Source: Bacteroidota bacterium (GTDB lineage Bacteria; Bacteroidota; Bacteroidia; Bacteroidales; FEN-979). From it: a DNA stretch of 64,000 nucleotides. The position numbers were made by a program, and so were the translations under genes. Below are positions 1-64,000 of this stretch, piece by piece. Under the pieces are notes generated by a model. It saw only the letters and a list, made by a program, of their open reading frames with translations. It had not been told where the DNA came from and did no database searches. Every line of letters starts with the position of its first letter. The first letter of the stretch is position 1. The DNA lies in the NCBI GenBank assembly GCA_026391795.1, contig JAPLDI010000004.1:26068-90067 (forward strand). Direction: 5' to 3'.

Positions 1-1
1 C

Positions 2-193
2 GCAGGCAAGAAAAGGGGAAGAAAGCCCCGTGTTCAGGTGGCTTCTAAACCTGAAGTGGTGAAGGCGGAAGTTAAAAAGGCTGTAAAGAAGAGGAAGGTC
101 CGTAAACCCAAAAAACAGGCAGTATCAAAACTGAAAGTACAGAAACCTGTGAAGGTTGAAAAGCCGGTATCCGAAGAAATAAAGCCCGTATAA
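2..193 (+). CDS. 3' end of an unidentified gene with a lysine-rich C-terminal tail (partial; start lies outside the window)
   Basis: Frame 2 is open from the window edge to TAA at 191-193. It translates to ...KKRGRKPRVQVASKPEVVKAEVKKAVKKRKVRKPKKQAVSKLKVQKPVKVEKPVSEEIKPV. It is absent from the ORF track because there is no start in the window. Confidence 0.45.
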   Translation, partial: AGKKRGRKPRVQVASKPEVVKAEVKKAVKKRKVRKPKKQAVSKLKVQKPVKVEKPVSEEIKPV

Positions 194-229
194 TCTCATA
201 AGGAGCCCAATAACCCTTAAGTGACAAAG

Positions 230-277
230 GCACGAAGGCCAAAGATATCCCGGGCGGATTCTTTGAATTCTTCGTGC
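230..277. terminator. Candidate bidirectional terminator hairpin between convergent genes
   Basis: GCACGAAG (230-237) pairs with CTTCGTGC (270-277), followed by TTTTATT on the + strand. It lies between a + gene ending at 193 and a - gene ending at 311. The loop is large (32 nt). Confidence 0.4.
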
Positions 278-310
278 TTTTATTATGATTATACTGTTTC
301 CCTGAAACTT

Positions 311-757
311 TTATTGTGCAGGAATCGGGCTGGAAGCATCGCAAATTTTCGGACAGAGACCAACGGTGTTTGAGGTGCCGCTTAAAACATTTGCCGTCAT
401 GTCCCCTCCGTTCGGATCCATTGCACACATTATCCAGACCCCTCCCCCGGATGCATTGGTTCCGAAATAGATCCTGAACCCGGTTGCCGTTGTGGCTGAA
501 GTAAGGAGGTTATTCATCCCGTTCAGCAAAGTCTTATCAATGACGAACCCTTTAATTTTTTCGGCAGGAACAGTGGTGGCATTGTAATAGTTCTGTGAAT
601 AAGTATGCGCGTCGGCAACCGAGATCTTGCCAACACCCGGAACAATACTTTGTGATTGGGTAAATGAGTATAGTGCCCAAACGCCAAGACCGACGGCAGC
701 GCCTGCTATAAATGGTAAGACCATTCGCAGAAATTTGTTTTTTTCCATAGTGATCAC
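311..757 (-). CDS. Hypothetical membrane-anchored protein
   Basis: 148-aa ORF with an N-terminal TM helix FLRMVLPFIAGAAVGLGVWALYSF. I recognise no family. Confidence 0.5.
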   Translation of the reverse strand: MITMEKNKFLRMVLPFIAGAAVGLGVWALYSFTQSQSIVPGVGKISVADAHTYSQNYYNATTVPAEKIKGFVIDKTLLNGMNNLLTSATTATGFRIYFGTNASGGGVWIMCAMDPNGGDMTANVLSGTSNTVGLCPKICDASSPIPAQ

Positions 758-855
758 ATTTAAGGGTTATTACTAACTCATATTTCGGGGATAAATATAT
801 GACATTTTACTACTTATGCAACGGTATCTTAAAAAATGCATATTTTCGCAAAGGA

Positions 856-863
856 TATCTTTG
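856..863 (+). promoter_or_regulatory. Candidate Bacteroidota -7 promoter box (TAnnTTTG)
   Basis: TATCTTTG lies 54 nt upstream of ATG 917, inside the ORF-track N-terminal extension that starts at 836. Confidence 0.5.
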
Positions 864-916
864 GAAGGTTTTACTCCTTTCTTAAAACAGCAGGATTGAG
901 GGTTCGTATTCTTTCA

Positions 917-3151
917 ATGGCAAATGTAAATAAGAGAACAGCATTCCTCCGGGTATCTCTTTATGGTTTGTTGTTGTTTTCTGCATCCCTTAATGCGGGA
1001 GATGGGTTCTGTGCCAGTCATCCCGCAACGAAAATCCCATCCCAAAAGAATCCTGACCCGTTGGGTCAGGAAGTTGCCGCCATTGACCGGCTTGCCCGTC
1101 TGGCCGATATTTACTGCAACTATTTTTATGATGTAAAAACTGCTGACAGTCTTGCGGAGGAGGCCATCCGGATTGCAGAAAAGAGTTCCCGGCAGGATCT
1201 TTACCTGAAAGCCTGTTTTAATTACCTTGAAATCATCGATCTCAGTTCTGCTTATTTTGATAAGGCCGAAATGTACGGGCTGAAGGCCTTGTCCAGGGTA
1301 AAAAATCTGGATGACCCTATCCTGCTATGGCGTATCAACAAAGACCTCGCTGAACTTTACTTATCAGTCGCCCCCGAAAAAAACAGCCCGGCGTTGAAAT
1401 TCAGCAACAAGACACTTGCAATTGCAGGTCGGATCGGGAAAAACACCTTACGGGTGAAAAGTTACCTGCTGTTTGCCCGGAGCCTGGAGGGAAAAAATCA
1501 AAAAACCAAAGCTCATGTTTATTTTCTGAATGCCCTGGAGCTGGCCGAGAAGATCAAGGATCCCCTGCTGATGATCGACTGTTATTCACAGCTGGCCGGA
1601 TTTTACAGCAGGAACAGGATGTTTGAACAATCGGTAAAATTCAATCTGAAAGAAGAAGAGCTTACAAAGAACGTTTTCAGAGGCGACAGTGTCAGGCAGA
1701 TGTGGGTTCTGTGGTATCTTACAAACAACGGGCGAGTTTCGGGAACATCCTTTGATGAGCAGCTTCTTCATCATCTTCTGACATTTTCAATGCAACATCA
1801 TGCAAAAAAATTAAAGCTATACACCCTTGCCCTTTTTCGTTCCTATTATATCGATTCTGACCGGATCGACAAGCTGTACGATCTTTATAAGAAACAGTAT
1901 CCGCAGGAACTTTCAGACCTGGAGTCGAACGATTCTGCCATTTATTATCGCCTGATGGCCTATTTCAAAGAACGCGAGAAAGATCCGGATTCTGCAATTT
2001 ACTTTTTAAAAAAAGCAGAACCCTTGATGCTGAAGAACCCCAGCAAATATATGCTATCGCAGTTTTATTACCGGTACGGGCAGTTTCTTAACCGTCAGAA
2101 TGAAAAGAAAGAGGCACTGGAGAAGTTTCATCTCGCTTATAAAATTGCAGGGGAAGTTCCTTTTTTTGATTTCATGTTAAATGCTTCCCGCCAGCTTGAG
2201 GCGCTTTATTTCAGTTTGGGCGACTACAGGAATGCATTTACCTATTCGGTAACCACACGCAGTTTGGGCGACAGCATCAACGACATGGTCAGGAAGGAAC
2301 AGATGATCCTGGATGGCATGAACAGGGAACAGCTGGTGCGCGAGCGGATCGTGGAAGGACAGAAGCGGGAGAGCGAACGGATGATAAAGCAAAAAAAGAC
2401 GGAACGGAACATGCTGGCCGGGTTTGTTGCTTTCCTCTTCCTGGTGTCATTTGTGATCTTCAGGAATTACCGCCAGCAGAAGAGACTGAACATCCGGCTT
2501 GACCAGGAAAAGAAACGGTCAGATAATCTCCTGCTGAATATCCTTCCCGGGGAAACTGCGGAAGAGCTTAAGCAGACCGGAACGGCAAAGGCAAAAAAAT
2601 TCGAATCGGTGACGGTGATGTTTACCGATTTTAAAAATTTCACACAGGCCAGTGAGCAGCTGAAGCCGGACGAACTGGTGGAAGAGATCCATTTTTATTT
2701 CACTGAATTCGACCGGATCGTAACCCGCTACGGGATTGAGAAAATAAAGACCATCGGCGACAGCTACATGTGTGTTGCCGGGCTGCCCGTGGTCAGTGCA
2801 ACCCATGCAAAGGATGTGGTCAGCGCTGCTTTTGATTTCCAGGAATTCATGGAGGACCAGAAAAAAGTAAGGGCAGCAGCCGGGAAGCACTGGTTTGAAT
2901 TGCGTATCGGTATCCATACCGGACCGGTCGTTGCAGGAATCGTCGGAACACGAAAGTTCGCCTACGATATCTGGGGAGATACCGTCAACACTGCCGCCCG
3001 GATGGAATCGTGCGGGGAGATCGGGAAGGTGAACATCAGCGGCGCAACTTACGATTGCATCAGGGATTATTTTAACTGCACTTACAGGGGGAAGGTACAG
3101 GCGAAACATAAGGGGCTGGTGGACATGTATTTTGCAGAAGGGCGTCTTTGA
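917..3151 (+). CDS. TPR-like repeat sensor fused to a class III adenylate/guanylate cyclase domain
   Basis: Cyclase motifs FTDFKNFT, IKTIGDSYMCVAGLP, RIGIHTGPVVAGIVG and YDIWGDTVNTAARMES. TM helix LAGFVAFLFLVSFVIF. Signal-like N-terminus MANVNKRTAFLRVSLYGLLLFSASLNA starting at 917. The ORF-track start at 836 is rejected because of the promoter box at 856. Confidence 0.85.
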   Translation: MANVNKRTAFLRVSLYGLLLFSASLNAGDGFCASHPATKIPSQKNPDPLGQEVAAIDRLARLADIYCNYFYDVKTADSLAEEAIRIAEKSSRQDLYLKACFNYLEIIDLSSAYFDKAEMYGLKALSRVKNLDDPILLWRINKDLAELYLSVAPEKNSPALKFSNKTLAIAGRIGKNTLRVKSYLLFARSLEGKNQKTKAHVYFLNALELAEKIKDPLLMIDCYSQLAGFYSRNRMFEQSVKFNLKEEELTKNVFRGDSVRQMWVLWYLTNNGRVSGTSFDEQLLHHLLTFSMQHHAKKLKLYTLALFRSYYIDSDRIDKLYDLYKKQYPQELSDLESNDSAIYYRLMAYFKEREKDPDSAIYFLKKAEPLMLKNPSKYMLSQFYYRYGQFLNRQNEKKEALEKFHLAYKIAGEVPFFDFMLNASRQLEALYFSLGDYRNAFTYSVTTRSLGDSINDMVRKEQMILDGMNREQLVRERIVEGQKRESERMIKQKKTERNMLAGFVAFLFLVSFVIFRNYRQQKRLNIRLDQEKKRSDNLLLNILPGETAEELKQTGTAKAKKFESVTVMFTDFKNFTQASEQLKPDELVEEIHFYFTEFDRIVTRYGIEKIKTIGDSYMCVAGLPVVSATHAKDVVSAAFDFQEFMEDQKKVRAAAGKHWFELRIGIHTGPVVAGIVGTRKFAYDIWGDTVNTAARMESCGEIGKVNISGATYDCIRDYFNCTYRGKVQAKHKGLVDMYFAEGRL

Positions 3152-3157
3152 AATTTG

Positions 3158-3165
3158 TATCTTTG
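3158..3165 (+). promoter_or_regulatory. Candidate -7 promoter box (TAnnTTTG) for the efflux operon
   Basis: TATCTTTG, with a TTTG at 3131-3134 about 23 nt upstream. It lies 110 nt before ATG 3275. Confidence 0.5.
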
Positions 3166-3274
3166 CAGCTGTTTTAGAGTCCGTTTTCTTAAATGAATAT
3201 TACGAAAATACTAACCCGAACAGCCTGACGTTTGAATTTCTCCCTCAGATCTTGCTCAAGAACCGATAAATGAT

Positions 3275-4321
3275 ATGAGAACACCACTGATCTCAGTTTT
3301 ATTTGCACTTATTATTGTCACCGGAATTACTTCCTGCGGTACCGCAAATAAAAAAGAGAAGGATAAGCGCCCTTCTGTTATCCTGAGCGTTGAAGGATAT
3401 GTTGTAAAGCCCAGTGACCTGGAGGTTACGATTGATGTGTCGGGAACCCTGCTCCCTTTTGAGGAAACCGTGCTGATGCCCGAAGCCATCGGCAGGGCCG
3501 TCATGGTCAACCTGCCGGAAGGCAAGCTGGTCAAAAAAGGCACCATCCTGGTAAAATTGTTCGACGGGGAATTACAGGCTCAGCTGAAAAAATCGGAAAA
3601 CCAGTTAAAGCTGGCTGAGCAAACGGAACAACGGCAGGGTGAATTGCTGAAAGTAAGCGGGATCAGCCAGTTTGATTATGACCAGACGGTTTTCCAGGTA
3701 AATTCCATTAAGGATGATATTGAACTGCTGAATGTTCAGATCGGGAAAACAGAGCTAAAGGCTCCGTTTGACGGGGTAGTCGGGTTGAAAAACATCAGCG
3801 TTGGCGCCCAGGTCAATACCTCTACGGCATTGGCCACGCTCCGCATGGTAGACCGGCTCAAGCTTGATTTCAGCGTTCCGGAAAAGTACAGCAGGGAGAT
3901 CGTTCCGGGAAAGGAGCTGACCTTCACCGTTGAAGGAGACAGCCTCAATTATTCCGCCGTGGTTATGGCCAGTGAAGGCGGAATTGAAGCCGACACCCGC
4001 ACGCTGAAAGTCCGGGCTGTTGTGGATCATGTTTCTCCCGGCCTCCGGCCCGGTGCATTCGCACGTGTTGAACTGCAGCTGGGGAAGCATGCTGATGCGC
4101 TCCTGGTTCCTACGCAATGCATCATCCCGCAGGCGCGGAATAAAAAGCTGATCGTTGCAAGAAACGGAAAAGCTGAATTTGTCACCGTCAGCACCGGTAT
4201 CCGTAAAGCTGCTTTCATCGAAGTTCTGAGCGGTATCCGTCCGGGCGATACCGTTGTGACCACAGGCATCGTCTTCCTGAAGCCCGATGCCAATGTGAAA
4301 TTTTCCAAAGTGATAAAATAA
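3275..4321 (+). CDS. Efflux RND transporter periplasmic adaptor subunit (MFP/HlyD family)
   Basis: Lipoprotein-type signal ...IVTGITSCG and a coiled-coil/barrel-sandwich-like sequence. It is the first gene of an adaptor-RND-TolC operon with 4-7 nt spacers. Confidence 0.85.
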   Translation: MRTPLISVLFALIIVTGITSCGTANKKEKDKRPSVILSVEGYVVKPSDLEVTIDVSGTLLPFEETVLMPEAIGRAVMVNLPEGKLVKKGTILVKLFDGELQAQLKKSENQLKLAEQTEQRQGELLKVSGISQFDYDQTVFQVNSIKDDIELLNVQIGKTELKAPFDGVVGLKNISVGAQVNTSTALATLRMVDRLKLDFSVPEKYSREIVPGKELTFTVEGDSLNYSAVVMASEGGIEADTRTLKVRAVVDHVSPGLRPGAFARVELQLGKHADALLVPTQCIIPQARNKKLIVARNGKAEFVTVSTGIRKAAFIEVLSGIRPGDTVVTTGIVFLKPDANVKFSKVIK

Positions 4322-4327
4322 GCCGGT

Positions 4328-7300
4328 ATGTCCATTTCCGATTTTGCGATCAAACGCCCTGTTGCCTCCATCGTGATGAGCCTTGTCATTGTGCTTTTCG
4401 GGGTTGTGGGATATACTTTTCTGGGCGTCCGGCTCTATCCTGCCATCGACCCGCCGGTGATCAACGTACAGACAAACTATACCGGGGCCAGTGCTGAAGT
4501 CATTGAATCACAGATCACCGAACCGCTGGAAAAAGTCATCAACGGGATCGAGGGGATCAAATCCATTTCCTCTTCATCCTCAACAGGAAGCAGTAACCTC
4601 ACCGTGGAATTCAATGTGGGTGCCGATCTCGAAAAGGCAGCCAACGACGTCCGTGACAAAACCTCACAGGCAGCCCGTAACCTTCCACAGGATATTGACG
4701 CCCCGCCGGTGGTTACAAAAGCCGATGCTAACAGTGACCCGATCATCACGGTTTCCGTTCAGAGCACGATCATGAATGCCATGGAGCTGAGTGATTATGC
4801 CGAAAATGTGCTGCAGGAAAAGCTCCAGACGATACCCGGTGTAAGTTCCGTAGGTCTCTATGGTCAGAAAAGACCGGCCATGCGACTCTGGCTTGACCCC
4901 GACAAGATGGCGGCTTACGGAATCACGGCAGAAGATGTAAGCAGGGCCCTCGATAAGGAAAACGTGGAGCTTCCCGCAGGAAAAGTCAGGGGTTACAGCA
5001 CCGAACTTATTGTCAAAACCTTCGGAAGGCTTACCACTGAAAATGATTTTAATAACATCATCCTCCGGCAGACAAAAGACCAGATCATCCGCTTCAGCGA
5101 TATCGGGGAAGCCCTGCTCGGTCCTGAAGTCGAAGAAACCGGTGTAAAACTTAACGGCGCCGACGGCATCTCCCTTGCCCTGATCCCCCTGCCCGGGGCC
5201 AACGATATTGAGGTTGCCAATGAATTCTACAAGCGGTACAGTGAGATCCAGAAAGACCTTCCCAATGGAATAAAGCTGGCCATCGGGTATGATAAAACAA
5301 AATTTGTACGGCAGTCGGTGACCGATGTGGCGGAAACCCTGGCCATTGCCATTTCGCTGGTTGTACTGATCGTCTTTCTTTTTTTCCGTAACTGGGTGAT
5401 CGCACTCCGCCCGCTGATCGATATCCCGGTCTCGCTGATCGGTTCCTTTTTCATCATGTACATCTTCGGATTTTCCGTGAATGTGCTGACCATGCTGGCC
5501 ATCGTGCTGGCTACAGGCCTGGTGGTAGACGACGGAATTGTGGTGACCGAAAACATCTTCAAGAAGATCGAAAAGGGGATGGATAAATGGTCGGCAGCAC
5601 TTGCCGGTACGCGTGAAATCCTCTTTGCCGTTATTTCCACCTCCCTCACGCTTGCCATTGTTTTCATCCCTGTGATCTTTTTGTCGGGATTTACCGGCCG
5701 GTTGTTCCGCGAATTCGGGATCGTGGTGGCCGGGGCCGTGCTCATTTCGGCTTTTGTTTCACTCACGCTGACACCGGTGCTGAATGTAAAACTGGGCGGC
5801 AACATATCAAGACATTCCCGTTTTTACCGTGGCACGGAACCCTTCTTTGTGAACCTGGACAATGGCTATCGTAAGCTGCTCGGGCGTTTTATGGCCCGTA
5901 AATGGATCTCTTTTGTGATCCTGGGAGCCTGTCTCTTGTTAATCTTTTTCATCGGGAGAAGTTTAAAATCAGAACTGGCACCTCTGGAAGATCACAGCAT
6001 CATCCGGACCAGCCTCACGGCACCCGAAGGAACCGATTTTGATTATACTGAAAACCTGGTAAACCGTGTGGCGCAAATGGTCATGGACAGTGTGAACGAG
6101 GCCCGACTGGTCTTTGGAAGAACCTCACCGGGGTTTGGTGCTACCAGTACCAATTCGGGAGCCGTCCAGGTCTTTCTCACCGAACCCAACGAACGCAAGG
6201 CTACCCAGCAGCAGGTCTATGACAGGCTCGTTAAGTTGTATAAGAATTTCCCCGAAGCGAGGATCATCCCGAACCAGGAACAGACCATCACCACTTCGCT
6301 GGCCGGAGGTTCGCAGCTGCCGGTACAGTTCGTGATCCAGACACTGGATTTTGAAAAGATGCAGCGGTTCCTTCCTAAGTTTCTTGACGCAGCCAGGAAA
6401 GACAGCGTGTTCGGTAATGTGGATGTGAACCTGAAATTCAATAAGCCCGAACTGAACATCACGGTCGACCGGATGAAGGCGACCAACCTTGGCGTGAACG
6501 TACGGGATATTTCCAATACCCTGCAGTTTGCTTTCAGTGGACGCCGTTACGGCTATTTCCTGCGCAACGAAAAACAATATTTTGTGATCGGCCAGGTAAA
6601 CCGGGTCTCCCGGAGCGAACCTTCCGACATCACATCGCTCTATGTCAGGAGCAATTCCGGGAAACTGATCCAGCTGGATAACCTTGTTAAAATGGAGGAG
6701 AACAGTAATCCTCCGACCCTGTATCACTTCAACCGGTACAAATCAGCCACCGTTTCTGCCTCGCTCGCTCCGGGACGCACCCTGGGAGAAGGGATTGCCG
6801 AGATGCAGAAAATTTCCAAAAAGGTTCTTGATGAAACCTTTCATACCGACTTACTGGGACCTTCGCGGGATTTTGCCGAAAGCAGTTCGAACACTTCTTT
6901 TGCATTGATTCTGGCGCTGCTGCTGATTTACCTGATCCTGGCAGCACAGTTCGAAAGTTTCCGCGACCCGTTTATTATCATGCTAACGGTTCCGATGGCC
7001 ATTGCCGGCGCCCTGATCTCCCTGTGGGTATTCGGGCAAACCCTGAACATCTTTTCGGAGATCGGGATGATCATGCTGATCGGGATTGTTACGAAGAACG
7101 GGATCCTCATCGTGGAATTCTCAAACCAGAAGAGAAAGGCAGGACTGGGTAAGGCGGAAGCAGCCTTTGAGGCAGCTGCGGCAAGGCTGAGGCCGATCCT
7201 GATGACCTCGCTGGCAACGATTTTCGGTGCCATGCCCATTGCACTGGCACTTGGCGCAGGGGCACATAGCCGTATGTCGATGGGGATCGTTGTTGTGGGA

Positions 7301-7408
7301 GGCTTGTTCTTCGCCCTGATTCTTACCTTGTTCGTGATCCCGGCAATGTATGTCCTGATGGCAACCAGGGTGGTAAAAACAGAAAAAATTGAGGATCTGA
7401 TAAACTGA
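4328..7408 (+). CDS. RND efflux permease (AcrB/HAE family)
   Basis: 1026 aa. The N-terminus MSISDFAIKRPVASIVMSLVIVLFG is typical of the family. It has a 12-TM layout with two large periplasmic loops and sits between the adaptor and TolC genes. Confidence 0.9.
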   Translation: MSISDFAIKRPVASIVMSLVIVLFGVVGYTFLGVRLYPAIDPPVINVQTNYTGASAEVIESQITEPLEKVINGIEGIKSISSSSSTGSSNLTVEFNVGADLEKAANDVRDKTSQAARNLPQDIDAPPVVTKADANSDPIITVSVQSTIMNAMELSDYAENVLQEKLQTIPGVSSVGLYGQKRPAMRLWLDPDKMAAYGITAEDVSRALDKENVELPAGKVRGYSTELIVKTFGRLTTENDFNNIILRQTKDQIIRFSDIGEALLGPEVEETGVKLNGADGISLALIPLPGANDIEVANEFYKRYSEIQKDLPNGIKLAIGYDKTKFVRQSVTDVAETLAIAISLVVLIVFLFFRNWVIALRPLIDIPVSLIGSFFIMYIFGFSVNVLTMLAIVLATGLVVDDGIVVTENIFKKIEKGMDKWSAALAGTREILFAVISTSLTLAIVFIPVIFLSGFTGRLFREFGIVVAGAVLISAFVSLTLTPVLNVKLGGNISRHSRFYRGTEPFFVNLDNGYRKLLGRFMARKWISFVILGACLLLIFFIGRSLKSELAPLEDHSIIRTSLTAPEGTDFDYTENLVNRVAQMVMDSVNEARLVFGRTSPGFGATSTNSGAVQVFLTEPNERKATQQQVYDRLVKLYKNFPEARIIPNQEQTITTSLAGGSQLPVQFVIQTLDFEKMQRFLPKFLDAARKDSVFGNVDVNLKFNKPELNITVDRMKATNLGVNVRDISNTLQFAFSGRRYGYFLRNEKQYFVIGQVNRVSRSEPSDITSLYVRSNSGKLIQLDNLVKMEENSNPPTLYHFNRYKSATVSASLAPGRTLGEGIAEMQKISKKVLDETFHTDLLGPSRDFAESSSNTSFALILALLLIYLILAAQFESFRDPFIIMLTVPMAIAGALISLWVFGQTLNIFSEIGMIMLIGIVTKNGILIVEFSNQKRKAGLGKAEAAFEAAAARLRPILMTSLATIFGAMPIALALGAGAHSRMSMGIVVVGGLFFALILTLFVIPAMYVLMATRVVKTEKIEDLIN

Positions 7409-7414
7409 TTTCTG

Positions 7415-8713
7415 ATGAAGCGAATATTCCTGGTATTCATGATCCTGATGGTCGCCCGCCCGGCATTGCCTGCACAAACCCTTCTTACGCCCGATTCCGC
7501 TGCCGCCATCGCCCTGAAGAACAGCTACGACATCCGGATTGCCCGTACCACTGCCGACATCAGCAAGCGGAACAACACCGCCGGCAATGCCGGGATGTTG
7601 CCCGATGCGGGGATCACCGGAACCGACAATTACAGCATGGGAAACCTGTACCAGAAATACGCTGACGGCACTTCTTCAACTTCACCCAATGCCGAATCGA
7701 ACACCCTGTCGGCCGGGATCGCATTGAACTGGACCCTGTTTGACGGCGGAAAGATGTTTGTCACGAAAAAGAAGCTGAATGAGATTGAGGCACTGGGAGA
7801 GATCCAGTTTCACGAACAGGTAATGCAGACGCTCTTTCTGGTGTATTCCATGTACTTCAACGTGGTAAAGCAGTATGAACAGCTGAATTCGATCAGGGAG
7901 GTGATCCGTTTTAACCAGGAACGGGTGAACATCCTGCAGGCCAGTTTCAATGCAGGCCTGGCGCCAAAGACCGACCTTCTCCAGGCAAAGATCGACCTGA
8001 ATGTATATACCGAAAATGCCATTTCCCAGGAAGCGGTGATCCTGATTGCCCGCCGGCAGCTCAACCTGTTGCTGTCGAGAGATGCGGAAGTGCCTTTTGA
8101 GGTAGTGGATACCATTGCTGTGGATTATCGTCCCGACAAAAAAGAACTTGCCCGGAAACTTTTCTCTGTAAACCCATCCGTTCTTTCCTCGCAGAAGCAG
8201 GTGGAGGTTTCCCGTCTGGGGGTTAAAGAATACAAGGCGTTGTATCTGCCCAGGGTGGATTTCTCGGCAGGCTATGATTTTCTTCACAGCACAAACGGGG
8301 CCAGCAATGTCCGCATGATTGATTCCCACGGACCGAGCGTGGGTGGCACCCTGTCGATCCCACTCTACCAGGGAGGGAATGTACGACGGCAGGTCGCGAT
8401 TGCCAAACTGCAGCTCGAATCGGCAAAGACCAATTTTGAAAGTACAAAACTGCAGGTCAACACCCAGCTGCAGTTGGCCCTGACTGAATTTGACAACCAG
8501 CTCCAGCTGCTGCAGATTGAACGTGATAACTTCGCCCTTGCAAAAGAGAACATGACCATTTCGATCAGGCGGTTACAGCTTGGGCAGACGACAGCGCTGG
8601 AAGTGCGCCAGGCCCAGGAGAGTTACCAGCAGTCGCTCACGCGGCTGACCGATTTCGCCTATGCGGCAAAAGTGGCCGAGATCAGGCTGAAACAACTCCT
8701 CGGAGCCCTTTAA
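7415..8713 (+). CDS. TolC-family outer membrane efflux protein
   Basis: 432 aa with a signal peptide and a duplicated coiled-coil/beta-barrel pattern (LNWTLFDGG..., IPLYQGG...). Third gene of the efflux operon. Confidence 0.85.
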   Translation: MKRIFLVFMILMVARPALPAQTLLTPDSAAAIALKNSYDIRIARTTADISKRNNTAGNAGMLPDAGITGTDNYSMGNLYQKYADGTSSTSPNAESNTLSAGIALNWTLFDGGKMFVTKKKLNEIEALGEIQFHEQVMQTLFLVYSMYFNVVKQYEQLNSIREVIRFNQERVNILQASFNAGLAPKTDLLQAKIDLNVYTENAISQEAVILIARRQLNLLLSRDAEVPFEVVDTIAVDYRPDKKELARKLFSVNPSVLSSQKQVEVSRLGVKEYKALYLPRVDFSAGYDFLHSTNGASNVRMIDSHGPSVGGTLSIPLYQGGNVRRQVAIAKLQLESAKTNFESTKLQVNTQLQLALTEFDNQLQLLQIERDNFALAKENMTISIRRLQLGQTTALEVRQAQESYQQSLTRLTDFAYAAKVAEIRLKQLLGAL

Positions 8714-8766
8714 CCCCGGGTTAAAGCACGGAGTAATTCAAGTCATGACTTACCCGGAACTGAGCC

Positions 8767-8798
8767 AATTCGTAACTCATAATTCGTAATTCATAATT
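8767..8798. repeat. CGTAATT-family short tandem repeat (F6)
   Basis: AATTCGTAACTCATAATTCGTAATTCATAATT. The same family occurs at 21369-21399. Confidence 0.85.
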
Positions 8799-8804
8799 AA
8801 TCAG

Positions 8805-8812
8805 TATCTTTG
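8805..8812 (+). promoter_or_regulatory. Candidate -7 promoter box (TAnnTTTG) for the DEAD-box helicase
   Basis: TATCTTTG lies 131 nt upstream of ATG 8943, implying a long 5' leader that contains the hairpin CCCGGCAA-GAGTG-TTGCCGGG (8882-8902). Confidence 0.45.
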
Positions 8813-8942
8813 CCGCATTATTAACCTGTGTTTCCGGTTAGCCGTTTTTTTGTATTTTCCATATCCACACCCCATAGGGTTCCCGGCAAGAGTGTTGCCG
8901 GGGTAAACCGGAAAGCCCGAAATCACACAATTTATATTTAGT

Positions 8943-10874
8943 ATGGTAACATTTGAAGAATTGGGTATCCACCCTGTTCATGTGGATGCTTTGAAGGAAC
9001 TTGGATTTGAATACCCCATGCCGGTGCAGGAAAAGGTCATTCCCCTGCTGCTTTCCGGCCCGGTTGATATTGTTGCCCTGGCCCAGACCGGCACAGGGAA
9101 GACGGCAGCCTTCGGACTGCCACTCATCCAGATGACCGACCCCCACAGCAAGTACCCCGAAGCACTGATCCTCGCACCGACCCGTGAACTCTGCATGCAG
9201 ATTGCCGGCGACCTGAACGACTTTGCCAAGAACACCGACGACCTGAAGATCCTTCCCGTTTACGGAGGAAGCAGCATGGAAGTGCAGATGAAGGCCCTGA
9301 AAAAAGGCGTTCAGATCGTGGTAGCCACTCCGGGACGACTCTGCGACCTCATCCGCAGGAAAGCCATTAAACTCAGCGACGTGAAGACCGTGGTCCTCGA
9401 CGAGGCCGACGAGATGCTCAACATGGGATTCCAGGAGAGCATCAACGACATCCTTTCGGAAGTGCCGAAAGAACGCGCTACCCTGCTTTTTTCCGCCACC
9501 ATGCCGGCCGAGGTCGCCGTGATCGCCCGGAAATACATGCACGACCCGGTCGAGGTGACCATCGGGAACCGGAATGCCGGCGCCGAGAATATCAAACACC
9601 TTTACTATACGGTTCATGCCAAAGATAAATATATCGCCCTGAAAAGGATTGTCGACTTCTACCCCAATATTTACGGGATTGTGTTTTGCAGAACACGTAA
9701 GGACACCCAGGAAATAGCCGACAAGCTGATGCACGATGGTTACAACGCGGAATCCCTTCACGGCGATCTTTCGCAGGCCCAGCGCGACATGGTGATGCAG
9801 AAGTTCCGCATCCGCCATGTAAAGCTGCTCGTGGCTACCGATGTCGCCGCACGCGGACTCGACGTGGATGACCTGACACACATCATCAACTACAGTCTTC
9901 CCGAAGACATCCAGGCCTACACGCACCGCAGCGGACGTACAGGACGTGCAGGGAAAGCAGGCATTTCCATCTGCATCATCAACCTGAAGGAAAAATATGT
10001 CATCCGTCAGATCGAGAAAAAGATCAACAAATCCTTTATTGCAACGAAAGTTCCCGGCGGAAGGGAGATCTGCGAGAAGCAGCTCTTCAGCATGATCAGC
10101 AAGATGGAAGAGGTGGATCTTGAACATACCGAGATCGACAGCTATCTTCCGGCGATCTACCGCAAGCTGGAATGGCTCGACAAAGAGGAGATCATCAAGC
10201 GCTTTGTCGCACTTGAATTCAACCGTTTCCTGGAGTATTACAAGAATGCCAAGGATATCAACGTTGCCGATGACAAATCGGCGGGCCCTTACAAAGAAAG
10301 GGAATGGGGATCGTATAAAGACCGGGACAAGGGTTCCTACCGGGACCGGGAAAGAGGATCTTACAAGGAGCGTGATAAAGGCTCCTACAAAGAACGTGAG
10401 ACGGGTTCATACAAGGAACGCGACAAGGGCTCCTACAAGGAACGTGAAAGTGGATCTTACAAGGAACGCGAAAGCGGATCTTACAAAGAACGCGAAAGGG
10501 ATTCTGACAGCCCTGCCCGTATCCGCAAGAACGATTCCGGCTTTGCACGGCTTTTCATCAACCAGGGAAAGTCAGACGGACTATTCCCCATCAGCCTTAT
10601 CGAACTTGTGAATGAACATACCCCCGGAAAAAAAGTTCCCATCGGCAGGATTGATCTTTTTGACCGTTCCGCTTCTTTTGAAGTGGGCGCCGAATTTGCC
10701 GAATTCCTGGTGAAGACATTGCAGCACCAGGATTTCCGTGGATCGGAGATCACCGTTGGATTTGAATCGGGAAAAGACAGCCAGCGGAGAGATGAACAGG
10801 AGTTCCGCAAGCGGAAGAAAGACCCGAAGAAATTCGCTGATGCTACAAAACGGAAGAGGATCCGGAAAGATTAA
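8943..10874 (+). CDS. DEAD-box ATP-dependent RNA helicase with a DbpA-like C-terminal RNA-binding domain
   Basis: Motifs AQTGTGKT, PTRELC, VLDEADEML, SAT and HRSGRTGRAG. C-terminal FARLFINQGKSDG...IGRIDLFDRSASFEV. Internal 9x octapeptide repeat. Confidence 0.9.
   Translation: MVTFEELGIHPVHVDALKELGFEYPMPVQEKVIPLLLSGPVDIVALAQTGTGKTAAFGLPLIQMTDPHSKYPEALILAPTRELCMQIAGDLNDFAKNTDDLKILPVYGGSSMEVQMKALKKGVQIVVATPGRLCDLIRRKAIKLSDVKTVVLDEADEMLNMGFQESINDILSEVPKERATLLFSATMPAEVAVIARKYMHDPVEVTIGNRNAGAENIKHLYYTVHAKDKYIALKRIVDFYPNIYGIVFCRTRKDTQEIADKLMHDGYNAESLHGDLSQAQRDMVMQKFRIRHVKLLVATDVAARGLDVDDLTHIINYSLPEDIQAYTHRSGRTGRAGKAGISICIINLKEKYVIRQIEKKINKSFIATKVPGGREICEKQLFSMISKMEEVDLEHTEIDSYLPAIYRKLEWLDKEEIIKRFVALEFNRFLEYYKNAKDINVADDKSAGPYKEREWGSYKDRDKGSYRDRERGSYKERDKGSYKERETGSYKERDKGSYKERESGSYKERESGSYKERERDSDSPARIRKNDSGFARLFINQGKSDGLFPISLIELVNEHTPGKKVPIGRIDLFDRSASFEVGAEFAEFLVKTLQHQDFRGSEITVGFESGKDSQRRDEQEFRKRKKDPKKFADATKRKRIRKD
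10284..10499 (+). repeat. Coding tandem repeat: nine 24-nt units encoding G-(S/P)-Y-(K/R)-(E/D)-R-(D/E)-x
   Basis: GPYKEREW GSYKDRDK GSYRDRER GSYKERDK GSYKERET GSYKERDK GSYKERES GSYKERES GSYKERER. Units differ at synonymous positions. Confidence 0.9.
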
Positions 10875-10887
10875 CCGTAAACTATTT

Positions 10888-10975
10888 CATCCCCTCACCC
10901 CGGCCCTCTCCTCAAGGAGAGGGAGAAGCAAACACTCCCCTTCTCCTGCAGGAGAAGGGGGCGGGGGATGAGGTG
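10888..10975. terminator. Compound GC-rich hairpin element directly after the helicase stop (terminator or REP-like element)
   Basis: Inner hairpins CCCTCTCC-TCAA-GGAGAGGG (10904-10923) and CCCCTTCTCC-TGCA-GGAGAAGGGG (10937-10960). Outer pairing is TCATCCCC with GGGGATGA. Confidence 0.4.
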
Positions 10976-10995
10976 AATAATTCTGCAGCTATTAT

Positions 10996-11003
10996 TATTT
11001 TTG
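10996..11003 (+). promoter_or_regulatory. Candidate -7 promoter box (TAnnTTTG)
   Basis: TATTTTTG ends 7 nt before ATG 11011, so the mRNA would be nearly leaderless. Confidence 0.4.
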
Positions 11004-11010
11004 CAACACT

Positions 11011-11973
11011 ATGAAGACCCTTGCTGATTTCGTACAGGATGCCTTTCTCGGATTCGCCACCGGCGATGCGCTGGGTGTTCCGGTAGAATTCGAAACCCGC
11101 GAATGGCTGCATGAAAACCCCGTGAAAGAGATGCTCGGAGGGATGCGGTATAACCAGCTTCCCGGCACCTGGAGCGATGACAGTTCCATGCTTTTCTGCA
11201 CGGCTGAAAGCCTTTGCAACGGATACGACCTGGAAGATATCGCCCTTCAATATTCAAAATGGAAGAACCGGCGGTACTGGACACCCCACGGCAGGGTATT
11301 CGACATCGGTATTCAAACCAGCAAGGCCATTGAGAAGATCGACCGTTCACTGGAGCTTGGTCTCCGGGTCAAACCGATCCCCGAGCAGGGAGTCAATGAA
11401 CATGAGAACGGGAACGGTTCGCTGATGCGGATCCTGCCGCTTGCTTTTTTCCTGAAGGATAAACCGGCAGACGAAAGCTATGGCATCATCCGCGAGGTTT
11501 CGGCACTGACCCATGCACATGCAAGGGCCGTGACCGGCTGTTTCATCTACATCCATTTCGCCACAAGCCTGCTGAAAGGCATGGACAAACACCAGGCCTA
11601 TACAGCCCTGCGTGAATTTATCCCCGATTTCTGCAGGAATCATACCGATTCTTCCGAGTATGAACATTATACCCGGATCCTGGATCATAACATCGCTGAA
11701 TTTCCACTGACCACCCTGCGTTCATCCGCCTATGTGCTTCATACCCTCGAAGCCTGTCTCTGGTGCGTGATGCGGAACGACAACTACACGGATACCGTCC
11801 TGCAGGCTGTTAATCTCGGGGAAGATACAGATACGGTTGGTGCACTTACCGGCGGTCTTGCCGGGATGATCTACGGACGGAATCAGATGCCGGAGGAATG
11901 GATCAGGGTATTGGCAAGGAAAGAAGATATCCTCGATCTTGCGCAACGGTTTTCAAAGACATTGAAAGAATAG
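11011..11973 (+). CDS. ADP-ribosylglycohydrolase family protein
   Basis: GFATGDALGVPVEF, GTWSDDSSM and GEDTDTVGALTGGLAGMIYG are characteristic of the DraG/ARH fold. Confidence 0.8.
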   Translation: MKTLADFVQDAFLGFATGDALGVPVEFETREWLHENPVKEMLGGMRYNQLPGTWSDDSSMLFCTAESLCNGYDLEDIALQYSKWKNRRYWTPHGRVFDIGIQTSKAIEKIDRSLELGLRVKPIPEQGVNEHENGNGSLMRILPLAFFLKDKPADESYGIIREVSALTHAHARAVTGCFIYIHFATSLLKGMDKHQAYTALREFIPDFCRNHTDSSEYEHYTRILDHNIAEFPLTTLRSSAYVLHTLEACLWCVMRNDNYTDTVLQAVNLGEDTDTVGALTGGLAGMIYGRNQMPEEWIRVLARKEDILDLAQRFSKTLKE

Positions 11974-11994
11974 AATACCCGTTCAAAATGCTCT

Positions 11995-12031
11995 TGCAGA
12001 TTTTAGCAGATTAATCGCAGATTTCCGCAGA
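11995..12031. repeat. CGCAGAT-family repeat (F4)
   Basis: TGCAGATTTTAGCAGATTAATCGCAGATTTCCGCAGA. Confidence 0.85.
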
Positions 12032-12042
12032 AAAATAACTAC

Positions 12043-12075
12043 TCCACCACTTCACCACTGCACAATCACACCACA
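12043..12075. repeat. CACCAC-family repeat (F10)
   Basis: CTCCACCACTTCACCACTGCACAATCACACCAC. Compare 21437-21460. Confidence 0.8.
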
Positions 12076-12118
12076 TTAACTTACAGTTAACTATCAACGA
12101 ACGTATTATAAAAAAGCG

Positions 12119-12126
12119 TACCTTTG
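12119..12126 (+). promoter_or_regulatory. Candidate -7 promoter box (TAnnTTTG) for EF-G
   Basis: TACCTTTG lies 21 nt upstream of ATG 12147. Confidence 0.5.
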
Positions 12127-12146
12127 CACGCTCAAAAAAATTGACC

Positions 12147-14225
12147 ATGCCCTTAAATAAACTTAGAAATATCGGGATTGCCGCACATATCGATGCCGGC
12201 AAGACCACCGTAACAGAACGTATCCTCTTTTTCACCGGAACCACCCGTAAAATGGGAGAGGTCCATGATGGCCAGGCCACGATGGATTTCATGAAACAGG
12301 AGCAGGAACGCGGCATCACCATCGCTTCGGCAGCCATCTCCTGTGCCTGGAAAGATTACCAGATCAACCTGATCGATACACCGGGACACGTGGATTTCAC
12401 GGTCGAGGTGGAGCGTTCCCTCCGGGTCATCGACGGGATGATCGCCGTTTTCTGTGCCGTGGGAGGCGTCGAGCCGCAGAGTGAGACCGTATGGAACCAG
12501 GCCGACCGCTACCGGGTGCCCCGCATTGCCTTTATCAACAAGATGGACCGCACCGGCGCCGACTTTGCCCAGGTGGTGGCCCAGATGAACAAATACCTCG
12601 ATGCCAATGCCGTCCCCTTTAACCTGCCCATCGGCGCAGAAGAACATTTCGACGGCATCATCGACCTGATGACACAGAAGGCTTATGTGTTCAAGGATTT
12701 TGAACAGATTGAAACGGAGATCCCGGAAGCTTACAAGGTAAAAGCCAAAGAGGCCCGCGCCTGGATGGTCGAAAAGATAGCCGAATTCAACGAAGAGATC
12801 ATGCAGCTTTTCTTTGAGGATAAAGAAGTTCCCAGTGAGCTTCTTCAACGGGCTGCCCGCGAAGCCACCTTAAAAATGCTGATCACACCGGTCTTCTGTG
12901 GTGCCGCTTACAAGAACAAAGGGGTCCAGATGATCCTCGATGCCGTTCTGAATTACCTTCCCTCCCCGATCGATGTTGGGGCCGTGGTTGGCATCGATAT
13001 CGACGACCCGGAAAAATCGCATTCAAGGCATCCTTCCGCAAAAGAACCTTTCTCTGCGCTTGCGTTTAAACTGATACACGATCCATTTGTAGGCCAGCAG
13101 ACCTTTACCCGAGTATTTTCAGGAACGCTTCACAGCGGGATGCAGATCCTGAACAGCACCAAGGGAAAACACGAACGCATCGGCAGGATCTTCCGGATCC
13201 ATGCAAAAGACCGCGAAGAGATCAGCGAGGCAGGTCCCGGCGACATTGTCGCTCTCATCGGGTTAAAACTTACCAAGACGGGCGATACACTCTGCGACAA
13301 CGATCATCCCCTTTTCCTCGAAAACATTCACATCCCGCCCTCGGTGATCGAGTTGAAGATCACGCCTGCCAAACGAAGCGAACAGGCAAAGCTGGGAGAG
13401 GCGCTCAACAAGCTGATGAACGAAGATCCCTCTTTTAACGTCCGCTATGACGATGAAACCGAAGAAACCGTCATCTCAGGCATGGGTGAACTTCACCTGG
13501 AGATCATCATCGACCGCCTGAAACATGAATTCAAGGTGGATGCCATCGTGGGCGAGCCGGCAGTTGCTTTCCGCGAAACCATCACCATGGAGAAAGAACA
13601 CCGTTACAAACATTCAAAGCAAACCGGGGGAAAAGGCCAGTTTGCAGATGTGGTGATGCGCATCGAACCCAACGAAGGAAAAGGCTACGAGTTTATCGAC
13701 AAGGTCAAGGGCGGAAACATTCCAGCCGAATTTATCCCGTCGGTCAACAAGGGGATCCTCAAGACCCTCGAACGTGGCATCCTGGCCGGTTATCCTGTGG
13801 TTGATGTAAAGGTGGTGCTCCTCGACGGCAGCCATCACCCGGTCGACTCCTCCGACATGGCCTTCCAGACCTGCGCATCGATCTGCTTCCGTGAAGCCTT
13901 CATGAAGGCAAATCCGATCCTCCTGGAACCGGTGATGAAGATCGAAGTGAACACTCCGGACGACTACATCGGCGAAGTAAGCGGGAACCTCAACCGCCGC
14001 CGCGGCAAGATCGAAGCCATGCGGAGATACCGCAAAGGCGCACAGAAGATCAACGGTCTTGTTCCGCTGATGGAGATGTTCGGCTATGCCACACAACTCC
14101 GGAACATATCCAGCGGACGGGCCAACTACTCCATGGAGTTTTTCCAGTACATGGCCCTGCCCAAGGGGATCCAGGAAGAGGTGCTGAAGGAGCTCGCGGA
14201 GAAGAAGAAAGAAGAGAAGAAATAA
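12147..14225 (+). CDS. fusA: Elongation factor G (stand-alone copy, not in an rpsL-rpsG-fusA context)
   Basis: [22 protein letters not shown] and NKMDR G-domain motifs, with full-length EF-G architecture. The ORF track starts at TTG 12141; ATG 12147 is preferred. Confidence 0.9.
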
Positions 14226-14241
14226 CTGGTGAACTGGTGAG
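14226..14241. repeat. CTGGTGA(A/G) octamer pair (F1 variant) abutting the EF-G stop
   Basis: CTGGTGAACTGGTGAG immediately follows TAA at 14223-14225. Confidence 0.8.
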
Positions 14242-14245
14242 TTTT

Positions 14246-14267
14246 TTCTCTGTGAACCTCTGTGTAC
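14246..14267. repeat. CTCTGTG-family fragment (F2)
   Basis: TTCTCTGTGAACCTCTGTGTAC. Confidence 0.85.
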
Positions 14268-14285
14268 TTCCTTTTTGTTGAACGG

Positions 14286-14333
14286 TTTTTTTACCGCAAA
14301 GGGCGCGAAGTTCAATGCAAAGGACGCAGAGAG
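14286..14333. repeat. ACCGCAAAG-family module (F3)
   Basis: TTTTTTTACCGCAAAGGGCGCGAAGTTCAATGCAAAGGACGCAGAGAG. Confidence 0.85.
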
Positions 14334-14360
14334 AAAATACTGTCAATTATTCGAATGGTT

Positions 14361-14408
14361 AATGCCCATTTCCTAATACTAATGCCCAATACCTAATGCC
14401 CAATACCC
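14361..14408. repeat. AATGCCC/AATACCC-family repeat (F5), containing the MFS start codon
   Basis: AATGCCCATTTCCTAATACTAATGCCCAATACCTAATGCCCAATACCC. ATG 14396 lies inside a unit. Confidence 0.85.
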
Positions 14409-15595
14409 TTTGGAACCGGAACTTCACACTGCTTACGCTTTCCAACTTTTTCATGTGCAGCGCCTACTACTCGCTGATCTCAACACTTCCGGTATACATC
14501 TCAACAGAGCTCCATTCTTCAAAAAGTGTTGTCGGGCTGGTGCTTGCATCGTATATCGTAGCCTCGGTACTGGTGCGTCCCTTTGCCGGTTTCGGACTGG
14601 ATAAATTCGGAAGGAAGACGATCTTCATCGCCTCCCTTCTTCTTTATGCCCTGGTTTTTAACGGATACCTTGTTGCCTGGACGGTTGCCCTGATGGTGCT
14701 TGTACGTTTCACCCACGGGTTGACATGGGGACTGACCACAACGTCGAACTCCACGGTTGCTGTGGATATCATTCCTCCCGGAAAACGCGGACAGGGGATC
14801 GGGTATTTCGGGGTCTCCACAACCCTGGGAATGGCGCTCGGTCCGGTGATCGGGTCGTTCATTTTTGTACATGGCGGTTATTCTGCCATGTTTATCGCCG
14901 GATTCCTGATCAGCCTGGCCAGCATGGCCATGGCAGCATCCATGAAATATCACGACCATATTCCTTCGGGTTCCCTCGAATTCAGGTTTTCAACCCTGTT
15001 TGAGACCACTACGCTGCCTCCCTCTTTCAACCTGCTGCTTATCATGATCACCTATGGCGGACTGCTTTCGTTTGTGGCACTTTACGGACGCGAACTGGGA
15101 ATAGGCAACCCGGCAGGGTTTTTCCTGATCTATGCAACCGGCGTGATCGGCGCCAGGTTCGCGATGGGAAAATTTTTCGATATCCACGGGCCCCGGATGA
15201 TCCTGATCGTATGCCTGACTTTGCTCATTGCGGGTTTTCCCTTCCTTGCCCTCGTTAAAAATTCGTTCGGCTTTTACGCCTCAGCCGTAATCCTGGGTTT
15301 CGGCAACGGCGTCGTCTTCCCGACCTTCCAGGCCATGACCAACAACATGGTTTCGCAGAACCGCAGGGGAGCTGCCAATTCAACCCTTTTCACTGCCGTT
15401 GACATCGGCATGGGGACCGGGATGATTCTCGTAGGGACGCTTGCACAGCGCTTCTCCATCTCAGCTGCGTTTGCTGTCTGTTCGGGAATCTGTATTGCTG
15501 CATTATTGTTCTTTCTTTTTTTTACGATAAAATACTACGAGAAGAACAAGTTGAGTTCCCTTATCGAAGAAAGTGTAAAGGCAAGCATTGAATAA
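14396..15595 (+). CDS. MFS transporter
   Basis: 399 aa with about 12 TM helices and an N-terminal LWNRNFTLLTLSNF typical of the family. Confidence 0.8.
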   Translation: MPNTLWNRNFTLLTLSNFFMCSAYYSLISTLPVYISTELHSSKSVVGLVLASYIVASVLVRPFAGFGLDKFGRKTIFIASLLLYALVFNGYLVAWTVALMVLVRFTHGLTWGLTTTSNSTVAVDIIPPGKRGQGIGYFGVSTTLGMALGPVIGSFIFVHGGYSAMFIAGFLISLASMAMAASMKYHDHIPSGSLEFRFSTLFETTTLPPSFNLLLIMITYGGLLSFVALYGRELGIGNPAGFFLIYATGVIGARFAMGKFFDIHGPRMILIVCLTLLIAGFPFLALVKNSFGFYASAVILGFGNGVVFPTFQAMTNNMVSQNRRGAANSTLFTAVDIGMGTGMILVGTLAQRFSISAAFAVCSGICIAALLFFLFFTIKYYEKNKLSSLIEESVKASIE

Positions 15596-15598
15596 ATC

Positions 15599-15705
15599 TT
15601 CTCTGTGAACCTCCTTTTACCTCTGTGGTTCTCTGTGTAACTACTTTTTACAGGGTTTGGGTATTACACAGAGGTACACAGAGAAGGCACAGAGACTCAC
15701 AGAGG
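15599..15705. repeat. About 107-nt palindromic CTCTGTG/CACAGAG composite element, copy 1 (F2)
   Basis: Left arm TTCTCTGTGAACCTCC..CCTCTGTGGTTCTCTGTGTAA. Right arm TTACACAGAGGTACACAGAGAAGGCACAGAGACTCACAGAGG. It is collinear with 32108-32213. Confidence 0.9.
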
Positions 15706-15726
15706 ATTATTCACTTCTTTTCATCT

Positions 15727-15734
15727 TACCTTTG
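15727..15734 (+). promoter_or_regulatory. Candidate -7 promoter box (TAnnTTTG) for the relA-like gene
   Basis: TACCTTTG lies 30 nt upstream of ATG 15764. Confidence 0.5.
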
Positions 15735-15763
15735 CAACCTGATCATCCGCATACTCCGAAAAA

Positions 15764-17920
15764 ATGGCTGAAACGGTTTCGCTGGAACAATTGCTTGCTT
15801 TTCCTTTTTCTGAAGAAGAAAAGGAAAAGATTCGTCGTGCATTTCTGCTTGCCGAAGAACATTCCCGGAAGGAGAAAAATCATGAATTCATGCAGGAGCT
15901 GCTGCAAACTGCCGAACTCCTGGTCACCGAATTAAACCTCCCGGCAGAAGCAGTCCTTGCCATCTTTCTTAAAGAACCTGCATCCGGAGACATTTCCGAA
16001 GAAAAGATCATAAGCAGTTACGGAAAACCCGTGTGGGAACTCATCTCCGGCCTCCGGAAGATCGACCGGATGGATACGGCAAAATACAGGTCAAATGCCG
16101 AGAACTTTATCAAACTCCTGCTGACCATTTCCGATGATATCCGTGTGATCCTTATTTCCCTCGGCCAGCGGCTGCAGGAGATGCGTCATATCGTTGATCT
16201 CCCTGCCGAAAAACAGTCGCGGATTTCCGGCGAAACAACCTTGCTGTATGTTCCGCTGGCCCATCGCATTGGCCTCTACCGGATCAAAACCGAATTGGAG
16301 GACCTCGTCATGCAGTTCTCCGATCCGGAGATCTACAGCAAGATACGGCAGAAGATCCAGGAAACGCAAAAAGACCGTGACCGCTACACGGCTGAATTCA
16401 TCCGGCCTATCAGGGAAAGACTGAAGGAAAACGGATTTACCTGCGAAATCAAAGGCCGTGTAAAATCGATCCCCTCGATCCACCGGAAGATGATCGCACA
16501 GAAAGTTGACTTTGACAAAGTGTACGACCTGTTTGCCATCCGCATCATCATCGACAACACCCTGGAAAACGAAAAAGCCGATTGCTGGAAAGTATATTCT
16601 CTCGTCACCGATATTTACACTCCAAACCCGCGCCGTCTGCGCGACTGGATCTCATTTCCCAAACTTACCGGTTACGAATCGCTTCATACCACCGTTATTG
16701 GCCCGGAAGGAAGATGGGTGGAAGTCCAGATCCGGACACGGCACATGGATGACATTGCCGAAAAAAGCATTGCCGCACACTGGAAATACAAATCGGAAAG
16801 CAAGACCGACGGCCGGACCGATTTTTATGCGGCCATCCGGGAGATGCTTGAAAACCCGCTGCCAACCTCTCCCGAGATGGATATCAGCCGGGAGAAAAAA
16901 GAACTCTACCGCGACGAAATCTTTATCTTCACCCCCAAGGGTGATCTGAAAAAGCTGAAGGCAGGATATACCGTCCTCGATTTCGCCTTTGAAGTTCATA
17001 CCGACATCGGGTCAACCTGCACCGGCGCCATCGTCAACGGCATCATGGTCCCGCTGAAGCATGTGCTGACCAATGGAGACACCGTTAAGATCCTTACCTC
17101 CAAAAACCAGAAGCCAAGCCACAACTGGCTGGAATTCGTGAAGAGCCCCAGGGTTCAGACCCGTATCCGTCATGCCTTGAAGATGGAGAGCTACAAGGAT
17201 TCGGATGCCGGGAAGGAGATCCTGAAAAACAAGGTTACCCAGCTCGGAATGGAATTTACAGACCTGGTGATAAACCGGCTTGTCGAATCTTTCGGGTGCG
17301 AAAATTACCTTGACCTTTACCAGCGTTTCGGCGAAGGCCGGCTGGATCCGCTGAAGATAAAAAAGGCGCTGACAGAAACTGAAACCAAAGTGCTGCCCGG
17401 TACGCCGCAAAGGGAAGAGTCGTTGCCCGAAAGGATATCCGAAGTGATCTCCGGGAAAAAAGATTTCATCGTCATCGACAAAAAGATCGACTCCATCCAC
17501 TATGAATTTGCCCGTTGCTGCGGCCCTATCCCGGGCGACAAGATTTTTGCTTTCGTCAGCGTCACCCAGGGAATCCGCATTCACAAGACAACCTGCCCCA
17601 ATGCCCACGACCTGATTTCCCGGTATCCTTACCGCATCATCGAGGCACGGTGGAAAGCGGTGGATACGGAAAAGAGTTTTACGGCGAACCTGGTTGTGAC
17701 CGGAAAATTCAGCAAAGATATCGTCACCCGGCTGACCCAGGTTCTGAGCAACGAGATGAAGGTCAGTGTGCGTTCAACACGGGTTACAACCCACCCCGAC
17801 GGATCCTATAGCTGTGAGATCGGGATCCTCATCAACAGTACGGTTCGCCTGGATGAAGTCATTAAAAAGCTGCTGAAGCAGAAGGAGGTGGAGCGTGTGG
17901 TAAGGGCAGGCGGCAACTAA
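15764..17920 (+). CDS. relA: Long RelA/SpoT-homologue (p)ppGpp synthetase with a degenerate hydrolase domain (RelA-like)
   Basis: Synthetase motifs RVKSIPSIHRKM, YDLFAIRIII and ESLHTTVIGPEGRWVEVQIRTRHMD. TGS segment IFIFTPKGDLKKL and a C-terminal ACT-like region. LAIFLKEPASGD stands where HDxxED is expected. Confidence 0.9.
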   Translation: MAETVSLEQLLAFPFSEEEKEKIRRAFLLAEEHSRKEKNHEFMQELLQTAELLVTELNLPAEAVLAIFLKEPASGDISEEKIISSYGKPVWELISGLRKIDRMDTAKYRSNAENFIKLLLTISDDIRVILISLGQRLQEMRHIVDLPAEKQSRISGETTLLYVPLAHRIGLYRIKTELEDLVMQFSDPEIYSKIRQKIQETQKDRDRYTAEFIRPIRERLKENGFTCEIKGRVKSIPSIHRKMIAQKVDFDKVYDLFAIRIIIDNTLENEKADCWKVYSLVTDIYTPNPRRLRDWISFPKLTGYESLHTTVIGPEGRWVEVQIRTRHMDDIAEKSIAAHWKYKSESKTDGRTDFYAAIREMLENPLPTSPEMDISREKKELYRDEIFIFTPKGDLKKLKAGYTVLDFAFEVHTDIGSTCTGAIVNGIMVPLKHVLTNGDTVKILTSKNQKPSHNWLEFVKSPRVQTRIRHALKMESYKDSDAGKEILKNKVTQLGMEFTDLVINRLVESFGCENYLDLYQRFGEGRLDPLKIKKALTETETKVLPGTPQREESLPERISEVISGKKDFIVIDKKIDSIHYEFARCCGPIPGDKIFAFVSVTQGIRIHKTTCPNAHDLISRYPYRIIEARWKAVDTEKSFTANLVVTGKFSKDIVTRLTQVLSNEMKVSVRSTRVTTHPDGSYSCEIGILINSTVRLDEVIKKLLKQKEVERVVRAGGN

Positions 17921-17954
17921 AACTTTTGTGAGGTGCGTAACAAAAAATTCTTTT

Positions 17955-17981
17955 TTAGCGCCTTAGCGCCTTAGCGGTGAA
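17955..17981. repeat. CTAAGGCG octamer x3 (F3-like), forming the esterase C-terminus and stop
   Basis: The - strand reads ACCGCTAAGGCGCTAAGGCGCTAA and encodes ...TAKALRR*. Confidence 0.85.
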
Positions 17982-18761
17982 ATAAAATTCGAAAACAGCC
18001 TTGTTTTGTGAATTCCAAAAAGTATAATTATGCCCGCAGGTATCGCATAAGGCAAGCTGATGTCCGAGTGCAGGATTTTCCCTCCTGATTTTTTCTGAAA
18101 ACCCGATGGATTGCTGGCAGGGAACGACAGCATCCCGTTTCCCGTGTGCGAGGTAAAGGGCTGTTTTCAGGCGGTCAGAATGCAGGGCGGGATTATCAGT
18201 GCCCTCCCACCTGGATTTAAACTGTTCATAGGATCCATAATATCCTGTCATCAGCCGGTCAGCCGGCATGAGGGTCTGGTCATAATCGCCCGACAAGGCA
18301 GCGCCGGCAAGGAACAGGCTGCCGGTATTCTCTGCAACAAGCGCTACGCCTCTTGCACCTGTCGAGATGCCGTAAAGGAAATTCTTGCCGCCTGAATTAA
18401 AAACCGAAAATTGCTTCCTGCAGAAAGGGATCAGCGTGTCGGTGATCCATTTCAGGGTCGGGTACCGTCGCCAGTCGTTCCTTGTTTCCGGGAAAAGCTC
18501 CGAAGAATATACGCTTTTCAGCATTTCCGGAAGGACGAGGATATATCCCCGTTTTGCTGCCTCTTCGCAAAAAGCGCTTTTGTTGCACACATCGCTCCGG
18601 CCGAAATTCCAGCCGGGAAGCACCAGGATGGCGCCTGCGACGGGATTTCCCGGGAAACGAAAATCTACCGGAACAACCCCGACAAGGATCGTCGTATCAT
18701 GCTCCGCTTTTACCTGGAGTCCCGAAAATAAAAAAAGTGCCGAGAGGAATAAATTCCGCAT
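17955..18761 (-). CDS. Secreted alpha/beta-hydrolase (esterase-like)
   Basis: Signal peptide MRNLFLSALFLFSGLQVKA. Nucleophile elbow G-I-S-T-G (LYGISTGARG) and a late His (CDTCGHNY). Confidence 0.7.
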   Translation of the reverse strand: MRNLFLSALFLFSGLQVKAEHDTTILVGVVPVDFRFPGNPVAGAILVLPGWNFGRSDVCNKSAFCEEAAKRGYILVLPEMLKSVYSSELFPETRNDWRRYPTLKWITDTLIPFCRKQFSVFNSGGKNFLYGISTGARGVALVAENTGSLFLAGAALSGDYDQTLMPADRLMTGYYGSYEQFKSRWEGTDNPALHSDRLKTALYLAHGKRDAVVPCQQSIGFSEKIRRENPALGHQLALCDTCGHNYTFWNSQNKAVFEFYFTAKALRR

Positions 18762-20394
18762 TGAAAATCATTGGTTTCTTAATGTAAAAGTACAAAATGT
18801 TAAGCTGTTTTGTTGAAACGCCTCTGTGACCCTCTGTGTCTTCTCTGTGAACCTCTGTGTAATTTCTAAACTTGATGAACCCCAGGATATACATTCCCTT
18901 AAGCAGCGCCCCCAGTTCAATCCGGCTTTTATTTTCCTGCCGAAGGATGCACCGGCCCGGGAGATCGTAGATTGCAACCTGAAACTTTGTATTCTCTTTG
19001 AGATACCCGGGGTTAAGCTCTGCATAAGAAGAACGGATGACCGAAGGTATGATCTGCAGCTGACTATTGCCGGCGACATCCCGGATCCCGGAAACAGGCG
19101 GGAGCATGTGAAAATTGAAATATTCCTGGTTCTGACCTGACCGTTTGTCGGCCCAGGTTCCGTAAACTGCGGAATCGGAGAGGGAGGCTCCCAGAAAATC
19201 GTTACCTGTTAACCCTGTGAAAAGGGATCCCGGTGTCTGGCTCAGGGCGAAGTTCGGTGAAAATGTGACCCCTTTGTCTGTGGAATAAGAACCATAGATC
19301 CGGTAATCGGAATTTGGTTCTGAGGTTCCGTTGCGGCGGTCGCGCCAGAGTGCTGAATAAGTCCCTTTTCCCGAGAATCCGCCCCAGCACATGTCCTGGC
19401 CTTTTCCGTTACCCACCGGATCATCGTTCAGCCTTGCGGTCGTGCTCCAGGTAGCACCGCCGTCCTGCGAAACGTTAACCCAGATGTCCCAGTCACCCTC
19501 CCGGCGGTCGGTAAGGATATGGATCAGGTTGGTGCTGTCGGCCGGATTGGCTGCCAGGTGATAACTGTACTGGTAGAGGCTGTCGCCCGGGGGTATCGCG
19601 GAGGAAAACGGCAATTCCGAGATGATGCCGGTTGTGAATGTCTGCCCGCCATCATCCGACTTTACAAAAACATCCCTGACATGCAGGTTCTGTGAAATAT
19701 CGTAGGAAAGGTAGTTCACAAAAAGGACTCCGTCGGCCGACACGCAGGGTACGCCCATCGTATTTGCAGTTCCGCCGACCGGCAATGAATCGTCAAGGAT
19801 CTTCGGCGTCTCCCAGGTCACTCCTTCGTCGGATGACCGGATAAGATAAATATGGTGCGTGACGGTTGCCTGTTTGATCGATTTGGTGACGAGGTAGAGC
19901 GTTCCCTTTGAAGGACCGTTACTGTTGTCGACGGCCAGCCAGGGACGATCGATGGGAATATCGGGAGCAGCCGACGCATCGATAGCCAGGACAGGAACAC
20001 TCCAGGAGGCTCCGCCGTCGGTCGATTTCGTGATGTAAACGGCTCCTTCGGAAAGTGTGATATTGTTATAATCGATATAGGCAAAAAACAGGGTTCCGTC
20101 CGAAGATGCAATCAATGCAGGATCGGCAGAGGTGAAGGAGGAAGAAAAATGAGGCATGTACACCGGGGCCTGCCAGGTGTTCCCGTGATCGGACGAACGG
20201 CTGATCGCAATGGATACGGTATTCAGCGAGGTCAGTTTCATCCAGGCAGCAACAAGAATTGCCGTATTGGAAGGATCAACCGCCAGGCTGATCTCCCCGT
20301 TCCAGGTGAAGTTCGGGTTTACAGGAACATCGTTCTGCGCATGTACGACGAAAACAGAGAATGCAAAAAGTGCCGAGAGGAATAAATTCCGCAT
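18697..20394 (-). CDS. Secreted BNR/Asp-box six-bladed propeller protein (sialidase-like fold) with a T9SS sorting domain whose last strand is replaced
   Basis: Six Asp-boxes: SSDHGNTW, STDGGASW, SSDEGVTW, SDDGGQTF, SQDGGATW and STDKGVTF. The CTD-like ...VAIYDLPGRCIL...LLKGMYILGF then reads for 59 codons through duplicate block A and into the esterase gene. Confidence 0.7.
   Translation of the reverse strand: MRNLFLSALFAFSVFVVHAQNDVPVNPNFTWNGEISLAVDPSNTAILVAAWMKLTSLNTVSIAISRSSDHGNTWQAPVYMPHFSSSFTSADPALIASSDGTLFFAYIDYNNITLSEGAVYITKSTDGGASWSVPVLAIDASAAPDIPIDRPWLAVDNSNGPSKGTLYLVTKSIKQATVTHHIYLIRSSDEGVTWETPKILDDSLPVGGTANTMGVPCVSADGVLFVNYLSYDISQNLHVRDVFVKSDDGGQTFTTGIISELPFSSAIPPGDSLYQYSYHLAANPADSTNLIHILTDRREGDWDIWVNVSQDGGATWSTTARLNDDPVGNGKGQDMCWGGFSGKGTYSALWRDRRNGTSEPNSDYRIYGSYSTDKGVTFSPNFALSQTPGSLFTGLTGNDFLGASLSDSAVYGTWADKRSGQNQEYFNFHMLPPVSGIRDVAGNSQLQIIPSVIRSSYAELNPGYLKENTKFQVAIYDLPGRCILRQENKSRIELGALLKGMYILGFIKFRNYTEVHREDTEGHRGVSTKQLNILYFYIKKPMIFNAEFIPLGTFFIFGTPGKSGA
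18732..18874. repeat. 143-bp exact duplicate block, copy A (promoter region plus first 10 codons MRNLFLSALF)
   Basis: By eye it is identical to 20365-20507. It includes an F2 module and TTTGTACTTTTA on the - strand. Confidence 0.9.
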
Positions 20395-20507
20395 TGAAAA
20401 TCATTGGTTTCTTAATGTAAAAGTACAAAATGTTAAGCTGTTTTGTTGAAACGCCTCTGTGACCCTCTGTGTCTTCTCTGTGAACCTCTGTGTAATTTCT
20501 AAACTTG
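20365..20507. repeat. 143-bp exact duplicate block, copy B
   Basis: Identical to 18732-18874. It carries the start of the BNR gene (MRNLFLSALF). Confidence 0.9.
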
Positions 20508-20567
20508 TTGAAACGCCTCTGTGACCCTCTGTGTCTTCTCTGTGAACCTCTGTGTAATTTCTAAACT
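20444..20567. repeat. 62-bp tandem duplication (2 units) of an F2 module
   Basis: TGTTGAAACGCCTCTGTGACCCTCTGTGTCTTCTCTGTGAACCTCTGTGTAATTTCTAAACT occurs twice, head to tail. Confidence 0.9.
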
Positions 20568-20596
20568 ATTTTTACCGCAAAGACGCTGAGACGCAA
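20567..20596. repeat. ACCGCAAAG-family module (F3)
   Basis: TTTTTACCGCAAAGACGCTGAGACGCAAAG, followed at 20611-20623 by AAATCGTAAATTG, which is also found at 54937-54949. Confidence 0.85.
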
Positions 20597-20678
20597 AGAA
20601 ATGTTCATTTGTAAATCGTAAATTGAAATTTTTGTACTTTTATCCAAAAGAATTCAGTTTAAACCAATCCGAACCGCC

Positions 20679-21086
20679 ATGAAAAAGATCCTCTTTCTCC
20701 TGCTGATCTTATTATCAGTTGTTTCATGCTCAAAAAAGAGTGACAGCACCTCAACCGGGTATTCAAATAAACTGACCCTGGGCACCGGGCTCAATGCAAC
20801 CAATCCATTTGAGCTGACGGGTGTTTCAACAACGTTTCCTGTCTCCACTACTATTTTCTTCCGCCTTGAGAGTGTTGACGACATGGGAGGATCAAAGGTC
20901 AGGATCCAGGTCGACCACCAGGACGGAACACCTTATGTAACCGTTCCCGATTTCGATAACCCTTCCTCTTACGGACATATTTTCCTTTCCGGATTTTCCC
21001 TGCCCGATAAAGGAAGCTACAAGGCAACCGGGATCCTGGTCACCGGAAACAAGACGATCGCATCCATTAATTTTGTGCTGAACTAG
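20679..21086 (+). CDS. Hypothetical lipoprotein
   Basis: The lipobox LLSVVSC follows MKKILFLLLIL. 135 aa, no recognised family. Confidence 0.55.
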   Translation: MKKILFLLLILLSVVSCSKKSDSTSTGYSNKLTLGTGLNATNPFELTGVSTTFPVSTTIFFRLESVDDMGGSKVRIQVDHQDGTPYVTVPDFDNPSSYGHIFLSGFSLPDKGSYKATGILVTGNKTIASINFVLN

Positions 21087-21130
21087 TCAGCTGATGAGCT
21101 GGCGAGTTGCTGAGCTGGTGAGCTGATGGG
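21087..21130. repeat. CTGATGAG-family octamer array (F1) abutting a stop codon
   Basis: TCAGCTGATGAGCTGGCGAGTTGCTGAGCTGGTGAGCTGATGGG directly follows TAG at 21084-21086. Confidence 0.9.
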
Positions 21131-21162
21131 TTAATAATAAATGGCGAAAGGTTTTTTGTCAG

Positions 21163-21209
21163 CCTTTGCGTGCTTTGCTATAACCTTTGCGAACTTTGCG
21201 GTTAAAAAA
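21163..21209. repeat. CTTTGCGGTTAA-family module (F3, reverse orientation)
   Basis: CCTTTGCGTGCTTTGCTATAACCTTTGCGAACTTTGCGGTTAAAAAA. Confidence 0.85.
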
Positions 21210-21284
21210 CAAGAAGGAAAATAGAGGTTCCCTGATTTACGATCTTGCGGTTTATGGAATAATTCTTACCTTCGCCTGTACATT

Positions 21285-21359
21285 GGGATGTTAGCTCAGT
21301 CGGTTCAGAGTGCATGCTTCACACGCATGAGGTCGGGAGTTCGAATCTCCCACATCCCA
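21285..21359 (+). tRNA. tRNA-Val (anticodon CAC)
   Basis: Acceptor stem GGGATGT/ACATCCC. D arm GCTC..GAGT. Anticodon stem CATGC/GCATG with loop TTCACAC. T arm GGGAG-TTCGAAT-CTCCC. Discriminator A; no encoded CCA. Confidence 0.9.
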
Positions 21360-21368
21360 CTTCAATCA

Positions 21369-21399
21369 ATTACCAATTAGGAATTACGAATTACGAATT
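21369..21399. repeat. CGTAATT-family repeat (F6, reverse orientation)
   Basis: ATTACCAATTAGGAATTACGAATTACGAATT. Confidence 0.85.
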
Positions 21400-21414
21400 C
21401 TGTTACGCTGCCCA

Positions 21415-21434
21415 CGTAATTTCGCTATTTTTTT
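21415..21434. repeat. TTTCGCTATTT-family module (F11)
   Basis: CGTAATTTCGCTATTTTTTT. Compare 55398-55436 and 31718-31752. Confidence 0.7.
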
Positions 21435-21436
21435 AA

Positions 21437-21460
21437 CTCACCACCTCACCACCTCACCAC
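21437..21460. repeat. CTCACCAC octamer x3 (F10)
   Basis: CTCACCACCTCACCACCTCACCAC lies 4 nt from the stop of the HD-domain gene. Confidence 0.9.
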
Positions 21461-21464
21461 TTAC

Positions 21465-22025
21465 TTAAAGTCCAATGCTGCCAGCTATCGGTAACATGGA
21501 GGTAATTGCCAGTTCGGCGAACTCTTCGATCGGGATTCCGATCTTTTCGCATTCCAGGATGTTCTCCCTTTTTACAGAGGCGGCAAACATCTTTTCCTTC
21601 ATCCGCTTGACCACTGATTTTGGTTTTACACTCGTGAGTTTCCGGTCGGGATAAACATAGGTTGTTGCAAAGATCAGCCCCGTGATGGTTTCTCCTGCCG
21701 CCAGGGCATGCTGGAATTTCGTATTGCGCTCTTGCCCAGCTGAGACCTCGTTGTGCATCCGGATGGCATCGAGAATATCCGGATCCACATCATACTCTTT
21801 CAGTAATACCTCGGTCTGGGTGCCATGAATTGCCGGTTCGGCGTTGGTGGTCTCCACATCCAGGTCGTGCAGCAGTCCGGCAAGTCCCCATTTCTCTTCA
21901 TCTTCTCCAAGCCGCCGGGCAAGTCCGCGCATCACCGCCTCCGAGGCGAAGCAATGAAAGATCATCTTTTCGTTCTTTACATACTGGTGGAGAAGATCAA
22001 GGGCGATGTTGCGTGTAATTGTCAT
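21465..22025 (-). CDS. HD-domain metal-dependent phosphohydrolase
   Basis: 186 aa with H...HD signature FHCFASEAV...GLAGLLHDLD. Confidence 0.7.
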   Translation of the reverse strand: MTITRNIALDLLHQYVKNEKMIFHCFASEAVMRGLARRLGEDEEKWGLAGLLHDLDVETTNAEPAIHGTQTEVLLKEYDVDPDILDAIRMHNEVSAGQERNTKFQHALAAGETITGLIFATTYVYPDRKLTSVKPKSVVKRMKEKMFAASVKRENILECEKIGIPIEEFAELAITSMLPIAGSIGL

Positions 22026-22056
22026 ATGTGGTGATTTTAATAAGCTGATCAGCTAT

Positions 22057-23502
22057 CTAAAGTCCGTACTCATCAATCAAATACACCATCGCTGCCATCG
22101 AGGCAGTTCCCAACTGCAGCTCACGGATGTTTACCGCTTTGAAGGTATCATTGGCCGAATGGTGGTAATCAAAATAGCGTTGCGAATCGGGTACCAGCCC
22201 GAGCAAAGGCACCCCCTGCTCCTTCAGCTTGCCGACATCGACACCGCTTCCCCCTTTCTCGAAGAAAAACAATCCATAAGGGAGAAGAAGGTTTTTCCAC
22301 GACTGGATTTTTTTCACCTGGTTGTCAGTACCGTCGATAGAGAAACCCCACGGCGTGAAACCTCCACGATCGGCTTCAATGGCGGCAACGTGACGATAGG
22401 GTTGAGTCAGCGGATGAGCAGTTCCCGAGGTATTTTGTTTATCCAGCATCCAGTATCCAGCATCCAGCATCTTTTTCGAAGCCTCCGCATAGGCTTTCGC
22501 TCCACGCTGTTCCATCTCCTCATCCATGAAGACCACGACGCGGATCGTATGTTTCGTTTTCAGGTTAAGCGATTTGCAGAGTCTTAAAATATCGATGGAC
22601 TGAACCACGCCAGCCCCGTCGTCGTGTGCACCCTGGCCGATATCCCAGCAGTCGAGGTGACCGCCGAAGGCAATGATCTCATCGGGGTGTTCTGTCCCGC
22701 GGAGCTCGCCGATCACATTGTAGGAGACCGCTTCCGGAAGTTCGGTGCAGGAGGTTTTCAGAAATATTTTCAGCTCCGGGTCTGCTTTGATCCATTTGCT
22801 CAGTTCATCAGCCTCCAGAGTGCTGACCGACAGCGCCGGGATCTTGTTCACGGTATCTGCATAATGCATTACGCCGGTATGCGGGAAGTTGTCGAGCGAG
22901 GTTGTGGCAGAACGGTCTATCATGGCAATGGCGCCGTAGTAAGCCGCCTGAACGGCTCCGCGCACACGGTAGCCCGCCACTCCGCCATAGGCGGCAAACG
23001 TATTATAGAGGGAGGGATCGGCGGGATGGTTGATGAAGACGATCTTACCGGAAACTTTTTCTTTGCCAAGTTTCTTCAGTTCATCATAATCCTTCACCTC
23101 CACCACGTTCGCCGTGAGGCCGTTTGCTACTGTCGGAACAGACCCGCCAAGGGCGCAGATGACGAGCTCGTGGTTCCCGGCTTTGGCAGAGATCACCCTG
23201 CCGGTTTCTTTTGTCCCCCTTTCCCAGTGCCTCACCTTGCATTCCTGAAGATAAACCGTGTCCAGCCCCATTCCTTTCAGCAGCTGTTCTGCCCATTTCA
23301 CCGCTTTCATGGATTGGGCTGTTCCCGCCAGCCGCCCGGCGTATGAGCCGGTCAGGGTCCTCAGGTTATGATAGGAAGTGGTATCGGTAAGGGCATCAGT
23401 GAAAATGCGTTTGATAGCGATGCTGTCAGCATTCTGTGCTTTTGCCGTAGTGCCGGCAGAGATCAGAAAACAGAAAACGGAAATCAGAAGGATGTTTTTC
23501 AT
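22057..23502 (-). CDS. M28-family aminopeptidase (secreted)
   Basis: Signal peptide MKNILLISVFCFLISAGTTAKA. Metal-ligand region GGHLDCWDIGQGAHDDGAGVV. Later motifs FMDEE and YHHSANDT. Confidence 0.8.
   Translation of the reverse strand: MKNILLISVFCFLISAGTTAKAQNADSIAIKRIFTDALTDTTSYHNLRTLTGSYAGRLAGTAQSMKAVKWAEQLLKGMGLDTVYLQECKVRHWERGTKETGRVISAKAGNHELVICALGGSVPTVANGLTANVVEVKDYDELKKLGKEKVSGKIVFINHPADPSLYNTFAAYGGVAGYRVRGAVQAAYYGAIAMIDRSATTSLDNFPHTGVMHYADTVNKIPALSVSTLEADELSKWIKADPELKIFLKTSCTELPEAVSYNVIGELRGTEHPDEIIAFGGHLDCWDIGQGAHDDGAGVVQSIDILRLCKSLNLKTKHTIRVVVFMDEEMEQRGAKAYAEASKKMLDAGYWMLDKQNTSGTAHPLTQPYRHVAAIEADRGGFTPWGFSIDGTDNQVKKIQSWKNLLLPYGLFFFEKGGSGVDVGKLKEQGVPLLGLVPDSQRYFDYHHSANDTFKAVNIRELQLGTASMAAMVYLIDEYGL
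22441..22471. repeat. ATCCAG(C/T) heptamers (F7) inside the M28 peptidase coding sequence
   Basis: ATCCAGCATCCAGTATCCAGCATCCAGCATC encodes ...MLDAGYWMLD... on the - strand. Same unit as the 32683-32808 array. Confidence 0.85.
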
Positions 23503-23522
23503 GATGCAAATTTACAGAAGTT

Positions 23523-23550
23523 AGCTGATGAGCTGACGACCTCATCAGCT
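23523..23550. repeat. Perfect F1 hairpin in a divergent promoter region
   Basis: AGCTGATGAG-CTGACGAC-CTCATCAGCT, with a 10-bp stem. Confidence 0.9.
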
Positions 23551-23567
23551 TTGTTTACCTTTACGCC

Positions 23568-24314
23568 ATGAACCCCCAACCCGTCTGGTCTGACAAATAC
23601 CGTATCAACTGGTACGAAGCCGATGCCAACAACTGTGCATCGCTGGTAACCATCTGCAATTTCCTCCAGGTCTCGGCTTTCCGTCATGCCCGTAACCTGG
23701 GATTCGATTATACCCGGAAAGACGGATTTGACAGGCTCTGGGTGCTGGTCAGGATCCTGGTCCATATGGATGATTATCCCTCCTGGAATGATGAGATCGA
23801 GGTGAAGACCTGGCACAGGGGCGCAGAGGGATTTGTTGCCATGCGCGATTTCGAGATCCTGGATGCGCAGGGGAAACGCCTGGGCGCGGTCTCCTCGCAC
23901 TGGTTCCTGCTCGACCCCGAAACCCGCAAGCCGGTGGTTCCGGAGATCGATGACGAGGTAACTTCGTCTGCCTGGCCGGTGAAGGTGATGGACGACGAGC
24001 CCGGCCGTATCTATATTTCCGGCGATCTGCCGTTTATCCGGAGCGTGACTGCCGGATATACCGATCTCGACATGTACCTGCACGTCAACAATACCCGGTA
24101 CATCGACTGGGTGCTGAATCTCTTTCCCGAAGAGATGCATAAAGCATACGCGATCTCTTCCTTTACCATTGAATTTCTCTCCGAGGTGAAATATGGCGAA
24201 GAGATCCGTCTCTTTGCCAGGATCGATGCCGTTGAATCGCTGGTAAAGGGGATCCGGGACGGCGATGGAAGGACGATCTTCAAGGCCAGGGTCGGGTGGA
24301 GGAAGAGAAGCTGA
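23568..24314 (+). CDS. Acyl-ACP thioesterase
   Basis: 248 aa. The double hot-dog pattern starts YRINWYEADANN...LQVSAFRHA. The second half contains TAGYTDLDMYLHVNNTRY. Confidence 0.7.
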   Translation: MNPQPVWSDKYRINWYEADANNCASLVTICNFLQVSAFRHARNLGFDYTRKDGFDRLWVLVRILVHMDDYPSWNDEIEVKTWHRGAEGFVAMRDFEILDAQGKRLGAVSSHWFLLDPETRKPVVPEIDDEVTSSAWPVKVMDDEPGRIYISGDLPFIRSVTAGYTDLDMYLHVNNTRYIDWVLNLFPEEMHKAYAISSFTIEFLSEVKYGEEIRLFARIDAVESLVKGIRDGDGRTIFKARVGWRKRS

Positions 24315-24346
24315 TGAGCTGACGAACTGATGAGCTGATGAGCTGG
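24309..24346. repeat. CTGATGAG-family octamer array (F1) supplying the thioesterase stop codon
   Basis: AGCTGATGAGCTGACGAACTGATGAGCTGATGAGCTGG. The TGA at 24312-24314 is the stop. Confidence 0.9.
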
Positions 24347-24373
24347 CAAGCTAGTGTGGGGGTGAGTTTTTAT

Positions 24374-24409
24374 CCTTTGTGTTCCTTTGTGCGCCTTTGT
24401 GGTTAAAAG
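24374..24409. repeat. CTTTG(T/C)GGTTAA-family module (F3)
   Basis: CCTTTGTGTTCCTTTGTGCGCCTTTGTGGTTAAAAG. Confidence 0.85.
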
Positions 24410-24505
24410 AATTGACCTCAGAATCATTCGTAATTTTTAATTGATTTCCGTATTACCTTTTCCCCTCCTGGCCGATTAAGCAGAAGATTTCTTATTCCCT
24501 GATGG

Positions 24506-24555
24506 CCAATGCCTAACCCCAAATACCTAATGCCCAATACCCAATACCCAATGCC
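24506..24555. repeat. AATGCCC/AATACCC-family repeat (F5)
   Basis: CCAATGCCTAACCCCAAATACCTAATGCCCAATACCCAATACCCAATGCC. Confidence 0.9.
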
Positions 24556-24829
24556 AAAAGTTAACACTATTTTAATTTGCATTATTGACCTTTATGCTTA
24601 TTTTTACGGTGTTAAATTCTGTTGATACGTGCAATTCTTATTGTGAAATCCCCACGCGAAAAACATCCTGTTTCTCCGTGAGGTTGTAATAAATAAGGTT
24701 ATCCGGATACCTCCGGAATTTACGCCAATCATACGTGTTTTACCAGCTGTGCAATCCCGGAAAGCCGGGCCTGCTCCTATAACGGCCAGGCAGCCGTTTC
24801 AAACAAATTCTGATCTTAAATTTCTGACT

Positions 24830-27800
24830 ATGAAAAAGATAGTTCTACTTTTTATTCTTGCTTTCGGAATGAGTTATGCAGGGTGGGGGCAGGTTGCTGC
24901 ATGGGATTTTACTGGAGTTGGATCTACTTCACTACCCACATATGCTGCAACAACTTTCAATTCAAATCTGGTTTCAACCTCCGGGGCAAACAATATCACA
25001 CGTGGTGCTGGAGCTGCTTGGAGCACCGGAAGTAATTCTTTCAGAACAGTTGGGTTTCAAAATAATGGTATTTCAACAGCAAATACTGATTATTTTCAAA
25101 TAACACTTACAGCATCGACCGGATATAAAGTTTCACTATCTACAATTGATGCGAAGTTTGGGGGTACATCTACATTTTACGCCTCTCCAGGGGTAACGTC
25201 GCAATTTGCTTATAGTTTAGACGGAACAACCTTTAGTTTGATTGGTTCTCCTGTTCAGTCAACATCTTTGACAATGGCACAAATAGATTTAACTGGGGTT
25301 GCTCCATTACAAAATGTTGTTTCAGGGACAACAATTACGTTGCGATATTATGCGAGTGGGCAAACTACCACTGGTGGATGGGGGTTTCAATCCGCAGCAA
25401 CTGCAGGAACAAATGGGCTCGCAATAGGAGGATCAGTAGTTGCATCTGGCAATTCTATCACAACCGGCGTGGTCTCCACTCCTCCTTTTTGTGTCGATGC
25501 CTCAAACACGGCAACGGGAACTGTCGCTTATACTTCTACTGGAACTTATACCAGTGCTACATTTACAGCTTATTTATCTGATGCAGGTGGTACTTTTGGA
25601 GGGTCTCCCCCCAGCATTGGAACTGCAACTGTTTCCGGGACTAATCCTTCCGGAAGTATAAATATTACCATTCCTGCAGGAACTGCCTCTGGTATCGGTT
25701 ATAAGATCAGGATCGATTGCTCTTCTCCAGCTGTTACCGGATCACCCAGCAGTGCCTTCGAAATTATCAATGGGGCAAAGGACGTTTCTGCTCAAAGTGC
25801 TGGCGTGGGCAATGCATCTTCGGTACTTTCATGGACGAACCCTTCAGGATGTTTTGATGAAATCATGATCGTGGCCAAAGCCGGCAGCCCTGTTACCGTG
25901 ACACCAACAGGAAATGGTTCTTTATATACATATAATCTTGTTTTTGGCACAGGTGGTTCGGGGGCAAATTTACCTACAAATGAATACTGCGTTTATAAAG
26001 GAACTGCAAGTCCACAGACAGTGACGGGTCTGACAAACGGAACAAACTACAACTATAAGTTTTTTTCAAGGAAAGGTTCAAACTGGAGCGCCGGTGTAAC
26101 TGCAAATGCTACGCCTGTGCCTCCTTCCTCAAGTACTGATTATTTTAAAAGCAATGTGGCTACAGGAAACTGGTCTGTCCCGGGAAGCTGGCTTTCTTCA
26201 CCGGATAATTCCACCTGGATAACTGCAACCCTGGCTCCAGGATCCTCTGCTAAAAAGGTGACCGTTCAAACCGGGCATACAATTTCAGTCGATGCAAGCG
26301 TGACCGCTGCTCCTATTGTAATTGATGCAGGTGGCCAGATCACGGTAAATTCAACTTTTATCCTGACCATCCAAAACGGTATCGGAACCGATCTTGCAAT
26401 TGATGGAACAATAGTCAATAACGGATCTGTAACGCTCCAGGGGGCAACAGCGACAACCGTTACCGGAACTTTTACCAATGCCGGTACATTGACCATGAAC
26501 ACCGCCAGCACATCTTTATCCATCAGTGGGATTTTCAATGCAAACACAGGGGTGGCGATTGCAAACGCATTGGCTGGTCCGATCAGTTTTACCGGCACTG
26601 CTCAATATAACCATACCATCAACGGGGGGACAATACCCACTTCCACCTGGGGTGCCTCAACAACCTGCAATGTTACCGGAATGACATCTTCGCAGCCTTC
26701 CGGCCTTGGACAAACATTCGGAAACTTCACATGGAACTGTGCACAGACAGGAACAAATTATTGTAATGTCAATGACCCTTTTTTTAGTACAACAGGAATT
26801 CTGACCATTTCAAATACCGGGAGTTCAGCTGGTTTTTCATTGTCCTATAACAATACTTTTGGTTCTAGTTACACATATAATTTTGGCAGTATCAATGTAA
26901 CAGGAGGCCTTTTCCAGTTGTTGTTCAGGTCAGGAACCAGTAATGCCTATGCCACTTATGTCAATGTTTCAGGCGATGTAAGCGTATCCGGTACGGCCGA
27001 AATTCAATTTGGCAGTTCAGGTGGTTCTGTTATCAATGGAAATAACTATTGTTCAGTGATGAATATTGGAGGAAATTTAACGGTTGGCAATTCCTCGAAG
27101 TTCTATTGCAAAAGCACGACGAATTATGGCCTGGTAATATTTTCAGGTACCTCTTCGATTTATACAAATGTCAATTCGGTTGCGAACAATACAACGAATA
27201 ACTATGGACTGGATTATGCAGTTTCACCATCTACAACTTTGACGCTTAACAGTAATTTGAGCCTTTGGTCAAGTTCTTCAACTGCCTATGATTTTTTAAA
27301 CATCGCGGGAACACTGAGTACGGGCGCAGGGAATCTGGTCAACCCATCAACCGGCGTTAATGCAGATTTTGAAGTAGGGGGAAACACTTCCGGTGCGCTG
27401 ACATTTACAAGAACGAACGGGAGCCAGACTTTGACAGCAGGAGACTATTCCACGCTGTTTGTGGGCATGGGGGTAAGCGGTACCGGAATTGCCGCGAACA
27501 CGTATATCATTGACTTTATCGGGACGACAGATGTTCTCTTATCAAAACCGGCGACGGCAAGCGGAACCAGTTCGCTGACTTTTACGAGCAGTGGGAAGAT
27601 AATTACAGGAAACAGCAACGGGTTGCTTTCTTCCGGCGCCAGCGGGGCGATCCAGGTGGGTACCCGGACCTACAACAGCACCGCAAATTATGAATTCCGG
27701 GGAGCGGCAACAGGGACATTCACAACAACCCCTACAGCCAATACAGTCAATAACCTGACCATCAATAATGCTGCAGGTGTTTCACTCGGACAGAATATTA

Positions 27801-29911
27801 CCGTAAATGGCACGCTGGAGTTAACCAGCGGTATCCTGACAACCGGATCAAATATTGTTACCGTTGCTTCTGCTGCATCCATAAGCGGGGCGGGTTCATC
27901 CAATTATGTAAGCGGTTTGCTTGCGCGGGTTTTTTCCGGTACCGGTTCAAAAACATTCCCGATCGGTAAAGGAGGAAATTACAGGCCCCTCAGCATAAAC
28001 TATGCAGCTGTGACAAACACAAGTACGGTAACTGCCGAGCAATTTGAAAGCTCGTTGCCCGGATCTGCTCCGGCAAATACGACCGTTTATAATTCCCGTT
28101 ACTGGACCATAACACAGTCTGGCGGAACCGGCCTGTCATATTATGTCACATTGGATGGCACTGGGTTTTCTCCTACGTATGCCGCGGTGATGGTGAAAGG
28201 TGACGGATCCACAAACAGTGCCTACGCAGCGTCTTTTTCATCACCAAATTATACCAATTCAGGTCCATTTGACAGTTTCAGCAATTTCGGGTTGGGTGAA
28301 ACTAATGAATTTGTATGGACTGGGACTTCTTCTACAACCTGGTCGGATGCCGGCAACTGGAATGTCAGAATTGCTCCTGTAGGCATTAATAACGTAACCA
28401 TTCCATCGGGGCCCACGAATCAACCGGTGGTTACTTCATCACCTGCCACCCCTTCTATATGCAATAACCTTGATATTACCTCAGGCGCTGTTGTTACTAT
28501 CAACCCTGGTTGTGCCCTTACCGTGACCGGAACCACTACAATGAATGCTACAGAGTGTCTCGTCCTCAAATCCGATGCCACTGGTACTGCCTCTTTCATC
28601 GACAATGGAATTTCAGGAGGAGGAACAGCCAGGATGGAAAGGTACCTAACCCCCGATAAATGGCATTATATTTCATCCCCGATCAGCAATGCAACGGCAA
28701 ATATCTTCTTTGGCGATTACCTGATGACTTCCGATCCCTCAACTGCTTCCGGCTGGAGTGGCTGGATTGTGGATCCGTCGTCGCCCCTCACGGTCATGCG
28801 GAGGTATGCCTGCTGGAAACCTTCAGCCAATGCGGGCCTTGAAACATTCTCAGGCACATTGAATACCGGATCACAGACCATTACCCTCAGCCGTAACGGC
28901 TCCGACCCCTGGGCCGGCTGGCACCTCGTTGGCAACCCCTATCCCAGTGCAATAGATCTCTCTTCCGTCGGAATTACCTGGGACCAGTTTGAGCCCACTG
29001 CCTATTTCTGGCACGAAAGTCTCACACCCTATCCTCCAAACTCTTTTGGAAATTATGATGTTTACCCGGCCTATGGCAGCTGGGGGACACATTTCCAATT
29101 CGCTCCTCCCGAACAGGGTTTCTATGTTCATATCAATGGCGCATATGTGGGAAGTTCCACATTAACCATTCCCAACACAGCCCGGGTACATGATAACACC
29201 CAGATCTTTTTAAAGGATGCCCCGGTAATCAGAAATGGCCTTCTTATCCTTGTGCAGAATGTGGCCAATGCTTTTTCCGATAGAATCACGGTACACTTCA
29301 ACCCCAACGCAACCGCAGGATATGACCCGGGATATGATGCCTACAAACTGTGGGGGTCCGGCACGGCTCCTCAACTCTATACCCGCATTGGCGACACGAA
29401 TGTTACCTGTAATTCCCTGCCCTTCGTAAATAAAAACATGGTAGTACCGATGGGATTCAGTTGCGGCCTGCCGGGCACGTACACCCTTATTGCCGACAGC
29501 CTCGGCACCTTCGACGATGCCATTGCGGTTTCACTGGAAGACCTGAAGCTGAATATGACCCAGGACCTGCGGACAAACCCGGTTTATAATTTCCAATACG
29601 ATACAGCAGATTCCCCCAACCGTTTCCTCCTTCATTTCGACAACCCGACACTGGGCGTGAAAGACCCTGTAACGGCTATTGAACCTGTGCAGATCTATTC
29701 TTTCGGAAATGCCATCTATGTCAGTTCTAAGGATGGAATCCTGCGGGCAGGGTCGGTTTTCGTATACGACATGATCGGAAAGGAGCTCTTTCGTGGAACT
29801 CTCTCCAACCAGCTCCTGAACCGTTTCACACCGGAGGTTGCCGAAGGATATTACCTGGTGCGGGTGGTCACCCTGGAGGGAAGCTTTAACGGGAAGGTTT
29901 ACCTGAAGTAG
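24830..29911 (+). CDS. Very large T9SS-secreted surface protein (adhesin-like, beta-helix-type repeats)
   Basis: Signal peptide MKKIVLLFILAFGMSYAGWGQ from ATG 24830. About 1690 aa, rich in T/S/G/N with repetitive GxxTxxG strands. C-terminal sorting domain ...VYDMIGKELFRGTL...EGYYLVRVVTLEGSFNGKVYLK. Confidence 0.75.
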   Translation: MKKIVLLFILAFGMSYAGWGQVAAWDFTGVGSTSLPTYAATTFNSNLVSTSGANNITRGAGAAWSTGSNSFRTVGFQNNGISTANTDYFQITLTASTGYKVSLSTIDAKFGGTSTFYASPGVTSQFAYSLDGTTFSLIGSPVQSTSLTMAQIDLTGVAPLQNVVSGTTITLRYYASGQTTTGGWGFQSAATAGTNGLAIGGSVVASGNSITTGVVSTPPFCVDASNTATGTVAYTSTGTYTSATFTAYLSDAGGTFGGSPPSIGTATVSGTNPSGSINITIPAGTASGIGYKIRIDCSSPAVTGSPSSAFEIINGAKDVSAQSAGVGNASSVLSWTNPSGCFDEIMIVAKAGSPVTVTPTGNGSLYTYNLVFGTGGSGANLPTNEYCVYKGTASPQTVTGLTNGTNYNYKFFSRKGSNWSAGVTANATPVPPSSSTDYFKSNVATGNWSVPGSWLSSPDNSTWITATLAPGSSAKKVTVQTGHTISVDASVTAAPIVIDAGGQITVNSTFILTIQNGIGTDLAIDGTIVNNGSVTLQGATATTVTGTFTNAGTLTMNTASTSLSISGIFNANTGVAIANALAGPISFTGTAQYNHTINGGTIPTSTWGASTTCNVTGMTSSQPSGLGQTFGNFTWNCAQTGTNYCNVNDPFFSTTGILTISNTGSSAGFSLSYNNTFGSSYTYNFGSINVTGGLFQLLFRSGTSNAYATYVNVSGDVSVSGTAEIQFGSSGGSVINGNNYCSVMNIGGNLTVGNSSKFYCKSTTNYGLVIFSGTSSIYTNVNSVANNTTNNYGLDYAVSPSTTLTLNSNLSLWSSSSTAYDFLNIAGTLSTGAGNLVNPSTGVNADFEVGGNTSGALTFTRTNGSQTLTAGDYSTLFVGMGVSGTGIAANTYIIDFIGTTDVLLSKPATASGTSSLTFTSSGKIITGNSNGLLSSGASGAIQVGTRTYNSTANYEFRGAATGTFTTTPTANTVNNLTINNAAGVSLGQNITVNGTLELTSGILTTGSNIVTVASAASISGAGSSNYVSGLLARVFSGTGSKTFPIGKGGNYRPLSINYAAVTNTSTVTAEQFESSLPGSAPANTTVYNSRYWTITQSGGTGLSYYVTLDGTGFSPTYAAVMVKGDGSTNSAYAASFSSPNYTNSGPFDSFSNFGLGETNEFVWTGTSSTTWSDAGNWNVRIAPVGINNVTIPSGPTNQPVVTSSPATPSICNNLDITSGAVVTINPGCALTVTGTTTMNATECLVLKSDATGTASFIDNGISGGGTARMERYLTPDKWHYISSPISNATANIFFGDYLMTSDPSTASGWSGWIVDPSSPLTVMRRYACWKPSANAGLETFSGTLNTGSQTITLSRNGSDPWAGWHLVGNPYPSAIDLSSVGITWDQFEPTAYFWHESLTPYPPNSFGNYDVYPAYGSWGTHFQFAPPEQGFYVHINGAYVGSSTLTIPNTARVHDNTQIFLKDAPVIRNGLLILVQNVANAFSDRITVHFNPNATAGYDPGYDAYKLWGSGTAPQLYTRIGDTNVTCNSLPFVNKNMVVPMGFSCGLPGTYTLIADSLGTFDDAIAVSLEDLKLNMTQDLRTNPVYNFQYDTADSPNRFLLHFDNPTLGVKDPVTAIEPVQIYSFGNAIYVSSKDGILRAGSVFVYDMIGKELFRGTLSNQLLNRFTPEVAEGYYLVRVVTLEGSFNGKVYLK

Positions 29912-29953
29912 CTCACGAACTGACGAACTGACGAGTTCATCAACTCATCAGCT
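29911..29953. repeat. F1-family array with an internal hairpin after the adhesin stop
   Basis: GCTCACGAACTGACGAACTGACGAGTTCATCAACTCATCAGCT. CTGACGAGTT and AACTCATCAG pair at 9 of 10 positions around the loop CATC. Confidence 0.85.
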
Positions 29954-29986
29954 AACCTGCACCGGTTTACGAAATCAAAAATTCGG

Positions 29987-29994
29987 TAGCTTTG
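29987..29994 (+). promoter_or_regulatory. Candidate -7 promoter box (TAnnTTTG)
   Basis: TAGCTTTG lies 22 nt upstream of ATG 30016. Confidence 0.5.
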
Positions 29995-30015
29995 TATTGC
30001 CAATATCCGGAACCT

Positions 30016-31251
30016 ATGACCAGAAAATTTACACTCTCCTGCATTCTCTGTTTTCTCCTGCTGCTTACGGCCGATCTGATTGCCTGTACCACATTTGTAA
30101 TTTCAGGGAAGGTCACTGCCGACGGCAAACCCATTCTGTTCAAAAACAGGGATTCGGATCAGATGCAGAATTCTCTCGTGTTTTTTCAGGATGGCAGGTA
30201 TAAATACATTGCCCTGGTGGATGGTACCAAAGAGTGGAAAACAATGGTCTGGGGCGGATACAACGAGACGGGGTTTGCAATCATCAATTCGGCCGCCTAT
30301 AACAACAACGTGGGGGATACTTCGAAATTCACCGACCAGGAAGGGGTTATCATGAAGCTTGCCCTGCAAACCTGCGCCACGCTCGCAGACTTTGAAAAAT
30401 TGCTCGATGCCTTACCGAAACCGATGGGACTGGACGCAAACTTCGGCATTATCGATGCATCCGGAGGGGCTGCATATTATGAAACAGGAAATTATAATTA
30501 TAAAAAATTTGATGCAAATGACGCCACGGCTGCGCCGAACGGGATTCTTGTCCGAACCAACTATTCAACGAGGTCTGACCTTACAAAAGGATTTGGCTTC
30601 TGCCGCTACAATACTGCCATGACGGCCCTTTCTGCAGCAGCGGCCGAAAAAAAAATCTCTCCCCCGTTCCTGTTTAATAACCTGTCTCGAAATCTTACTC
30701 ACTCCCTGACCCAAACGAACCTTTGTGAAAATTTGCCCAAAGACAGAAATGTTCCCGAATATAAGTTTTTCCTTGACTATATTCCCAGGGAATCAACATC
30801 GGCTGCGATCATGATCGTCGGGGCGAAGAGCAGGGATCGTGCCCGGGATGCGATGATGTGGACCATTTTAGGATTTCCGCTTACATCGGTGGCCATTCCG
30901 ACCTGGATTTCGGGTGGCACTATTTTACCGAAAGCTGTAACCCTGAATGAAAAACTGCAATCTCCGGTTTGCCTGGCGGCTTTAAAATTCAAAGAGGAGT
31001 GCTTCCCTTTAACATACGACCATGGCGACCGCTATATCAACTTGTCAGTTGTAATAAACCAGCAAAAAACCGGGTACATGCAGCTTCTTCAGCCGGTTGA
31101 ACAGGAGATTTTTAATAAAGCAGGCACATTGACCGGGGAACTTGAAAAGAGCAGGGACCCGGAAAAAGAGATTCAGTTGTTTTACGCATGGCTCGATCAA
31201 TACCTGGAGAAGAGCTATAAGGCAAAATTCAACCTTGACCTCTTTAATTGA
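30016..31251 (+). CDS. Secreted Ntn-hydrolase-type cysteine hydrolase (peptidase C45/C69-like)
   Basis: The signal peptide ends ...LLLTADLIA followed by CTTFVISGKVTADGKPILFKNRD. A Cys at the first mature position is the Ntn nucleophile pattern. Confidence 0.6.
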   Translation: MTRKFTLSCILCFLLLLTADLIACTTFVISGKVTADGKPILFKNRDSDQMQNSLVFFQDGRYKYIALVDGTKEWKTMVWGGYNETGFAIINSAAYNNNVGDTSKFTDQEGVIMKLALQTCATLADFEKLLDALPKPMGLDANFGIIDASGGAAYYETGNYNYKKFDANDATAAPNGILVRTNYSTRSDLTKGFGFCRYNTAMTALSAAAAEKKISPPFLFNNLSRNLTHSLTQTNLCENLPKDRNVPEYKFFLDYIPRESTSAAIMIVGAKSRDRARDAMMWTILGFPLTSVAIPTWISGGTILPKAVTLNEKLQSPVCLAALKFKEECFPLTYDHGDRYINLSVVINQQKTGYMQLLQPVEQEIFNKAGTLTGELEKSRDPEKEIQLFYAWLDQYLEKSYKAKFNLDLFN

Positions 31252-31254
31252 TAT

Positions 31255-31278
31255 CACCAGCTCATCAACTCATCAGCT
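31255..31278. repeat. F1 module between convergent genes, supplying the aldolase stop
   Basis: CACCAGCTCATCAACTCATCAGCT. On the - strand AGCTGATGAGTTGATGAG holds the TGA at 31265-31267. Confidence 0.85.
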
Positions 31279-32089
31279 TCCCCAGCTGCTCCTCCGTCAG
31301 CCCTTCCGGTTCATAACCTGCGCTTTTAACCAGGAAGTAGATCTTTGCCGACTTGGCCAGAAGATCAATCGTGTCGAAAGCATCTGCTGCCGTTGATCCG
31401 GTGGCAAGTACCCCGTGTTTCTCCCACAATGCCACCGGGTATGTTTCCAGGGTTTTTACCGTGGTCCCTGCGATGCCCGATGTCCCGGGAATTTCAAACG
31501 GGATGAATCCGACTCCTTTCGGAACAAATAATATGGTTTCGGGGTGCATTCCCCAGAGCAGCCGGTTCAGCTTTTCTGTTGAACAAAGTTCACTGATTTG
31601 CGTGAGGGCGATTAGTTCAGTGCAATGGGTATGAACAAGTGCTTTTGAAGATGAATTCGTGCGCACCAGCATTTCGTGAACAGCGAGATGGGTGGGGAGT
31701 TCGGAGGTTGGAGTCGGGTTTTCGCTTTTCGCTTTTCGCTTTTCGCTATTTATTGTTGGCTTATCACCCCCGGCAGTTAGGATTTGATACCCGGTACCCT
31801 CACTGGTAATTTTCAGGACACATAAATATTTCCGGGGATCCCGGGCAATGTCCCGCATGCGGCTTCCGGCAGCAGTCACGACAATCACCTGGTCCCCTAA
31901 CGTGTACCGTGCACCGCGAAGCTGTTCCACTGAAACAGTATCAAATAGTGACAGCTCTTCCGCCGAAAGAAGGTCTGTGACATTGACCGAGATGTTTCCG
32001 GCATTGCGTTCGGCCCAGCCTTTTTCCCAGAGACAACCGGCGGTATCTGCTATCTCTGCTGCGATCTTTTCAAGGCTCTTGAATTCCAT
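31265..32089 (-). CDS. Class II aldolase/adducin-family protein (rhamnulose-1-phosphate aldolase-like)
   Basis: WEKGWAERNAGNISV, PTSELPTHLAVHE and VHTHCTELIAL (zinc His cluster). It carries an in-frame repeat-derived insert. Confidence 0.75.
   Translation of the reverse strand: MEFKSLEKIAAEIADTAGCLWEKGWAERNAGNISVNVTDLLSAEELSLFDTVSVEQLRGARYTLGDQVIVVTAAGSRMRDIARDPRKYLCVLKITSEGTGYQILTAGGDKPTINSEKRKAKSENPTPTSELPTHLAVHEMLVRTNSSSKALVHTHCTELIALTQISELCSTEKLNRLLWGMHPETILFVPKGVGFIPFEIPGTSGIAGTTVKTLETYPVALWEKHGVLATGSTAADAFDTIDLLAKSAKIYFLVKSAGYEPEGLTEEQLGKLMS
31718..31752. repeat. (TTTTCGC)x3-TATTTAT module (F11) inside the aldolase coding sequence
   Basis: GTTTTCGCTTTTCGCTTTTCGCTATTTATTG encodes ...INSEKRKAKSEN... 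on the - strand. Confidence 0.85.
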
Positions 32090-32107
32090 GTGGCTGTTTT
32101 ATATTTT

Positions 32108-32213
32108 TTCTCTGTGAACCTCTGTGCCTCCTCTGTGGTTCTCTGTGTAACTTCTTTTTGGGTTTTAATAATTACACGGAGGTTCACTGAGAAGACACAG
32201 AGGACCACAGAGG
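32108..32213. repeat. About 106-nt palindromic CTCTGTG/CACAGAG composite element, copy 2 (F2)
   Basis: TTCTCTGTGAACCTCTGTGCCTCCTCTGTGGTTCTCTGTGTAAC ... ATTACACGGAGGTTCACTGAGAAGACACAGAGGACCACAGAGG. Confidence 0.9.
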
Positions 32214-32217
32214 TTAA

Positions 32218-32679
32218 TTACGTTCTTTTGGACCTGAAGAACGTGGTCATCAATTCCCCGCACTCTTCCGCCAGGATCCCGGAGACGACTTTCGTTTTCG
32301 GATGAAGCAGTTTCTTCTTCACCAGCCGGTATCCCCGTTTGGGATCTTCGGCCCCGTAAACCAGGTTCCCCAGTTGTGCCCAGAATGCAGCCCCGGCGCA
32401 CATCACGCAGGGTTCAATGGTCACATAAAGAGTACATTCATTCAGGTATTTTCCGCCCAGGTATCCTGAAGCCGCTGTGAATGCCTGCATCTCGGCATGA
32501 GCCGTCACATCGTTCAGGGTTTCCGTGAGGTTGTGGGCCCGGGCAATGATCCGGTCCTGGCAAACCACCACGGCCCCGATCGGCACCTCGTCTTTTTCCA
32601 GCGCCTTTTTTGCCTCTTTCAGCGCTTCGTTCATGAAGTACTCAGGTGAGTAGAGCGGATAGGATTTCGGTTGGGTCAT
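32218..32679 (-). CDS. tadA: tRNA-specific adenosine deaminase
   Basis: HAEMQA and PCVMCAGA zinc-binding motifs. 153 aa. Confidence 0.85.
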   Translation of the reverse strand: MTQPKSYPLYSPEYFMNEALKEAKKALEKDEVPIGAVVVCQDRIIARAHNLTETLNDVTAHAEMQAFTAASGYLGGKYLNECTLYVTIEPCVMCAGAAFWAQLGNLVYGAEDPKRGYRLVKKKLLHPKTKVVSGILAEECGELMTTFFRSKRT

Positions 32680-32682
32680 GAT

Positions 32683-32808
32683 GCTGGATACTGGATACTG
32701 GATGCTGGATGCTGGATACTGGATGCTGGATACTGGATGCTGGATGCTGGATGCTGGATGCTGGATACTGGATACTGGATGCTGGATGCTGGATGCTGGA
32801 TGCTGGCT
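32683..32808. repeat. Heptamer array (G/A)CTGGAT, 17 units plus 1 degenerate (F7)
   Basis: Perfect 7-nt phase. The first base of each unit runs G A A G G A G A G G G G A A G G G, followed by a degenerate GCTGGCT. Confidence 0.95.
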
Positions 32809-32827
32809 TATCGTAACTTAGCCTTCC

Positions 32828-32904
32828 CATCTCACATCTCCCATCTCACATCTCCCATCTCACATCTCACATCTCACATCTCACATCTCACATCTCACAT
32901 CTCA
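32828..32904. repeat. Heptamer array CATCTC(A/C), 11 units (F8); the last unit supplies a stop codon
   Basis: Perfect 7-nt phase with no G on the + strand. The last three bases TCA (32902-32904) are the TGA of the - strand T9SS gene. Confidence 0.95.
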
Positions 32905-35634
32905 TTTTTTTATAAACTTCTCCGTCCTCTGCTTTCTTCCATCCAAATAAATGCTGACAAAATAAACTCCCGGGGCAAGGCCGGAAACATTCATTTTTTC
33001 TGTCATTGTGCCACTGGTCTTTCCGTTGCTCTCTTCCAGTATGACTTTTCCTGACGGATCATAAATCCTGAAGAGGATGTTCCCTGTTTCATTGGTCAGG
33101 AAAGAAAGATTCAGTGTTTCCCCAACCGGGTTCGGGTACATCCGGAAGGCCTGGAGCTGATAGTTTTCAACAGAAGTTTCAACATCCCATTGTGCGGTGA
33201 AAAGACCTCTTCCATGAGTGGCCGCAATTACCGTGTTATCAACGGTCCGCAGGTTCAGCTGATCCACCCTCACGTTGGCCATTCCAGTCACATCCGGTGT
33301 CCAGACGACCGGCGAGGCATTGATGTTTATTGTTGTCCAGATGCCTGTCTCGGTGGCAAGCATGACCTGCCGTGAGTTCTGGGGATGAAAGAGACCCCAC
33401 CGCACGGGCATGTCGGGAAGGTTGCCTTCGCAATTGGTCCAGTTCAGCCCTCCGTCATACGTCAGGAATACAGAGGCCACTCCGTAATTTGAAAAAGTCA
33501 CCAGAAGGGTGTCTTCTGATTTTCCGATAGCGACCGAAGAGATGTTTCCGACCGGGAAGGAGGATCCGGTGATCTCCGTGGTAGATGGTGTGAACGCTGC
33601 ATTTGTAACCCTGAACAGCCTTCCCGACTGCGTTCCCAGGAAGAGGTTGGCATTCCCAACAGGTGAATAGGGTGACCACCTAACGGCAGAGAAATAGGTT
33701 TGTACGGTTGTCCCCAGGGATATAAATTCCCCGTAACCGGTACCGGTCACATCCGACAACCTCAAATAAGTATCAACCATGTTCCCGATAAAATCACAGG
33801 CGTTGGCATAGATCACCTTGCTGCGGTAATCATAGTCGGCAGGATTGACAAAAATCCCGCTCTGCCAGTTGCTCAGGTAACCTGAGTTCGTTCCGTTGAT
33901 CTGAACATAATAGTTATTGTAATAAATGGAACTGATGGAATAATAGGTGTCATTCCGGTCGAAAAAGCAAATGGCTCCGTCGCCGCCGCTAACCATATCG
34001 TTGATGGTAACCGGGGGGTTATAATAATAGAGGCTTCCGTTGTCCTGCAACCCGCCAATCAGTTCTGTGGATCCTGCTTCGTTTTTCAGGTCAGCTGAAT
34101 AAAACTGCAGGGTGTTGTAATCGAGGTTTCGTTGTTCAAAAGTTGGCATGTTGTTATTGGCGGTAGCGGTATAGAATATGCCTCCGTCGGTTCCCAGCAG
34201 CATCTCTGTTGAGGAGCCTGGTTTGTAAACCATGATGTGCTGATCGGCATGAAGATATTCCGACCCGCCGCCACTGTACATCAGCGACCAGTCGCTGACA
34301 CGGGTCCAGTAAGTGCCCCCGTTGCTCGATTTGTGCACATCCAGCCCTCCGATAAACAAGACATCCGGAGCATTCGGATCCACAGCAATGTCGAGTGCAT
34401 GCCATGCAAGGTACGCGAAACTCAACTGCCCCTGGATATCGGTCGGCAGGCTCTTTTTCGTCCAGGTCACTCCCTTATCCCCGGAACGGAGAATGTTAAA
34501 GCAATAATAATATTTGAAGTTATTGACCGAACTGATCAGCCCTGAAGCTACCAGGGCATACACCACATTCGCATCTGACTGGGCACATCCAAAGACCACA
34601 CGGCCGGGGATGTTGTACTGCGGATCCGCAAGGATCTGGTTGCGGTAGGTCTGATTTACATTCCATGATCCGGGCAACCCGGTATCGGAATAGAGTAATA
34701 CCGCACCCCCGTTCCCATCCAGGTTCGGCATCGTGCCGACGAATATTCTTCCATCTGCACCCAGAACCAGGTCGGAGGGGGAATAGGGAACGCTGAACCC
34801 TGCGATGTTTGGCAAAACCTGCGTCCAGGATGTTCCTCCGTCGGTTGAACGGAAAAGCCCGTCGGACGGCTGGCTGTTTTGGGTTCCATGATATAACCCT
34901 GAAATCACAGCAGCATAGATTACGCTGTTGCCGCCTTCGTTCCGCACAACAATCTTTGGGGTATAAACAAAACCGGTGGTGGAGTTCAGCCGGTTCCAGC
35001 TTACGCCGCCATCGGTTGATTTCCAGATTCCGTCACCCAGCCCTGAAGATTCCCGGTAGGTCTGTATGGCGGTTTCGCCTTCGCCGGTCCCGATGTAAAA
35101 GACAGAGGGGTTATTCGGGTCATAGGTGATGCAACGGACGGCCAGCGTCGGCCAGAAGTCGCCAACCGGAACCCACGACTGGTTCGGATTCGTGATATCG
35201 GTGTTGTACCAGAGCCCGCCTGTCACTCCCCCGGCCCAGACCTTGTGGGATGTCGGGTCATTGGGGTCGTACATGATCGCGCGTGTGCGGCCACCCATGT
35301 TTGAAGAATAGCCGGTCCAGGTAAGAGTGGTTGCTGAACTTTTTTGTTTCTGGAGGCTTCGCGTTGCAAGGGTTGCATCGTAAAGACGGTCGCGCGGAAC
35401 GGTTCCCGTGGCGGGATCAACCGTCATGAAATAATCCTGTATGGCAGCCATGTCGGGCTGATCCGCCGCTGCTTCGTTCTTTTCATTCGGGGCAGACTTG
35501 GGCAATTTGCGGTATTCCTGTTTCATGAAAGATTCGAATTTTGCCCGCTGAAATGTTTTCGAATGCTTGTATGCCACTACGAGCATTGAAATCGCAAGGA
35601 ATACCATCAGGGAGGGAAGGATGATTTTTTTCAT
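32902..35634 (-). CDS. T9SS-secreted multi-BNR/sortilin-like (VPS10/GH74-like) propeller protein
   Basis: Asp-boxes STDGGVSWN, STDGGTSWTQ, SGDKGVTWTK, SSNGGTYWTR and TYDGGLNWTN. Sorting domain MYPNPVGETLNLSF...GVYFVSIYLDGRKQRTEKFIKK. Start is placed at MKKIILPSLMVFLAISML (35634); the GTG 35751 extension is rejected. Confidence 0.75.
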   Translation of the reverse strand: MKKIILPSLMVFLAISMLVVAYKHSKTFQRAKFESFMKQEYRKLPKSAPNEKNEAAADQPDMAAIQDYFMTVDPATGTVPRDRLYDATLATRSLQKQKSSATTLTWTGYSSNMGGRTRAIMYDPNDPTSHKVWAGGVTGGLWYNTDITNPNQSWVPVGDFWPTLAVRCITYDPNNPSVFYIGTGEGETAIQTYRESSGLGDGIWKSTDGGVSWNRLNSTTGFVYTPKIVVRNEGGNSVIYAAVISGLYHGTQNSQPSDGLFRSTDGGTSWTQVLPNIAGFSVPYSPSDLVLGADGRIFVGTMPNLDGNGGAVLLYSDTGLPGSWNVNQTYRNQILADPQYNIPGRVVFGCAQSDANVVYALVASGLISSVNNFKYYYCFNILRSGDKGVTWTKKSLPTDIQGQLSFAYLAWHALDIAVDPNAPDVLFIGGLDVHKSSNGGTYWTRVSDWSLMYSGGGSEYLHADQHIMVYKPGSSTEMLLGTDGGIFYTATANNNMPTFEQRNLDYNTLQFYSADLKNEAGSTELIGGLQDNGSLYYYNPPVTINDMVSGGDGAICFFDRNDTYYSISSIYYNNYYVQINGTNSGYLSNWQSGIFVNPADYDYRSKVIYANACDFIGNMVDTYLRLSDVTGTGYGEFISLGTTVQTYFSAVRWSPYSPVGNANLFLGTQSGRLFRVTNAAFTPSTTEITGSSFPVGNISSVAIGKSEDTLLVTFSNYGVASVFLTYDGGLNWTNCEGNLPDMPVRWGLFHPQNSRQVMLATETGIWTTININASPVVWTPDVTGMANVRVDQLNLRTVDNTVIAATHGRGLFTAQWDVETSVENYQLQAFRMYPNPVGETLNLSFLTNETGNILFRIYDPSGKVILEESNGKTSGTMTEKMNVSGLAPGVYFVSIYLDGRKQRTEKFIKK

Positions 35635-35680
35635 GGAACCGGGATTAAATGGAATGGATGAAGTTAGATTGTTCGTATTA

Positions 35681-35688
35681 CAAAGATA
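35681..35688 (-). promoter_or_regulatory. Candidate -7 promoter box (TAnnTTTG) on the - strand
   Basis: The reverse complement reads TATCTTTG, 47 nt upstream of ATG 35634. Confidence 0.5.
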
Positions 35689-35748
35689 ACATAAACACAA
35701 ATGATCTTTACTTGATTTTACATGGCGGTTATCTGCCATTCCTTTTTT

Positions 35749-35839
35749 CACTTCTCACTTCTCACCTCTCACTTCTCACTTCTCACCTCTCACTTCTCAC
35801 TTCTCACCTCTCACTTCTCACCTCTCACCTCTCACTTTT
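35749..35839. repeat. Heptamer array CAC(T/C)TCT, 12 units plus 1 degenerate (F9), overlapping the truB stop
   Basis: Unit variants run T T C T T C T T C T C C, a 21-nt super-period for 3 rounds. No G on the + strand. The truB codons EKSER* are array units. Confidence 0.95.
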
Positions 35840-36553
35840 TTCTATCAGTGCCGATTTAAGGTCCTCAACATCATAGGCATCACGAAGGGAATAGGGCCCG
35901 ATGCGGGTACGACAGAGCGCACTGAGGTGTGCACCGGTATTGAGGGCCAGGCCGAGATCACGCGCCAGTGCCCGGATGTACGTCCCCTTGCTGCAGGCAA
36001 CGCGGAAATGGACCTGCGGCAGGTTCAGCTCCTGCACCTCAAAAGCGGAAATGGTGATGTTTTTGGGAACCATGATCACCTCCTGGTCCTTCCGGGCATA
36101 ATCGTACGCCCTCTTCCCCTTGATCTTCTTTGCGGAAAAAACCGGGGGAAGCTGGTCGTAGTTTCCGGTGAGCTTTTCCACTGCAACCTGTATCTCTTCT
36201 TTGGTGATATGCTCCCAGGGATAGTGAAAATCAATCTCTTTTTCCAGGTCGAACGATGCCGTGGTTGAACCCAGGACAAAAGTCCCGGTATATTCCTTGT
36301 CAAACTCCTTGAACTCTTCAATCCGTTTGGTCATCCTGCCGGTGCAGAGGATCAGCAGTCCGCTTGCCAGCGGGTCAAGGGTGCCGGCGTGACCGATCTT
36401 GATTTTTTTAAGTCCAAGCTGTTTACGGATGTAGTTCCGAACGAGGTTCACCACATCAAACGAGGTCCATTTGTATGGCTTGTTCACCAGGAGGATCTCT
36501 CCCTTTTCGAAATCAAATTTCAGCTTCCCGGGTTCCTGTGTTTCTAAGTCCAT
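35825..36553 (-). CDS. truB: tRNA pseudouridine(55) synthase
   Basis: [14 protein letters not shown] catalytic-Asp motif. 242 aa. Confidence 0.9.
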
Positions 36554-36566
36554 CTTTTCGTCTCTT

Positions 36567-36592
36567 CCTTTGAGTGCCTTTGCGGTTAAAAA
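36567..36592. repeat. CTTTGCGGTTAA-family module (F3)
   Basis: CCTTTGAGTGCCTTTGCGGTTAAAAA. Confidence 0.85.
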
Positions 36593-36625
36593 TTTTTACC
36601 ACAATGTCAACTCATAGCTATAAAT

Positions 36626-36767
36626 AGTTCTCGCAGATTTTCGCAGATGATACGCTGATTCACGCAGAAAACCTTATGATTGTAAATCCCGGATTTTACC
36701 ATTTAATACAGAAACCTCCTTTTATCTGCGAAAATTTGCGGTAAATCTGCGAAAATCTGCGAGAACT
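36626..36767. repeat. Palindromic CGCAGAT-family element (F4) with 23-bp perfect terminal inverted repeats
   Basis: AGTTCTCGCAGATTTTCGCAGAT (36626-36648) is the exact reverse complement of ATCTGCGAAAATCTGCGAGAACT (36745-36767). Additional F4 units flank the arms on the inside. Confidence 0.9.
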
Positions 36768-36787
36768 TTTTTTCTGCGAGATATTTT

Positions 36788-37567
36788 TTATTGCTCGGTC
36801 AACCCTTTTCCGAAGATAATAAGAAGAAGGATGGCCAGCCCAACAACGATCCTGTAATAGCCGAAAACCCTGAATCCGTATTTTGTGAGGTAGGCAATAA
36901 ATGCCTTGATGGCGATCATCGCTACGATGAAGGAAATCACGTTGCCAACCAGTAACAGTTCAAGGTGATCACCTTTTATCAGCGTATAATTCTTGGCCAG
37001 CTTCAGCACCGAGGCGGCAAACATCGTTGGAACAGCAAGGAAAAATGAAAATTCTGCAGCTTTTGTCCTTGAGAGTTTCTGCGTCATCCCCCCGACAATC
37101 GTGGCAGCCGATCGTGAAACTCCGGGGATGATGGAGATGATCTGGAAAAAACCGATGATCAGTGCTTTTTTGAAGGTCATACCGGTTTTTTCATTTTCAG
37201 GACGGTCGAACCACTGATCGACAAACAGGAGCAGGATTCCTCCAACCAGCAATGAAACCGCCACGATCAAAACGCTTCCAAGCATCTCGTCCACCTGCTT
37301 TTGAAGAAAATAGGCGATAACCAGCGGAAGACACGCAACAGCCAGCTTGAAATAAAAATCCCAGGATTGGAAAAACCGTTTCCAGTAAAGTACGATAACC
37401 GAGAGTATGGCCCCGAATTGGATGTTCACCGTAAATGCCTTGACAAAATCATCAGAGGGTATGCCCATGATGCTTTGGGCTAAGATCATGTGCCCGGTGG
37501 AGGAGATCGGCAGGAACTCGGTTATTCCTTCAACGATGGCAAGGATGATGGCCTGAAGGAGCGACAT
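36788..37567 (-). CDS. uppP: Undecaprenyl-diphosphate phosphatase
   Basis: [14 protein letters not shown] and the [10 protein letters not shown] motif. 8 TM helices. Confidence 0.9.
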
Positions 37568-37568
37568 G

Positions 37569-37889
37569 TCAGTCCTTCGGTTTCTTCATGATGGCGAAGA
37601 TCTCGATCACATAGCCGATCAGCACCAGGATCGGAGCCAGGGTGATGTGCTGGAAATTGAAGATCGCCGGGTTGAACACCTTGGGATCATTTGAACCACC
37701 GCCGATCATAAGGATGAAACCCAGCACGATGAAGGCAAGACCGATAAAAAGCAATCGGAAATTTTCTTTCCCGAAGGCAAATTCCCCTGTCTTGACGGGG
37801 ATCGGAGGTGCCGTATGAGGTTTGGCGGCAGGAGCGGAAGGTTTACCCGGTGCTGCTTTTTTTATGTTCTTTTCCATGTTGCGATTCAA
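37569..37889 (-). CDS. DUF3098-family small membrane protein
   Basis: Two TM helices ([21 protein letters not shown] and [17 protein letters not shown]). It sits in the conserved position between ftsX and uppP, as I recall for Bacteroidota. Confidence 0.7.
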
Positions 37890-37920
37890 ATTCGGTTCAA
37901 AATTACATGATTTTTTTCAA

Positions 37921-38799
37921 TCAGGTGTATAATTCATCGGTTTTCATGCGCAGGTACCGCCTCACCGACAGCCAGGTGGATAACCACGAAATCAGGATGC
38001 CCAGCAAAAGAACGGTGATGATAAGTGCGATGTAAAGCTTCAGGTCGACCATTTGTATCAGCTCGGGGATCTCCTGGAAAAGGAAATACATGACCACCAT
38101 CAGCAGCCCGATGGCCACGACGGCGCCGACCAGTCCGTCGATGATCCCGTTGCGGATGAAAGGCCTGCGGATAAAACCGCGTGTGGCACCGACCAGCTGC
38201 ATCGTACGGATCACAAAACGCCGCGAATAAACCGAAAGCCGGATGGTGTTGTTGATCAGGGCGATGGCGATGATCATAAGAACAGTGGTAAAACCGAGGA
38301 TGATCAGGCTGATGCGCTCCATGTTCTGGTTGACCATCTCCAGCAGGTCCTTCTGATAAAATACCTCTTTCACCTCAGGGTTGGAAAGCAGTCTCTTTTC
38401 GATCCTGCTCACACTCTCAAGGCTCGCATATTCTGCCTTTAAACGGAGATCGATGGTGGGCAGCAGCGGATTATAGCCAAGGAACCCGATGAAATCTTCT
38501 CCCAGCTCCTTTTTCAGCTGAAGGGCGGCTTTGTCTTTCGGGATGTATTCGGTTGATTTTACGTACTCCTCCGTATCGAGTTTTTTCAGGAGGGCCATGA
38601 TGCCGGCCTCCTTTATCCCTTCCTTGATCATGATGGAAAATCCGATGTTCTCCTTGGCATAATCAGAGAGTTTTTTGGTATGGAGAAGCAGCAACCCCAA
38701 CAACCCCAGCATGAACAGCACAAGGGTAATGCTGACGACAGTCGAAAAATGCGATGTCCGGATCTTGCGGTTGTAGTACTTGTCTTCCTGTCGGGCCAT
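37921..38799 (-). CDS. ftsX: Cell division protein FtsX (permease-like)
   Basis: 292 aa. One N-terminal TM helix, a periplasmic domain, then 3 C-terminal TM helices with MQLVGATRGFIRRPF. Confidence 0.85.
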   Translation of the reverse strand: MARQEDKYYNRKIRTSHFSTVVSITLVLFMLGLLGLLLLHTKKLSDYAKENIGFSIMIKEGIKEAGIMALLKKLDTEEYVKSTEYIPKDKAALQLKKELGEDFIGFLGYNPLLPTIDLRLKAEYASLESVSRIEKRLLSNPEVKEVFYQKDLLEMVNQNMERISLIILGFTTVLMIIAIALINNTIRLSVYSRRFVIRTMQLVGATRGFIRRPFIRNGIIDGLVGAVVAIGLLMVVMYFLFQEIPELIQMVDLKLYIALIITVLLLGILISWLSTWLSVRRYLRMKTDELYT

Positions 38800-38839
38800 G
38801 AGTTGGTAACTTGAGGCGAAATTAGCAGAAAAAATTCAA

Positions 38840-40573
38840 TCATTTTTTCTTTTGGGCCTTTTTCATCTCCTTTTGTTCTTTTTTATTGATTCCGATCGTT
38901 GACTTTATCCCGCTGAATGCACTCTTCCAGAGAAAATTGAAGATGCTCTTGTGTTTGTCACGCTCAAAGTAGATCATTCCCTTTGTAAACTTTCCGCTGG
39001 CAGTGGGATTTTCATTTTTAACATACGTATTCGCAACAAAGGTGATGGCTCCCGCCTTGATCTTGCTCCAGGTATCTTCAGGCACTCCCTTCATCTCCAG
39101 CTGCAGGCCTTTGTAAGAAAAATTCATTGTCCCGGTTGATTTGTCATTATCCGCATATACGTAAGGGATGACCAGCTGTATAACGGTGCCGCCGTTGATC
39201 TTTGCAGGAACCAGGTTTGTCAGCATCGGGTTTATGGAATTCAGCTCCATTGCACCCAGGGTTGCGGAAAAGGAAAAGGCGTCATTTTTCTCCCCCAGGG
39301 GTATTTTCAGGTTCACGCGCAACAACCCCTTTCCCATCAGGTACATGGATGCATTCACCGCCATGACTGTCTTCTTCAGGACAAGGGAAGAGTCGTTGGT
39401 GACATTCAGAACCGTCACCTTCATCTTATCGAAAAACATCGATCCGGGTTTTTCACCCACCTGTTCTGAATAGATCACCTTTCCATCGACCAGTGTTACG
39501 CTGTCGATCTTGATGTACATTTTTGACCTCAGCAATGCCTGTTGCGGCAGAGGTGGCATAAAATTCGGCCGTAACGGGGTTCTCTTATCCCTGTAATCGT
39601 CGAAAACCAGCCCTTCTGCCCGGATCTGTCCTGCAATGAATTTGAGGTTGAGGATCAGGGCCCGGTAATCGATATTTGTTATATCTATCTTTCTCACCGA
39701 GATCTCCATCCGGTCCATCTGGTATCCCAGTTTCTTGCTGAAACCGGCTTTTGAATAATTCGGGATCAGTTCAAAATCCCTGACCCAGAAGGAGGAAGAT
39801 CCCGTGGAAAGTCCGATCTCCCCGGGAACTACAGTATACATACTATCTTTTGTATTCATCTTCATCCCCTTCAGCACGACCCGGATATCATCCGTGTTGA
39901 AGATTCTTTTCTTTCCTGTGTGCGTGGAATCCACCTGGATATTTTTAAGGCTGACATTCAGGGAGGGAATCGAAAATTTTTCAGCCGGGGAGACCGTCCT
40001 GTTGTCAAACAACAACTTCCCGTCCTTTAAAACGATTTCAAGAATATGCAATGAATTCAATGCCTTTGGCAATGGAATGGAAAGTTGTTTTTGGGGGGAT
40101 TCCTTTTTCTCCTTTTTCTCCGAAGGCCGTCTCACCGTCAGGGTAACCTCGGGGTTCTCGATCAGGATTTTCCGGATGACAAGATCCCGGTCCTTTGCCA
40201 GTTTATAGAAATCAATTCCCTGGACCTGGAATTTGGCAATATTAATGGCAATCAGCATCGGCGAGAGGGTGTCTTTTTCCTGCTGCCTGTTGTACAACGC
40301 CGTATCCGGTATCAGCTGAAACCCGCTCACGTAGACTCTTCCCGTGACCAGGTTGAAATAAAGATTTTTCATCTTCACGTGGTAAAGCCCCTTGCTTCCC
40401 TTTTCAACTGCTGATATCAAAGATTCCCTTACAATGCGTGTACCGTAGTAATAGCTGATCAGGGCAGCCGATCCTGCGATCACGATCAGGACGATCAGGA
40501 CCCACAGAAAAATCTTTCTGATTTTGCGAAAAACCGATTTCTTTCCGGAGCGGGTGTTTTTTGTCTTTTTCAT
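38840..40573 (-). CDS. Hypothetical N-terminally anchored envelope protein (AsmA/DUF748-like, weak)
   Basis: 577 aa. A basic N-terminus and one TM helix (IFLWVLIVLIVIAGSAALI) are followed by a long beta-rich body. It lies upstream of ftsX on the same strand. Confidence 0.5.
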   Translation of the reverse strand: MKKTKNTRSGKKSVFRKIRKIFLWVLIVLIVIAGSAALISYYYGTRIVRESLISAVEKGSKGLYHVKMKNLYFNLVTGRVYVSGFQLIPDTALYNRQQEKDTLSPMLIAINIAKFQVQGIDFYKLAKDRDLVIRKILIENPEVTLTVRRPSEKKEKKESPQKQLSIPLPKALNSLHILEIVLKDGKLLFDNRTVSPAEKFSIPSLNVSLKNIQVDSTHTGKKRIFNTDDIRVVLKGMKMNTKDSMYTVVPGEIGLSTGSSSFWVRDFELIPNYSKAGFSKKLGYQMDRMEISVRKIDITNIDYRALILNLKFIAGQIRAEGLVFDDYRDKRTPLRPNFMPPLPQQALLRSKMYIKIDSVTLVDGKVIYSEQVGEKPGSMFFDKMKVTVLNVTNDSSLVLKKTVMAVNASMYLMGKGLLRVNLKIPLGEKNDAFSFSATLGAMELNSINPMLTNLVPAKINGGTVIQLVIPYVYADNDKSTGTMNFSYKGLQLEMKGVPEDTWSKIKAGAITFVANTYVKNENPTASGKFTKGMIYFERDKHKSIFNFLWKSAFSGIKSTIGINKKEQKEMKKAQKKK

Positions 40574-40746
40574 CTTGTTACGGATTTAAATAAAGATGAG
40601 TTTCAAACTGGAAATACATTCAATGGCAACCTGAATACGAAAGTAGCAGGATGAGCGAAAATAAGAATTTTTAAGATATGTCCGTTTGCATCCGGAAGAA
40701 CATTCTGTGGGTTTCATTTACCCACTGCCTGCCTTTGGCAGGGGGT

Positions 40747-42168
40747 TTAACGGGTTTTCTCTTTTGCCCTGGGTTCGCCTGCATCGGGCGGACAGGGCTG
40801 AAGGTAATCATCCATCCTGGCTAGCGGGGAAAGGGCCTGCTTCAGGGATTCCGTGGGCCGGAACCAGAACACGAGGGTGTCTGTCCTTTTCAGCATTTTC
40901 AGGTCGGCCATGTTGATCTGAACCGGCAGAAGGGTCTTCCCTGCAATTTCTTCTTTTGGCGATAATCCCAGCGTCCAGTTCCCCCTGATCCATGCTACCA
41001 CCATCGGGGAAAAGTCATACTTTGTGGTTGCCTGGCTTTTCAGGATCTTTTCGGGAGCCGAACGACCGTTGATTTTTTCACCCGGCCGGAGGATGATGCT
41101 GGCGCTGTAGGTCTTGTCGGTAAAATAGAGGCAAACCGTGCCGTAATCAGGATTGCCGGGCCGCCTGTTTTTATAGAACAATCCGGTTGAATTCATTTCA
41201 AAGCCAAGCAGTTTTAACTGCTCCACCGGGAGAACGAGGTATTTTTTGCCGGTCTTATTCTGTACCGCCGGTTTTGCCGGTATGAGTTCTTTCTGGGCGA
41301 AAACGGTCAGCATGAGCGCAATGAGCGGAAGAAACAACAGGGACTTCAGGATTGCGGGGGGTCTGGAAATTGTTTTGTTCATCATGGTTATCCGGGTCTT
41401 AATGTTGCTTTGATTGAATTGATTAGCGAGTTTGTAACGAAATGCCCCCGCTGCAGCTTTTACAAGCATCAGCTGGTAGTCCGACTCATCAACGCCCTCC
41501 CGGAGAACATTCCGGTCAGCTTCAAATTCATGGTTTTGCTTCATCTCATGCCGCATCAGCCATGAAAAAGGATTGTACCATGTCATCACGAGGTACAGTT
41601 CCATCAGCAGCAGGTCGAGGCTGTGACCCTTTTCAAGGTGTGTTTTTTCATGCAGGATTATTTGGCTGCCTTTCTCCCTGAAGTCCTTTTCCGAGATCAG
41701 GATCGTCCACCCGATGCAGAGGGGGACAACGTCTGACGGAAGAACGGCTATACGGATGCCCCGCCAGGTTGTTTTTCCTGACTTCCCGAGAAGAAACAGG
41801 ATCCGCCCAAGTGAAACCAGGATAAGCAGAATCTGCAGCAAGGCTCCGGCAAGGTATACCAGGCGGAACAGGTCAACCGCCTGTTTTTCCTGCCTTACAA
41901 CGGTTTTTTGCACCACGGTCTGTTCAGGAACGGCTACCGGAACCGGTTTAACAAGGATGGATTCCAGCCTGCGCACAGGATAGGTCATGCCGGCCGGTCC
42001 TCTGTTGAATTTCAGCAACGGGATTCCAAGGGAGATAACAATAATTCCAAGGATGATAAACCGTTTGAACTGGTGAAAGGTCTCCCCCTTCAGCAGGAAA
42101 TAATAGAAGAGGAAACCCGCGGAAAGGCAAAGAGAGGATTTCAGGGTATAAAAGATAAAGGTGTACAT
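40747..42168 (-). CDS. BlaR1-like M56-family membrane metalloprotease / signal transducer
   Basis: Four N-terminal TM helices. HExxH in ILHEKTHLEKGH. It overlaps the upstream blaI-like gene by 1 nt. The C-terminal domain is of unknown type. Confidence 0.75.
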   Translation of the reverse strand: MYTFIFYTLKSSLCLSAGFLFYYFLLKGETFHQFKRFIILGIIVISLGIPLLKFNRGPAGMTYPVRRLESILVKPVPVAVPEQTVVQKTVVRQEKQAVDLFRLVYLAGALLQILLILVSLGRILFLLGKSGKTTWRGIRIAVLPSDVVPLCIGWTILISEKDFREKGSQIILHEKTHLEKGHSLDLLLMELYLVMTWYNPFSWLMRHEMKQNHEFEADRNVLREGVDESDYQLMLVKAAAGAFRYKLANQFNQSNIKTRITMMNKTISRPPAILKSLLFLPLIALMLTVFAQKELIPAKPAVQNKTGKKYLVLPVEQLKLLGFEMNSTGLFYKNRRPGNPDYGTVCLYFTDKTYSASIILRPGEKINGRSAPEKILKSQATTKYDFSPMVVAWIRGNWTLGLSPKEEIAGKTLLPVQINMADLKMLKRTDTLVFWFRPTESLKQALSPLARMDDYLQPCPPDAGEPRAKEKTR

Positions 42169-42545
42169 TATTTGCTGTTTTTACGTTTTTTTTCAATTTC
42201 ACGGATCAGCTCTTTCAGCTCTTCCAGGGAAAGGTTCTCCTCTTCGATCAGGGCCGAAATTACCCGCTTGTAGGAATTCCCGAAGTACTTTTTTACCATG
42301 TTCCGCAGGTTTTTCCGGTTGTACTCTTCCTTCGAAACCAGCGGATAATACTGGTAGGTGTTTCCGAACGGACGGTATCCCAGGAATCCTTTCTCCTCCA
42401 GGGCCCTCACCATCGTGGAAACGGTGTTGTAATGGGGCTTTGGCTCCGGATAAAATTCAAGGATCTGCTTTACGAACAATTCATTCTCCTTCCAGAAAAA
42501 GTTCATGATCTCTTCTTCCTTCACCGTAATCTTTTTCATCATCAA
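42168..42545 (-). CDS. BlaI/MecI/CopY-family transcriptional repressor
   Basis: 125 aa. Winged-helix pattern EEEIMNFFW...VKQILEFYPEPKPHYNTVSTMVRALEEKGFLGY. Confidence 0.8.
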   Translation of the reverse strand: MMMKKITVKEEEIMNFFWKENELFVKQILEFYPEPKPHYNTVSTMVRALEEKGFLGYRPFGNTYQYYPLVSKEEYNRKNLRNMVKKYFGNSYKRVISALIEEENLSLEELKELIREIEKKRKNSK

Positions 42546-42551
42546 TTTTTT

Positions 42552-42610
42552 TACAAATATAACTATAATATTTAGTTTGTCAACTATTATTTATAGTTAT
42601 TAAACTATAA
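42552..42610. promoter_or_regulatory. Candidate operator region for the BlaI-like repressor
   Basis: Four AACTATA/TATAGTT half-sites (42561, 42582, 42592 rc, 42603), including the dyad AACTAT-N5-ATAGTT (42582-42598) and ATAACTATA/TATAGTTAT (42559-42567 / 42592-42600). Confidence 0.35.
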
Positions 42611-42803
42611 ATACCAGTATTTGTTCTAAAATGATTGATTTTACAGGGTTTTTTAATTTCGCAATTTTTAATCCCGGTTTGATTTCCGGACGGGAAAACA
42701 CCGGATGTTTTTCCTGGGGACCGGGGATGAAGCAGGTTGTTATATGTTCCCTGTACTATCCGGACTGTGTGGTTTTTTCTTTTTCATCTCGCTTGAGATT
42801 TAA

Positions 42804-42827
42804 GTTACCGCTAAGACGCAAAGGCAC
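42804..42827. repeat. ACCGCTAAG..CGCAAAG module (F3)
   Basis: GTTACCGCTAAGACGCAAAGGCAC. Confidence 0.8.
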
Positions 42828-42840
42828 AAAAAATCGCTAA

Positions 42841-42915
42841 ATTGGAAACCTTGTTGGCAAGCCTTCGTTCGTTTCCAATTCCCATATTCGTCATTCCCAT
42901 ATTCCCATATTTCCC
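42841..42915. repeat. Hairpin plus TCCCATAT-family octamer repeat (F13)
   Basis: ATTGGAAAC (42841-42849) pairs with GTTTCCAAT (42871-42879). It is followed by TTCCCATATTCGTCATTCCCATATTCCCATATTTCCC. Confidence 0.85.
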
Positions 42916-42964
42916 TTCTTTTTCCTAACTTCGCATAAAAATTGCTGTCGTTCTGTCGACTTTT

Positions 42965-43000
42965 CAACTCGTCAGCTCATCAGCTCATCAGCTCATCAAC
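42965..43000. repeat. CTCATCAG octamer array (F1, stop-free orientation) just upstream of leuS
   Basis: CAACTCGTCAGCTCATCAGCTCATCAGCTCATCAAC ends 6 nt before ATG 43007. Confidence 0.9.
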
Positions 43001-43006
43001 TAAACT

Positions 43007-45820
43007 ATGGAGTACAATTTTTCCGGAATCGAAAAGAAATGGCAGGAAGCCTGGATGAAGAACAAGACATTCAGGGCAGAGACCGATCCGTCAAAACCAA
43101 AATTCTATGTCCTTGACATGTTTCCCTACCCCTCCGGGGCGGGACTTCACGTCGGGCATCCCCTGGGATACATTGCCTCCGATATTTATTCACGATACAA
43201 GCGGCTGAAGGGGTTCAACGTCCTCCACCCGATGGGATACGATGCTTTCGGGCTTCCGGCCGAACAGTATGCCATCCAGACCGGCACCCATCCTGCCGTT
43301 ACGACAGAGATCAACGTTGCACGCTACCGTGAACAGATGGACAAGATCGGCTTTTCGTACGACTGGGACCGGGAAGTCAAAACCAGCGACCCGGCTTATT
43401 ACAAATGGACGCAATGGACCTTCATCCAGCTCTTCAATCACTGGTTTAACCTTGAAACAAATAAAGCGGAAGCCGTAACCGAACTTATTCGGATCTTCGA
43501 AACATCAGGAAATGCTGGCGTTCGCGCAGCCATGACCGCCGACTGGAACAAAGGTTTCCGGAACAAGTATCCACATCTGGGTGAAAACTGGAAGGGTGTT
43601 TTTTCAGCATCCGAATGGAAATCCTTCCCAGAAAAAGAACAGCGCGAACTCCTGATGAACTACCGCCTCGCTTACCAGAGCGACGCGATGGTGAACTGGT
43701 GCCCGGAACTGGGAACCGTGCTTGCCAACGATGAAGTAAAAGAGGGCTTTTCCGTCCGGGGCGGACACCCGGTTGAGCGCAAACTCATGCGCCAGTGGTT
43801 CCTGCGCATCACCGCATACGCAACCCGCCTGCTTGAAGGACTTGAGAAGATTGACTTTTCAGAATCGCTGAAAGAGATCCAGAAGAACTGGATTGGCCGT
43901 TCGGAAGGCGCCGAGATCGCTTTCCCCATCGAAAACACAAATTTCAAACTGGACATCTTCACAACCCGTCCGGATACGATATTCGGAGCCACCTTTATGG
44001 TCATCGCCCCCGAGCACGAACTTGCAGAAGTCATTTCCACGCCGGCACAACATAAAGCCGTTACAGAATACCTTCACTGGGCAAAGAACCGTTCGGAGCG
44101 GGAGAGAATGTCGGAGGTGAAGAAGATCTCCGGGGTGTTTACGGGCGCCTTCTGCCTGAATCCGCTCAACGGGAAAAAGATCCCGGTCTGGGTTGCTGAT
44201 TATGTGCTGGCCGGATATGGCACCGGCGCCATCATGGCGGTTCCTGCCCACGACAGCCGCGACTACGATTTTGCAAAACATTTTGACCTTCCGATCGTGG
44301 AGGTGGTCTCCGGCGGTGATATCTCTGAAAGTTCGTACGATGCCAAAGACGGTATCCTTGTGAATTCGGAATTCATCAACGGGATGAAAGTAAAAGATGC
44401 TGTGGCGGCAGTTATCCGTAAAGTGGAAGAGCTGCAGATCGGAAAAGGAACGGTAAACTTCCGTCTCCGTGATGCCATCTTCAGCCGCCAGCGTTACTGG
44501 GGCGAACCGTTCCCGGTTTATTACAAAGACGGGATCGCTTATGTGCTGGACGAGTCAGAGCTGCCGCTTGTTCTGCCGGAAGTGGATAAATACCTTCCCA
44601 CCGAAACCGGTGAGCCTCCCCTGGCAAGGGCAAAGAACTGGAAGACAAAAGAGGGATATCCTTACGAAACCAGCACCATGCCCGGTTTTGCAGGATCGAG
44701 CGGGTATTACCTGCGGTATATGGATCCGCGCAACAACAACGAATATTTCTCAAAAGAAGCCAATCAATACTGGCAGGATGTGGATCTTTACCTCGGCGGT
44801 GCGGAACATGCCACCGGACACCTGGTCTATTCACGGTTCTGGAACAAGTTCCTTTACGATATCGGACTGGTTTGTAAGGATGAGCCTTACAGGAAGCTTA
44901 TCAACCAGGGGATGATCCAGGGCAGGTCGAGCATTGCCTACCGGATCAAGAACAATAATACCTTCGTCTCTTTTAACCTGAAGAAAGATTACGACGTTAC
45001 GGAGATGCATGTGGATGTGAACCTCGTTGAGAATGATGTTCTCGACCTGGATGCATTCAAAGCCTGGCGCCCCGATCTTGCGGATGCCGGATTCGTCCTC
45101 GAAGAGGGTAAATACATCTGCGGTTCTGAAGTGGAAAAGATGTCGAAGTCGCTTCACAATGTAGTTAACCCCGACAGCCTGATTGAACGTTACGGTGCCG
45201 ATACGCTGCGGCTTTATGAGATGTTCCTCGGTCCCCTTGAGCAGTCGAAACCCTGGGATACCAATGGTATCGAGGGGGTATTTCGTTTCATCCGGAAATT
45301 CTGGAGGTTGTACCACGACCGGGATAATAACTTTTCCGTTACCGGCGAAGAGCCGGGAAAAGAAGAGCTGAAGGTTCTTCATTCCACAATTAAGAAGATC
45401 CAGGATGATATTGAACGGTTTTCGTTCAACACGGCGGTATCCAGCTTCATGATCTGCGTGAATGAGCTCTCCGACCTGAAATGCAACAAGCGTGCAATCC
45501 TTGAGCCGCTGGTGATCCTGATCGCCCCGTATGCCCCGCACATGGCAGAAGAGCTGTGGGAAAATTTCGGACATACCGGTAGTGTCTCGTTTGCGACATT
45601 CCCCGAATACAGGGAAGAGTTTACCCTTGAGAATACTTTTCGCTATCCTGTTTCGTTTAATGGTAAGATGCGTTTCCAGCTGGAGCTCTCTCTTTCTCTT
45701 ACGGTTCCCGAGATTGAGCAGGCCGTGAGGATGGCCCCGGATACCGAAAAATGGCTCCAGGGTAAACCTCCGAGGAAGATCATCGTGGTACCAAAGAAAA
45801 TTATCAATATCGTCATTTGA
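43007..45820 (+). CDS. leuS: Leucine--tRNA ligase
   Basis: HVGHPLGY (HIGH) and [10 protein letters not shown] (KMSKS). 937 aa with a CP1 editing domain. Confidence 0.95.
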
Positions 45821-46635
45821 TGACAAAAAGCGCCCGGTTCGTATTTTTTTCCTTTTTCATTCTTCATTCTTCATTTTTCATTGCCGCTGCCCAGTCGCTT
45901 GAACCGGTAAAGAACAGTGCTTTCATCCGTGGCGAAAAGCTGAAATTCAGGGCCTATTACGATTCGTATATGACCGGAAAGGTCACAGCAGGAGTGGCTA
46001 CACTGGAAGTCAAATTTGAAGACAAGAAGATAGACGGAAGAAGCACGTATCACATCATCGCGGAAGGAAAATCAAAAGGGGCGTTTAATCTCTTTTTCAA
46101 GGTTATCGACCGGTTCGAGTCGTACATGGATGAGGAGTATCTTGTTCCGTGGTCGTTTATCAGGAGTACGCACGAACAGGGCTATTCAAAGGAAGATGAG
46201 GTCAGGTTCAATCAATATTCCGGAAACTTTTCAAGTCATACCGCCAATAAAAAAATGAAAACCGGCACGCACGATATCCTTTCCGCTTTTTTTTACTGCC
46301 GCACCCTTGATTTTTCAAACCTTAAGATGGGTGAACGCTTTCCGGTGGATTTCATGCTCGACGATTCTGTATATATCTCCCTCATCGAGTTCGCCGGGCG
46401 AGAAGATGTTGAGACGGACCTGGGCCGGTTTCACTGCCTGAAATTCAAACCCATGGTGGCTACCGGGAATGTTTTCAGTCAGCCCTACCCGATGGACATC
46501 TGGGTCTCCGATGATAAAAACCGGATCCCGGTCCTGGCAAAATCGGCCGTTATCGTAGGGTCTGTGAAACTCGAGCTGACTGAATACAAAGGACTGGCAA
46601 ACCCGGTTACCTCGCTGGTCGGGAATTCGAAGTGA
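45820..46635 (+). CDS. DUF3108-like secreted protein
   Basis: Its start overlaps the leuS stop (TGATG). The signal peptide ends ...FFIAAAQS. The beta-rich body with GEKLKFRAYY...LEV matches my recollection of DUF3108. Confidence 0.6.
   Translation: MTKSARFVFFSFFILHSSFFIAAAQSLEPVKNSAFIRGEKLKFRAYYDSYMTGKVTAGVATLEVKFEDKKIDGRSTYHIIAEGKSKGAFNLFFKVIDRFESYMDEEYLVPWSFIRSTHEQGYSKEDEVRFNQYSGNFSSHTANKKMKTGTHDILSAFFYCRTLDFSNLKMGERFPVDFMLDDSVYISLIEFAGREDVETDLGRFHCLKFKPMVATGNVFSQPYPMDIWVSDDKNRIPVLAKSAVIVGSVKLELTEYKGLANPVTSLVGNSK
45856..45882. repeat. TTCATTC heptamer repeat encoding the signal-peptide core
   Basis: TTCATTCTTCATTCTTCATTTTTCATT encodes FILHSSFFI. Confidence 0.8.
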
Positions 46636-46645
46636 GTTTATAAGA

Positions 46646-46690
46646 AGTTCTCGCAGATTTTCGCAGATTTTTCGCTGATTCCCGCAGAAC
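46646..46690. repeat. CGCAGAT-family single arm (F4)
   Basis: AGTTCTCGCAGATTTTCGCAGATTTTTCGCTGATTCCCGCAGAAC. Its first 23 nt are identical to 36626-36648. Confidence 0.9.
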
Positions 46691-46779
46691 TGCTTCCTGG
46701 TTCCGGATCACGGATTTGCGGCACAATCTTTGTATTCTTCGGCCGTTTCTCTTATAATTGCATATTTAAACCTCCCCCC

Positions 46780-49700
46780 ATGAAAACAAGACCATTCATC
46801 CTGGGCTTTGTGTTTTTTATAACGAGCCTCCTCACCTTTTCCCAAACCACACACTCCAGCCTGCCAACTCATCAACTCACCAGCTCGCCAGCCCATCAGC
46901 TCACCAGCTCATCAGCTCCCTATGACCGCCAGTGGAAAAAGGTTGATTCCCTGAATAACCTGGGGCTGCCGAAATCGGCCCTGGTGATTGTCAACAAGAT
47001 CTACGACCAGGCAAAAAAAGAAAAGAATGATGCGCAGTTCGTCAAGGCCATAATTTTCAGGCTGAAACTGAAAGCCGACTACAGGGAAGATGTGACCGCA
47101 GCATCCATCCGGGAGATCACGGCAGAGATAAAAACATCACGCGAGCCGGTAAGGCAGCTCCTGAATTCAATCCTGGCAGAGGTTTACCAGACCTATTACC
47201 AGAATAACCGCTACCGCTTCCAGGACCGGACCCAGGTTATGAACAACAATACCGACAGCATCCAAACGTGGGACTTGAAAACACTTAGCCGGAAGACTGC
47301 AAATACCTGGCTCCTTTCACTTCAGAATGCACCATTGCTGAAGACGATCCCCATTGGAAATTTCGAAGAAATCCTGATTCAACCCCGGCAGAAGGGAGAC
47401 CCGAAGAAAGATAAAGAAGATAAAAACAATTTTCGTCCTACCCTGTACGACTTTTTATGCTGGCGGGCACTGGGCTATTTTTCAGGAAGCGGGAGTTTTG
47501 ACAAGGCGTATGCCGAAACCTTTTTAATTGATCAGGCTGCCTGTTTTAGCCAGGCACCTGATTTTACCTCGAAGAAGCCTGAATTGCCGGCAGATTCATC
47601 TTCTTATCTTGCCGTTGCCCTTGTCCTCTTTCACGATCTGGCATCTTTCCATGTAAACGACAAAGATCCCCGTGCACTTATCGACGAAGAGATCCATCGT
47701 TTTCAGTTCCTGAGAGAGAATTCAATCCTTGCGGATAAAGACAGCCTCTGCCTCGATGCATTAAAAAAGCTGGAGGGAATACATCTTTCTTCACCCTGGT
47801 CAGCCGATGTCACATATGCCATTGCCGCGTTTCTCAAAGAACAGGGGGCACAGTACCAGCCGCTGGTATCACAGAAACATAAATGGGACCTGAAAGAGGC
47901 TTATGGTTATTGCAGCCTGGCAATAAAGCGGTTCCCGGAAAGTACAGGGGCAAATAATTGCAGGTTGCTGGCCGGTGAGATCGAAAAACCTTCGCTTCAG
48001 CTCCAGTCTGAATATGCTGTTGTGCCCGTCAAACCTTGCCTGGGTGTGATTGAATTCAGGAACCTGAAAAAACTCTCCTTCCGGCTTGTCAGAACAGACC
48101 CCGAAACAAACCAGGAAAGAACCACGAACCGTAACCGGGAGGAACTGATTTCCTACTACACGGGACTGCCTTTTCAGAAGAGCTGGTCGCTCGACCTGCC
48201 CAACGACGGCGATTTCCAGTCGCACAGGATGGAGTTTCTCATTCCCGGAATGCCGGCCGGATTTTATGTCCTTATCGCCTCTTCCGACACTAATTTTAAA
48301 GATCCCGGCCAGGTGATTGCCTGGACGCCTTTCTTTTCAACGCAGATCAGCTACATCAGCCAGCGGAATGAAAAAAGCGAAGTGCGTTTCTACATTCTCG
48401 ACCGGGAGGCCGGGACTCCGTTGAAAAATGTTGTTGCTGTGGCATTCCACAATGTCTATAACTACAACTCCAGAAAATACGAAAATCAGAAGCTGGGTGA
48501 ATATATATCGGATGAAAACGGATCCATCTTCCTGCCGGCATTGCCGCCAACTGCGGCTTCCAGCAGTTTGTTCCTTCGGCTGAAGATGAATGACGACCTC
48601 TTTGTGACGGGTAACTATTACCAGTATCCTGTCTACACTGCGGAAGAGAAAACAACACAGACCACTTATTTCTTCACCGACCGGGGAATATACCGGCCGG
48701 GGCAAACGATTTATTTCAAAGGGATCCTTCTTGAAAAGAAAAAGGAGATATACGCGATCAAGCCGGGTGTTCAAACCACGACGGTTTTTACCGACGTTAA
48801 CGGACAGAAGATTTCTGAACAGAATTTTACAACAAATGAATATGGTTCGTTCAATGGTTCATTTGCAATCCCGCAGGGGTTGTTGCCTGGAAAAATGTCG
48901 CTGTCAAACAGCTCCGGATCTGTCACCGTCTCTGTTGAAGAGTACAAGCGCCCCACTTTTGAGGTTTCCATTGATCCTGTTGAAGGAAACTACCGCCTCA
49001 ACGACAGCGTGACGATAACCGGGAAAGCAATAGCTTATGCCGGAAACAACATCGATGGCGCAGCTGTGAAATACCGGGTAGTGCGCTCCGCCCGTTTTCC
49101 TTTCTGGGAAAGAGGATGGTGGTTCCCCATGCCATCTGTCCCGGAGACAGAGATCCTCCAGGGCACACTGAAAACAGCCGGGGATGGCAGTTTTAAAATA
49201 AAATTCAAGGCAGTTCCCGACCTTACCGTCGACAAATCCTCAAAACCTGTATTTGATTATGTGATCTATTCCGATGTAACCGATATCAACGGAGAGACCC
49301 AGTCGGCCAACGAAAGTGTTTCTGTGGGCTATGTATCCCTGCTGATCGGGCTTGATGTTCCGGAGAAACTCGATCCTTCAAAGGATACGCTGTTTCACCT
49401 GACCTCAACCAATCTGAATGGCCGCAAGACCCCTGCCATTATTACGGTGACCATACAAAACCTGCGCCAGCCCGACCGGTTTTTCCGTGAGCGCAAATGG
49501 GACCGGCCAGATCTGACAGGGATGACTGAAAAGGAATTTCACACCGCTTTTCCGAATGATGTTTATACCGACGAGAACCTTGTTTCCACATGGCCCGTGC
49601 AACTGGATGTCCTGAACAAAGAGTTCAATACATCCAAAGATTCCGTGCTCCTCTTTTCACAGATTGCCAGGCGTGAGAACGGGGGTTGGGGGTTGGAGGA

Positions 49701-52700
49701 TGGAACGGTGTTGCCGCAAGGGACCTATCTTCTGACACTGAAATCAAAGGATCCGTATGGTGAAGTGGTTGAACAGAAGAGCACGTTTATTCTCTATGAT
49801 CATTCCGCCGCACCGGTTCCGGTACCGGAAGCCGACTGGTTTGTTCCGGTAAAAACCAGCGGGGAGCCGGGCGAGAAGGCAAAATTCCTGATCGGTACCC
49901 GGGCAGATAATGTGAACGTTCTATATGAGATCCGGGTGCATGACACGTTGTTTTCGCAGCAGTGGCTGAAACTCAGCAACAACCAGGTGCTCGTGGAGAT
50001 CCCGATCCTGGAAAAGTTCAGGGGAAATTTTTCTGTGAATTTTGTGTTCATCCGGTATAACCGGTCGTACCAGCACAGCCAGCTGGTGTATGTTCCCCAT
50101 ACCAATAAAATGCTCGATATCCGGTTTGAGACCTTCCGCAATAAATTGTATCCGGGCCAGCAGGAAGAGTGGAGGATCCGGATCTCGGATGCGGCAAAGA
50201 AAGGGGTCAGGGCTGAATACCTCTCCGCCATGTACGATGCGTCGCTGGATGTTTTTGCACCCAACAGCTGGTCTTTCTCTGTCCTTCGCGAATATTATTC
50301 TTCTCTTCCCTGGGAGGTCAATGAAGGGTTCCGTAGCTCTTCGGGAATCTATTATCCCCTGCATTCTGCCGGCGGGGAATATTTCTTTCCGGATTATCAG
50401 GAACTTGACTGGTTTGGGTTCGGGCTTGCCGGCGGCGGGCGTTACAAAAGACTCGGGGGCGCCATGACACAGATGGATCGCTCCGCAAACCTTGCCCCGC
50501 CGATGGTGGCTGACCAGGTGATGATGGAAGAAAAAAGCACGGAAGTATCACCGGCTACTGTTGCGGGAATTCCTGCACAGGGTAACATCGCCCCGGGAGA
50601 AAAGAGCGGAGTTGCACCGAAAACCGAAAAGCAGGCCGGTATCCAGGTTCGCAGGGACTTCCGGGAAACAGCTTTTTTCCTGCCTTCACTGGTTACCGAT
50701 TCTGCAGGGAACCTCGACATTAAATTCACTTTGCCCGAATCGCTGACACGATGGAAGATTCTCGGTTTTGCCCATACAAAACAACTGGATTATGGCTTTA
50801 CCGAAAAGGAGATCGTGACCCATAAGGACCTGATGGTATTCCCCAATTCGCCGAGGTTTGTCCGCCAGGGCGATACCCTCGTTTTCAGTGCCAAAGTCGT
50901 AAACCTCAGCGAGCGTGCATTAAGTGGCGAAGTGGTCTTGGAATTGTCGGACGCCCTTACACAAAAAACGGTCAGCCTGCTGGTTTCGGGTAATTCGACC
51001 CAGGCCTTCACACTGCCCACGGGCGAAAGCAGGGCGGTTCAATGGAAGCTGGCAATCCCACAGGATCCATCCCTGAGTGTGCTGCAGTACCGCATCACAG
51101 CGAAGGCAGGCAGTTTCAGCGATGGTGAGGAAAAAGCATTCCCGGTACTGACCAACCGGATGCTGGTTACCGAAGCCCTGCCGCTTCCGGTAAGGGGAAA
51201 GGGTTCGTTTGATTTCAGGTTCGATAAATTGCTGAAATCCTCCGCGGGCAGTACACTGAAGAACTATAAGCTGACCCTTGAGTTTGCGTCAAACCCGGCA
51301 TGGTACGCGGTTCAGGCGCTTTCGACACTGGATGAACCCACCTATCCGAATGCGGATAATATATTCCGTGCCTTTTATGCCAATAGCATCGCTTCTTACA
51401 TTGCCAACTCAAACCCGAAGATAAAACGTGTTTTCGACAGCTGGAAAAACAGTACTCCCGATGCACTGCTGTCGAACCTCGAGAAGAACCAGCAGCTTAA
51501 ATCGGCCCTGCTCCAGGAAACTCCCTGGGTGCTGGAAGCCAGGGATGAATCTCAACGGAAACAAAAGATTGCCTTGCTCTTCGACCTGAACACCCTTGGC
51601 GGCAGGCTGGACCAGAACCTGAAGAAACTGCAGAAGATGCAGGTATCATCCGGCGGATGGGTCTGGTTCGACGGGATGCCGGAGAGCCGCTGGATCACAC
51701 AGGATATCGTAACCGGGCTCGGGCACCTTGACCATCTTGGAATAAAAAATATCCGTAACGACAAGGATACGTGGAACATGGTCAGCAATGCCATTAACTA
51801 CCTTGACGGGGAGATGGTAAAAGACTATAAGGATATCCAGAAATATTATCCTGGCAAGATGGATGAGAACCACCTCGGCACAGCAGAGATCCAGTACCTC
51901 TATGCCCGAAGTTATTTTCTTGCTGACCTGCCGCTGAAAAGCAACGGGGATGGAAAAACCGCATTTCAGTATTTCCAGAATCAGGCAGAGAAATACTGGC
52001 TGCAAAACGACCTGTACTGCCAGGGAATGATCGGGCTCGCATTAAACCGGCTGGGGAATAAAACCGTTCCTGCCGCCATCCTTAAATCGCTTTCCGAAAA
52101 AGCGCTTCATTCGCAGGAAATGGGAATGTACTGGACTACCGGTGGCGGTTATGAGTGGTACCAGGCACCTGTGGAAACACAGGCCTTGCTAATCGAAGCC
52201 TATGAAGAAATTACGACCGACCCGAAGCCGGTCGACGAAATGAAGATCTGGCTGCTGAAACAAAAACAGACGCAGGACTGGAAAACCGGCCGTGCCACGG
52301 CGGAGGCCTGTTATGCATTACTGCTTCGCGGAACAGATCTGCTGGCGGAAGATCCCGGGGTGACAATCAGCCTTGGAAACGAAATCATCGATCCGCAGAA
52401 ATTAAAGGATACAAAGGTGGAGGCCGGCACCGGATATTTCCAGGTCACCCGCGACGGAAAAGAGATCCGTCCTGAAATGGGAAATGTAACAGTGACACGC
52501 TCAGGTGAAGGGGTTGCATGGGGCGCCCTCTACTGGCAGTACTTTGAGGACCTGGACAAGATCACACCACATACAACGCCACTTAAACTGGAAAAGAAAC
52601 TTTTCATTGAGCGGATAACTCCATCGGGAAAGGTACTTGAGCCAATTACGAATGGAAATGGGGTTAAGATTGGGGATAAGATCATTGTCAGGATCATTCT

Positions 52701-53007
52701 TACCGTTGACAGGGACCTGGAATTTGTTCATATGAAAGACATGCGGGCATCGGCTTTTGAGCCCCCGACCACGGAACAGATGTCGGGCTACCGTTACCAG
52801 GATGGATTGGGTTATTACCAGTCGACGACCGATATGGCAACAAACTTTTTCTTCGAATCTCTTCGGAAAGGAACCTGGGTATTTGAATACCCGCTGGTTG
52901 TCAATGCTGCCGGCGGTTATTCCAACGGCATCACAACGGTGCAGTGCATGTATGCACCCGAGTTCGGCGCACATTCGGAGGGGTTACGAGTAAACGTCGC
53001 ACGATAG
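46780..53007 (+). CDS. Alpha-2-macroglobulin-family large protease-inhibitor-like protein (no CxEQ thioester motif seen)
   Basis: 2075 aa with a signal peptide, many MG-type beta-sandwich segments, and a TED-like alpha/alpha region (SSGGWVWFDGMPESRWITQDIV, YWTTGGGYEWYQAPVETQALLIEAY). I found no C-x-E-Q. Confidence 0.8.
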   Translation: MKTRPFILGFVFFITSLLTFSQTTHSSLPTHQLTSSPAHQLTSSSAPYDRQWKKVDSLNNLGLPKSALVIVNKIYDQAKKEKNDAQFVKAIIFRLKLKADYREDVTAASIREITAEIKTSREPVRQLLNSILAEVYQTYYQNNRYRFQDRTQVMNNNTDSIQTWDLKTLSRKTANTWLLSLQNAPLLKTIPIGNFEEILIQPRQKGDPKKDKEDKNNFRPTLYDFLCWRALGYFSGSGSFDKAYAETFLIDQAACFSQAPDFTSKKPELPADSSSYLAVALVLFHDLASFHVNDKDPRALIDEEIHRFQFLRENSILADKDSLCLDALKKLEGIHLSSPWSADVTYAIAAFLKEQGAQYQPLVSQKHKWDLKEAYGYCSLAIKRFPESTGANNCRLLAGEIEKPSLQLQSEYAVVPVKPCLGVIEFRNLKKLSFRLVRTDPETNQERTTNRNREELISYYTGLPFQKSWSLDLPNDGDFQSHRMEFLIPGMPAGFYVLIASSDTNFKDPGQVIAWTPFFSTQISYISQRNEKSEVRFYILDREAGTPLKNVVAVAFHNVYNYNSRKYENQKLGEYISDENGSIFLPALPPTAASSSLFLRLKMNDDLFVTGNYYQYPVYTAEEKTTQTTYFFTDRGIYRPGQTIYFKGILLEKKKEIYAIKPGVQTTTVFTDVNGQKISEQNFTTNEYGSFNGSFAIPQGLLPGKMSLSNSSGSVTVSVEEYKRPTFEVSIDPVEGNYRLNDSVTITGKAIAYAGNNIDGAAVKYRVVRSARFPFWERGWWFPMPSVPETEILQGTLKTAGDGSFKIKFKAVPDLTVDKSSKPVFDYVIYSDVTDINGETQSANESVSVGYVSLLIGLDVPEKLDPSKDTLFHLTSTNLNGRKTPAIITVTIQNLRQPDRFFRERKWDRPDLTGMTEKEFHTAFPNDVYTDENLVSTWPVQLDVLNKEFNTSKDSVLLFSQIARRENGGWGLEDGTVLPQGTYLLTLKSKDPYGEVVEQKSTFILYDHSAAPVPVPEADWFVPVKTSGEPGEKAKFLIGTRADNVNVLYEIRVHDTLFSQQWLKLSNNQVLVEIPILEKFRGNFSVNFVFIRYNRSYQHSQLVYVPHTNKMLDIRFETFRNKLYPGQQEEWRIRISDAAKKGVRAEYLSAMYDASLDVFAPNSWSFSVLREYYSSLPWEVNEGFRSSSGIYYPLHSAGGEYFFPDYQELDWFGFGLAGGGRYKRLGGAMTQMDRSANLAPPMVADQVMMEEKSTEVSPATVAGIPAQGNIAPGEKSGVAPKTEKQAGIQVRRDFRETAFFLPSLVTDSAGNLDIKFTLPESLTRWKILGFAHTKQLDYGFTEKEIVTHKDLMVFPNSPRFVRQGDTLVFSAKVVNLSERALSGEVVLELSDALTQKTVSLLVSGNSTQAFTLPTGESRAVQWKLAIPQDPSLSVLQYRITAKAGSFSDGEEKAFPVLTNRMLVTEALPLPVRGKGSFDFRFDKLLKSSAGSTLKNYKLTLEFASNPAWYAVQALSTLDEPTYPNADNIFRAFYANSIASYIANSNPKIKRVFDSWKNSTPDALLSNLEKNQQLKSALLQETPWVLEARDESQRKQKIALLFDLNTLGGRLDQNLKKLQKMQVSSGGWVWFDGMPESRWITQDIVTGLGHLDHLGIKNIRNDKDTWNMVSNAINYLDGEMVKDYKDIQKYYPGKMDENHLGTAEIQYLYARSYFLADLPLKSNGDGKTAFQYFQNQAEKYWLQNDLYCQGMIGLALNRLGNKTVPAAILKSLSEKALHSQEMGMYWTTGGGYEWYQAPVETQALLIEAYEEITTDPKPVDEMKIWLLKQKQTQDWKTGRATAEACYALLLRGTDLLAEDPGVTISLGNEIIDPQKLKDTKVEAGTGYFQVTRDGKEIRPEMGNVTVTRSGEGVAWGALYWQYFEDLDKITPHTTPLKLEKKLFIERITPSGKVLEPITNGNGVKIGDKIIVRIILTVDRDLEFVHMKDMRASAFEPPTTEQMSGYRYQDGLGYYQSTTDMATNFFFESLRKGTWVFEYPLVVNAAGGYSNGITTVQCMYAPEFGAHSEGLRVNVAR
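46865..46917. repeat. CTCATCAG-family octamers (F1) in-frame inside the alpha-2-macroglobulin gene
   Basis: CAACTCATCAACTCACCAGCTCGCCAGCCCATCAGCTCACCAGCTCATCAGCT encodes PTHQLTSSPAHQLTSSSA just after the signal peptide. Confidence 0.9.
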
Positions 53008-53016
53008 CAACCCGAT

Positions 53017-53040
53017 GCGGGATGCTGGATGCTGGATACC
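53017..53040. repeat. GCTGGAT heptamers (F7)
   Basis: GCGGGATGCTGGATGCTGGATACC lies 10 nt after the A2M stop. Confidence 0.85.
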
Positions 53041-53059
53041 TTATGCAGTATCTTTTCCT

Positions 53060-53067
53060 TACATTTG
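53060..53067 (+). promoter_or_regulatory. Candidate -7 promoter box (TAnnTTTG) for aspS
   Basis: TACATTTG lies 24 nt upstream of ATG 53091. Confidence 0.5.
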
Positions 53068-53090
53068 CAGGTAAATAAAACCTATTAAAT

Positions 53091-54836
53091 ATGTTACGCA
53101 CACACACATGCGGTGAATTAAACATGCAGTTTACCGGTCAGTTCGTGACCCTTTGCGGATGGATCCAGCGGATACGGGAAATGGGAGGAATGACCTTCAT
53201 CGACCTCCGCGACCGTTACGGAATTACCCAGCTTGTTTTTAATCTCCAGGTTCAGCCCGATCTGTTTGCCAAAGTCAAAGAGCTGGGCCGCGAATTCGTG
53301 ATCTCGGCAAAAGGAAGGGTGGCAGAACGTTCAAGCAAGAATACCAAAATACCCACCGGCGACATCGAGATCCTTGTCGATTCCCTCGAAATCCTGAACG
53401 CTTCAAAGATTCCGCCGTTCACCATTGAAGATAATACCGACGGCGGCGAAGAGCTCCGCATGAAATACCGCTACCTTGATCTCCGCCGGACCGTGGTAAG
53501 GACGAATATTGAATTGCGCCACCGCATGGCCATCCTCACCCGGAATTACATGAATGAACAGGGATTTATCGAGATCGAAACGCCTGTCCTCATTAAATCC
53601 ACGCCCGAAGGTGCACGTGATTTTGTGGTTCCCTCACGGATGAACCCCGGACAGTTCTATGCACTGCCCCAGTCTCCGCAAACCTTTAAACAATTGCTGA
53701 TGGTCGCCGGTTTCGACCGGTATTTCCAGGTCGTGAAGTGCTTTCGCGATGAAGACCTGCGCGCCGACCGCCAGCCCGAATTTTCACAGATCGACTGTGA
53801 AATGTCGTTCGTGACCCAGGAGGATATCCTTAACACCTTTGAAGGACTTGCCAAATACCTGTTCGCACAGGTTAAGGGCATTGACACCGGTGATTTCCCA
53901 AGAATCGGGTACGACGAGGCCATGCGTGAGTATGGAAGTGACAAGCCTGATATCCGTTTCGGGATGAAACTCGTTGAACTGAACGCAACCGTAAAAAACA
54001 GGGGATTTAAAGTCTTTGATGATGCAGAACTGGTTGCGGGCATCAATGCCACGGGATGCTGTGAATATTCACGCAAACAGATCGACGAACTGACCGATTG
54101 GGTGAAACGCCCGCAAGTCGGCGCTTCCGGACTGGTCTATATCCGTTACGGAACCGATGGTACGTTAAAATCATCCGTAGATAAATTTTATTCTGCCGAT
54201 GATCTGAAAGCCATTGCAGCCCAATTCTCCGCCGCTCCCGGCGACCTTATCCTGATCCTGGCCGGGAAAATGGAAAAGACACAAAATGCCCTCGGAACAC
54301 TGCGGCTGGAGATGGGGAAACGGCTTGGCCTGATCGACCCGAAGGTGTTCAAACCCCTCTGGGTGGTTAATTTCCCGCTGCTGGAATGGGATGAAGATTC
54401 AAAACGGTTCTATGCAAAGCATCATCCGTTCACATCACCCGTTCCGCAGGATATCCCGTTGCTCGACACCGATCCCGGATCCGTAAGGGCGAACGCCTAC
54501 GACCTTGTCATCAACGGGGTTGAGATCGGCGGCGGGTCGATCCGTATTCACAACCGCGACCTGCAGAAGAAGATGTTCCAGGTGCTTGGATTCACCGACG
54601 AACTTGCCCAGGAACAGTTCGGGTTCCTGATGAATGCCTTTGAATACGGCGCACCTCCGCACGGCGGGATTGCCTTCGGGTTCGACCGCTGGTGTACCAT
54701 TTTCGGAGGAGGAGAATCGATCCGCGACTTCATGGCCTTCCCTAAAAACAATTCCGGCAGGGATGTGATGATCGATACCCCTTCGTCTATCAGCGAAGAA
54801 CAGCTGAAAGAGCTGAACATTAAGCTGACGAGTTGA
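53091..54836 (+). CDS. aspS: Aspartate--tRNA ligase
   Basis: Class II motifs [14 protein letters not shown] and GGGSIRIH....[14 protein letters not shown]. 581 aa. Confidence 0.95.
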
Positions 54837-54861
54837 GGAGCTGACGAGCTAATGAGGTGAG
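54824..54861. repeat. CTGACGAG-family array (F1) supplying the aspS stop
   Basis: GCTGACGAGTTGAGGAGCTGACGAGCTAATGAGGTGAG. The TGA at 54834-54836 is the stop. Confidence 0.85.
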
Positions 54862-54884
54862 TATCTGTTGATACGGTTGGGTGG

Positions 54885-54917
54885 TTTTTTTTCACCGCAA
54901 AGTCGCGAAGACGCAAG
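54885..54917. repeat. ACCGCAAAG-family module (F3)
   Basis: TTTTTTTTCACCGCAAAGTCGCGAAGACGCAAG, followed by AAATCGTAAATTG at 54937-54949. Confidence 0.85.
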
Positions 54918-54955
54918 AACCTGATTCGGAAATCTGAAATCGTAAATTGCTTTGA

Positions 54956-55012
54956 CTTTATAAACTTTATAACTTTAAGAACTTTATAAACTTTATAAAC
55001 TTTATAAACTTT
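54956..55012. repeat. CTTTATAAA nonamer array (F12) immediately upstream of a lipoprotein gene
   Basis: CTTTATAAACTTTATAACTTTAAGAACTTTATAAACTTTATAAACTTTATAAACTTTT ends 3 nt before ATG 55016. Confidence 0.9.
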
Positions 55013-55015
55013 TGT

Positions 55016-55390
55016 ATGAACTTTAAGAACTTATTTCTTCCTGCGATTATCAGTACGATGGTCCTGTTATCCGCCTGTGGAAACCGTGAACTGAAAAAGG
55101 ATGCCGCAAAGATCGGAGATGCGATGTGCCGGAACATTGAGGTTATGAGCAAGATGAAGGCGGCAAACATTGATGATTCTGCCACCCTGAAAAAGCTCCG
55201 CCTGCAATCTACTCAGCTTCAGAATGAGATGATGGTCATGTACCAGGATTTCAATAAAAAATACGGGGACAAGACCAAAGACCAGAAATTCATCAAAGAG
55301 TTCAATTCCGAGCTGCGGAAATCCATGCTCGAATGCCCCTATCTATCCAAGACCGACCGGGAGATCTTTGAGCGGGAACTCAAGGAATAA
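55016..55390 (+). CDS. Hypothetical lipoprotein
   Basis: The lipobox VLLSAC follows MNFKNLFLPAIISTM. 124 aa with a helical, K/E-rich body. Confidence 0.6.
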   Translation: MNFKNLFLPAIISTMVLLSACGNRELKKDAAKIGDAMCRNIEVMSKMKAANIDDSATLKKLRLQSTQLQNEMMVMYQDFNKKYGDKTKDQKFIKEFNSELRKSMLECPYLSKTDREIFERELKE

Positions 55391-55397
55391 CTAAGGA

Positions 55398-55436
55398 AAT
55401 TTCGCCATCTTGCTTTTCGCCATTTCGCTATTTATA
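55398..55436. repeat. TTTCGC(C/T)ATTT-family module (F11)
   Basis: AATTTCGCCATCTTGCTTTTCGCCATTTCGCTATTTATA. Confidence 0.85.
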
Positions 55437-55440
55437 CTTC

Positions 55441-55572
55441 CGGGGTTCCTTCAGCCTTCCTATATCCTACCTTCAGCATAGCATCAGATATGGAATGAAA
55501 AAAACAGTCCATATCTGATGCTATGCTGGAGCTAAGCTGGAGCCAGGCTGGAGGAAGGGTGAAGGAAACCCG
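55441..55572. repeat. About 132-nt imperfect hairpin with a 21-bp perfect stem
   Basis: CAGCATAGCATCAGATATGGA (55474-55494) pairs with TCCATATCTGATGCTATGCTG (55508-55528) around the loop ATGAAAAAAACAG. The outer 20-mers 55441-55460 and 55553-55572 pair at 18 of 20 positions. Confidence 0.9.
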
Positions 55573-55722
55573 TAATAAATCTTGTGGAAACCCGCTATCT
55601 GATTTTCTTAAAAATCAACCCAAAACATTGACGGCCATTGTTGTGCAAAAACCAGGTTGCGTGCAATTTGCACGACGGAATTTAACTTTTGCAAAAATCC
55701 ATCTTTGTATTATTTTTACCCC

Positions 55723-58017
55723 ATGAAAAGGATCTGGAAAATCTTTAAATGGACAGCTGCAGGAATCGGGGCCCTGATCATTCTCCTGGTGGTGATACTT
55801 GTGCTTTTTACCGGCCCGATCGCAAAATACATCATCGAACACAACAGCGAAAAATTTACCGGCCGCATCATTCGTATCGACAAATTGAAGATCAATGTAT
55901 TCAACGGGAAGATAAATGCCTATGGGCTGAAGGTGTATGAACAGGATAAGAAAACCCTGTTCTTTGGCTTTAAACACATGCTTCTTGATATCGACAAATG
56001 GAAGCTGATGAAACAGGTATACCGTGTGGAACACCTTCTTGTGGAAGAGCCCTATGTCAGGATAGCACAGAAAGGATCTTCTTCCAATTATGACGACATC
56101 CTGAAAAAGTTTGAACCGGATCCCAAAAAACCAAAAGATCCCGCAGACACAATCCCGGTAAAATATTTGCTTGACGACCTGAAGATCACAGGAGGAAAGG
56201 TCAGTTATAATAACGAGGACTACCAGCTGAACACCCAGCTGATGAAACTGGGAATCATGATCCCGAAATTTTCCTGGAACGATCCTTCCGTTGAAGTGAT
56301 CTATAATTGTATCATCCGCACGGGGGGTCTTTTTACGGGGGATCTCAGGCTGAACCTTAACACCCTTGAGTTTACGCATAATTTCAAGGTCGACGGTTTT
56401 AAGATGGATGTACTGTATCCATACCTGACGCCCTACCTGAAGATCCGTGAATTCAGGGGACAACTGAACCTTGACCTGAAGACAAAAGGAAATTTCAACG
56501 ACCCTATGTCCATTGCCATAAAAGGGAAAAGCGGGATCTACAAGCTGGAGCTCATTGACGACGAAGGGAAAAAAGTGGCGGGGTTCAACATGTTCACACA
56601 AACCATCGACTCTCTCAACTTCAAACAGAACATATGGAAATTCGGACCGATCCTGATGGATGAACCCTATTTCCGTTATGAAAAGTTCCCTGATGCCGAT
56701 AATCTTTCCCGCCTTGTCCTGGCTTCCATGACCACAGTGCCTGCTGCCGGCAATGCCGCTGCACCTGCCGTCGCTAAAACGGCAAGTTTCAATCCTTTTG
56801 TAATGGGAGCGGATTATATCAGTGCTGTGGGAAAAGAGATTGTCATCACCGATTACCGTGTCAGGCGATTCAGCATTACCGGCGGTATGGCCGATTATTA
56901 TGACCATACACTGGATGAGGAGTTCCACCTGCACCTGAGCGAATTGTATTTCGACGTGGAACAACTGAACTCGGAAAAGAACAGGGCGATGATCGACTTC
57001 AGCACAACCATCAACAAGGGTGGGTTTGTCAGGGCCGATATCTCTGTAAACCCGAATGATCTCATGGAGTTCGACGTCAGGTACGAGATGAAGAATGTTG
57101 CTGTAGTGGATTATAATCCTTATTCCGTCTTCAATGTGGCTTACCCGTTTACAAAAGGAAAGGTCAATTATACCGGAACTGTCAGTGTCAAGAACCACAA
57201 GATAAAGATGGACAACAAGCTTTTCGTGGAAAAAATCTATGCCGGGAAAAAGGTGAAGAACAAAACCTCGATGAATCTTCCGGTGAAGCTGGTACTTGCA
57301 ATTCTTCGCGATAAAAACGGGAACATCACACTGGTCGTGCCTGTGGAAGGAGATCTTGACAACCCGAAGTTCAAATGGTGGAAGATCGTCGGACAGGTGC
57401 TAAAAAACCTGTTCACAAAAGCTGTATCCGCACCGGCAAGCTTACTGGCAAGTTCTCACGGCGGTAACGAAGAGGATTACAAGGAGATCAAATTTGAATA
57501 TGGGCAGCAACACCTGACAGAAAAACAGATGTCGCACCTGGGTAAACTGACAGAAATGCTGAAAGATAAACCGGAACTGGTAATGGAACTGAAGCAAACG
57601 CTCGACCCTGACAAAGACCTTGAATACCTTACCTACAATGAAGCCAAGAAAAGATTCTATGCTGAAACCATGAACAAACAGTTCAGTGGCGATACCATTC
57701 CCCGGGAAGATTTTCTCGCCATCAGCACCCTGAGCATTACCGATTCGGCATTTGTGGCTTATCTTAACAAAAAGACCCTCATCACCAACCCCCTGGTTTC
57801 CACACTCGAAAAATGCACACGGATGATCGGGGCGGAAAATCTTAAAAGGCTTCAGAAATCGAAAATGGACTGGAGGAACGAAGCATTGGGAGAATACATA
57901 AAGACGAAACTGAGTCTTCCCGCCAACCGGTTTGTGATCTCCAACAATACAGATCCGGCGCAGGTTCCCGAAGACAACATCCCGCGTTACCTGATCTCTT
58001 ATTCCGTCCCGGAATAA
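55723..58017 (+). CDS. DUF748-like N-terminally anchored envelope protein
   Basis: Start MKRIWKIFKWTAAGIGALIILLVVILVLF (one TM helix). The ORF-track start at 55657 is rejected. The long beta-rich body contains the repeated L-K-I-x-x-G-K-(I/V) strand pattern I associate with DUF748/AsmA-like proteins. Confidence 0.6.
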   Translation: MKRIWKIFKWTAAGIGALIILLVVILVLFTGPIAKYIIEHNSEKFTGRIIRIDKLKINVFNGKINAYGLKVYEQDKKTLFFGFKHMLLDIDKWKLMKQVYRVEHLLVEEPYVRIAQKGSSSNYDDILKKFEPDPKKPKDPADTIPVKYLLDDLKITGGKVSYNNEDYQLNTQLMKLGIMIPKFSWNDPSVEVIYNCIIRTGGLFTGDLRLNLNTLEFTHNFKVDGFKMDVLYPYLTPYLKIREFRGQLNLDLKTKGNFNDPMSIAIKGKSGIYKLELIDDEGKKVAGFNMFTQTIDSLNFKQNIWKFGPILMDEPYFRYEKFPDADNLSRLVLASMTTVPAAGNAAAPAVAKTASFNPFVMGADYISAVGKEIVITDYRVRRFSITGGMADYYDHTLDEEFHLHLSELYFDVEQLNSEKNRAMIDFSTTINKGGFVRADISVNPNDLMEFDVRYEMKNVAVVDYNPYSVFNVAYPFTKGKVNYTGTVSVKNHKIKMDNKLFVEKIYAGKKVKNKTSMNLPVKLVLAILRDKNGNITLVVPVEGDLDNPKFKWWKIVGQVLKNLFTKAVSAPASLLASSHGGNEEDYKEIKFEYGQQHLTEKQMSHLGKLTEMLKDKPELVMELKQTLDPDKDLEYLTYNEAKKRFYAETMNKQFSGDTIPREDFLAISTLSITDSAFVAYLNKKTLITNPLVSTLEKCTRMIGAENLKRLQKSKMDWRNEALGEYIKTKLSLPANRFVISNNTDPAQVPEDNIPRYLISYSVPE

Positions 58018-58062
58018 CAGCTGATGAGTTTGCGAGCTCATCAACTCATCAGCTCATCAGCT
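58018..58062. repeat. F1 hairpin directly after a stop codon
   Basis: GCTGATGAGTT (58020-58030) pairs with AACTCATCAGC (58043-58053) across a 12-nt loop, followed by a further TCATCAGCT. Confidence 0.9.
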
Positions 58063-58069
58063 AATTGTG

Positions 58070-58077
58070 TACCTTTG
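58070..58077 (+). promoter_or_regulatory. Candidate -7 promoter box (TAnnTTTG)
   Basis: TACCTTTG ends 7 nt before ATG 58085, so the mRNA would be nearly leaderless. Confidence 0.4.
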
Positions 58078-58084
58078 CACCCGG

Positions 58085-59332
58085 ATGAAACCACCCCTGT
58101 CTAAAATTGAAATAACCGCTCCCGTTGGTTCCTGGGAGTCACTGACAGCTGCCATTCAGGCCGGAGCCGATTCTGTTTATTTCGGGATCGGGATCCTGAA
58201 CATGCGTGCACGTTCATCCATCAATTTCACCCTCCGCGACCTGGTGAAGATCTCGCGGGTCTGCCGCAAAAACAATGTTCAGACATACCTTACGCTGAAC
58301 ACGGTTATCTACGACACAGAACTGAAAGAGATGCGGAAGATCGTCGATTCTGCTAAAAAAAACGGGATCACCGCTCTCATCGCTTCCGATCAGGCTGTAA
58401 TCCAGTATGCTGTTTCGGTGGGGATGCCGGTTCACATGAGCACCCAGACCAATATCACCAATCTTGCCGCCGTCAGGTATTACTCGCAGTTCGCCGATGT
58501 GATGGTCACCGCACGGGAACTTGCTCTTAAGCAGGTTTCGGCAATCACCAGGGCGATCAGGCAGGAAAATATCACCGGGCCATCCGGGAAGCCGGTACGG
58601 ATCGAGATCTTCGCCCACGGGGCGCTCTGCATGGCGGTTTCCGGGAAATGCTATCTCAGCCTTGACAACTTCAATGCTTCCGCAAACCGTGGTTCCTGTT
58701 ATCAGCTTTGCCGCCGCCCCTACAAAGTCACCGACCTTGACGGAAATGTGGAACTGGAGATCGACAACGAATACATCATGTCGCCAAAAGATCTTTGCAC
58801 CATTGGATTTCTCGACAAGATACTCGCGGCCGGTGTCAGCATCCTGAAAATCGAGGGCCGGGGCCGCAGTCCGGAATATGTGAATACTGTTATCTCCTGT
58901 TACCGTGAAGCTGTTGATTCGGTATCTGACGGAACATACACTGGTAAGAAAGTGAAGGAATGGATGGCCCGGTTGAACAACGTTTACAACCGCGGATTCT
59001 GGGATGGCTATTACCTCGGTCAGACGCTGGGAGAATGGGCTGAACAACACGGTTCTGTGGCCACGCAGCGGAAAGAATATGTGGGAAAGGTCACCAATTA
59101 CTTCAGCAAGCTGAAGGTGGCCGAGGTCCAGATGGAGTCAGGCTTTCTGAAACCCGGCGACGGCGTTTACATCCAGGGACCTACAACCGGTTCTGTTGAG
59201 ATGATAATACCCGAGATCAGGGTCGACCTGAAGCCGGTGAAGAAAACTGTCAAGGGCGACCAGTGTTCCATCCCGGTCGGAACTTTTCTCCGCCGTGCCG
59301 ACAAAATTTATAAAATCATCAATAAGTCGTAA
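58085..59332 (+). CDS. Peptidase U32 family protein
   Basis: U32 signature EIFAHGALCMAVSGKCYLS. TIM-barrel-like N-terminus LEITAPVGSWESLTAAIQAGADSVYFG. Confidence 0.85.
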   Translation: MKPPLSKIEITAPVGSWESLTAAIQAGADSVYFGIGILNMRARSSINFTLRDLVKISRVCRKNNVQTYLTLNTVIYDTELKEMRKIVDSAKKNGITALIASDQAVIQYAVSVGMPVHMSTQTNITNLAAVRYYSQFADVMVTARELALKQVSAITRAIRQENITGPSGKPVRIEIFAHGALCMAVSGKCYLSLDNFNASANRGSCYQLCRRPYKVTDLDGNVELEIDNEYIMSPKDLCTIGFLDKILAAGVSILKIEGRGRSPEYVNTVISCYREAVDSVSDGTYTGKKVKEWMARLNNVYNRGFWDGYYLGQTLGEWAEQHGSVATQRKEYVGKVTNYFSKLKVAEVQMESGFLKPGDGVYIQGPTTGSVEMIIPEIRVDLKPVKKTVKGDQCSIPVGTFLRRADKIYKIINKS

Positions 59333-59349
59333 CGCTTAACGGGTAACGC

Positions 59350-60216
59350 GTGACGCGAAAAACCAAACATCATAAATTGCTTTTTAACCTACATACACAT
59401 TCTAATTTCAGTGACGGATCTTCCGATCCGGAAGATTATATCAAAGAGGCCGTTTCCCAGGGTTTTGACAGCCTGGGCTTTTCCGACCATTCCCCTGTTC
59501 CCTTTGAAAACAAGTTCGCCATCCCGCAGGAAAGCCTTGACGAATATGTTGATACGATTCTTGCATTAAAGAAAAAATATCCCTCCTTATCCATTCTTCT
59601 AGCCTTCGAGGTTGATTATATCCCCGGGTTGACCCAGCCGTTTGAATTATATCGCAAAACATATGCTCTCGATTACCTCATCGGCTCTGTTCATCTTGTA
59701 AAAAATGAAGCTTCGGGCAAACTCTGGTTCATTGATGGACCCGATATCTCCATTTATGATAACGGGCTGAAGGAGATCTTCTCAGGAGACGCGGGACTGG
59801 CGGTAACTGCCTATTACCGGCAGTTACAGGAGATGATCTCCACACAGAAACCGGATATTATAGGTCACCTTGACAAGATCAAGATGTACAACCGTGACCG
59901 GTTTTTCTCAGAGCAGGAGCCCTGGTATGGAAAACTGGTGGAAGAGACACTTGATCTTGCGGCCGGCACAGGAAGCGTGATTGAGGTTAATACCCGCGGC
60001 ATCTACAAAAAAAGGTCGGAAACCCTTTTCCCCGGACCGGAAATCCTGAAAAAAATCCGCCTGCGTAACATCCCTGTTACGATTACATCCGATGCGCATA
60101 AGCCCCATGAGTTGTCGCTGGGTTTCGGCGAGGCAGCAAAAATCTTACTGAATCTCGGGTTTAAATCAACCTGGTCAAAAGTTGCCGGGGGGTGGAAGGA
60201 AGTTGGATTGGACTAA
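59350..60216 (+). CDS. PHP-family histidinol-phosphatase-like protein (HisJ family)
   Basis: LHTHSNFSDGS metal motif, later SDHSP, GSVHL, IGHLD and TSDAH. GTG start. Confidence 0.75.
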   Translation: MTRKTKHHKLLFNLHTHSNFSDGSSDPEDYIKEAVSQGFDSLGFSDHSPVPFENKFAIPQESLDEYVDTILALKKKYPSLSILLAFEVDYIPGLTQPFELYRKTYALDYLIGSVHLVKNEASGKLWFIDGPDISIYDNGLKEIFSGDAGLAVTAYYRQLQEMISTQKPDIIGHLDKIKMYNRDRFFSEQEPWYGKLVEETLDLAAGTGSVIEVNTRGIYKKRSETLFPGPEILKKIRLRNIPVTITSDAHKPHELSLGFGEAAKILLNLGFKSTWSKVAGGWKEVGLD

Positions 60217-60254
60217 AGCCTTTTCTTCTGTTCTGCCCCCGGACTTTCTTCTGC

Positions 60255-60274
60255 CCCCGGACTAAAGTCCGGGG
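60255..60274. terminator. Candidate bidirectional terminator hairpin between convergent genes
   Basis: CCCCGGAC-TAAA-GTCCGGGG. It is preceded by the direct repeat TTCTTCTG(TTC)TGCCCCCGGAC x2. Confidence 0.45.
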
Positions 60275-60278
60275 TAAT

Positions 60279-60749
60279 TCAAGATAACCCCTTCTGGTCT
60301 GATGGATTTGCCTGTTCTGCCTTCTTCATTTTTAATTCCATCCTGTAGTGCCCTATCCCGGCCTCAAAAAAGAGGTCGCCTTCGGTTACAAACCCGTTTC
60401 GTTCATAAAAGGGAACTGCCCGCAGCTGTGAATGCAGGTAAATGGCCTTTCCAAGCGGTATAACGTCCTTTAAGACCTCTTTCAGGATAATCCCCCCAAG
60501 TCCCCGGTTACGGAACTCCTGCAGCACCGCAAACCGTTCCAGCTTGATCCCCTTTTCCGTCTCCCGCCAGCGGGCAGTGGCAAGCGCTTTTCCGGCCATC
60601 ATTAGCAGGTAGTGGTGCGCTTCTTCTTCATGATCATATTCCAGGCCGGCATCAACGCCCTCCTCTTCCACAAATACCTTCTTGCGGATGGAGAAGGCCT
60701 GATCAGCCAGCTCTTGGTCGGAAAAACTAAATCTTTTTACTTCTGTCAT
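60279..60749 (-). CDS. GNAT-family N-acetyltransferase
   Basis: Acetyl-CoA motif QEFRNRGLGGIIL. 156 aa. Confidence 0.8.
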   Translation of the reverse strand: MTEVKRFSFSDQELADQAFSIRKKVFVEEEGVDAGLEYDHEEEAHHYLLMMAGKALATARWRETEKGIKLERFAVLQEFRNRGLGGIILKEVLKDVIPLGKAIYLHSQLRAVPFYERNGFVTEGDLFFEAGIGHYRMELKMKKAEQANPSDQKGLS

Positions 60750-60754
60750 AGGCT

Positions 60755-60834
60755 GGCTGATGAGCTGATGAGCTATCGGGTTGATGAGCCAAGAAATAAT
60801 CTCGTCAGCTCATCAACTCGCAAACTCGTCAGCT
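60755..60834. repeat. Compound F1 hairpin after the polyferredoxin stop
   Basis: GTTGATGAGC (60780-60789) pairs with GCTCATCAAC (60808-60817). The outer GCTGATGAG pairs with CTCGTCAGC. The TAG stop (60833-60835, - strand) lies in the CTAGCTGACGAG unit. Confidence 0.9.
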
Positions 60835-62476
60835 AGAATGGAAAATCATCCGTTGGTTTCATTGTTTTCTTGTTTTCCCCGATTTTCTTTTTCGGTTTTT
60901 GTGCTTTCCGGTGATAGGAATTTGCTTCCACGTAAATCGCTTTATCGGGTTTGGTCGGACAGGCATATTCACAGGCGCCGCATCCAACACAGATCTTTTC
61001 GTCTACCTTCGGAATGGTCAGCGTTCCCAGGTAAGGAACCATTTCAACTGCTTTTGTCGGACAATGTTCCGAACACGCCCCGCAGGCGGTGAATTTGGTG
61101 ACAACAATGCAGATGTTCTTGATGAATTTTGATGTTCCGATCTGCAGGGTTGCTTTCTGTTCCTTCGTTATTGGAAAGATTGCACCCGTGGGGCATACTT
61201 CCGAACATTTCACACATTCAAAATTACAATATTCGGCGTGAAAATCCATTTTGGGCTGGAACATCCCTGAAAGACCGAACTCCATGAAGGTTGGCTGGAG
61301 TACCTTTGTCGGACAAACGCTCACACAGAGGTGGCACGCGGTGCAATTGGCGGTATAATGCCAGATGCTGACCGAACCCGGCGGGGTTACCGGAACAGCA
61401 CTGATTCCCTGCGAACCGGCACTTTCCCCGAAAACAGTTTTCGCAGATAATAATGCGGTCGTGCCTAAAATAGTGGTCTTGAAAAAATTCCGTTTTGAAA
61501 GATTTGCGGGGAATTCGTTTTTACCGCAAAGGACGCTAAGGGCAGACAAAGGTCGCGAAGACATGTTGTTTGTCACTATAGTCCCTGCGTCCATTGCTTC
61601 TTCTTTGCGCTCTTTGCGGTTAAAAAAAGCTGTCTTGTACCCAATCCCCTTCTCCGGGCATGACGCAAAACAGTCATAACAGGCAACGCATCTCGAAAAA
61701 TCCACCTTTTTTTCTTTCACGTCGATGCAGGTTGACTTGCATGCTTTTACACAATTTCCACAGGATGTACATGCGGTTTCATCGATCCGAATCTTAAAAA
61801 ATGAAAACCTTGAAAAAATACCCAGCAGGGTGCCTGCAGGGCACAGGGTGTTGCAGTACCATCTCCCTTTATAAACTGCCAGGAAAATGATCAGGGTCAA
61901 AAAGAAAAATGAAAAAACGAGCGGCGGCCAGGAAAAGATTTTAACAGGAACCGAATATACGGAATAGGAATCGAACAGCTGAAAGATCCTCGACAGGAGA
62001 TTATTCCCCATGTAAACCAGCGGCCGTAAGAGGTTGGAAAAGATCTTCCCGGCAAGACTGTATGGATCAAGCAGGTTGATGAAAAAGATGGAAGAAAAAC
62101 AACAGACCAGTACCAGTAACCCTAAAACTGTATACCGGATGCCATTTTGCGGCCGGGTATACCGGATCCGATTTTTGATCCGTATTTTTTTGTTTATCCA
62201 GATGAAGATATCCTGCAGTGTGCCCAAAGGGCACACAGTGGAACAATAAACCCTTCCGAAAAAAAGGGTGATAAGGAGGATGAATAGAAATCCTGCTGCT
62301 GCAACGGAAATGACATCAATAAATTTAAGGAATGAGGGAATGAACTGAAGATACAACAGCGCCCGGATCAGCCGGGAGGCAAGAACTCCTGTAAAATCCA
62401 CAAAAACAAATACGGTAAAAAGAAAAAAGATCAGCGAAACAACAACCCTGATCTTTTTCAGGAATAAAAACTGCAT
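60833..62476 (-). CDS. Membrane polyferredoxin (NapH-like N-terminal half plus C-terminal multi-[4Fe-4S] half)
   Basis: TM helices with GRVYCSTVCPLGTLQD and GRWYCNTLCPAGTLLG. Cluster motifs CTSCGNCVKAC, CVACYDCFASCP, CTACHLCVSVCP, CVKCSEVCP, CGACSEHCP and CVGCGACEYACP. The two halves are joined by a repeat-encoded linker. Confidence 0.75.
   Translation of the reverse strand: MQFLFLKKIRVVVSLIFFLFTVFVFVDFTGVLASRLIRALLYLQFIPSFLKFIDVISVAAAGFLFILLITLFFGRVYCSTVCPLGTLQDIFIWINKKIRIKNRIRYTRPQNGIRYTVLGLLVLVCCFSSIFFINLLDPYSLAGKIFSNLLRPLVYMGNNLLSRIFQLFDSYSVYSVPVKIFSWPPLVFSFFFLTLIIFLAVYKGRWYCNTLCPAGTLLGIFSRFSFFKIRIDETACTSCGNCVKACKSTCIDVKEKKVDFSRCVACYDCFASCPEKGIGYKTAFFNRKERKEEAMDAGTIVTNNMSSRPLSALSVLCGKNEFPANLSKRNFFKTTILGTTALLSAKTVFGESAGSQGISAVPVTPPGSVSIWHYTANCTACHLCVSVCPTKVLQPTFMEFGLSGMFQPKMDFHAEYCNFECVKCSEVCPTGAIFPITKEQKATLQIGTSKFIKNICIVVTKFTACGACSEHCPTKAVEMVPYLGTLTIPKVDEKICVGCGACEYACPTKPDKAIYVEANSYHRKAQKPKKKIGENKKTMKPTDDFPF
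61518..61627. repeat. About 110-nt palindromic F3 element lying in-frame inside the polyferredoxin ORF
   Basis: Left end TTTTTACCGCAAAGGACGC. The right end's reverse complement is TTTTTAACCGCAAAGAGCGC. It encodes ...FFNRKERKEEAMDAGTIVTNNMSSRPLSALSVLCGKNEF... Confidence 0.85.
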
Positions 62477-62480
62477 CTCC

Positions 62481-63410
62481 TTACATTTTTATCCGGTTGA
62501 TGGACAGTTTTGTCAGGTCCATGCTGCCAATTCCGGCTTCACTGGCAAGTTTGATGTAGGAAACGTCTGCCGGCTCGCTTCCGAACATTTTGGCCGCCGC
62601 AGCATCGGCAGCAACAATGTCCTTTGAAAGGATCAGCGATTTCATCAGCACCACATCTTCTTCCGAAACCCCTCTCGGGCCGCGCTTTGTCATGACCCGG
62701 TAGGCATCCACAACATTCAGGTCGGGTTTTCGGTAACCGGCAAAATCGGCAATGCACTGGTTCAGGTCGTTTTTGTGCCAGTAACGGCGATCCCAGACGA
62801 TTCCCATGTGGTTTTTCATGGATGCTGTTATAATGGAGGATCCATGGCTTTTCAGAACGGGGACATTGATGAATACATCCGAGCTGAGGATCAGCTCATG
62901 GACCTTGGCTTCTTTAAGCTTCTTCCCGTTTTTCACGCTCACCTGCTGGTAATTCCCTTCCGAATTGCCCGGCACCAGTTTCCCGCCGGCATCCTTCACC
63001 GCTTTTTGAATGCCGCTGTTTTCGTAACATTTATTCCAGCTGTCGCAGGTATTGTCAAAAACATAAACCGTTTTTGCCCCTGCACTGTAACACTGTTCGA
63101 TGATCCGCTTCACCAGGTCGGGGTTGGTGTTGGCGCCACGTTCGGGGGAGGTATCCCACCCGATGTTGGGCTTCACCACAACGGTCTGGTTGGGCTTGAC
63201 AAACGCCTTCATACCTCCGAGCGAAGCTATCGCCTTGTCGAACATCTGGATCGGCTCGCCGTCTTTCACGGCAACGAGGTCATACCCTGCAGGCGGGCCG
63301 GGAGGTGGAACTTTTCCGGCAAAGATCTTTCGGAAATCCCCAAAGGTCATCGCAGCACCGGCAGCAACACCCGTAAGTATGCTTTTTTTGAAAAAATCTC
63401 TTCGGTCCAT
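62481..63410 (-). CDS. DUF362-domain protein with a twin-arginine (Tat) signal
   Basis: MDRRDFFKKSILTGVAAGAAMTF, and VVVKPNIGWDTSPERGANTNPDLV typical of DUF362 as I recall. It lies 4 nt upstream of the polyferredoxin gene. Confidence 0.7.
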   Translation of the reverse strand: MDRRDFFKKSILTGVAAGAAMTFGDFRKIFAGKVPPPGPPAGYDLVAVKDGEPIQMFDKAIASLGGMKAFVKPNQTVVVKPNIGWDTSPERGANTNPDLVKRIIEQCYSAGAKTVYVFDNTCDSWNKCYENSGIQKAVKDAGGKLVPGNSEGNYQQVSVKNGKKLKEAKVHELILSSDVFINVPVLKSHGSSIITASMKNHMGIVWDRRYWHKNDLNQCIADFAGYRKPDLNVVDAYRVMTKRGPRGVSEEDVVLMKSLILSKDIVAADAAAAKMFGSEPADVSYIKLASEAGIGSMDLTKLSINRIKM

Positions 63411-63519
63411 GAAAATATTTTTAGATCATAAAGGTACAAAATCATTCCGATATCTTCGATCTTTTACCTTTCGGGAGTCGCCGATTTTTGTTACTTTAGC
63501 TGGGCAAAAAAGAAACGGT

Positions 63520-63999
63520 TTGATCACCCCCGATACCATATCAAACATCTTGTCCGCTGCGCGGATCGAAGAGGTTATCTCTGATTTCGTTTCCCTGAAA
63601 AGAAGGGGAACGAATTATATCGGGCTGTGTCCTTTTCACAATGAAAAAACGCCGTCATTTACCGTTTCCCCGGCAAAAGGGATCTTCAAATGTTTCGGTT
63701 GCGGCAAGGCAGGAAATACGGTAAACTTCCTGATGGAGCATGAGCATTACACTTATCCGGAAGCATTGCGGTTCCTGGCGAAACGATACCACATTGAGAT
63801 TGCCGAAGAAGTTCAGACACCCGAAAAAATCCAGGAACAGAATGAAAAGGAGACCCTTTTCCTGATCAACCATTTTGCGCAGAAATATTTTGAACAAACC
63901 CTCTTCGAAACCGAAGACGGAAAGGCAATCGGCCTTACATACCTGCAGGAGCGCGGTTTCCGTGAAGAATACATCCGGAAGTTTCAGCTGGGCTATTCG
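63520..63999 (+). CDS. dnaG: DNA primase, N-terminal part (partial; runs off the window)
   Basis: The frame is open from TTG 63520 to the window end. Zinc-ribbon CPFHNEKTPSFTVSPAKGIFKCFGCGKAGN. It is absent from the ORF track because there is no stop in the window. Confidence 0.85.
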   Translation, partial: MITPDTISNILSAARIEEVISDFVSLKRRGTNYIGLCPFHNEKTPSFTVSPAKGIFKCFGCGKAGNTVNFLMEHEHYTYPEALRFLAKRYHIEIAEEVQTPEKIQEQNEKETLFLINHFAQKYFEQTLFETEDGKAIGLTYLQERGFREEYIRKFQLGYS

Positions 64000-64000
64000 A

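Follow-up and report, generated by a model that had tools for sequence, protein, structure and literature searches.

The window analysed here, a 64-kb stretch of a Bacteroidales chromosome, contains 4.76 kb of intergenic DNA, 42% of which is taken up by short tandem repeat modules, with at least one module in 21 of the 27 spacers that are 40 nt or longer. Positions below are those of the window, and features are annotated on the plus strand unless marked (−), hairpins being assigned to neither. The thirteen families of the original prediction (F1 to F13) are composed of real units, found at the sites read (12043, 17955 and 21415 are loose variants), but several of them merge, leaving fewer kinds: F1 and F10 form a single family, YTGRYGAG with a period of 8, where F10 is a reversed F1 variant; F2, F3 (with its CTTTGTG variant) and F4 share a single design, a YTYTGYG superfamily with a period of ~10 and fixed modules of mostly three to four units; and the supposed 13-mer is an F6-type unit.

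Among F1-type modules, a C-rich F10/F1-reverse-type array (12041–12075) stands upstream of the EF-G gene and two forward units (14226–14241) lie immediately past its stop codon. The tRNA-Val(CAC) gene (21285–21360) is enclosed, as in the related locus L001, by a forward array past a stop codon (21089–21125, left arm) and by F10 (21437–21460, right arm), which is three copies of CTCACCAC, the reverse of the F1 variant GTGGTGAG. A forward array gives the thioesterase gene its TGA stop (24309–24345) and F1 units at the 3′ end of an aldolase gene give it its own (31255–31278, −), both proteins ending KLMS-stop; forward units run across the aspS stop codon (54824–54860), and a reverse array (CTCATCAG, 42964–43001) lies 5 nt upstream of the start of leuS. 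F1 hairpins make up the entire spacer at 58018–58062 (fold z-score −3.5) and at 60753–60832 (z = −3.8); GCTGATGAGCTGACGA followed by CCTCATCAGC forms a 28-nt hairpin at 23523–23550 (z = −5.3), and forward plus reverse units a weak one at 29912–29954 (z = −1.8).

Within the YTYTGYG superfamily, F2 occurs as a two-unit block (CTCTGTGAACCTCTGTG, 14248–14266), as four-unit modules at 18810–18871 (the first 51 nt within a 129-nt duplicated block, 18732–18860) and 20443–20566 (two tandem copies of 62 nt, exact), and as hairpin elements at 15599–15712 (four CTCTGTG-type units, one degenerate, a loop and four CACAGAG units; DNA fold z = −4.9) and 32098–32224 (4 + 4 units; z = −7.2). F3 purine arms are found at 14288–14336 (four units, a T-run plus ACCGCAAAG...), 20570–20593 (three units), 36560–36590 (−; TTAACCGCAAAGG..., 13 nt upstream of the truB start), 42800–42835 (variant ACCGCTAAGACGCAAAGG) and 54884–54910, pyrimidine arms at 21163–21206 (CCTTTGCG four times ... 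GCGGTTAA) and, in the CTTTGTG variant, at 24373–24405 (CCTTTGTG three times ... GGTTAA), while an F3-variant array (GGCGCTAA, 17955–17976, −) gives a hydrolase gene its stop. F4 is represented by two four-unit modules past stop codons, a solo arm of CGCAGAT type with a period of ~10 (11990–12031) and a second copy at 46646–46690, and by a hairpin of four CGCAGAT units, a loop and four ATCTGCG units (36632–36773; z = −7.1).

The other families include F6 arrays at 8767–8798 (AATTCGT/AATTCAT, period 7, from TRF and sequence) and 21368–21399 (AATTACG), and F5 arrays at 24498–24555 (AATGCCC/AATACCC) and 14360–14407, the latter partly made of the start region of the MFS gene itself (ATGCCCAAT), repeated in tandem, and by its looks locally generated. 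An F7 array of 18 units (32680–32806; CCAGCAT on the sense, minus strand) abuts a tadA-like start codon, F8 (11 units, 32828–32904; sense minus strand TGAGATG) lies immediately past a stop, F9 (13 units, 35748–35837; sense minus strand G-rich) includes the truB stop, and a further F7 array follows a stop in the G-rich orientation (53014–53037). F13 (TCCCATAT) is found at 42878–42911, F12 (ACTTTATAA, 6.6 copies) at 54955–55012, 3 nt upstream of a start codon, F11 (TTTCGCC) at 55399–55433, and a hairpin with a near-perfect 24-bp stem, followed by a GCTAAGCTGGA array, at 55468–55553 (z = −12.1).

Unit density in the window is 65-fold higher in intergenic than in coding DNA for F1 and 52-fold for F2 (overall 40- to 65-fold for these two), and 3- to 20-fold higher for most remaining families. 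CTGRYGAG is counted 28 times versus 6.1 ± 2.6 in shuffles (maximum 11), and the doublet CTCTGTGNNNCTCYGTG 14 times versus none. TRF returns 38 arrays with periods of 6–12, or 5.9 per 10 kb, versus 0–2 per 10 kb in the majority of distant Bacteroidota loci; with head-to-tail units of 5–11 nt, lengths above chance and counts far above shuffles, these arrays qualify as long simple-sequence repeats. The expectation that the spacers are built of repeat modules, with identical units at unlinked loci and beyond microsatellite noise, is thereby borne out. Short-read contig ends do tend to coincide with arrays, as an assembly or sequencing artefact would have it, but positions 12534–18860, including four module-bearing spacers, are 100% identical in independently assembled Logan contigs of other sequencing runs, and relatives carry matching arrays of the same families in metagenome-assembled genomes from other projects, some on contigs of at least 0.4 Mb, so that an artefact is effectively refuted.

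Conserved consensus blocks, also foreseen, exist for some modules: four-unit blocks of 40–46 nt with position-specific variants are shared by unlinked loci and other genomes, the F4 block of 11990 recurring at 36620, at 46640 and in L001. Element ends read TTAACC.../...GGTTAA and TTACAC.../...GTGTAA and constitute terminal inverted repeats of the kind that characterizes MITEs.

Polarity, folding and modules within genes

Among arrays no more than 15 nt from a stop codon the sense strand has more G than C in 19 of 24, and among those equally close to a start codon more C than G in 10 of 10 (Mann-Whitney p = 6e-5 between the two). Arms pair as arm, loop and reverse arm, and adjacent elements abut via an A/T run. 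The fixed multi-family syntax of the original prediction is not supported: recurrence reflects polarity together with the cassette architecture described below, and the apparent grammar is mostly the rule that G-rich arms lie past stops and C-rich arms ahead of starts.

Such strict siting beside stops and starts, the strand rule and the strong hairpins would suit a host regulatory code, in which arrayed binding sites or RNA structures for transcript ends, insulation, translation starts or polycistronic processing have their position and order kept by selection, and the 10-nt period of YTYTGYG is similar to the spacing in the consensus pause signal of RNA polymerase. Translational regulation has been proposed by MacGregor for TAACTGA repeats just upstream of starts (PMC4679880). 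Many modules do form hairpins, as predicted, seven of them with fold z-scores of −3.5 to −12 and in the inverted-doublet arrangement familiar from REP/REPIN sequences. Against a regulatory code, however, folds of the sense strand do not differ consistently from antisense folds, and G-U pairing therefore gives no hint of selection on RNA; intrinsic terminators (a G+C-rich stem plus a T-run) are not enriched, with 24 sites compared with 22.5 in shuffles, the hairpin at 23523 being the sole one that qualifies as terminator-like; F3 is oriented both ways relative to genes; and Rfam holds no family matching the modules. As a separate matter, a hammerhead ribozyme (F1 reads CUGAUGAG) was considered and rejected, there being no Rfam covariance-model match even at an E-value of 1.

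It further speaks against such a code that modules are tolerated within ORFs. Five sites that had been placed in spacers in fact lie in frame (22441, 31718, 46865 and 61518) or, at 31255, provide a stop codon at an ORF end. The M28 peptidase gene contains a ~72-nt in-frame insertion starting with an F7 array (22400–22471, −), and the resulting 24 residues are missing from the L001 ortholog, an insertion of the type made by Rickettsia palindromic elements. As read in the window, F1, F3 and F11 modules are also in frame in three further genes: an F1 reverse array translated past the signal peptide of an alpha-2-macroglobulin gene (46856–46918), an F3 module in the linker of a 4Fe-4S protein (61518–61570, the gene itself being on the minus strand) and an F11 array within a class II aldolase gene (31719–31747, −; SEKRKAKSEN).

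Turnover at orthologous spacers

Comparison of orthologous spacers, a check suggested alongside the original prediction, reveals whole-module gain and loss between relatives. The MFS-relA spacer carries an F2 hairpin in the window, L002 and L003, with the window copy inverted relative to the other two; in L001 it holds F3, F4 and F1, in L006 an F1 hairpin, and in L004, L005, L011 and L012 no module. Ahead of the housekeeping genes relA, EF-G and MFS alike, close relatives have either no modules or modules of other families. Since orthologous spacers bear different families or none, modules must have been both gained and lost, and this turnover ahead of the same genes adds to the reasons why we regard a regulatory code as an unlikely explanation.

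A filled and an empty version of one site can be directly compared. L400, syntenic with window positions 23216–24342, has a PF05635 gene between three F1-forward and five F1-reverse units, and the corresponding place in the window is taken by just the 28-nt F1 hairpin at 23523–23550, the cargo-less version of this cassette site; L001 likewise has a cassette with a PF05635 gene at the orthologous position. No target-site duplication is visible between 23523–23550 and L400, a single filled/empty pair. Presence and absence of this kind suggest that the modules may be mobile.

Inverted arms around cargo genes

Inverted F1 arrays surround PF05635 genes in L001, L093 and L124. Two sets of 80 loci were fetched by protein similarity alone, one for PF05635 from metagenomes and one for GxxExxY genes (78 usable), both composed of the most similar matches rather than random samples and with some near-duplicates. 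The flanks of PF05635 genes share at least five inverted 7-mers at 55 of 66 loci (42 of 51 after de-duplication) versus 3 of 35 controls, tandem arrays with periods of 7, 8 and multiples stand on both sides at 52 of 65, and the upstream flank has more G than C at 62 of 66; F1 units are present at 11 of the 80 loci versus none of the 80 GxxExxY loci. An exact F2 20-mer is found across many phyla, and clustering of the ORFs near it yields GxxExxY genes between four CACAGAG and four CTCTGTG units. At 45 of 78 GxxExxY loci versus 4 of 68 control windows both flanks have at least five inverted 7-mers in common, in the arrangement TTAACC-RCRRAG (three to four times), gene, YTYTGYG (three to four times)-GGTTAA, and F2/F3/F4-type arms surround GxxExxY nuclease genes (PF13366) in many phyla. 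The two arms around one cargo gene resemble each other more closely than they do arms elsewhere, with a mean of 6.95 inverted 7-mers between GxxExxY flanks of the same locus and 2.46 across loci. At these protein-chosen loci the association between arms and cargo is thus a direct observation.

The window itself has no PF05635 or GxxExxY gene by tblastn, by Pfam and NCBIfam scans, or by Pfam on Logan contig L198, so the cargo link rests on relatives and on arm sequence similarity; F5, F7, F8, F9, F12 and F13 were seen beside no cargo gene at the loci examined. The F4 hairpin at 36632–36773 has cassette polarity. The F2 hairpins of the window, with the pyrimidine arm first, have the opposite polarity and resemble two abutted element ends, a point against the cassette reading.

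Genes found inside arms belong to PF05635, PF13366 and GIY-YIG, none a known transposase, which bears on REP/BIME/REPIN-type sequences of enterobacteria and pseudomonads, short palindromes whose copying depends on a RAYT, a domesticated IS200-like tyrosine transposase with its gene elsewhere in the genome. The modules share with these their extragenic siting, mosaics of oriented short motifs, inverted hairpin-forming doublets and several families per genome, the last as in Pseudomonas REPINs (PMC3116915). A REP/REPIN-type origin is nonetheless very improbable, given arms that are tandem arrays instead of single 20–40 nt palindromes, element ends with no consistent GTAG or CGTC tag, no transposase-like gene in the window and no RAYT among the genes scanned (64 kb of genome), and cargo other than Y1 transposases.

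Plain long simple-sequence repeats, generated by in-place slippage of local seeds under a lineage-specific mutational bias, would involve neither movement nor a cargo link. F7, F8 and F9 in their 18, 11 and 13 copies are long and nearly perfect, like slippage products, the F5 array at 14360 includes copies of the adjoining gene's start region, and transition:transversion ratios between units are an ordinary 1.1–1.6; heptamers, moreover, are the commonest long-repeat unit in prokaryotes, for which slippage has been proposed (Mrazek 2007, as relayed in PMC4679880). Slippage alone is still an unlikely account of the whole, as unlinked loci and other phyla share conserved four-unit blocks, an exact 20-mer crosses phyla, families are swapped at orthologous spacers, arms fit their own partners best, and the window and L400 point to block-wise presence or absence of a cargo gene.

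Probable cassette arms and known repeat classes

Together, these data make it probable that the spacers abound in arms belonging to a widespread class of small cassettes, two arm types of which correspond to the window's main families; the window copies are all cargo-less. Each cassette would be a pair of mirror-image arms, each a short tandem array of 7–10 nt units, around a loop able to carry a ~120-codon gene. Arms of period 7–8, including F1/F10, accompany four-helix-bundle genes (PF05635/TIGR02436), and arms of period ~10 (F2, F3 and F4; YTYTGYG/RCRRAG, ending TTAACC.../...GGTTAA) with GxxExxY PD-(D/E)XK nuclease genes (PF13366/TIGR04256). The hairpins, solo arms and slippage-expanded arrays of the window would then be derivatives or scars, much as miniature transposable elements descend from complete elements, with unit numbers presumably changing by replication slippage. 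Selection may filter orientation, tolerating C-rich arms ahead of starts and, past stops, G-rich arms, which often contain TGA and ATG. Transcripts are predicted to fold into long interrupted stems and, if these were cut by RNase III by analogy with the stems of rRNA intervening sequences, insertion between genes would be nearly harmless. The sole candidate enzymes seen for movement are the GxxExxY or GIY-YIG nucleases.

Intervening sequences with a PF05635 ORF interrupt the 23S rRNA of Leptospira and Coxiella; the family was first found inside such sequences, and RNase III cuts their stems. Cassettes in relatives likewise carry PF05635 cargo between inverted repeats with a long stem possible, but they are sited between protein-coding genes and have tandem-array arms, RNase III excision is putative, and the window copies are cargo-less and, as the window has no rRNA gene, not in rRNA. 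PF05635 also shows a family relationship with Avd, a protein of diversity-generating retroelements (PMC10053308).

Long simple-sequence repeats, among them the cyanobacterial STRR reportedly described by Mazel in 1990, resemble the modules in their head-to-tail 7–10 nt units, mostly intergenic and many per genome, and in copy numbers and sequences that differ between relatives; unlike them, the window has many coexisting unit families, several in fixed three- to four-unit blocks instead of free-running arrays, and arms tied to cargo genes. Published descriptions already cover intergenic tandem repeats of 5–11 nt, mixtures of heptamer families and heptamers in inverted pairs (PMC4679880, PMC4692102), including heptamers GGGAATC in Xanthomonas and GGGGATT in Nostoc (Mrazek 2007 as relayed in PMC4679880; Rehm 2015, PMC4692102). 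The statement of the original prediction that no such description was known accordingly holds only in part: short tandem repeats are a known class, and we found no description of the link between cassettes and cargo genes in the literature searched. Xanthomonas has 70–75 inverted pairs, potential stem-loops, and Rehm et al. generally found no association of repeats with mobile elements (PMC4692102).

A broader and more tentative possibility is that the 7–10 nt intergenic arrays of many bacteria, including STRR and the GGGAATC and TAACTGA heptamers, could be, rather than free-standing microsatellites, the self-complementary arms of unrecognised cross-phylum mini-cassettes with PF05635 (Avd/intervening-sequence protein), GxxExxY or GIY-YIG cargo, designed as 23S rRNA intervening sequences but located between protein-coding genes, with cargo-less hairpins and solo arrays as non-autonomous descendants. 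The arm–cargo link may in this way explain the origin of puzzling bacterial tandem repeats. TAACTGA intergenic direct repeats are known from Beggiatoaceae, Cyanobacteria and five Bacteroidetes (MacGregor 2015, PMC4679880). They too are heptamer arrays a few nucleotides from start codons, with other heptamers mixed in, stop codons in every frame depending on orientation and a sporadic cross-phylum distribution suggesting transfer; they differ in being one-unit direct repeats with a proposed binding protein and no paired inverted arms or cargo, and the window has no tandem TAACTGA, CCCCAGT, TTGGTCA or CAACAGT, units of the TAACTGA and classical cyanobacterial STRR classes.

The parallels originally drawn with REP/BIME sequences, MITEs and Rickettsia palindromic elements are fair analogies. 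The latter two differ from the modules in that no target-site duplication marks the one filled/empty pair and that the arms are internally periodic; as to a MITE-like parentage, gene-bearing relatives exist, but their PF05635, PF13366 or GIY-YIG cargo is no known transposase. Like both, the modules are short, non-autonomous and hairpin-forming, vary in presence between relatives and include some in-frame copies.

Array families of the window

The dominant repeat families of the window, F1/F10 and F2/F3/F4, are the arms (short tandem arrays) of a widespread, phylum-crossing cassette design, in which an inverted arm pair encloses a small cargo gene, and the window itself holds only cargo-less versions of it. 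Reading of each spacer located the families where the original prediction had placed them, with 38 arrays of period 6-12 detected by TRF, and its statement that nearly every spacer longer than about 40 bp is modular was borne out, as a module (a unit block or array) is present in 21 of the 27 spacers that are 40 nt or longer, and modules make up 42% of the intergenic DNA. CTGRYGAG occurs 28 times versus 6.1 ± 2.6 in shuffled sequence and the doublet CTCTGTGNNNCTCYGTG 14 times versus none, while F1 and F2 units per kb reach 40-65 times their coding density in intergenic DNA. Short-read contigs often stop at arrays, and look-ups of exact proteins elsewhere returned either nothing or window-identical contigs ending at arrays; Logan contigs built from different sequencing runs agree with the window at every position across four module-bearing spacers, and the arrays are therefore not a product of assembly.

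The thirteen separate families initially distinguished reduce to fewer kinds. F1 units vary as YTGRYGAG, and GTGGTGAG, an F1 variant frequent in relatives, gives F10 (CTCACCAC) when reversed, so that the two merge; F2 (CTCTGTG), F3 (CTTTGCG) with its CTTTGTG variant and F4 (ATCTGCG) likewise fit one pattern, YTYTGYG, with a period of ~10. Rather than free-running arrays, the latter build blocks, mostly of three or four units, whose ends are conserved and whose variants are tied to unit position; these blocks recur at unlinked loci of the window and in relatives. The hairpins at 15599-15712, 32098-32224 and 36632-36773 each consist of two YTYTGYG arms in mirror orientation (DNA-fold z-scores of -4.9 to -7.2), and the F2 hairpins of the window present the pyrimidine arm first, resembling two abutted element ends. 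At 14360 the F5 array looks as if it arose in place.

Several other identities were considered for the units. Searches of Rfam, which the original prediction had advised, returned tRNA only, whether run at the gathering score or at E-value 1, leaving no known RNA family, and the likeness of CUGAUGAG to a hammerhead core is fortuitous. With its period of 10, YTYTGYG agrees with the G(-10)...TGYG RNA polymerase pause consensus; pause arrays were set aside because unit orientation relative to transcription is inconsistent. The transition:transversion ratio between neighboring units, 1.1-1.6, is ordinary and offers no distinctive mutational signature. Separately, TAYCTTTGCA-like motifs lie 3' of modules and 5' of starts at 3160-3175, 8805-8820, 12100-12125 and 15730-15745 and match the Bacteroidetes -7 promoter box, TAnnTTTG; on their pyrimidine strand F3 units (CCTTTGCG) are similar to this box minus its TA.

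Inverted arms around small cargo genes

In a scan of reference genomes the F2 20-mer CTCTGTGAACCTCYGTGTAA has matches in all orders of Bacteroidota and further in Ignavibacteria, Chloroflexota, Kiritimatiellota, Gemmatimonadota and Alphaproteobacteria, embedded in the same multi-unit block. Complete genomes of related Bacteroidales, OY820914.1 and CAXXIC010000001.1 among them, also carry F1 or F2 modules, and Anaerophaga thermohalophila is a carrier that can be cultured. Clustering of 1,194 ORFs neighboring F2 modules yielded no recurrent transposase and exposed instead a small protein flanked by four CACAGAG and four CTCTGTG units, namely GxxExxY (TIGR04256, Pfam PDDEXK_3), whose function is unknown and which has been noted for multiple horizontal transfers (PMC3424549). 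We fetched 80 GxxExxY loci on protein similarity alone, these being the most similar hits with some near-duplicates among them, and scored the 78 usable ones for at least five inverted 7-mers shared by the 130-nt flanks on the two sides of the gene: 45 of the 78 reached this score, versus 4 of 68 control windows situated 770-900 nt away, and flanks of the same locus shared 6.95 7-mers versus 2.46 across loci. The flanks follow the layout TTAACC-RCRRAG x3-4, gene, YTYTGYG x3-4-GGTTAA, with the F2, F3 and F4 of the window among their unit variants. Where cassettes abut in tandem, the junction reads ...GGTTAA, an A/T run, ACC..., and this same junction is found in the window at 14277-14295, 20560-20575, 36578-36600 and 54870-54890.

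The octamer and heptamer families lead to different cargo. When inverted array pairs 200-1600 nt apart were sought in all loci collected, F1-type pairs were found around four-helix-bundle genes in a close relative (L001), in Anaerophaga and in one Gemmatimonadaceae genome. The encoded protein belongs to TIGR02436/PF05635, the 23S rRNA intervening-sequence protein family, which is homologous to Avd of diversity-generating retroelements (PMC10053308). XCC0516 of Xanthomonas campestris ATCC 33913, whose protein is PDB entry 2GSC, is another PF05635 gene. Among 80 metagenome loci fetched on the PF05635 protein alone, again the most similar hits rather than a random sample, complementary flanks were present in 55 of 66 versus 3 of 35 controls (42 of 51 once near-duplicates were removed), the upstream flank has more G than C in 62 of 66, and TRF detects tandem arrays on both sides of the gene in 52 of 65, with periods of 7, 8 and their multiples. 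Units vary from locus to locus and the arms within one locus match. F1 units appear in 11 of the 80 PF05635 loci versus none of the 80 GxxExxY loci, and F5-F9, F12 and F13 are absent beside the cargo genes of all 160. In a Desulfosarcina genome (L123, 4407-5232), inverted F1-type arrays (AGCTGGTA ... CAGCTCAC) enclose a gene for an 83-aa GIY-YIG nuclease, a third small cargo family of the same design. The only enzymes found as cargo are PD-(D/E)XK and GIY-YIG nucleases.

A filled and an empty version of one site can be compared directly. Contig L400 is syntenic with window positions 23216-24342, and its peptidase-thioesterase gap contains a PF05635 gene preceded by three F1-forward and followed by five F1-reverse units, where the window has solely GCTGATGAGCTGACGA|CCTCATCAGC, with the same flanks on both sides; L001 carries a cassette at this very site with another F1 unit variant. 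No target-site duplication is visible at this single filled/empty pair. In both the window and L001 a tRNA-Val gene is enclosed by F1-forward and F1-reverse-type arrays. The window has no PF05635 or GxxExxY gene by tblastn, and the ORFs scanned include neither a transposase nor an integrase. Membership in the REP/RAYT class fails, as neither unit structure nor end tags fit.

Within Bacteroidota cassettes a conserved TGTATTACYTTTT stands ~45-65 nt upstream of the PF05635 start (L395, L397, L400, L405, L406, L411 and L001 at 16125-16145), and may be the cargo's own promoter.

Turnover, orientation and intrusion into genes

Array content in relatives was counted by TRF, plain 7-mer counts being too noisy. 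In the spacer that separates relA from the MFS transporter gene, the window and two relatives, L002 and L003, have an F2 hairpin, but in opposite orientation; L001 has F3, an F4 hairpin and F1-reverse, L006 an F1 hairpin, and L004, L005, L011 and L012 a bare 70 nt. The EF-G-MFS spacer varies comparably. Modules are therefore gained and lost as blocks on the timescale of species ~15% apart in protein sequence, and the repeat vocabulary stays common to the clade. In-place slippage as the sole source of the arrays does not explain such family replacement at orthologous sites, nor blocks conserved across phyla. A host regulatory code written in the modules is likewise hard to square with relatives that lack them ahead of the same essential genes, with terminator-like sites that are not enriched, intrinsic terminators included, with modules tolerated inside ORFs, and with sense and antisense folds of equal stability; the 15 hairpins folded both ways gave no consistent asymmetry, so that selection at the RNA level was rejected and nothing supports a G-U-tuned RNA structure.

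Pooling the window with eight relatives, we found that G exceeds C on the sense strand for 19 of the 24 arrays lying within 15 nt of a stop codon and that C exceeds G for 10 of the 10 lying within 15 nt of a start codon (Mann-Whitney p = 6e-5), and one family adopts opposite orientations at the two positions: CTGATGAG, GCGAAAA and GATGCTG after stops, CTCATCAG, TTTCGC and CCAGCAT before starts. Because an inverted pair is identical on both strands, having the G-rich arm in front characterizes the element itself and not the direction of transcription; solo arms and non-complementary neighbors (F8 then F7, 32680-32904) also obey the rule, which points to selection on what is tolerable beside stop and start codons. 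The evidence thus favors a polarity rule over the ordered multi-family grammar of the original prediction, since F3 occurs in both orientations and no stricter order emerges.

Five of the sites listed in the original prediction as intergenic lie elsewhere, four being read in frame and one placed at a gene's 3' end. An F7 array opens a 24-aa insert in an M28 peptidase that is absent from the L001 ortholog, the reading frame of a class II aldolase runs through an F11 array, an F1-reverse array is translated right behind the signal peptide of an alpha-2-macroglobulin, and an F3 module forms part of the linker of a 4Fe-4S protein. At 31255 F1 units extend over the 3' end of the aldolase gene, whose stop codon they provide. 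The thioesterase and the aldolase, two unrelated proteins, share the ending KLMS* because in each gene the final codons and the stop (24300-24314 and 31265-31279, respectively) are part of an F1 array, which may have replaced the original 3' ends of both genes.

Proposed origin and further features of the window

We propose that the cargo-less copies would be derivatives or scars of complete cassettes, that slippage could stretch their arms into arrays such as the 18-unit F7, and that selection would then filter orientation. By analogy, transcripts might fold into long interrupted stems and be treated as rRNA intervening-sequence stems are.

Heptamer-class tandem repeats in bacteria have reportedly been known since Mazel 1990. 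According to Mrazek 2007, as relayed in PMC4679880, no other long simple repeat is as common in prokaryotes. Published work already covers tandem repeats of 5-11 nt in intergenic DNA, mixed families of heptamers, arrays immediately 5' of starts and heptamer pairs in inverted orientation, with no mechanism given (PMC4679880, PMC4692102); the second of these papers (Rehm et al., 2015) found generally no association with mobile elements and stated that no detailed literature on the class existed. The earlier remark that no such description was known holds only in part. In literature outside subscription journals we found nothing that presents arrays as the arms of PF05635 or GxxExxY cassettes, and queries with the repeat sequences gave no match, or PCR primers only. 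The cassette link stands a fair chance of being both new and general. A reproducible tie between the arrays and three tiny, horizontally scattered gene families would supply the repeats' origin, give the PF05635 and GxxExxY proteins of unknown function a testable genomic context, and offer annotators a recognition rule for ~40% of spacer DNA in genomes like this one; it would also make rRNA intervening sequences look like a single special case within a far wider kind of element. In practice, the arrays break short-read assemblies, produce spurious small ORFs and change protein ends.

The gene content of the window is ordinary chromosomal housekeeping, with EF-G, RelA/SpoT, LeuRS, AspRS, TruB, UppP, FtsX, a DEAD-box helicase and a pump of the AcrAB-TolC type among the products. 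Its nearest reference genomes belong to uncultured Bacteroidales sampled in peat, fen, permafrost and lakes, with RelA protein identities of 82-86% and gene order kept. An exact 129-nt duplication (18732-18860 and 20365-20493), at which short-read contigs stop, gives adjacent minus-strand hydrolase and BNR-repeat genes a common upstream region, the same first 10 codons and the greater part of an F2 module. Within the helicase gene, a coding tandem repeat of 24/48 nt (10283-10500, GSYKERD-like peptides) lies in the C-terminal part; its period, unlike those of the intergenic arrays, is a multiple of three. At the right end, a plus-strand ORF (~63470-64000) runs off the window with a DnaG-primase-like zinc-finger N-terminus (CPFHNEKTPSF), so that the 80-aa minus-strand ORF at 63655-63897 is probably spurious.

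Three further structures were noted. A G+C-rich nested hairpin at 10885-10985, with no relation to the tandem families, places CCCCTCACCCC...GGGGGATGAGG around two smaller palindromes, its sole Rfam matches being far under threshold (whalefall-1, 21 bits vs. 37). Between convergent genes at 60217-60278, two copies of CTTCTGCCCCCGGACT are followed by the palindrome CCCCGGACTAAAGTCCGGGG, a combination outside all the listed families. Finally, three A/T-rich palindromes at 42561-42610 (AACTATAATATTTAGTT-like, period 21) are situated directly 5' of a BlaI/BlaR-like pair (Penicillinase_R and Peptidase_M56 domains) and may be its repressor operators.

Follow-up and report, generated by a model that had tools for sequence, protein, structure and literature searches.

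Heptanucleotides are over-represented among the long simple sequence repeats (SSRs) of bacteria, and polymerase slippage has been proposed as the cause (PMC4692102). The cyanobacterial STRR heptamers, including GGGGA(C/T)T of Nostoc, consist of head-to-tail 7-nt units in 2–26 copies, and GGGAATC of Xanthomonas, as far as it is described in the same source (PMC4692102, citing Mrazek et al. 2007), is a long heptanucleotide SSR of the same kind. Such repeats are strongly intergenic, occupy many loci per genome, differ in length and sequence between close species at the same gene pair, and sometimes form inverted pairs; part of the Nostoc heptamers lie inside operons, as do the 26 units between pecE and pecF (PMC4692102). 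A related system is the TAACTGA repeat of marine Beggiatoaceae, some Cyanobacteria and five Bacteroidetes (MacGregor 2015, PMC4679880). These forward-oriented heptamers end a few nucleotides from start codons that lack a Shine–Dalgarno (SD) sequence, stand upstream of essential genes and are patchily distributed across phyla; in Gramella, Aequorivita and Elizabethkingia other heptamers share their spacers (PMC4679880). In the contingency loci of Haemophilus, Neisseria and Campylobacter, perfect tandem tracts prone to slipped-strand mispairing have units of 1–5 nt (sometimes 7) and lie in the reading frames or between the promoter elements of surface or restriction–modification genes (PMC2651432). 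REP/BIME elements are intergenic, transcribed, oriented with respect to genes and present in many copies per genome.

Here we describe two adjacent heptamer arrays in front of tadA in an uncultured Bacteroidales lineage, within a 64-kb stretch of DNA that we refer to as the window. All the traits of heptamer SSRs listed above recur here, including slippage as the proposed origin. Unlike the known examples, the arrays have units that do not form G-quadruplexes, coexist with 8-nt arrays and with arrayed hairpins of 10–11 nt, and are oriented by gene strand, G-poor before starts and G-rich after stops. They share with the TAACTGA repeats the forward orientation at a start codon without SD sequence, the position upstream of essential genes and the patchy distribution across phyla. 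The units (AUCCAGC and UGAGAUG) are different; a stop codon appears in every frame of TAACTGA, and ATCCAGC is free of them on both strands. The Beggiatoaceae genome has one dominant unit in 2–6 copies (PMC4679880), compared with 52 units and up to 18 copies here. The perfect, slippage-prone tracts resemble those of contingency loci, but they occur in untranslated spacers beside housekeeping genes and lack the geometry of a switch. The likeness to REP/BIME concerns placement, orientation, copy number and probable transcription; unlike these elements, the two arrays are direct repeats whose mutual pairing is at chance level and unconserved. No RAYT-type transposase was seen in the window. The arrays extend a repeat class known since the cyanobacterial STRR by an extreme example.

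Results and Discussion

Anatomy of the two arrays

Array 1 comprises 17 exact GCTGGAT/ACTGGAT units in unbroken register on the + strand (32683–32801), with the variable base running G A A G G A G A G G G G A A G G G, and is closed distally by a degenerate GCTGGCT unit (32802–32808). At its other end, a partial unit GAT (32680–32682) adjoins the CAT (32677–32679) that is the complement of the tadA ATG. Read on the gene strand (−, 32680–32808), array 1 is (CCAGCAU/CCAGUAU)x18, of which 17 units are exact and the distal one is degenerate, and it runs directly into the start codon as ...CCAGCAUC-AUG with A at −3 and −6. The gene strand contains 39% C and 15% G and no AUG; before the tadA start the units are in forward orientation and a purine-rich SD sequence is absent. 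Folded alone, the array is nearly structureless (−4.4 kcal/mol over 127 nt). It is followed by 19 nt of unique sequence (32809–32827; TATCGTAACTTAGCCTTCC on the + strand, GGAAGGCUAAGUUACGAUA on the gene strand, −), the AGTTAC part of which is homologous to the spacer of a relative (L001). Array 2 (32828–32904) consists of eleven CATCTCA/CATCTCC units without any G on the + strand, corresponding to (UGAGAUG)x11 on the gene strand (−), including two GGAGAUG variants and no C. Every unit contains AUG-UGA, and the upstream gene terminates at the first UGA: the final TCA of the array is the complement of the TGA that ends ORF 32902–35751. Since array 2 follows a stop codon, it does not belong to the start-proximal type. 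These observations reproduce exactly every detail of the initial annotation, which had described 17 exact RCTGGAT units plus a degenerate one, 19 nt, and 11 CATCTCM units ending on a stop codon.

The arrays are real and far beyond chance. Tandem Repeats Finder (TRF) scores are 212 for array 1 and 140 for array 2. In 40 simulated sequences with the dinucleotide content of the window, 0.30 period-7 and 0.07 period-8 arrays were found per 64 kb, and the longest period-7 array had 3.3 copies; the window contains 12 and 13 such arrays, respectively, with a longest period-7 array of 18.6 copies. The units are contiguous and no cas domains occur among the proteins of the window, which excludes a CRISPR. 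In a scan against Rfam 15 only a tRNA-Val reached the gathering score, and the arrays had no match even at E ≤ 1. At this permissive threshold, spurious miRNA-hairpin matches fell on 32110–32212, one of the 10–11-nt arrayed hairpins that the window also holds and that resemble REP/BIME in placement. Spurious ORFs of 47–127 aa traverse arrays 1 and 2.

How far the assembled lengths can be trusted was assessed from public data. The junction between tadA and array 1 is present in an identical 536-nt contig (window 32174–32709, 0 differences) in four independent freshwater/lake metagenomes. The public k=31 contigs end after the first 30 nt of array 1. In each run the ATCCAGC unit is found in more than 150 further contigs, and 26 of 117 ATCCAGC arrays in other genomes sit at contig ends. 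The arrays themselves exist, and these data raise the question of whether the A/G pattern and the lengths of 18 and 11 units are products of assembly. We consider this quite unlikely, because a spacer of 222 nt with an irregular A/G pattern and 19 unique nt would be resolvable by long reads or by 150-nt paired reads, and the tadA junction is the same in all four runs.

Flanking genes and transcript context

The arrays lie upstream of a tadA-type tRNA adenosine deaminase gene (32218–32679, −; 153 aa; Pfam MafB19-deam / dCMP_cyt_deam_1). The gene on their other side (32902–35634, −) had initially been called a T9SS gene. The link to T9SS stands by virtue of a C-terminal Por_Secre_tail sorting domain, but the protein, which also has a weak sortilin/Vps10-like match, is a cargo protein and not part of the secretion machinery. 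Its listed ORF begins at GTG 35751, within a third array. The proteins of relatives align from residue 32–40 onward, and the probable start is M40 of this ORF, at the ATG in 35634.

Because sigma-70 scans are uninformative for Bacteroidota, we searched for promoters by way of the Bacteroidota −7 box TAnnTTTG. At least 11 such boxes in the window are sense-oriented and 10–50 nt ahead of gene starts. One of them, TATCTTTG (35681–35688, −), precedes the probable cargo gene start by 47 nt and is the only box on the − strand upstream of tadA, from which we infer that it is the promoter of a cargo gene–tadA(–aldolase) transcript. The spacer (32680–32904) contains neither a TAnnTTTG box nor a sigma-70-type promoter match, and on neither strand a terminator-like site with a G+C-rich stem and a U-run. 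A terminator-like hairpin with a U-run does occur within the cargo gene (32988–32966), 60 nt before its stop codon; if this were functional, tadA would need a promoter of its own, and none was found. The synteny of cargo gene and tadA is kept in at least 23 loci, and in several relatives (L014, L017, L019) the two genes abut or overlap (ATGA), which we take as the ancestral state. The cargo gene, tadA and the aldolase gene therefore most likely reside on one mRNA with the spacer as an internal segment, so that the proposal of arrays lying within a same-strand transcript is plausible. Neither tadA nor the aldolase gene was uniquely covered in three metatranscriptomes from the same lakes; the matching 31–37-mers consisted of repeat only and were not specific to this locus.

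Origin of the arrays in place

For the question as to how the arrays arose, we compared orthologous spacers. The loci L001, L064, L062 and L004 share 75–88% nucleotide identity with one another and with the window. A search for the exact TadA protein gave no record, the closest being metagenome contigs with 90% amino acid identity, and the best match of the cargo protein among genome representatives has 79% identity. As no conspecific contig was found in metagenome and genome collections, copy numbers can be compared between species only.

Related species carry one to seven copies of CCAGCAT directly before the tadA ATG; the number of units at this site is 1 in L001, ~3.5 in L064, 4 in L062 and 5 in L004, compared with 18 in the window. 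Orthologous spacers and the window have in common the junction ...CCAGCATC-ATG-ACC as well as the AGTTAC flank. Following the upstream stop codon, relatives hold a single (A/G)GTGAAAT. The few CCAGCAT copies before the ATG and the single GTGAAAT after the stop show that both arrays grew in place from local seeds, and the recent expansion suggested initially, presumably by slippage, is corroborated by these spacers and their homologous flanks. The same unit as in array 1 is known to change in vivo: an intergenic (CTGGATG)8 was deleted during a single infection with Burkholderia pseudomallei (PMC4313173).

This length change, together with the general hypermutability of long perfect tracts and the variation of array copy number among species, would be expected of a contingency locus, in which slipped-strand mispairing switches or tunes tadA or the cargo gene between cells. 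The position of the tracts, outside reading frames and not between promoter elements, leaves the phase-variation role that had been considered for this locus without an anatomical basis. Furthermore, tadA is a housekeeping gene with no surface, restriction–modification or virulence function, similar arrays flank leuS, aspS, truB and EF-G, and seven unpaired units would shield the start codon from small changes in copy number. We regard this explanation as highly unlikely.

Arrays elsewhere in the window and the lineage

Further copies of the array 1 unit were found both in the window and in other genomes. A second intergenic array (53011–53037, +; GATGCTG x3.9, with the G-rich strand as sense strand) begins 3 nt after the stop codon of an alpha-2-macroglobulin gene and upstream of the −7 box of aspS. 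A third copy (22441–22471, −; GATGCTG x4.4 in sense) is located inside the coding sequence of an M28 peptidase, where it encodes KMLDAGYWMLDK. Array 3 (35745–35835, −) has the structure (GAGGTGA GAAGTGA GAAGTGA)x4.3, that is 13 heptamers with a higher-order period of 21 nt, and lacks C on the gene strand. Its beginning overlaps the final codons and the stop of truB, and its unit is one base apart from that of array 2 (GAUGUGA).

Arrays of period 7 and 8 cover 12.1% of the intergenic nucleotides of the window, compared with 0.51% of the coding nucleotides. With an array in 12 of the 25 spacers of at least 40 nt, including neighbors of the housekeeping genes leuS, aspS, truB and EF-G, the idea that the tadA locus is special was not borne out. 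The nearest relatives (L004, L005, L006, L030, L037) have arrays at equal density, and other, more distant Bacteroidales that share the cargo gene–tadA synteny have none. In the source communities, words of the array unit reach up to ~1900 times the single-copy depth. Arrays 1 and 2 are the largest local examples of a lineage-wide intergenic repeat type.

Predicted pairing between the two arrays

Since the units of the two arrays can form GAUGU-GCAUC pairs every 7 nt, array 2 might pair with array 1, occupying 11 of its 18 units, to give a long imperfect hairpin in RNA or DNA. In the manner of REP/BIME, an RNase III site or an insulator, such a structure would stabilize the upstream mRNA or uncouple the cistrons. 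The minimum free energy (MFE) predicted by RNAfold is −71.9 kcal/mol, compared with −57.3 ± 4.4 kcal/mol for shuffled sequences (z = −3.3). Neighboring spacers contain strong hairpins with arms made of tandem arrays (32110–32212, z = −8.6; 36622–36771; 15598–15705; 60763–60834), and L005 and L006 have array-armed hairpins at the orthologous site. In a composition-matched control with positions permuted inside the units of one or the other array, 24–29% of cases nevertheless gave an MFE at or below the native value. The eight closest orthologous spacers are unstructured (z −0.9 to +2.1), the numbers of units are unequal (11 and 18) and the hairpin has no U-tract. Having failed both the permuted-unit control and conservation at orthologous spacers, the hairpin was rejected as a functional element, for which we see only a slim chance.

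Orientation and leader composition

The orientation of the arrays correlates with the adjacent genes. Of the 40 arrays no more than 40 nt before a start codon, 33 have more C than G in sense orientation (p = 4e-5), while G exceeds C in 37 of the 54 arrays no more than 40 nt after a stop codon (p = 0.009); this polarity persists when the window is left out. The coding strand switches five times along the window and the polarity switches with it, so that it tracks transcription rather than replication. A tendency of start-proximal arrays to avoid AUG was not significant (ATG on the sense strand only in 5, on the antisense strand only in 10; p = 0.30). The 40-nt leaders of array-rich and array-poor relatives are all G-poor (G 0.135–0.148, C 0.207–0.215), which fits Bacteroidia ribosomes that ignore SD sequences. 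Initiation in Bacteroidia is tuned by low structure, A at −3 and avoidance of AUG near starts (PMC6847099; PMC7797042), and array 1 matches these features with its A at −3, lack of AUG and weak folding.

We also considered array 1 as a loading site for Rho, by which transcription of tadA would depend on prompt translation initiation (attenuation or polarity). Typical rut sites are C-rich, G-poor, unstructured stretches of untranslated RNA. Array 1 provides 127 nt of such RNA in the untranslated gap of a probable operon, with YC in every unit and nearly no self-structure. The bias of C over G is nonetheless common to all leaders, including those of array-poor relatives, and a gene essential in E. 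coli would seem to pay a high price for strong polarity, so that Rho loading appears very improbable.

Unit diversity and recurrence

The 92 arrays comprise 52 different heptamer units. In the unbiased loci the ATCCAGC class is the commonest heptamer (10 of 92 arrays, 7 loci). Exact (ATCCAGC)4 and (TGAGATG)4 stretches occur at least 115 and at least 119 times in many phyla, compared with 56 for a permuted control heptamer; among the matches listed, both units are at least twice as common as the control, which itself makes arrays in ~30 genomes. Where the ATCCAGC unit directly follows stop codons across phyla, GCUGGAU is on the sense strand in 28 cases vs 12, a bias that could reflect function. 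The favored units are not obviously predicted by pure neutral slippage, as the choice of unit is not random. The 18 near-perfect copies beside tadA, a gene essential in E. coli, may also be under selection.

These data bear on the proposal that S1, a cold-shock protein, a CsrA-like factor or the ribosome reads the units as a multivalent platform on the RNA and thereby sets the translation of tadA. Similar platforms were earlier proposed for the Beggiatoaceae TAACTGA repeats and the Nostoc heptamers (PMC4679880; bioRxiv 10.1101/2022.06.06.494920). Like most TAACTGA sets (PMC4679880), array 1 is forward-oriented and ends on the start codon, the polarity is strand-specific, favored units recur across loci and phyla, and in Nostoc deletion of the heptamer repeats altered the activity of a recO promoter reporter (bioRxiv 10.1101/2022.06.06.494920). 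A single binder is argued against by the number of different units, and the polarity equals the G-poor composition that is general to all leaders. At the same site in relatives 0–7 units or overlapping genes suffice. Given this diversity of units and the ease with which an arbitrary permuted heptamer forms arrays, the periodic binding sites for a protein or RNA that the initial annotation envisaged are unlikely, and we consider the platform improbable, if slightly less so than the inter-array hairpin.

A broader version of a functional account would posit a selected, transcription-oriented system of 7–8-nt arrays in SD-blind or SD-poor lineages, with C-rich standby sites or translation enhancers on the start side and G-rich trailers on the stop side. 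Copy number would then set expression, and a conserved factor could recognize ATCCAGC and CATCAGCT, which would explain why the favored units recur from Bacteroidota to Planctomycetota, Calditrichia and Burkholderia. As a whole, we find this scheme doubtful, with about the same small likelihood as the hairpin.

Proposed origin and meaning

The explanation that we favor, and consider reasonably probable, is that arrays 1 and 2 are heptanucleotide microsatellites made by slippage inside an operon transcript and filtered for compatibility with leader function. Replication slippage would expand seeds in the spacer, namely CCAGCAT beside the start codon of tadA and GTGARAT behind the cargo gene stop, and the products would join the 7- and 8-nt arrays that build up between genes throughout the lineage. 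Growth of the arrays may have stretched a formerly abutting or overlapping junction of cargo gene and tadA to the 222 nt in the assembled sequence. A filter at the level of RNA would let only G-poor, unstructured orientations persist beside start codons, as would suit the SD-blind ribosomes of Bacteroidia, and would tolerate the G-rich strand after stop codons. On this slippage account the arrays have no dedicated function and are probably near-neutral; their effect would be confined to separating the translation of tadA from that of the upstream gene and providing a long unstructured leader, and their copy number would be expected to drift in 7-nt steps.

Conclusions

As a single locus these arrays carry little weight; the wider pattern in the lineage is of some value. 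In practical terms, such arrays break short-read assemblies and inflate ORF calls, as in the case of the GTG start called within array 3. This uncultured freshwater/peat Bacteroidales lineage spends ~12% of its intergenic DNA on 7–8-nt arrays, the orientation of which tracks transcription and matches the needs of SD-blind ribosomes, and it thereby offers a natural experiment on the leaders that Bacteroidia tolerate.

Results and Discussion

By Pfam, the minus strand encodes a class II aldolase (31265-32089), a tadA-type deaminase (32218-32679), a protein with a Por_Secre_tail C-terminal sorting domain and a weak sortilin/Vps10 match (32902-35751), truB (35825-36553) and uppP/bacA (36788-37567). 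The initial annotation referred to the gene upstream of tadA as a T9SS gene; its product is a T9SS cargo protein and not part of the T9SS machinery. The remaining window is ordinary chromosome (RND efflux, DEAD-box helicase, EF-G, RelA/SpoT, leuS, aspS, alpha-2-macroglobulin, ftsX). On the cargo protein, the closest genomes (68-79% amino-acid identity) are MAGs of uncultured Bacteroidales recovered from fen, peat, permafrost, Danish soil and lake samples; no conspecific sequence was found among the genomes and metagenome contigs matched.

The spacer between the cargo gene and tadA contains two heptamer arrays. On the plus strand, array 1 (32683-32801) consists of 17 exact GCTGGAT or ACTGGAT units in a single register, with a degenerate GCTGGCT unit directly beyond them. 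A unique stretch of 19 bases (TATCGTAACTTAGCCTTCC) separates it from array 2 (32828-32904), which comprises 11 CATCTCA or CATCTCC units without any G on this strand. The stop of ORF 32902..35751, TGA, appears in complement as the final TCA of array 2; at the tadA end of the spacer, a partial unit of array 1 adjoins CAT, which on the opposite strand is the ATG of ORF 32218..32679. Read on the minus strand, the spacer is stop, (UGAGAUG)11, 19 nt, (CCAGYAU)18, C, AUG, with degenerate units placed at the array edges toward the unique 19 nt. The initial annotation had described both arrays correctly, including the 19-nt gap, the order of G and A at the variable base and the end of array 2 on the stop codon. 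Tandem repeats finder (TRF) scores are 212 (array 1) and 140 (array 2). The window contains 12 period-7 arrays of up to 18.6 copies, and simulated sequences matching its dinucleotide content gave 0.30 per 64 kb and at most 3.3 copies. The arrays are therefore genuine and well above chance.

On the mRNA strand, every unit of array 2 (32828-32904) contains AUG-UGA, a start codon with an immediate stop, and its last AUG opens a 62-codon ORF (minus strand, 32642-32830) that crosses array 1, which contains no stop, and terminates 37 nt within tadA. Both are probably mechanical by-products of the repeat; they could affect ribosome traffic between the cargo gene and tadA.

Numbered loci from related genomes allowed us to examine the origin of the arrays. 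The cargo gene and tadA adjoin or overlap (TTATGACC) in L014, L017 and L019. The spacer of L001 measures 50 nt and ends with ...AGTTACCAGCATC-ATG, a single copy of the array-1 unit, and about 3.5, 4 and 5 such units directly precede the tadA ATG in L064, L062 and L004. Immediately past the stop codon, L062 and L004 contain (A/G)GTGAAAT where the window reads GTGAGAT x11. Spacer flanks are alignable across these relatives and the window (75-88% nucleotide identity among L001, L064, L062 and L004 and with the window). Since units and flanks are present in the relatives' spacers, both arrays grew from pre-existing spacer sequence. This comparison supports the recent expansion that the initial annotation suggested as one option; in the window's lineage the expansion is large, and the pattern is that expected of slipped-strand replication. 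Heptamers are the over-represented class of long SSRs in bacteria, for which polymerase slippage has been proposed as the cause (PMC4692102), and an intergenic (CTGGATG)8 array, the array-1 unit, was deleted during a single B. pseudomallei infection (PMC4313173). The cargo gene-tadA pair of L019 (SACF01000001.1), a contig labelled as an Alphaproteobacteria MAG, is that of Bacteroidales and has exactly the same gene junction as L017; this contig is probably mis-binned or mislabelled.

The locus is not special. Using TRF and our own detector, we found period-7 and period-8 arrays throughout the window, covering 12.1% of intergenic versus 0.51% of coding bases. Of the 25 spacers with a length of 40 nt or more, 12 contain an array, most extremely the one between the cargo gene and tadA, where arrays fill 204 of 222 nt. 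Array 3 (35745-35835), upstream of the cargo gene, has 13 GARGTGA units that differ by one base from the array-2 unit. Further copies of the array-1 unit follow the alpha-2-macroglobulin stop (53011-53037) and lie within an M28 peptidase coding sequence (22441-22471; GATGCTG x4.4, encoding KMLDAGYWMLDK). In four lake metagenomes in which the organism is present at 10-19x, GCTGGAT-type arrays with different flanks occur on over 150 further contigs per run, and summed word depth within the array reaches 36,000. Array density is comparable in the closest relatives (L004, L005, L006, L030, L037) and zero in many other Bacteroidales that retain the cargo gene-tadA synteny, which makes the arrays a lineage trait. 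Intergenic regions have a median length of 110 nt in array-rich versus 60 nt in array-poor loci.

Several repeats touch coding sequence. Array 3 shows a clean 21-nt higher-order period (GAGGTGA GAAGTGA GAAGTGA, 98% matches), supplies the last codons and stop of truB, and holds the GTG (35751) taken by the ORF finder as the cargo-gene start. GCGAAAA x4 in the aldolase gene (31719-31747) encodes SEKRKAKSEN, and CCAGCTCA-type 8-mers (46856-46918) directly follow the alpha-2-macroglobulin signal peptide. A one-unit change in these last two arrays or in that at 22441-22471 would shift the reading frame. In the DEAD-box/DbpA helicase, about nine GSYKER(D/E)x octapeptides with a 24/48-nt period form a C-terminal insert (10283-10500) that separates the helicase core from the DbpA RNA-binding domain.

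The initial annotation expected both arrays to be transcribed unless a terminator intervened. The Bacteroidota -7 box TAnnTTTG is not enriched in the window (28 versus 34 by chance), and at least 11 boxes lie sense-oriented 10-50 nt before gene starts. One of them, TATCTTTG (35681-35688), is located 47 nt before the probable cargo-gene start (ATG 35634), and because of its position the GTG start at 35751 is spurious. On the minus strand, neither the cargo gene-tadA nor the tadA-aldolase spacer contains such a box, and we found no sigma-70-type pair or terminator-like site within 32680-32904. Together with the gene overlap in relatives, this points to a single mRNA that would contain both arrays, so that co-transcription is probable. 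As a caveat, the sequence coding for the sorting domain contains a terminator-like hairpin with a U-run (32988-32966, minus strand), about 60 nt short of the cargo-gene stop; were it active, a separate promoter would be needed for tadA. Metatranscriptome contigs gave no locus-specific coverage.

Within such an RNA, array 2 could pair with array 1 as a long hairpin. RNAfold pairs it with 11 of 18 array-1 units through helices of 5 bp (GAUGU:GCAUC), one per 7 nt (MFE -71.9 kcal/mol, z = -3.3), and since neighbouring spacers hold strong hairpins with arms made of tandem 8-11-nt arrays (e.g., 32110-32212, z = -8.6), this pairing was worth testing. However, when positions inside the units of one array or the other were permuted, 24-29% of trials reached an MFE at least as good, and the eight closest orthologous spacers are unstructured (z -0.9 to +2.1). 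Hairpins at the orthologous site occur only in the more distant L005 and L006, from another repeat family. Having failed both controls, the hairpin was rejected as an element; the pairing is physically possible and looks incidental.

Other repeat families do form hairpins. Blocks of 2-4 CCTCTGTG units at 10-11-nt spacing are confined to intergenic DNA (32110-32212, 14248-14265, 15598-15705, 18822-18859 and 20443-20567), with constant polarity relative to flanking genes and no Rfam match; an inverted block (CACAGAGG) often follows, which gives long hairpins. The first, in the tadA-aldolase spacer, is a stem with 41-nt arms (MFE -54.2 kcal/mol, z = -8.6); the last is a perfect 62-bp tandem duplication of such a block. 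The CACAGAGG block also occurs in identical 110-nt regions (18762-18871 and 20395-20504) upstream of the adjacent ORFs 17955-18761 (no Pfam match) and 18697-20394 (BNR repeats), whose first ~30 coding bases are identical too, a sign of recent local duplication. TCGCAGAnnn units at 10-nt spacing (36622-36771, 11996-12031, 46651-46688) make up a third family; in the uppP-truB spacer, they form 50-nt inverted arms, 80% complementary. The 820-nt spacer past aspS (54837-55656) is dense in repeats, including ACTTTATAA x6.6 (54955-55012), 11-nt GCTAAGCTGGA units and an inverted repeat with 52-nt arms (55446-55556, 81% complementary). At the cargo gene-tadA spacer of more distant relatives, array-then-inverted-array hairpins (L005:12754-12850, L006:3431-3510, L076:1800-2000) consist of dissimilar units (TTCGTG/CACGAA, CACAATAG/CTATTGTG, GTGACAG/CTGTCAC); the architecture recurs, the sequence does not.

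We then compared strand polarity in the window plus 140 loci fetched by protein similarity, a set hence unbiased for repeat unit. Of the 40 arrays within 40 nt before a start codon, 33 have more C than G on the sense strand (p=4e-5), and of the 54 within 40 nt after a stop, 37 have more G than C (p=0.009); each bias persists with the window left out. Gene orientation flips five times in the window and the arrays follow, therefore polarity tracks transcription, not replication. This leader polarity is not peculiar to arrays: all 40-nt leaders are G-poor, in array-rich as well as array-poor relatives (G 0.135-0.148, C 0.207-0.215). Both observations are consistent with translation in Bacteroidia, where the anti-SD sequence is sequestered by the ribosome, low mRNA structure and an A at -3 tune initiation, and AUG is avoided close to starts (PMC7797042, PMC6847099). 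Array 1 conforms to this: A occupies -3 and -6, its 127 nt lack AUG, and its predicted fold reaches -4.4 kcal/mol; over all start-proximal arrays, AUG avoidance is a non-significant trend. As the simplest reading, slippage would generate arrays, and a filter next to start codons would let only leader-compatible orientations persist.

Unit usage bears on whether the arrays are neutral. The 92 period-7 arrays of the unbiased loci comprise 52 units, the ATCCAGC class (array 1 on the gene strand) being commonest (10 arrays, 7 loci). In the genome collection, exact (ATCCAGC)4 and (TGAGATG)4 occur in at least 115 and at least 119 stretches, from Bacteroidota, Calditrichia, Planctomycetota, Verrucomicrobiota, Armatimonadota, Chloroflexota, Desulfobacterota and others. 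The composition-matched control (ACCATGC)4 also occurs, in 56 stretches spread over about 30 genomes and many phyla, so that heptamer arrays are widespread whatever the unit. The two units are favoured at least twofold, yet not unique, and this favouring is the main evidence against pure neutrality. Among the matches listed, ATCCAGC arrays in other phyla have 4-43 copies, 26 of 117 lie at contig ends, and those just past stop codons carry GCUGGAU on the sense strand in 28 versus 12 cases.

Conclusion

Arrays 1 and 2 show every testable defining feature of intergenic heptamer SSRs. Closest in kind are the cyanobacterial STRR and GGGGA(C/T)T heptamers (one array of which places 26 units between pecE and pecF), the GGGAATC heptamers of Xanthomonas (PMC4692102), and the TAACTGA repeats of Beggiatoaceae, Cyanobacteria and a few Bacteroidetes, located just upstream of SD-less starts (PMC4679880). 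In Nostoc, promoter-reporter activity changed when the heptamer repeats upstream of recO were deleted (bioRxiv 10.1101/2022.06.06.494920). The STRR, GGGAATC and TAACTGA systems have no settled function. Tested as a contingency locus, REP element or terminator, CRISPR array and Rfam family, arrays 1 and 2 failed in each case. The initial interpretation is partly supported: recent slippage-type expansion and probable co-transcription stand, and a locus-specific switch or binding array is not supported, given the 52 units among 92 arrays and the failed contingency-locus tests. Heptamer arrays are a known kind, and the cargo gene-tadA instance is of modest interest alone. The lineage-wide, transcription-oriented pattern and the units favoured across phyla leave a small chance that the arrays have a selected role in translation.

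Follow-up and report, generated by a model that had tools for sequence, protein, structure and literature searches.

The window—the 64-kb stretch of DNA that was analysed as a whole—carries on its minus strand a gene for a polytopic polyferredoxin of 547 aa and, upstream of it, an operon partner that encodes a DUF362 protein of 309 aa (Table 1). The DUF362 protein bears an N-terminal Tat signal of its own (MDRRDFFKK...), and 4 nt separate the end of its gene from the polyferredoxin start. This pair is kept in the orthologous loci examined, where the order dnaG / DUF362 / polyferredoxin / acetyltransferase is conserved as well. The N-terminal module of the polyferredoxin is NapH-like, with four strong transmembrane peaks, two Fer4_5 motifs and two CxxCxxCxxxC motifs (residues 236 and 263). 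The C-terminal module is NapG/NapF-like and comprises four clusters, with CxxCxxCxxxC at residues 378 and 496 and Fer4-type stretches at about 464–509. The NCBIfam matches—NapH at residues 192–288, NapG at 325–525 and NapF at 363–508—all lie below the family cut-offs. By a crude Kyte–Doolittle hydropathy scan, TMD1–4 peak at 2.55, 2.73, 2.55 and 2.25, and the predicted TMD5 reaches 1.03. Just before TMD5, a motif S-R-R-x-F-[FL]-K is conserved among the aligned orthologues with R329 and F331 being invariant; KR instead of RR is found in the window protein and its closest relative P0001 only, the other aligned orthologues having RR. After TMD5, most orthologues continue with G-E/G-K-K-E, and the window protein and P0001 with G-E-S-A-G-S, that is, without lysines.

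Such polyferredoxins form an ancient and widespread family of NapH–NapG fusions with an internal twin-arginine motif before TMD5 (Tooke et al. 2017, PMC5449189); elsewhere, NapH and NapG are separate proteins. The same study describes an insertion by Sec and Tat together—whereby Tat-dependent insertion of TMD5 was shown for the MLMS-1 protein only—a minimum length of the loop at which Sec hands over to Tat, and a low hydrophobicity of TMD5 in this fusion family (PMC5449189). The window protein has in common with this system the four strongly hydrophobic TMDs with NapH-type motifs, the cytoplasmic Fe–S motifs, the weakly hydrophobic TMD5 and the four-cluster NapG-like C-terminal domain. It differs by KR for RR and by the missing lysines after TMD5, and it adds a repeat-derived extension of 34–37 residues before the motif. 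From its homology to the MLMS-1 protein, which was tested, the window protein probably has a Sec/Tat dual-targeted topology, too. With the deltaproteobacterial branch, it shares only about 37% of its residues (L008). An AlphaFold2 prediction from an alignment of 27 sequences reached a mean pLDDT of 42 and a pTM of 0.24 with residues 281–547 all below 50, and is uninformative on disorder of the insert.

Table 1 Features of the polyferredoxin locus and further copies of the repeat in the window
Feature	Position	Strand	Description
Host gene, 547-aa polytopic polyferredoxin	60833..62476	-	Pfam, NCBIfam, hydropathy, Cys motifs
Upstream operon partner, 309-aa DUF362 protein	62481..63410	-	own N-terminal Tat signal (MDRRDFFKK...); ends 4 nt before polyferredoxin start
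Variable cytoplasmic linker, residues 281-327	61496..61636	-	between last cytoplasmic Fe-S motif and Tat motif
Palindromic element	61518..61627	.	~110 nt, two arms, without cargo; minus-strand translation = polyferredoxin residues ~284-321
Arm 1 (3' arm in mRNA sense)	61518..61556	+	TTTTTACCGCAAAG GACGCTAAG GGCAGACAAAG GTCGC; ~9-nt sub-repeats of NNCGCAAAG type
Apical loop region between arms	61557..61586	.	includes ATG (M305, 61562-61564, minus strand)
Arm 2 (5' arm in mRNA sense)	61587..61625	-	TTTTAACCGCAAAG AGCGCAAAG AAGAAGCAATG GACGC
Internal Tat-type motif S-K-R-N-F-F-K, residues 327-333	61478..61498	-	orthologue alignment
Predicted TMD5, residues 331-349, FFKTTILGTTALLSAKTVF	61430..61486	-	hydropathy
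Intergenic single-arm copy	14287..14336	+	cassette-arm profile E 5.9e-10
Intergenic single-arm copy, upstream of tRNA-like sequence	21160..21207	-	cassette-arm profile E 1.2e-10

The extension is encoded by a palindromic element, whose sequence, coordinates and translation had been given in an earlier note on this DNA and were reproduced when recomputed from the window. As described there, the element separates the NapH-like half from the second ferredoxin half and is translated on the minus strand without a stop, the 547-aa ORF running through it continuously as ...FFNRKERKEEAMDAGTIVTNNMSSRPLSALSVLCGKNEF.... The hydrophobic stretch just downstream, likened in the note to a Tat-like signal or a membrane anchor, coincides with the conserved Tat-type motif and the weakly hydrophobic TMD5. 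The two inverted arms comprise 39 nt each, are 72% complementary and are spaced by 30 nt. The 19-mer TTTTTACCGCAAAGGACGC at 61518–61536 (plus strand), whose inverted partner lies at 61607–61625 (minus strand), occurs four times in the window when up to three mismatches are allowed, compared with 0.03 occurrences expected from shuffles. As RNA of the coding strand, the element folds with −39.1 kcal/mol, shuffles with −27.2 on average (z −3.4); none of 200 shuffles reaches a value as low. Three of its six frames are free of stops; the only reading frame within its 110 nt is that of the host gene, and a transposase gene is absent. None of the Rfam 15 covariance models matches the element with an E of 1 or below. 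The sole Rfam 15 match in 60500–63500 is a chance match to a snoRNA at 60763–60818. An intrinsic (rho-independent) terminator was considered and rejected, as on either strand T's precede the hairpin and A's follow it.

That sequencing errors might have created the open frame, a possible artefact according to the earlier note, is ruled out, because the stretch recurs in at least nine public metagenome runs and, unchanged, in four independent assemblies. The runs, from three studies, contain all sampled words of 61350–61800, and the assemblies cover 61250–61900 identically and without gaps, none of them being a variant that lacks the element. The in-frame insert is also present in eight further assemblies of orthologues. 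Among the four assemblies of the window organism, neither a transposition event nor a recent presence/absence polymorphism was found. In RNA runs from the same samples, the sampled words of the stretch were all missing, and these runs are uninformative on transcripts.

Orthologues allow for deciding whether this ORF is one gene or two. Among the 120 listed, all proteins that are not cut by a contig end are single proteins of 513–608 aa with both halves, including 45–55% identical proteins of Ignavibacteria and Marinilabiliales that are free of the element and in which R329 and F331 are likewise kept; no split version was found among these 120 proteins or the related loci examined. Close orthologues (70–81% identity) are collinear with the window protein except that precisely these ~34 residues are missing. 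The linker measures 12–17 residues in close orthologues without the element (12–19 including distant ones) and 46–51 residues in carriers. This alignment, which the earlier note had proposed, hence describes one protein, with an element-derived linker in carriers only and short linkers elsewhere. Between the two readings laid out in the note, it speaks for an in-frame insertion into one gene in the manner of Rickettsia palindromic elements (RPEs): close orthologues lack precisely the inserted residues, and the inserted DNA matches an intergenic repeat family. The other reading, an intergenic element fusing two genes, fails on single-protein orthologues throughout, distant element-free ones included. 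It would make the 547-aa ORF a recent product of an element that once lay between a napH-like and a napG-like gene, and it draws on halves that match different Nap subunits, on a Tat-type signal at the beginning of the second half and on the separate NapH and NapG proteins of other organisms. However, the orthologues listed are one protein even where the linker has 12–19 residues and no element, and the fusion architecture is published and widespread (PMC5449189), which leaves a recent fusion next to no credence. The two joined units of the note hold only in deep time, as the ancient fusion of NapH and NapG (PMC5449189); this fusion is older than the element and has nothing to do with it.

The note had also suggested internal initiation of a second protein. 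Starting from M305, the second half would be made additionally, or instead, as a NapG-like protein that begins with a long Tat signal. Indeed, the apical loop contains an ATG in frame, 23 codons before the KR motif, and Bacteroidota do not require a Shine–Dalgarno sequence. This ATG is, however, not conserved among carriers—P0001 has Ile at this position and the remaining carriers have other residues—and orthologues free of the element have no such start. A scan for sigma-70-type promoters and terminators, which does not model Bacteroidota promoters, found nothing at 61518–61627 either. Internal initiation is therefore considered very unlikely. In annotation, the ORF should remain a single polyferredoxin gene, unsplit, with ~35 odd residues marked as repeat-derived.

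The family to which the element belongs was defined by the ends TTAACC[G/A]CAAAG together with inverted arms of ~9-nt C[G/A]CAAAG sub-repeats. Some of its members frame a gene of the GxxExxY type (TIGR04256/PF13366), as in L152 and L188. An nhmmer profile that was built from the arms of 78 such GxxExxY cassettes only (consensus TATTTAACCGCAAAGAGCGCAAAGATTTTCGCAAAGATCGCAAAG) matches arm 1 at 61518–61566 on the plus strand (E 2.1e-6) and arm 2 at 61626–61578 on the minus strand (E 7.6e-7); its other significant matches in the window are two intergenic half-copies only (Table 1). The element ends TTTTTACCGCAAAG and CTTTGCGGTTAAAA are common to other copies. A further copy of the repeat with different flanks is found in run X8, and public genomes of many phyla yield at least 120 loci with the end motif. 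Full copies are bounded by TTAA...TTAA, beyond which no direct repeat follows; since TTAA is itself palindromic, a target-site duplication is not separable from the inverted repeat. Two-arm elements mostly measure 80–120 nt, and a tail of the distribution at 460–471 nt holds the gene. One arms-only copy of ~105 nt (L111) shares its contig with a cassette (L231). With only 30 nt between the arms of the window element and no GxxExxY ORF anywhere in the 64-kb window, the element represents a cargo-less derivative.

Flanking arms are present at 53 of 79 GxxExxY loci and at none of 20,000 random intervals, and a GxxExxY gene near loci selected by the motif is rare (2 of ~120). Hence, the association is strong from the side of the gene and not from the side of the arms—as expected if arms-only copies far outnumber cassettes. 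New is the cross-phylum arm family itself, with ends TTAACCGCAAAG and 9-nt sub-repeats, that frames GxxExxY genes; flanking arms were not described in a limited literature search on GxxExxY, PF13366 and TIGR04256, which is not proof of novelty. At about two of every three loci sampled, the multi-copy and horizontally transferred GxxExxY/PF13366 genes thus lie between conserved inverted arms that exist as cargo-less elements of ~80–120 nt as well, and this framing gives a concrete and directly testable hypothesis on the role of the GxxExxY protein. The arm family is presumably mobile, and the GxxExxY protein might take part in moving the arms. A more far-reaching and tentative proposal is that CGCAAAG-arm elements might be the non-autonomous form of undescribed cross-phylum cassettes, whose ~125-aa GxxExxY protein with a PD-(D/E)XK fold would recognise the TTAACCGCAAAG hairpin ends, and that stop-poor arms could let the elements settle and persist in permissive loops of essential proteins. 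Insertion within genes looks exceptional for the family: among 134 other clusters, ten lie in long stop-free spans and none is a convincing in-gene case. On inspection, these ten candidates were rejected as spurious ORFs of GC-rich genomes or as elements just upstream of real starts.

The insertion into the polyferredoxin gene is old. Nine carriers agree in homologous junctions and loop sequences, in position and in orientation, the DNA of their genes diverges by up to 24%, and the divergence of the insert follows the divergence of the flanking gene (Mantel r 0.59, p 0.0008); P0001 and P0037 were compared as proteins, not as DNA. Two further loci with 67–68% identical proteins, L213 and L214, bear the left arm only, at the same position. 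They have the TTCACGCAAAG junction variant in common with L001, L002, L013, L015 and L016. Filled and empty alleles both exist. The empty alleles L006 and L011 are nested within the carriers L010/L012 with a bootstrap of 100% and are secondary deletions, the other empty alleles examined being too diverged to define a target site; the deletion breakpoints of L006 and L011 differ, and L006 keeps GCGTTAAAAAAAAC, the right end of the element. Rooting with the outer empty clade as ancestral reaches a bootstrap of 68% only in the DNA tree. A patchy distribution with at least four losses, as drawn from a protein neighbor-joining tree, was replaced by this bootstrapped DNA tree with one carrier clade and nested losses. 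Taken with the orthologue alignment, these data make it very probable that a single gene, encoding the ancient NapH–NapG fusion, long ago received a cargo-less two-arm copy in a cytoplasmic loop, which was then inherited vertically and tolerated.

Two other histories have to be weighed against this one. The linker might be a hot spot, in which carriers go back to more than one independent insertion or were converted by copies elsewhere in the genome. In L014, every unit is of the CAC/GTG sub-type and the hairpin is near-perfect, which could mean replacement or re-insertion, L012 shows unique matched changes that perfect the stem, and both sub-types occur elsewhere as cassettes. Moreover, the same linker holds unrelated repeat-like or hairpin DNA in L021, L022, L023 and L030. 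These four linkers are, however, not confirmable as repeat families—no other copies were found in their short loci, and few 13-mers are common to unrelated loci. The agreement of the nine carriers in position, orientation and apical-loop homology, the parallel divergence of insert and gene and the common TTCACGCAAAG junction variant all argue for one insertion, so that a hot spot is unlikely.

The insert might instead have been co-opted—either as a loop, by acting as a spacer or as a cluster of positive charge before the Tat motif, or as an mRNA or DNA hairpin, by a translational pause before TMD5 emerges or by a protein-binding site—and thereby aid biogenesis or regulation. Its retention across lineages as diverged as those above and its position in the Sec-to-Tat handover loop, with the minimum length such a loop needs (PMC5449189), would fit. 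In the orthologues, stem columns vary by 0.216, less than both the apical-loop columns (0.435–0.445) and the third codon positions of the gene (0.322), and the hairpin is retained in 8 of 9 carriers (z −2.5 to −9.1), being near-perfect in L012 (z −9.1) and L014 (z −8.3). Low stem variation and near-perfect hairpins are not predicted by pure neutral decay. Against co-option stand at least two losses with the gene otherwise intact and a peptide with almost no codon-position bias: the mean pairwise differences at codon positions 1/2/3 are 0.341/0.250/0.355 in the insert versus 0.117/0.053/0.322 in the rest of the gene. The insert peptide thus evolves almost neutrally. Covariation in the nine-allele alignment also stays within the range of shuffles, 72, 34 and 67 of 500 of which reach the observed values, and active maintenance of the hairpin is therefore not claimed. 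The apparent loop variability is inflated by the anchoring of the alignment on the cores, and the paired changes of CGC to CAC and GCG to GTG are CpG transitions, which would arise symmetrically on both arms of a palindrome without selection. Co-option appears unlikely, and tolerance rather than function probably describes the insert.

The old insertion into one gene probably proceeded as follows. A two-arm copy without cargo, from an intergenic family of inverted repeats, landed in the length-variable cytoplasmic loop before the twin-arginine motif and TMD5. Its arms contain few stop codons because they are built of 9-nt—that is, three-codon—sub-repeats of NNCGCAAAG type, and as the element is open in three of six frames and lengthens the gene by whole codons, the protein would still be made from end to end. 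The product would be a full protein with a loop extension of 34–37 residues, in which a charged half (RKERKEE) is followed by a mildly hydrophobic half (LSALSVLCGK). The insert has since been passed down vertically in a clade of Bacteroidales from freshwater, peat and wetland, its peptide drifting almost neutrally, and several lineages have deleted it partially or completely in frame; only in-frame deletions should persist, because out-of-frame ones would lose the C-terminal module. The element is related to the cassettes with ends TTAACCGCAAAG...CTTTGCGGTTAA that frame a GxxExxY gene of the PD-(D/E)XK fold, and, given this kinship, it would work like a miniature inverted-repeat element (MITE) or an RPE, as selfish or neutral DNA in a permissive loop. 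For membrane protein biogenesis, the clade provides a natural loop-length experiment: the loop before the internal Tat motif tolerates a charged-then-hydrophobic insert of 34–37 residues, and relatives that differ only by the insert are ready-made constructs for the handover rules of Tooke et al.

With RPEs (Ogata et al. 2000, 2002), as they are presented in PMC10969869, the element has in common a palindromic repeat of ~100–150 bp without transposase that sits in frame in a functional gene, is translated at a tolerated site and is inherited by descendants. The host, however, is a free-living Bacteroidales lineage and not Rickettsia, and the arms consist of 9-nt CGCAAAG sub-repeats with TTAACC ends, the two being compared by description. 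Nearly half of the RPE copies lie within ORFs; such a large in-gene share is absent here, with no convincing case in the 134 other clusters, and relatives of the window element carry GxxExxY. In-frame palindromic insertions of RPE type are, hence, not confined to reduced intracellular genomes. MITEs such as ERIC and QMITE1/2 of Coxiella (PMC10969869, PMC5896051) are likewise small, with terminal inverted repeats and no coding capacity of their own, mostly intergenic with an occasional in-frame fusion to a host ORF, and have larger gene-bearing relatives with the same ends. By its 110 nt without transposase, its terminal inverted repeats and its multiple dispersed copies, the element is MITE-like. 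In contrast to MITEs, the gene in its larger relatives encodes a ~125-aa PD-(D/E)XK-fold protein and not a recognised transposase, and the end motif crosses phyla, most MITE families having a narrow host range. REP/BIME sequences and their RAYT, according to PMC3733652, are also multi-copy intergenic palindromes able to form hairpins. REPs as defined there measure 20–40 bp and bear a GTAG or CGTC head (PMC3733652); the element, with 110 nt, TTAACCGCAAAG ends and an association with GxxExxY and not with an IS200/IS605-like RAYT, falls outside this definition.

A further kind of small gene between inverted repeats is found at the orthologous loci L001, L006 and L012, where PF05635 genes are framed by inverted arms of short tandem sub-repeats. 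Intervening sequences in 23S rRNA that contain four-helix-bundle (PF05635) genes likewise combine a small gene with long inverted repeats, and the essential gene that hosts them survives. From the window element, these PF05635 sequences differ in arm sequence (AATGAGT type), in cargo and in the type of host gene.

Pfam and NCBIfam divide the 547-aa polyferredoxin that carries the element—a 110-nt imperfect palindrome—into a NapH-like N-terminal half with two Fer4_5 motifs and a NapG/NapF-like C-terminal half, where the NapG match spans residues 325–525, starts at profile position 8 and so takes in the signal region. A protein search of 5.8 billion sequences returned 5,741 relatives, and among those listed, all 120 without contig-end truncation are single proteins of 513–608 aa covering both halves. 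The S-R-R-x-F-F-K motif that follows the element has R329 and F331 invariant across a 27-sequence alignment, and these are kept in 45–55% identical Ignavibacteria and Marinilabiliales proteins with linkers of only 13–19 residues. The same architecture is known from the literature: Tooke et al. 2017 (PMC5449189) describe polytopic polyferredoxins in which NapH is fused to the Tat-dependent NapG, with five TMDs, a conserved twin-arginine motif immediately ahead of a weakly hydrophobic TMD5 and Fe-S clusters at both membrane sides; cooperation of Sec and Tat in membrane insertion was demonstrated for a deltaproteobacterial member. Judged by its sequence, our protein fits this family, with four strong hydropathy peaks (2.25–2.73) and a weak one (1.03) at residues 331–349, directly after the motif. 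Hence, gene fusion by the element, one of the readings in the earlier note, is wrong, given single-protein orthologues, R329 and F331 kept without the element and a published architecture. The Tat-like signal it pointed out is real, as an old internal signal, and internal initiation at the element ATG (M305) finds no comparative support, this ATG not being conserved among the other carriers, i.e., orthologues with the insert.

The palindrome itself was described correctly: TTTTTACCGCAAAGGACGC and its inverted partner lie where they had been placed, and the open frame continues through the element without a stop as FFNRKERKEEAMDAGTIVTNNMSSRPLSALSVLCGKNEF. Allowing up to 3 mismatches, the window holds four copies of the 19-mer, where 0.03 would be expected. 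A repeat finder returns two arms of 39 nt each, 72% complementary and 30 nt apart. The RNA of the coding strand folds into a single long imperfect hairpin of −39.1 kcal/mol (shuffle mean −27.2, z −3.4, 0 of 200 shuffles as good). Read on either strand, this hairpin has T's before it and A's after it and is therefore not an intrinsic terminator; no Rfam family matched it. Three of the six frames of the element lack stops, so the open state is unremarkable by itself. A sequencing error as its source, which the earlier note had considered, is excluded: every sampled word of 61350–61800 is present in each of nine or more DNA runs belonging to three freshwater/lake metagenome studies, and four independent assemblies cover 61250–61900 with no differences, gaps or element-less variants.

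Features of the window discussed in the text
Feature	Position	Strand	Remark
Polyferredoxin gene	60833-62476	-	547-aa ORF
Element	61518-61627		110 nt
TTTTTACCGCAAAGGACGC	61518-61536	+	
Inverted partner of TTTTTACCGCAAAGGACGC	61607-61625	-	
Repeat-finder arms	61518-61556 and 61587-61625		
Element arm	61626-61578	-	cassette-arm profile E 7.6e-07
Element arm	61518-61566	+	cassette-arm profile E 2.1e-06
Intergenic single arm	21207-21160	-	cassette-arm profile E 1.2e-10
Intergenic single arm	14287-14336	+	cassette-arm profile E 5.9e-10
Intergenic single arm	14287-14336		five-copy profile
Intergenic single arm	21150-21211		five-copy profile
Internal Tat motif, K-R	61490-61495		
DUF362 protein gene	62481-63410	-	
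GCTGATGAGC-type palindromic repeat	60755-60830		
Related GCTGATGAGC-type copy	21087-21130		
AATGCCCAATACCT-type short tandem repeats	14340-14410		
Duplicated TTCTGCCCCCGGACT	60215-60275		

Comparison of the linkers bears out the alternative of an in-frame insertion into one gene. About 34 extra residues are found in the window protein and in P0001, P0002, P0003, P0005, P0006, P0008, P0010, P0012 and P0013; exactly these residues are absent from P0015, P0016, P0017, P0019, P0024 and P0026, at 70–81% identity, the close relatives falling into two classes by length. In codon alignments, carrier DNA (window, L001, L002, L010, L012, L013–L016) reads T-run, AAC CGC AAA G..., ...C TTT GCG KT, A-run, and the empty alleles have merely a short A-rich stretch at the same place. 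A profile built from the first five copies matched both strands of each copy and only two sites elsewhere in the window. Across nine carriers, DNA divergence of the insert correlates with that of the remaining gene (Mantel r 0.59, p 0.0008) and is 1.3–2.5 times higher.

In a bootstrapped neighbour-joining tree on DNA with the linker left out, the carriers group with the empty alleles L006 and L011, and the empty L003, L004 and L017–L020 fall outside (bootstrap for the split 68%). {L006, L010, L011, L012} is supported at 100% and {L006, L010, L011} at 90%; L006 and L011 are thus nested among carriers and represent secondary losses. At the junction, L006 retains GCGTTAAAAAAAAC, the element's right end, and L011 only the A-run, and these are likely separate in-frame deletions of 114 and 111 nt. 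Two more distant orthologous loci of the same synteny at 67–68% identity, L213 (P0030) and L214 (P0034), have the left arm only, at the same position (TTCACGCAAAGGGCGCAAAG...), and their TTCACGC junction variant is common to L001, L002, L013, L015 and L016. The simplest history is a single insertion before the carrier, L213 and L214 lineages split, after which some lost the right arm and others the entire insert. Separate insertion or conversion might have occurred in individual lineages, for which L014 speaks with the CAC/GTG sub-type throughout its insert.

The insert peptide is close to neutral: mean pairwise differences at codon positions 1, 2 and 3 are 0.341, 0.250 and 0.355 in the insert and 0.117, 0.053 and 0.322 in the rest of the gene. 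Only the C-terminal module further downstream requires the frame to be open. The insert DNA looks less neutral than its peptide, with stem columns 0.216 variable versus 0.435 in the apical loop, 0.445 in the internal loop and 0.364 in the surrounding linker. Eight of nine carriers still fold well (z −2.5 to −9.1), the exception being L016, whose left arm is partly deleted. RNAalifold gives 28 pairs, six with double changes; a pair-count covariation test was not above its shuffle control, the observed values being reached by 72, 34 and 67 of 500 shuffles. As CpG transitions, the paired CGC-to-CAC and GCG-to-GTG changes would affect both palindrome arms symmetrically even without selection. Active maintenance of the hairpin is hence only suggested.

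The arms belong to a widespread family. With 19 specified bases, the end motif TTAACCGCAAAGNNCGCAAAG should by our arithmetic match about 4 times by chance in 596 Gb, both strands counted; it is found in at least 120 loci, those listed including Flavobacterium, Pedobacter, Bacteroidales, Terriglobia, Verrucomicrobia, Planctomycetota, Chloroflexota and delta-/gammaproteobacterial and cyanobacterial MAGs. Inverted end pairs bound elements of mostly 80–120 nt, as in the window copy, with a tail up to 460–471 nt. The long elements L152 and L188 enclose a 125-aa ORF that is GxxExxY (TIGR04256 1e-38; PF13366, PDDEXK_3, 1.5e-37). From the gene side, the association is strong: flanking arms, defined as two or more C[G/A]C[A/G][A/G]AG units on one side of the gene and two or more inverted ones on the other, are present at 53 of the 79 GxxExxY loci whose two flanks were both available and in 0 of 20,000 random 375-nt intervals of polyferredoxin loci and the window. 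These arms typically terminate in TTAACC[G/A]CAAAG. A profile made solely from 78 arms of such cassettes (arms around a GxxExxY gene) has exactly four significant matches in the window, and L111, an arms-only copy of about 105 nt, lies on the same contig as the cassette L231. From the arm side, cargo is rare (2 of about 120 motif-selected loci), as expected if cargo-less copies far outnumber cassettes.

A 2012 survey lists PF13366 as of unknown function with multiple transfers between bacterial divisions, and our literature search found no description of GxxExxY-flanking arms; if anything here is new, it is most likely this link. We hypothesize that GxxExxY moves the arms. MAGs labelled Pseudanabaena, Akkermansia, Treponema, Brocadiaceae, Elusimicrobiales and Caldithrix (L215–L294) contain GxxExxY proteins with 66–85% identity to a Bacteroidota one, indicating either recent horizontal transfer or bin contamination. 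In a Flavobacteriaceae MAG (L110:1355–1547), three tandem 86-nt units each terminate in ...CTTTGCGNTCTTTGCGGTTAAAAA, so tandem arrays are another way in which the arm can be amplified.

The insert, translated, old and deletable, is thus a two-arm, cargo-less family member in the length-variable loop ahead of the internal Tat motif. The arm family would be mobile, now or formerly, and its 9-nt (three-codon) sub-repeats would make for stop-poor arms. In a gene needing its C-terminal module, only insertions adding a multiple of three and open in the host frame would survive, and the loop would tolerate them because its length and sequence are presumably unconstrained beyond a minimum—8 residues for another dual substrate (PMC5449189). 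Functionally, the element equals in-frame passengers of the RPE/MITE type (PMC10969869, PMC5896051). However, RPEs insert frequently into genes, whereas none of 134 other clusters in our sample of the arm family is convincingly in-gene, and no clear target-site duplication, known transposase or movement marks the element as a MITE. A REP identity was rejected.

In other lineages, the same linker bears other odd DNA, all read in frame: tandem heptamers GATCGCA/GATCACG (L021:3850–3918), a GACAGGTCACGACCTGTC hairpin (L022:2245–2352), L023:1959–2006 and a CCCCCTCTCC-TTCA-GGAGAGGGGG hairpin (L030:516–572). Repeat-family status was looked for in these four and not confirmed; repeats of various kinds may generally land in this linker.

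At the otherwise invariant R-R of the internal Tat motif, K-R is found in the window protein and in P0001, its closest relative; both also have G-E-S-A-G-S after TMD5 (residues 350–357), where other orthologues have G-E-K-K-E. Both changes, the missing lysines included, are common only to these two and concern features said to matter for Sec-to-Tat handover, so that handling of TMD5 may differ in this lineage. Lying 4 nt upstream, the DUF362 protein gene encodes a canonical N-terminal Tat signal (MDRRDFFKK); the pair is conserved across the orthologous loci inspected, and the DUF362 protein probably serves the NapG-like domain as its redox partner in the periplasm.

A second, unrelated palindromic repeat with GCTGATGAGC-type sub-repeats occupies the gap between the polyferredoxin stop and the acetyltransferase start—a weak Rfam snoRNA match there is chance (E 0.1, 23 bits versus a gathering score of 50)—and its related copy adjoins the CGCAAAG single arm near 21150. 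Directly following the other single arm, in the same intergenic gap, are the AATGCCCAATACCT-type tandem repeats, which form yet another sub-repeat family. At the P0003 locus, an IS with a DDE_Tnp_1 transposase (L010:6012–7244) sits just downstream of the acetyltransferase and is not in the window or other loci. Also downstream of the acetyltransferase, a PF05635 gene (four-helix-bundle, '23S rRNA IVS protein'; L001:3800–4330, L006:6060–6640, L012:6120–6900), absent from the corresponding place in the window, is flanked by inverted arms of a different short sub-repeat (AATGAGTAATGAGTAATTA...), and L012 has a partial duplicate of its 3' end plus arm. The layout is that of the GxxExxY cassettes, but arms and cargo differ. 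The duplicated TTCTGCCCCCGGACT, which lies where the PHP-domain and acetyltransferase genes converge, forms a GC-rich hairpin (CCCCGGACTAAAGTCCGGGG) that is likely a bidirectional terminator.
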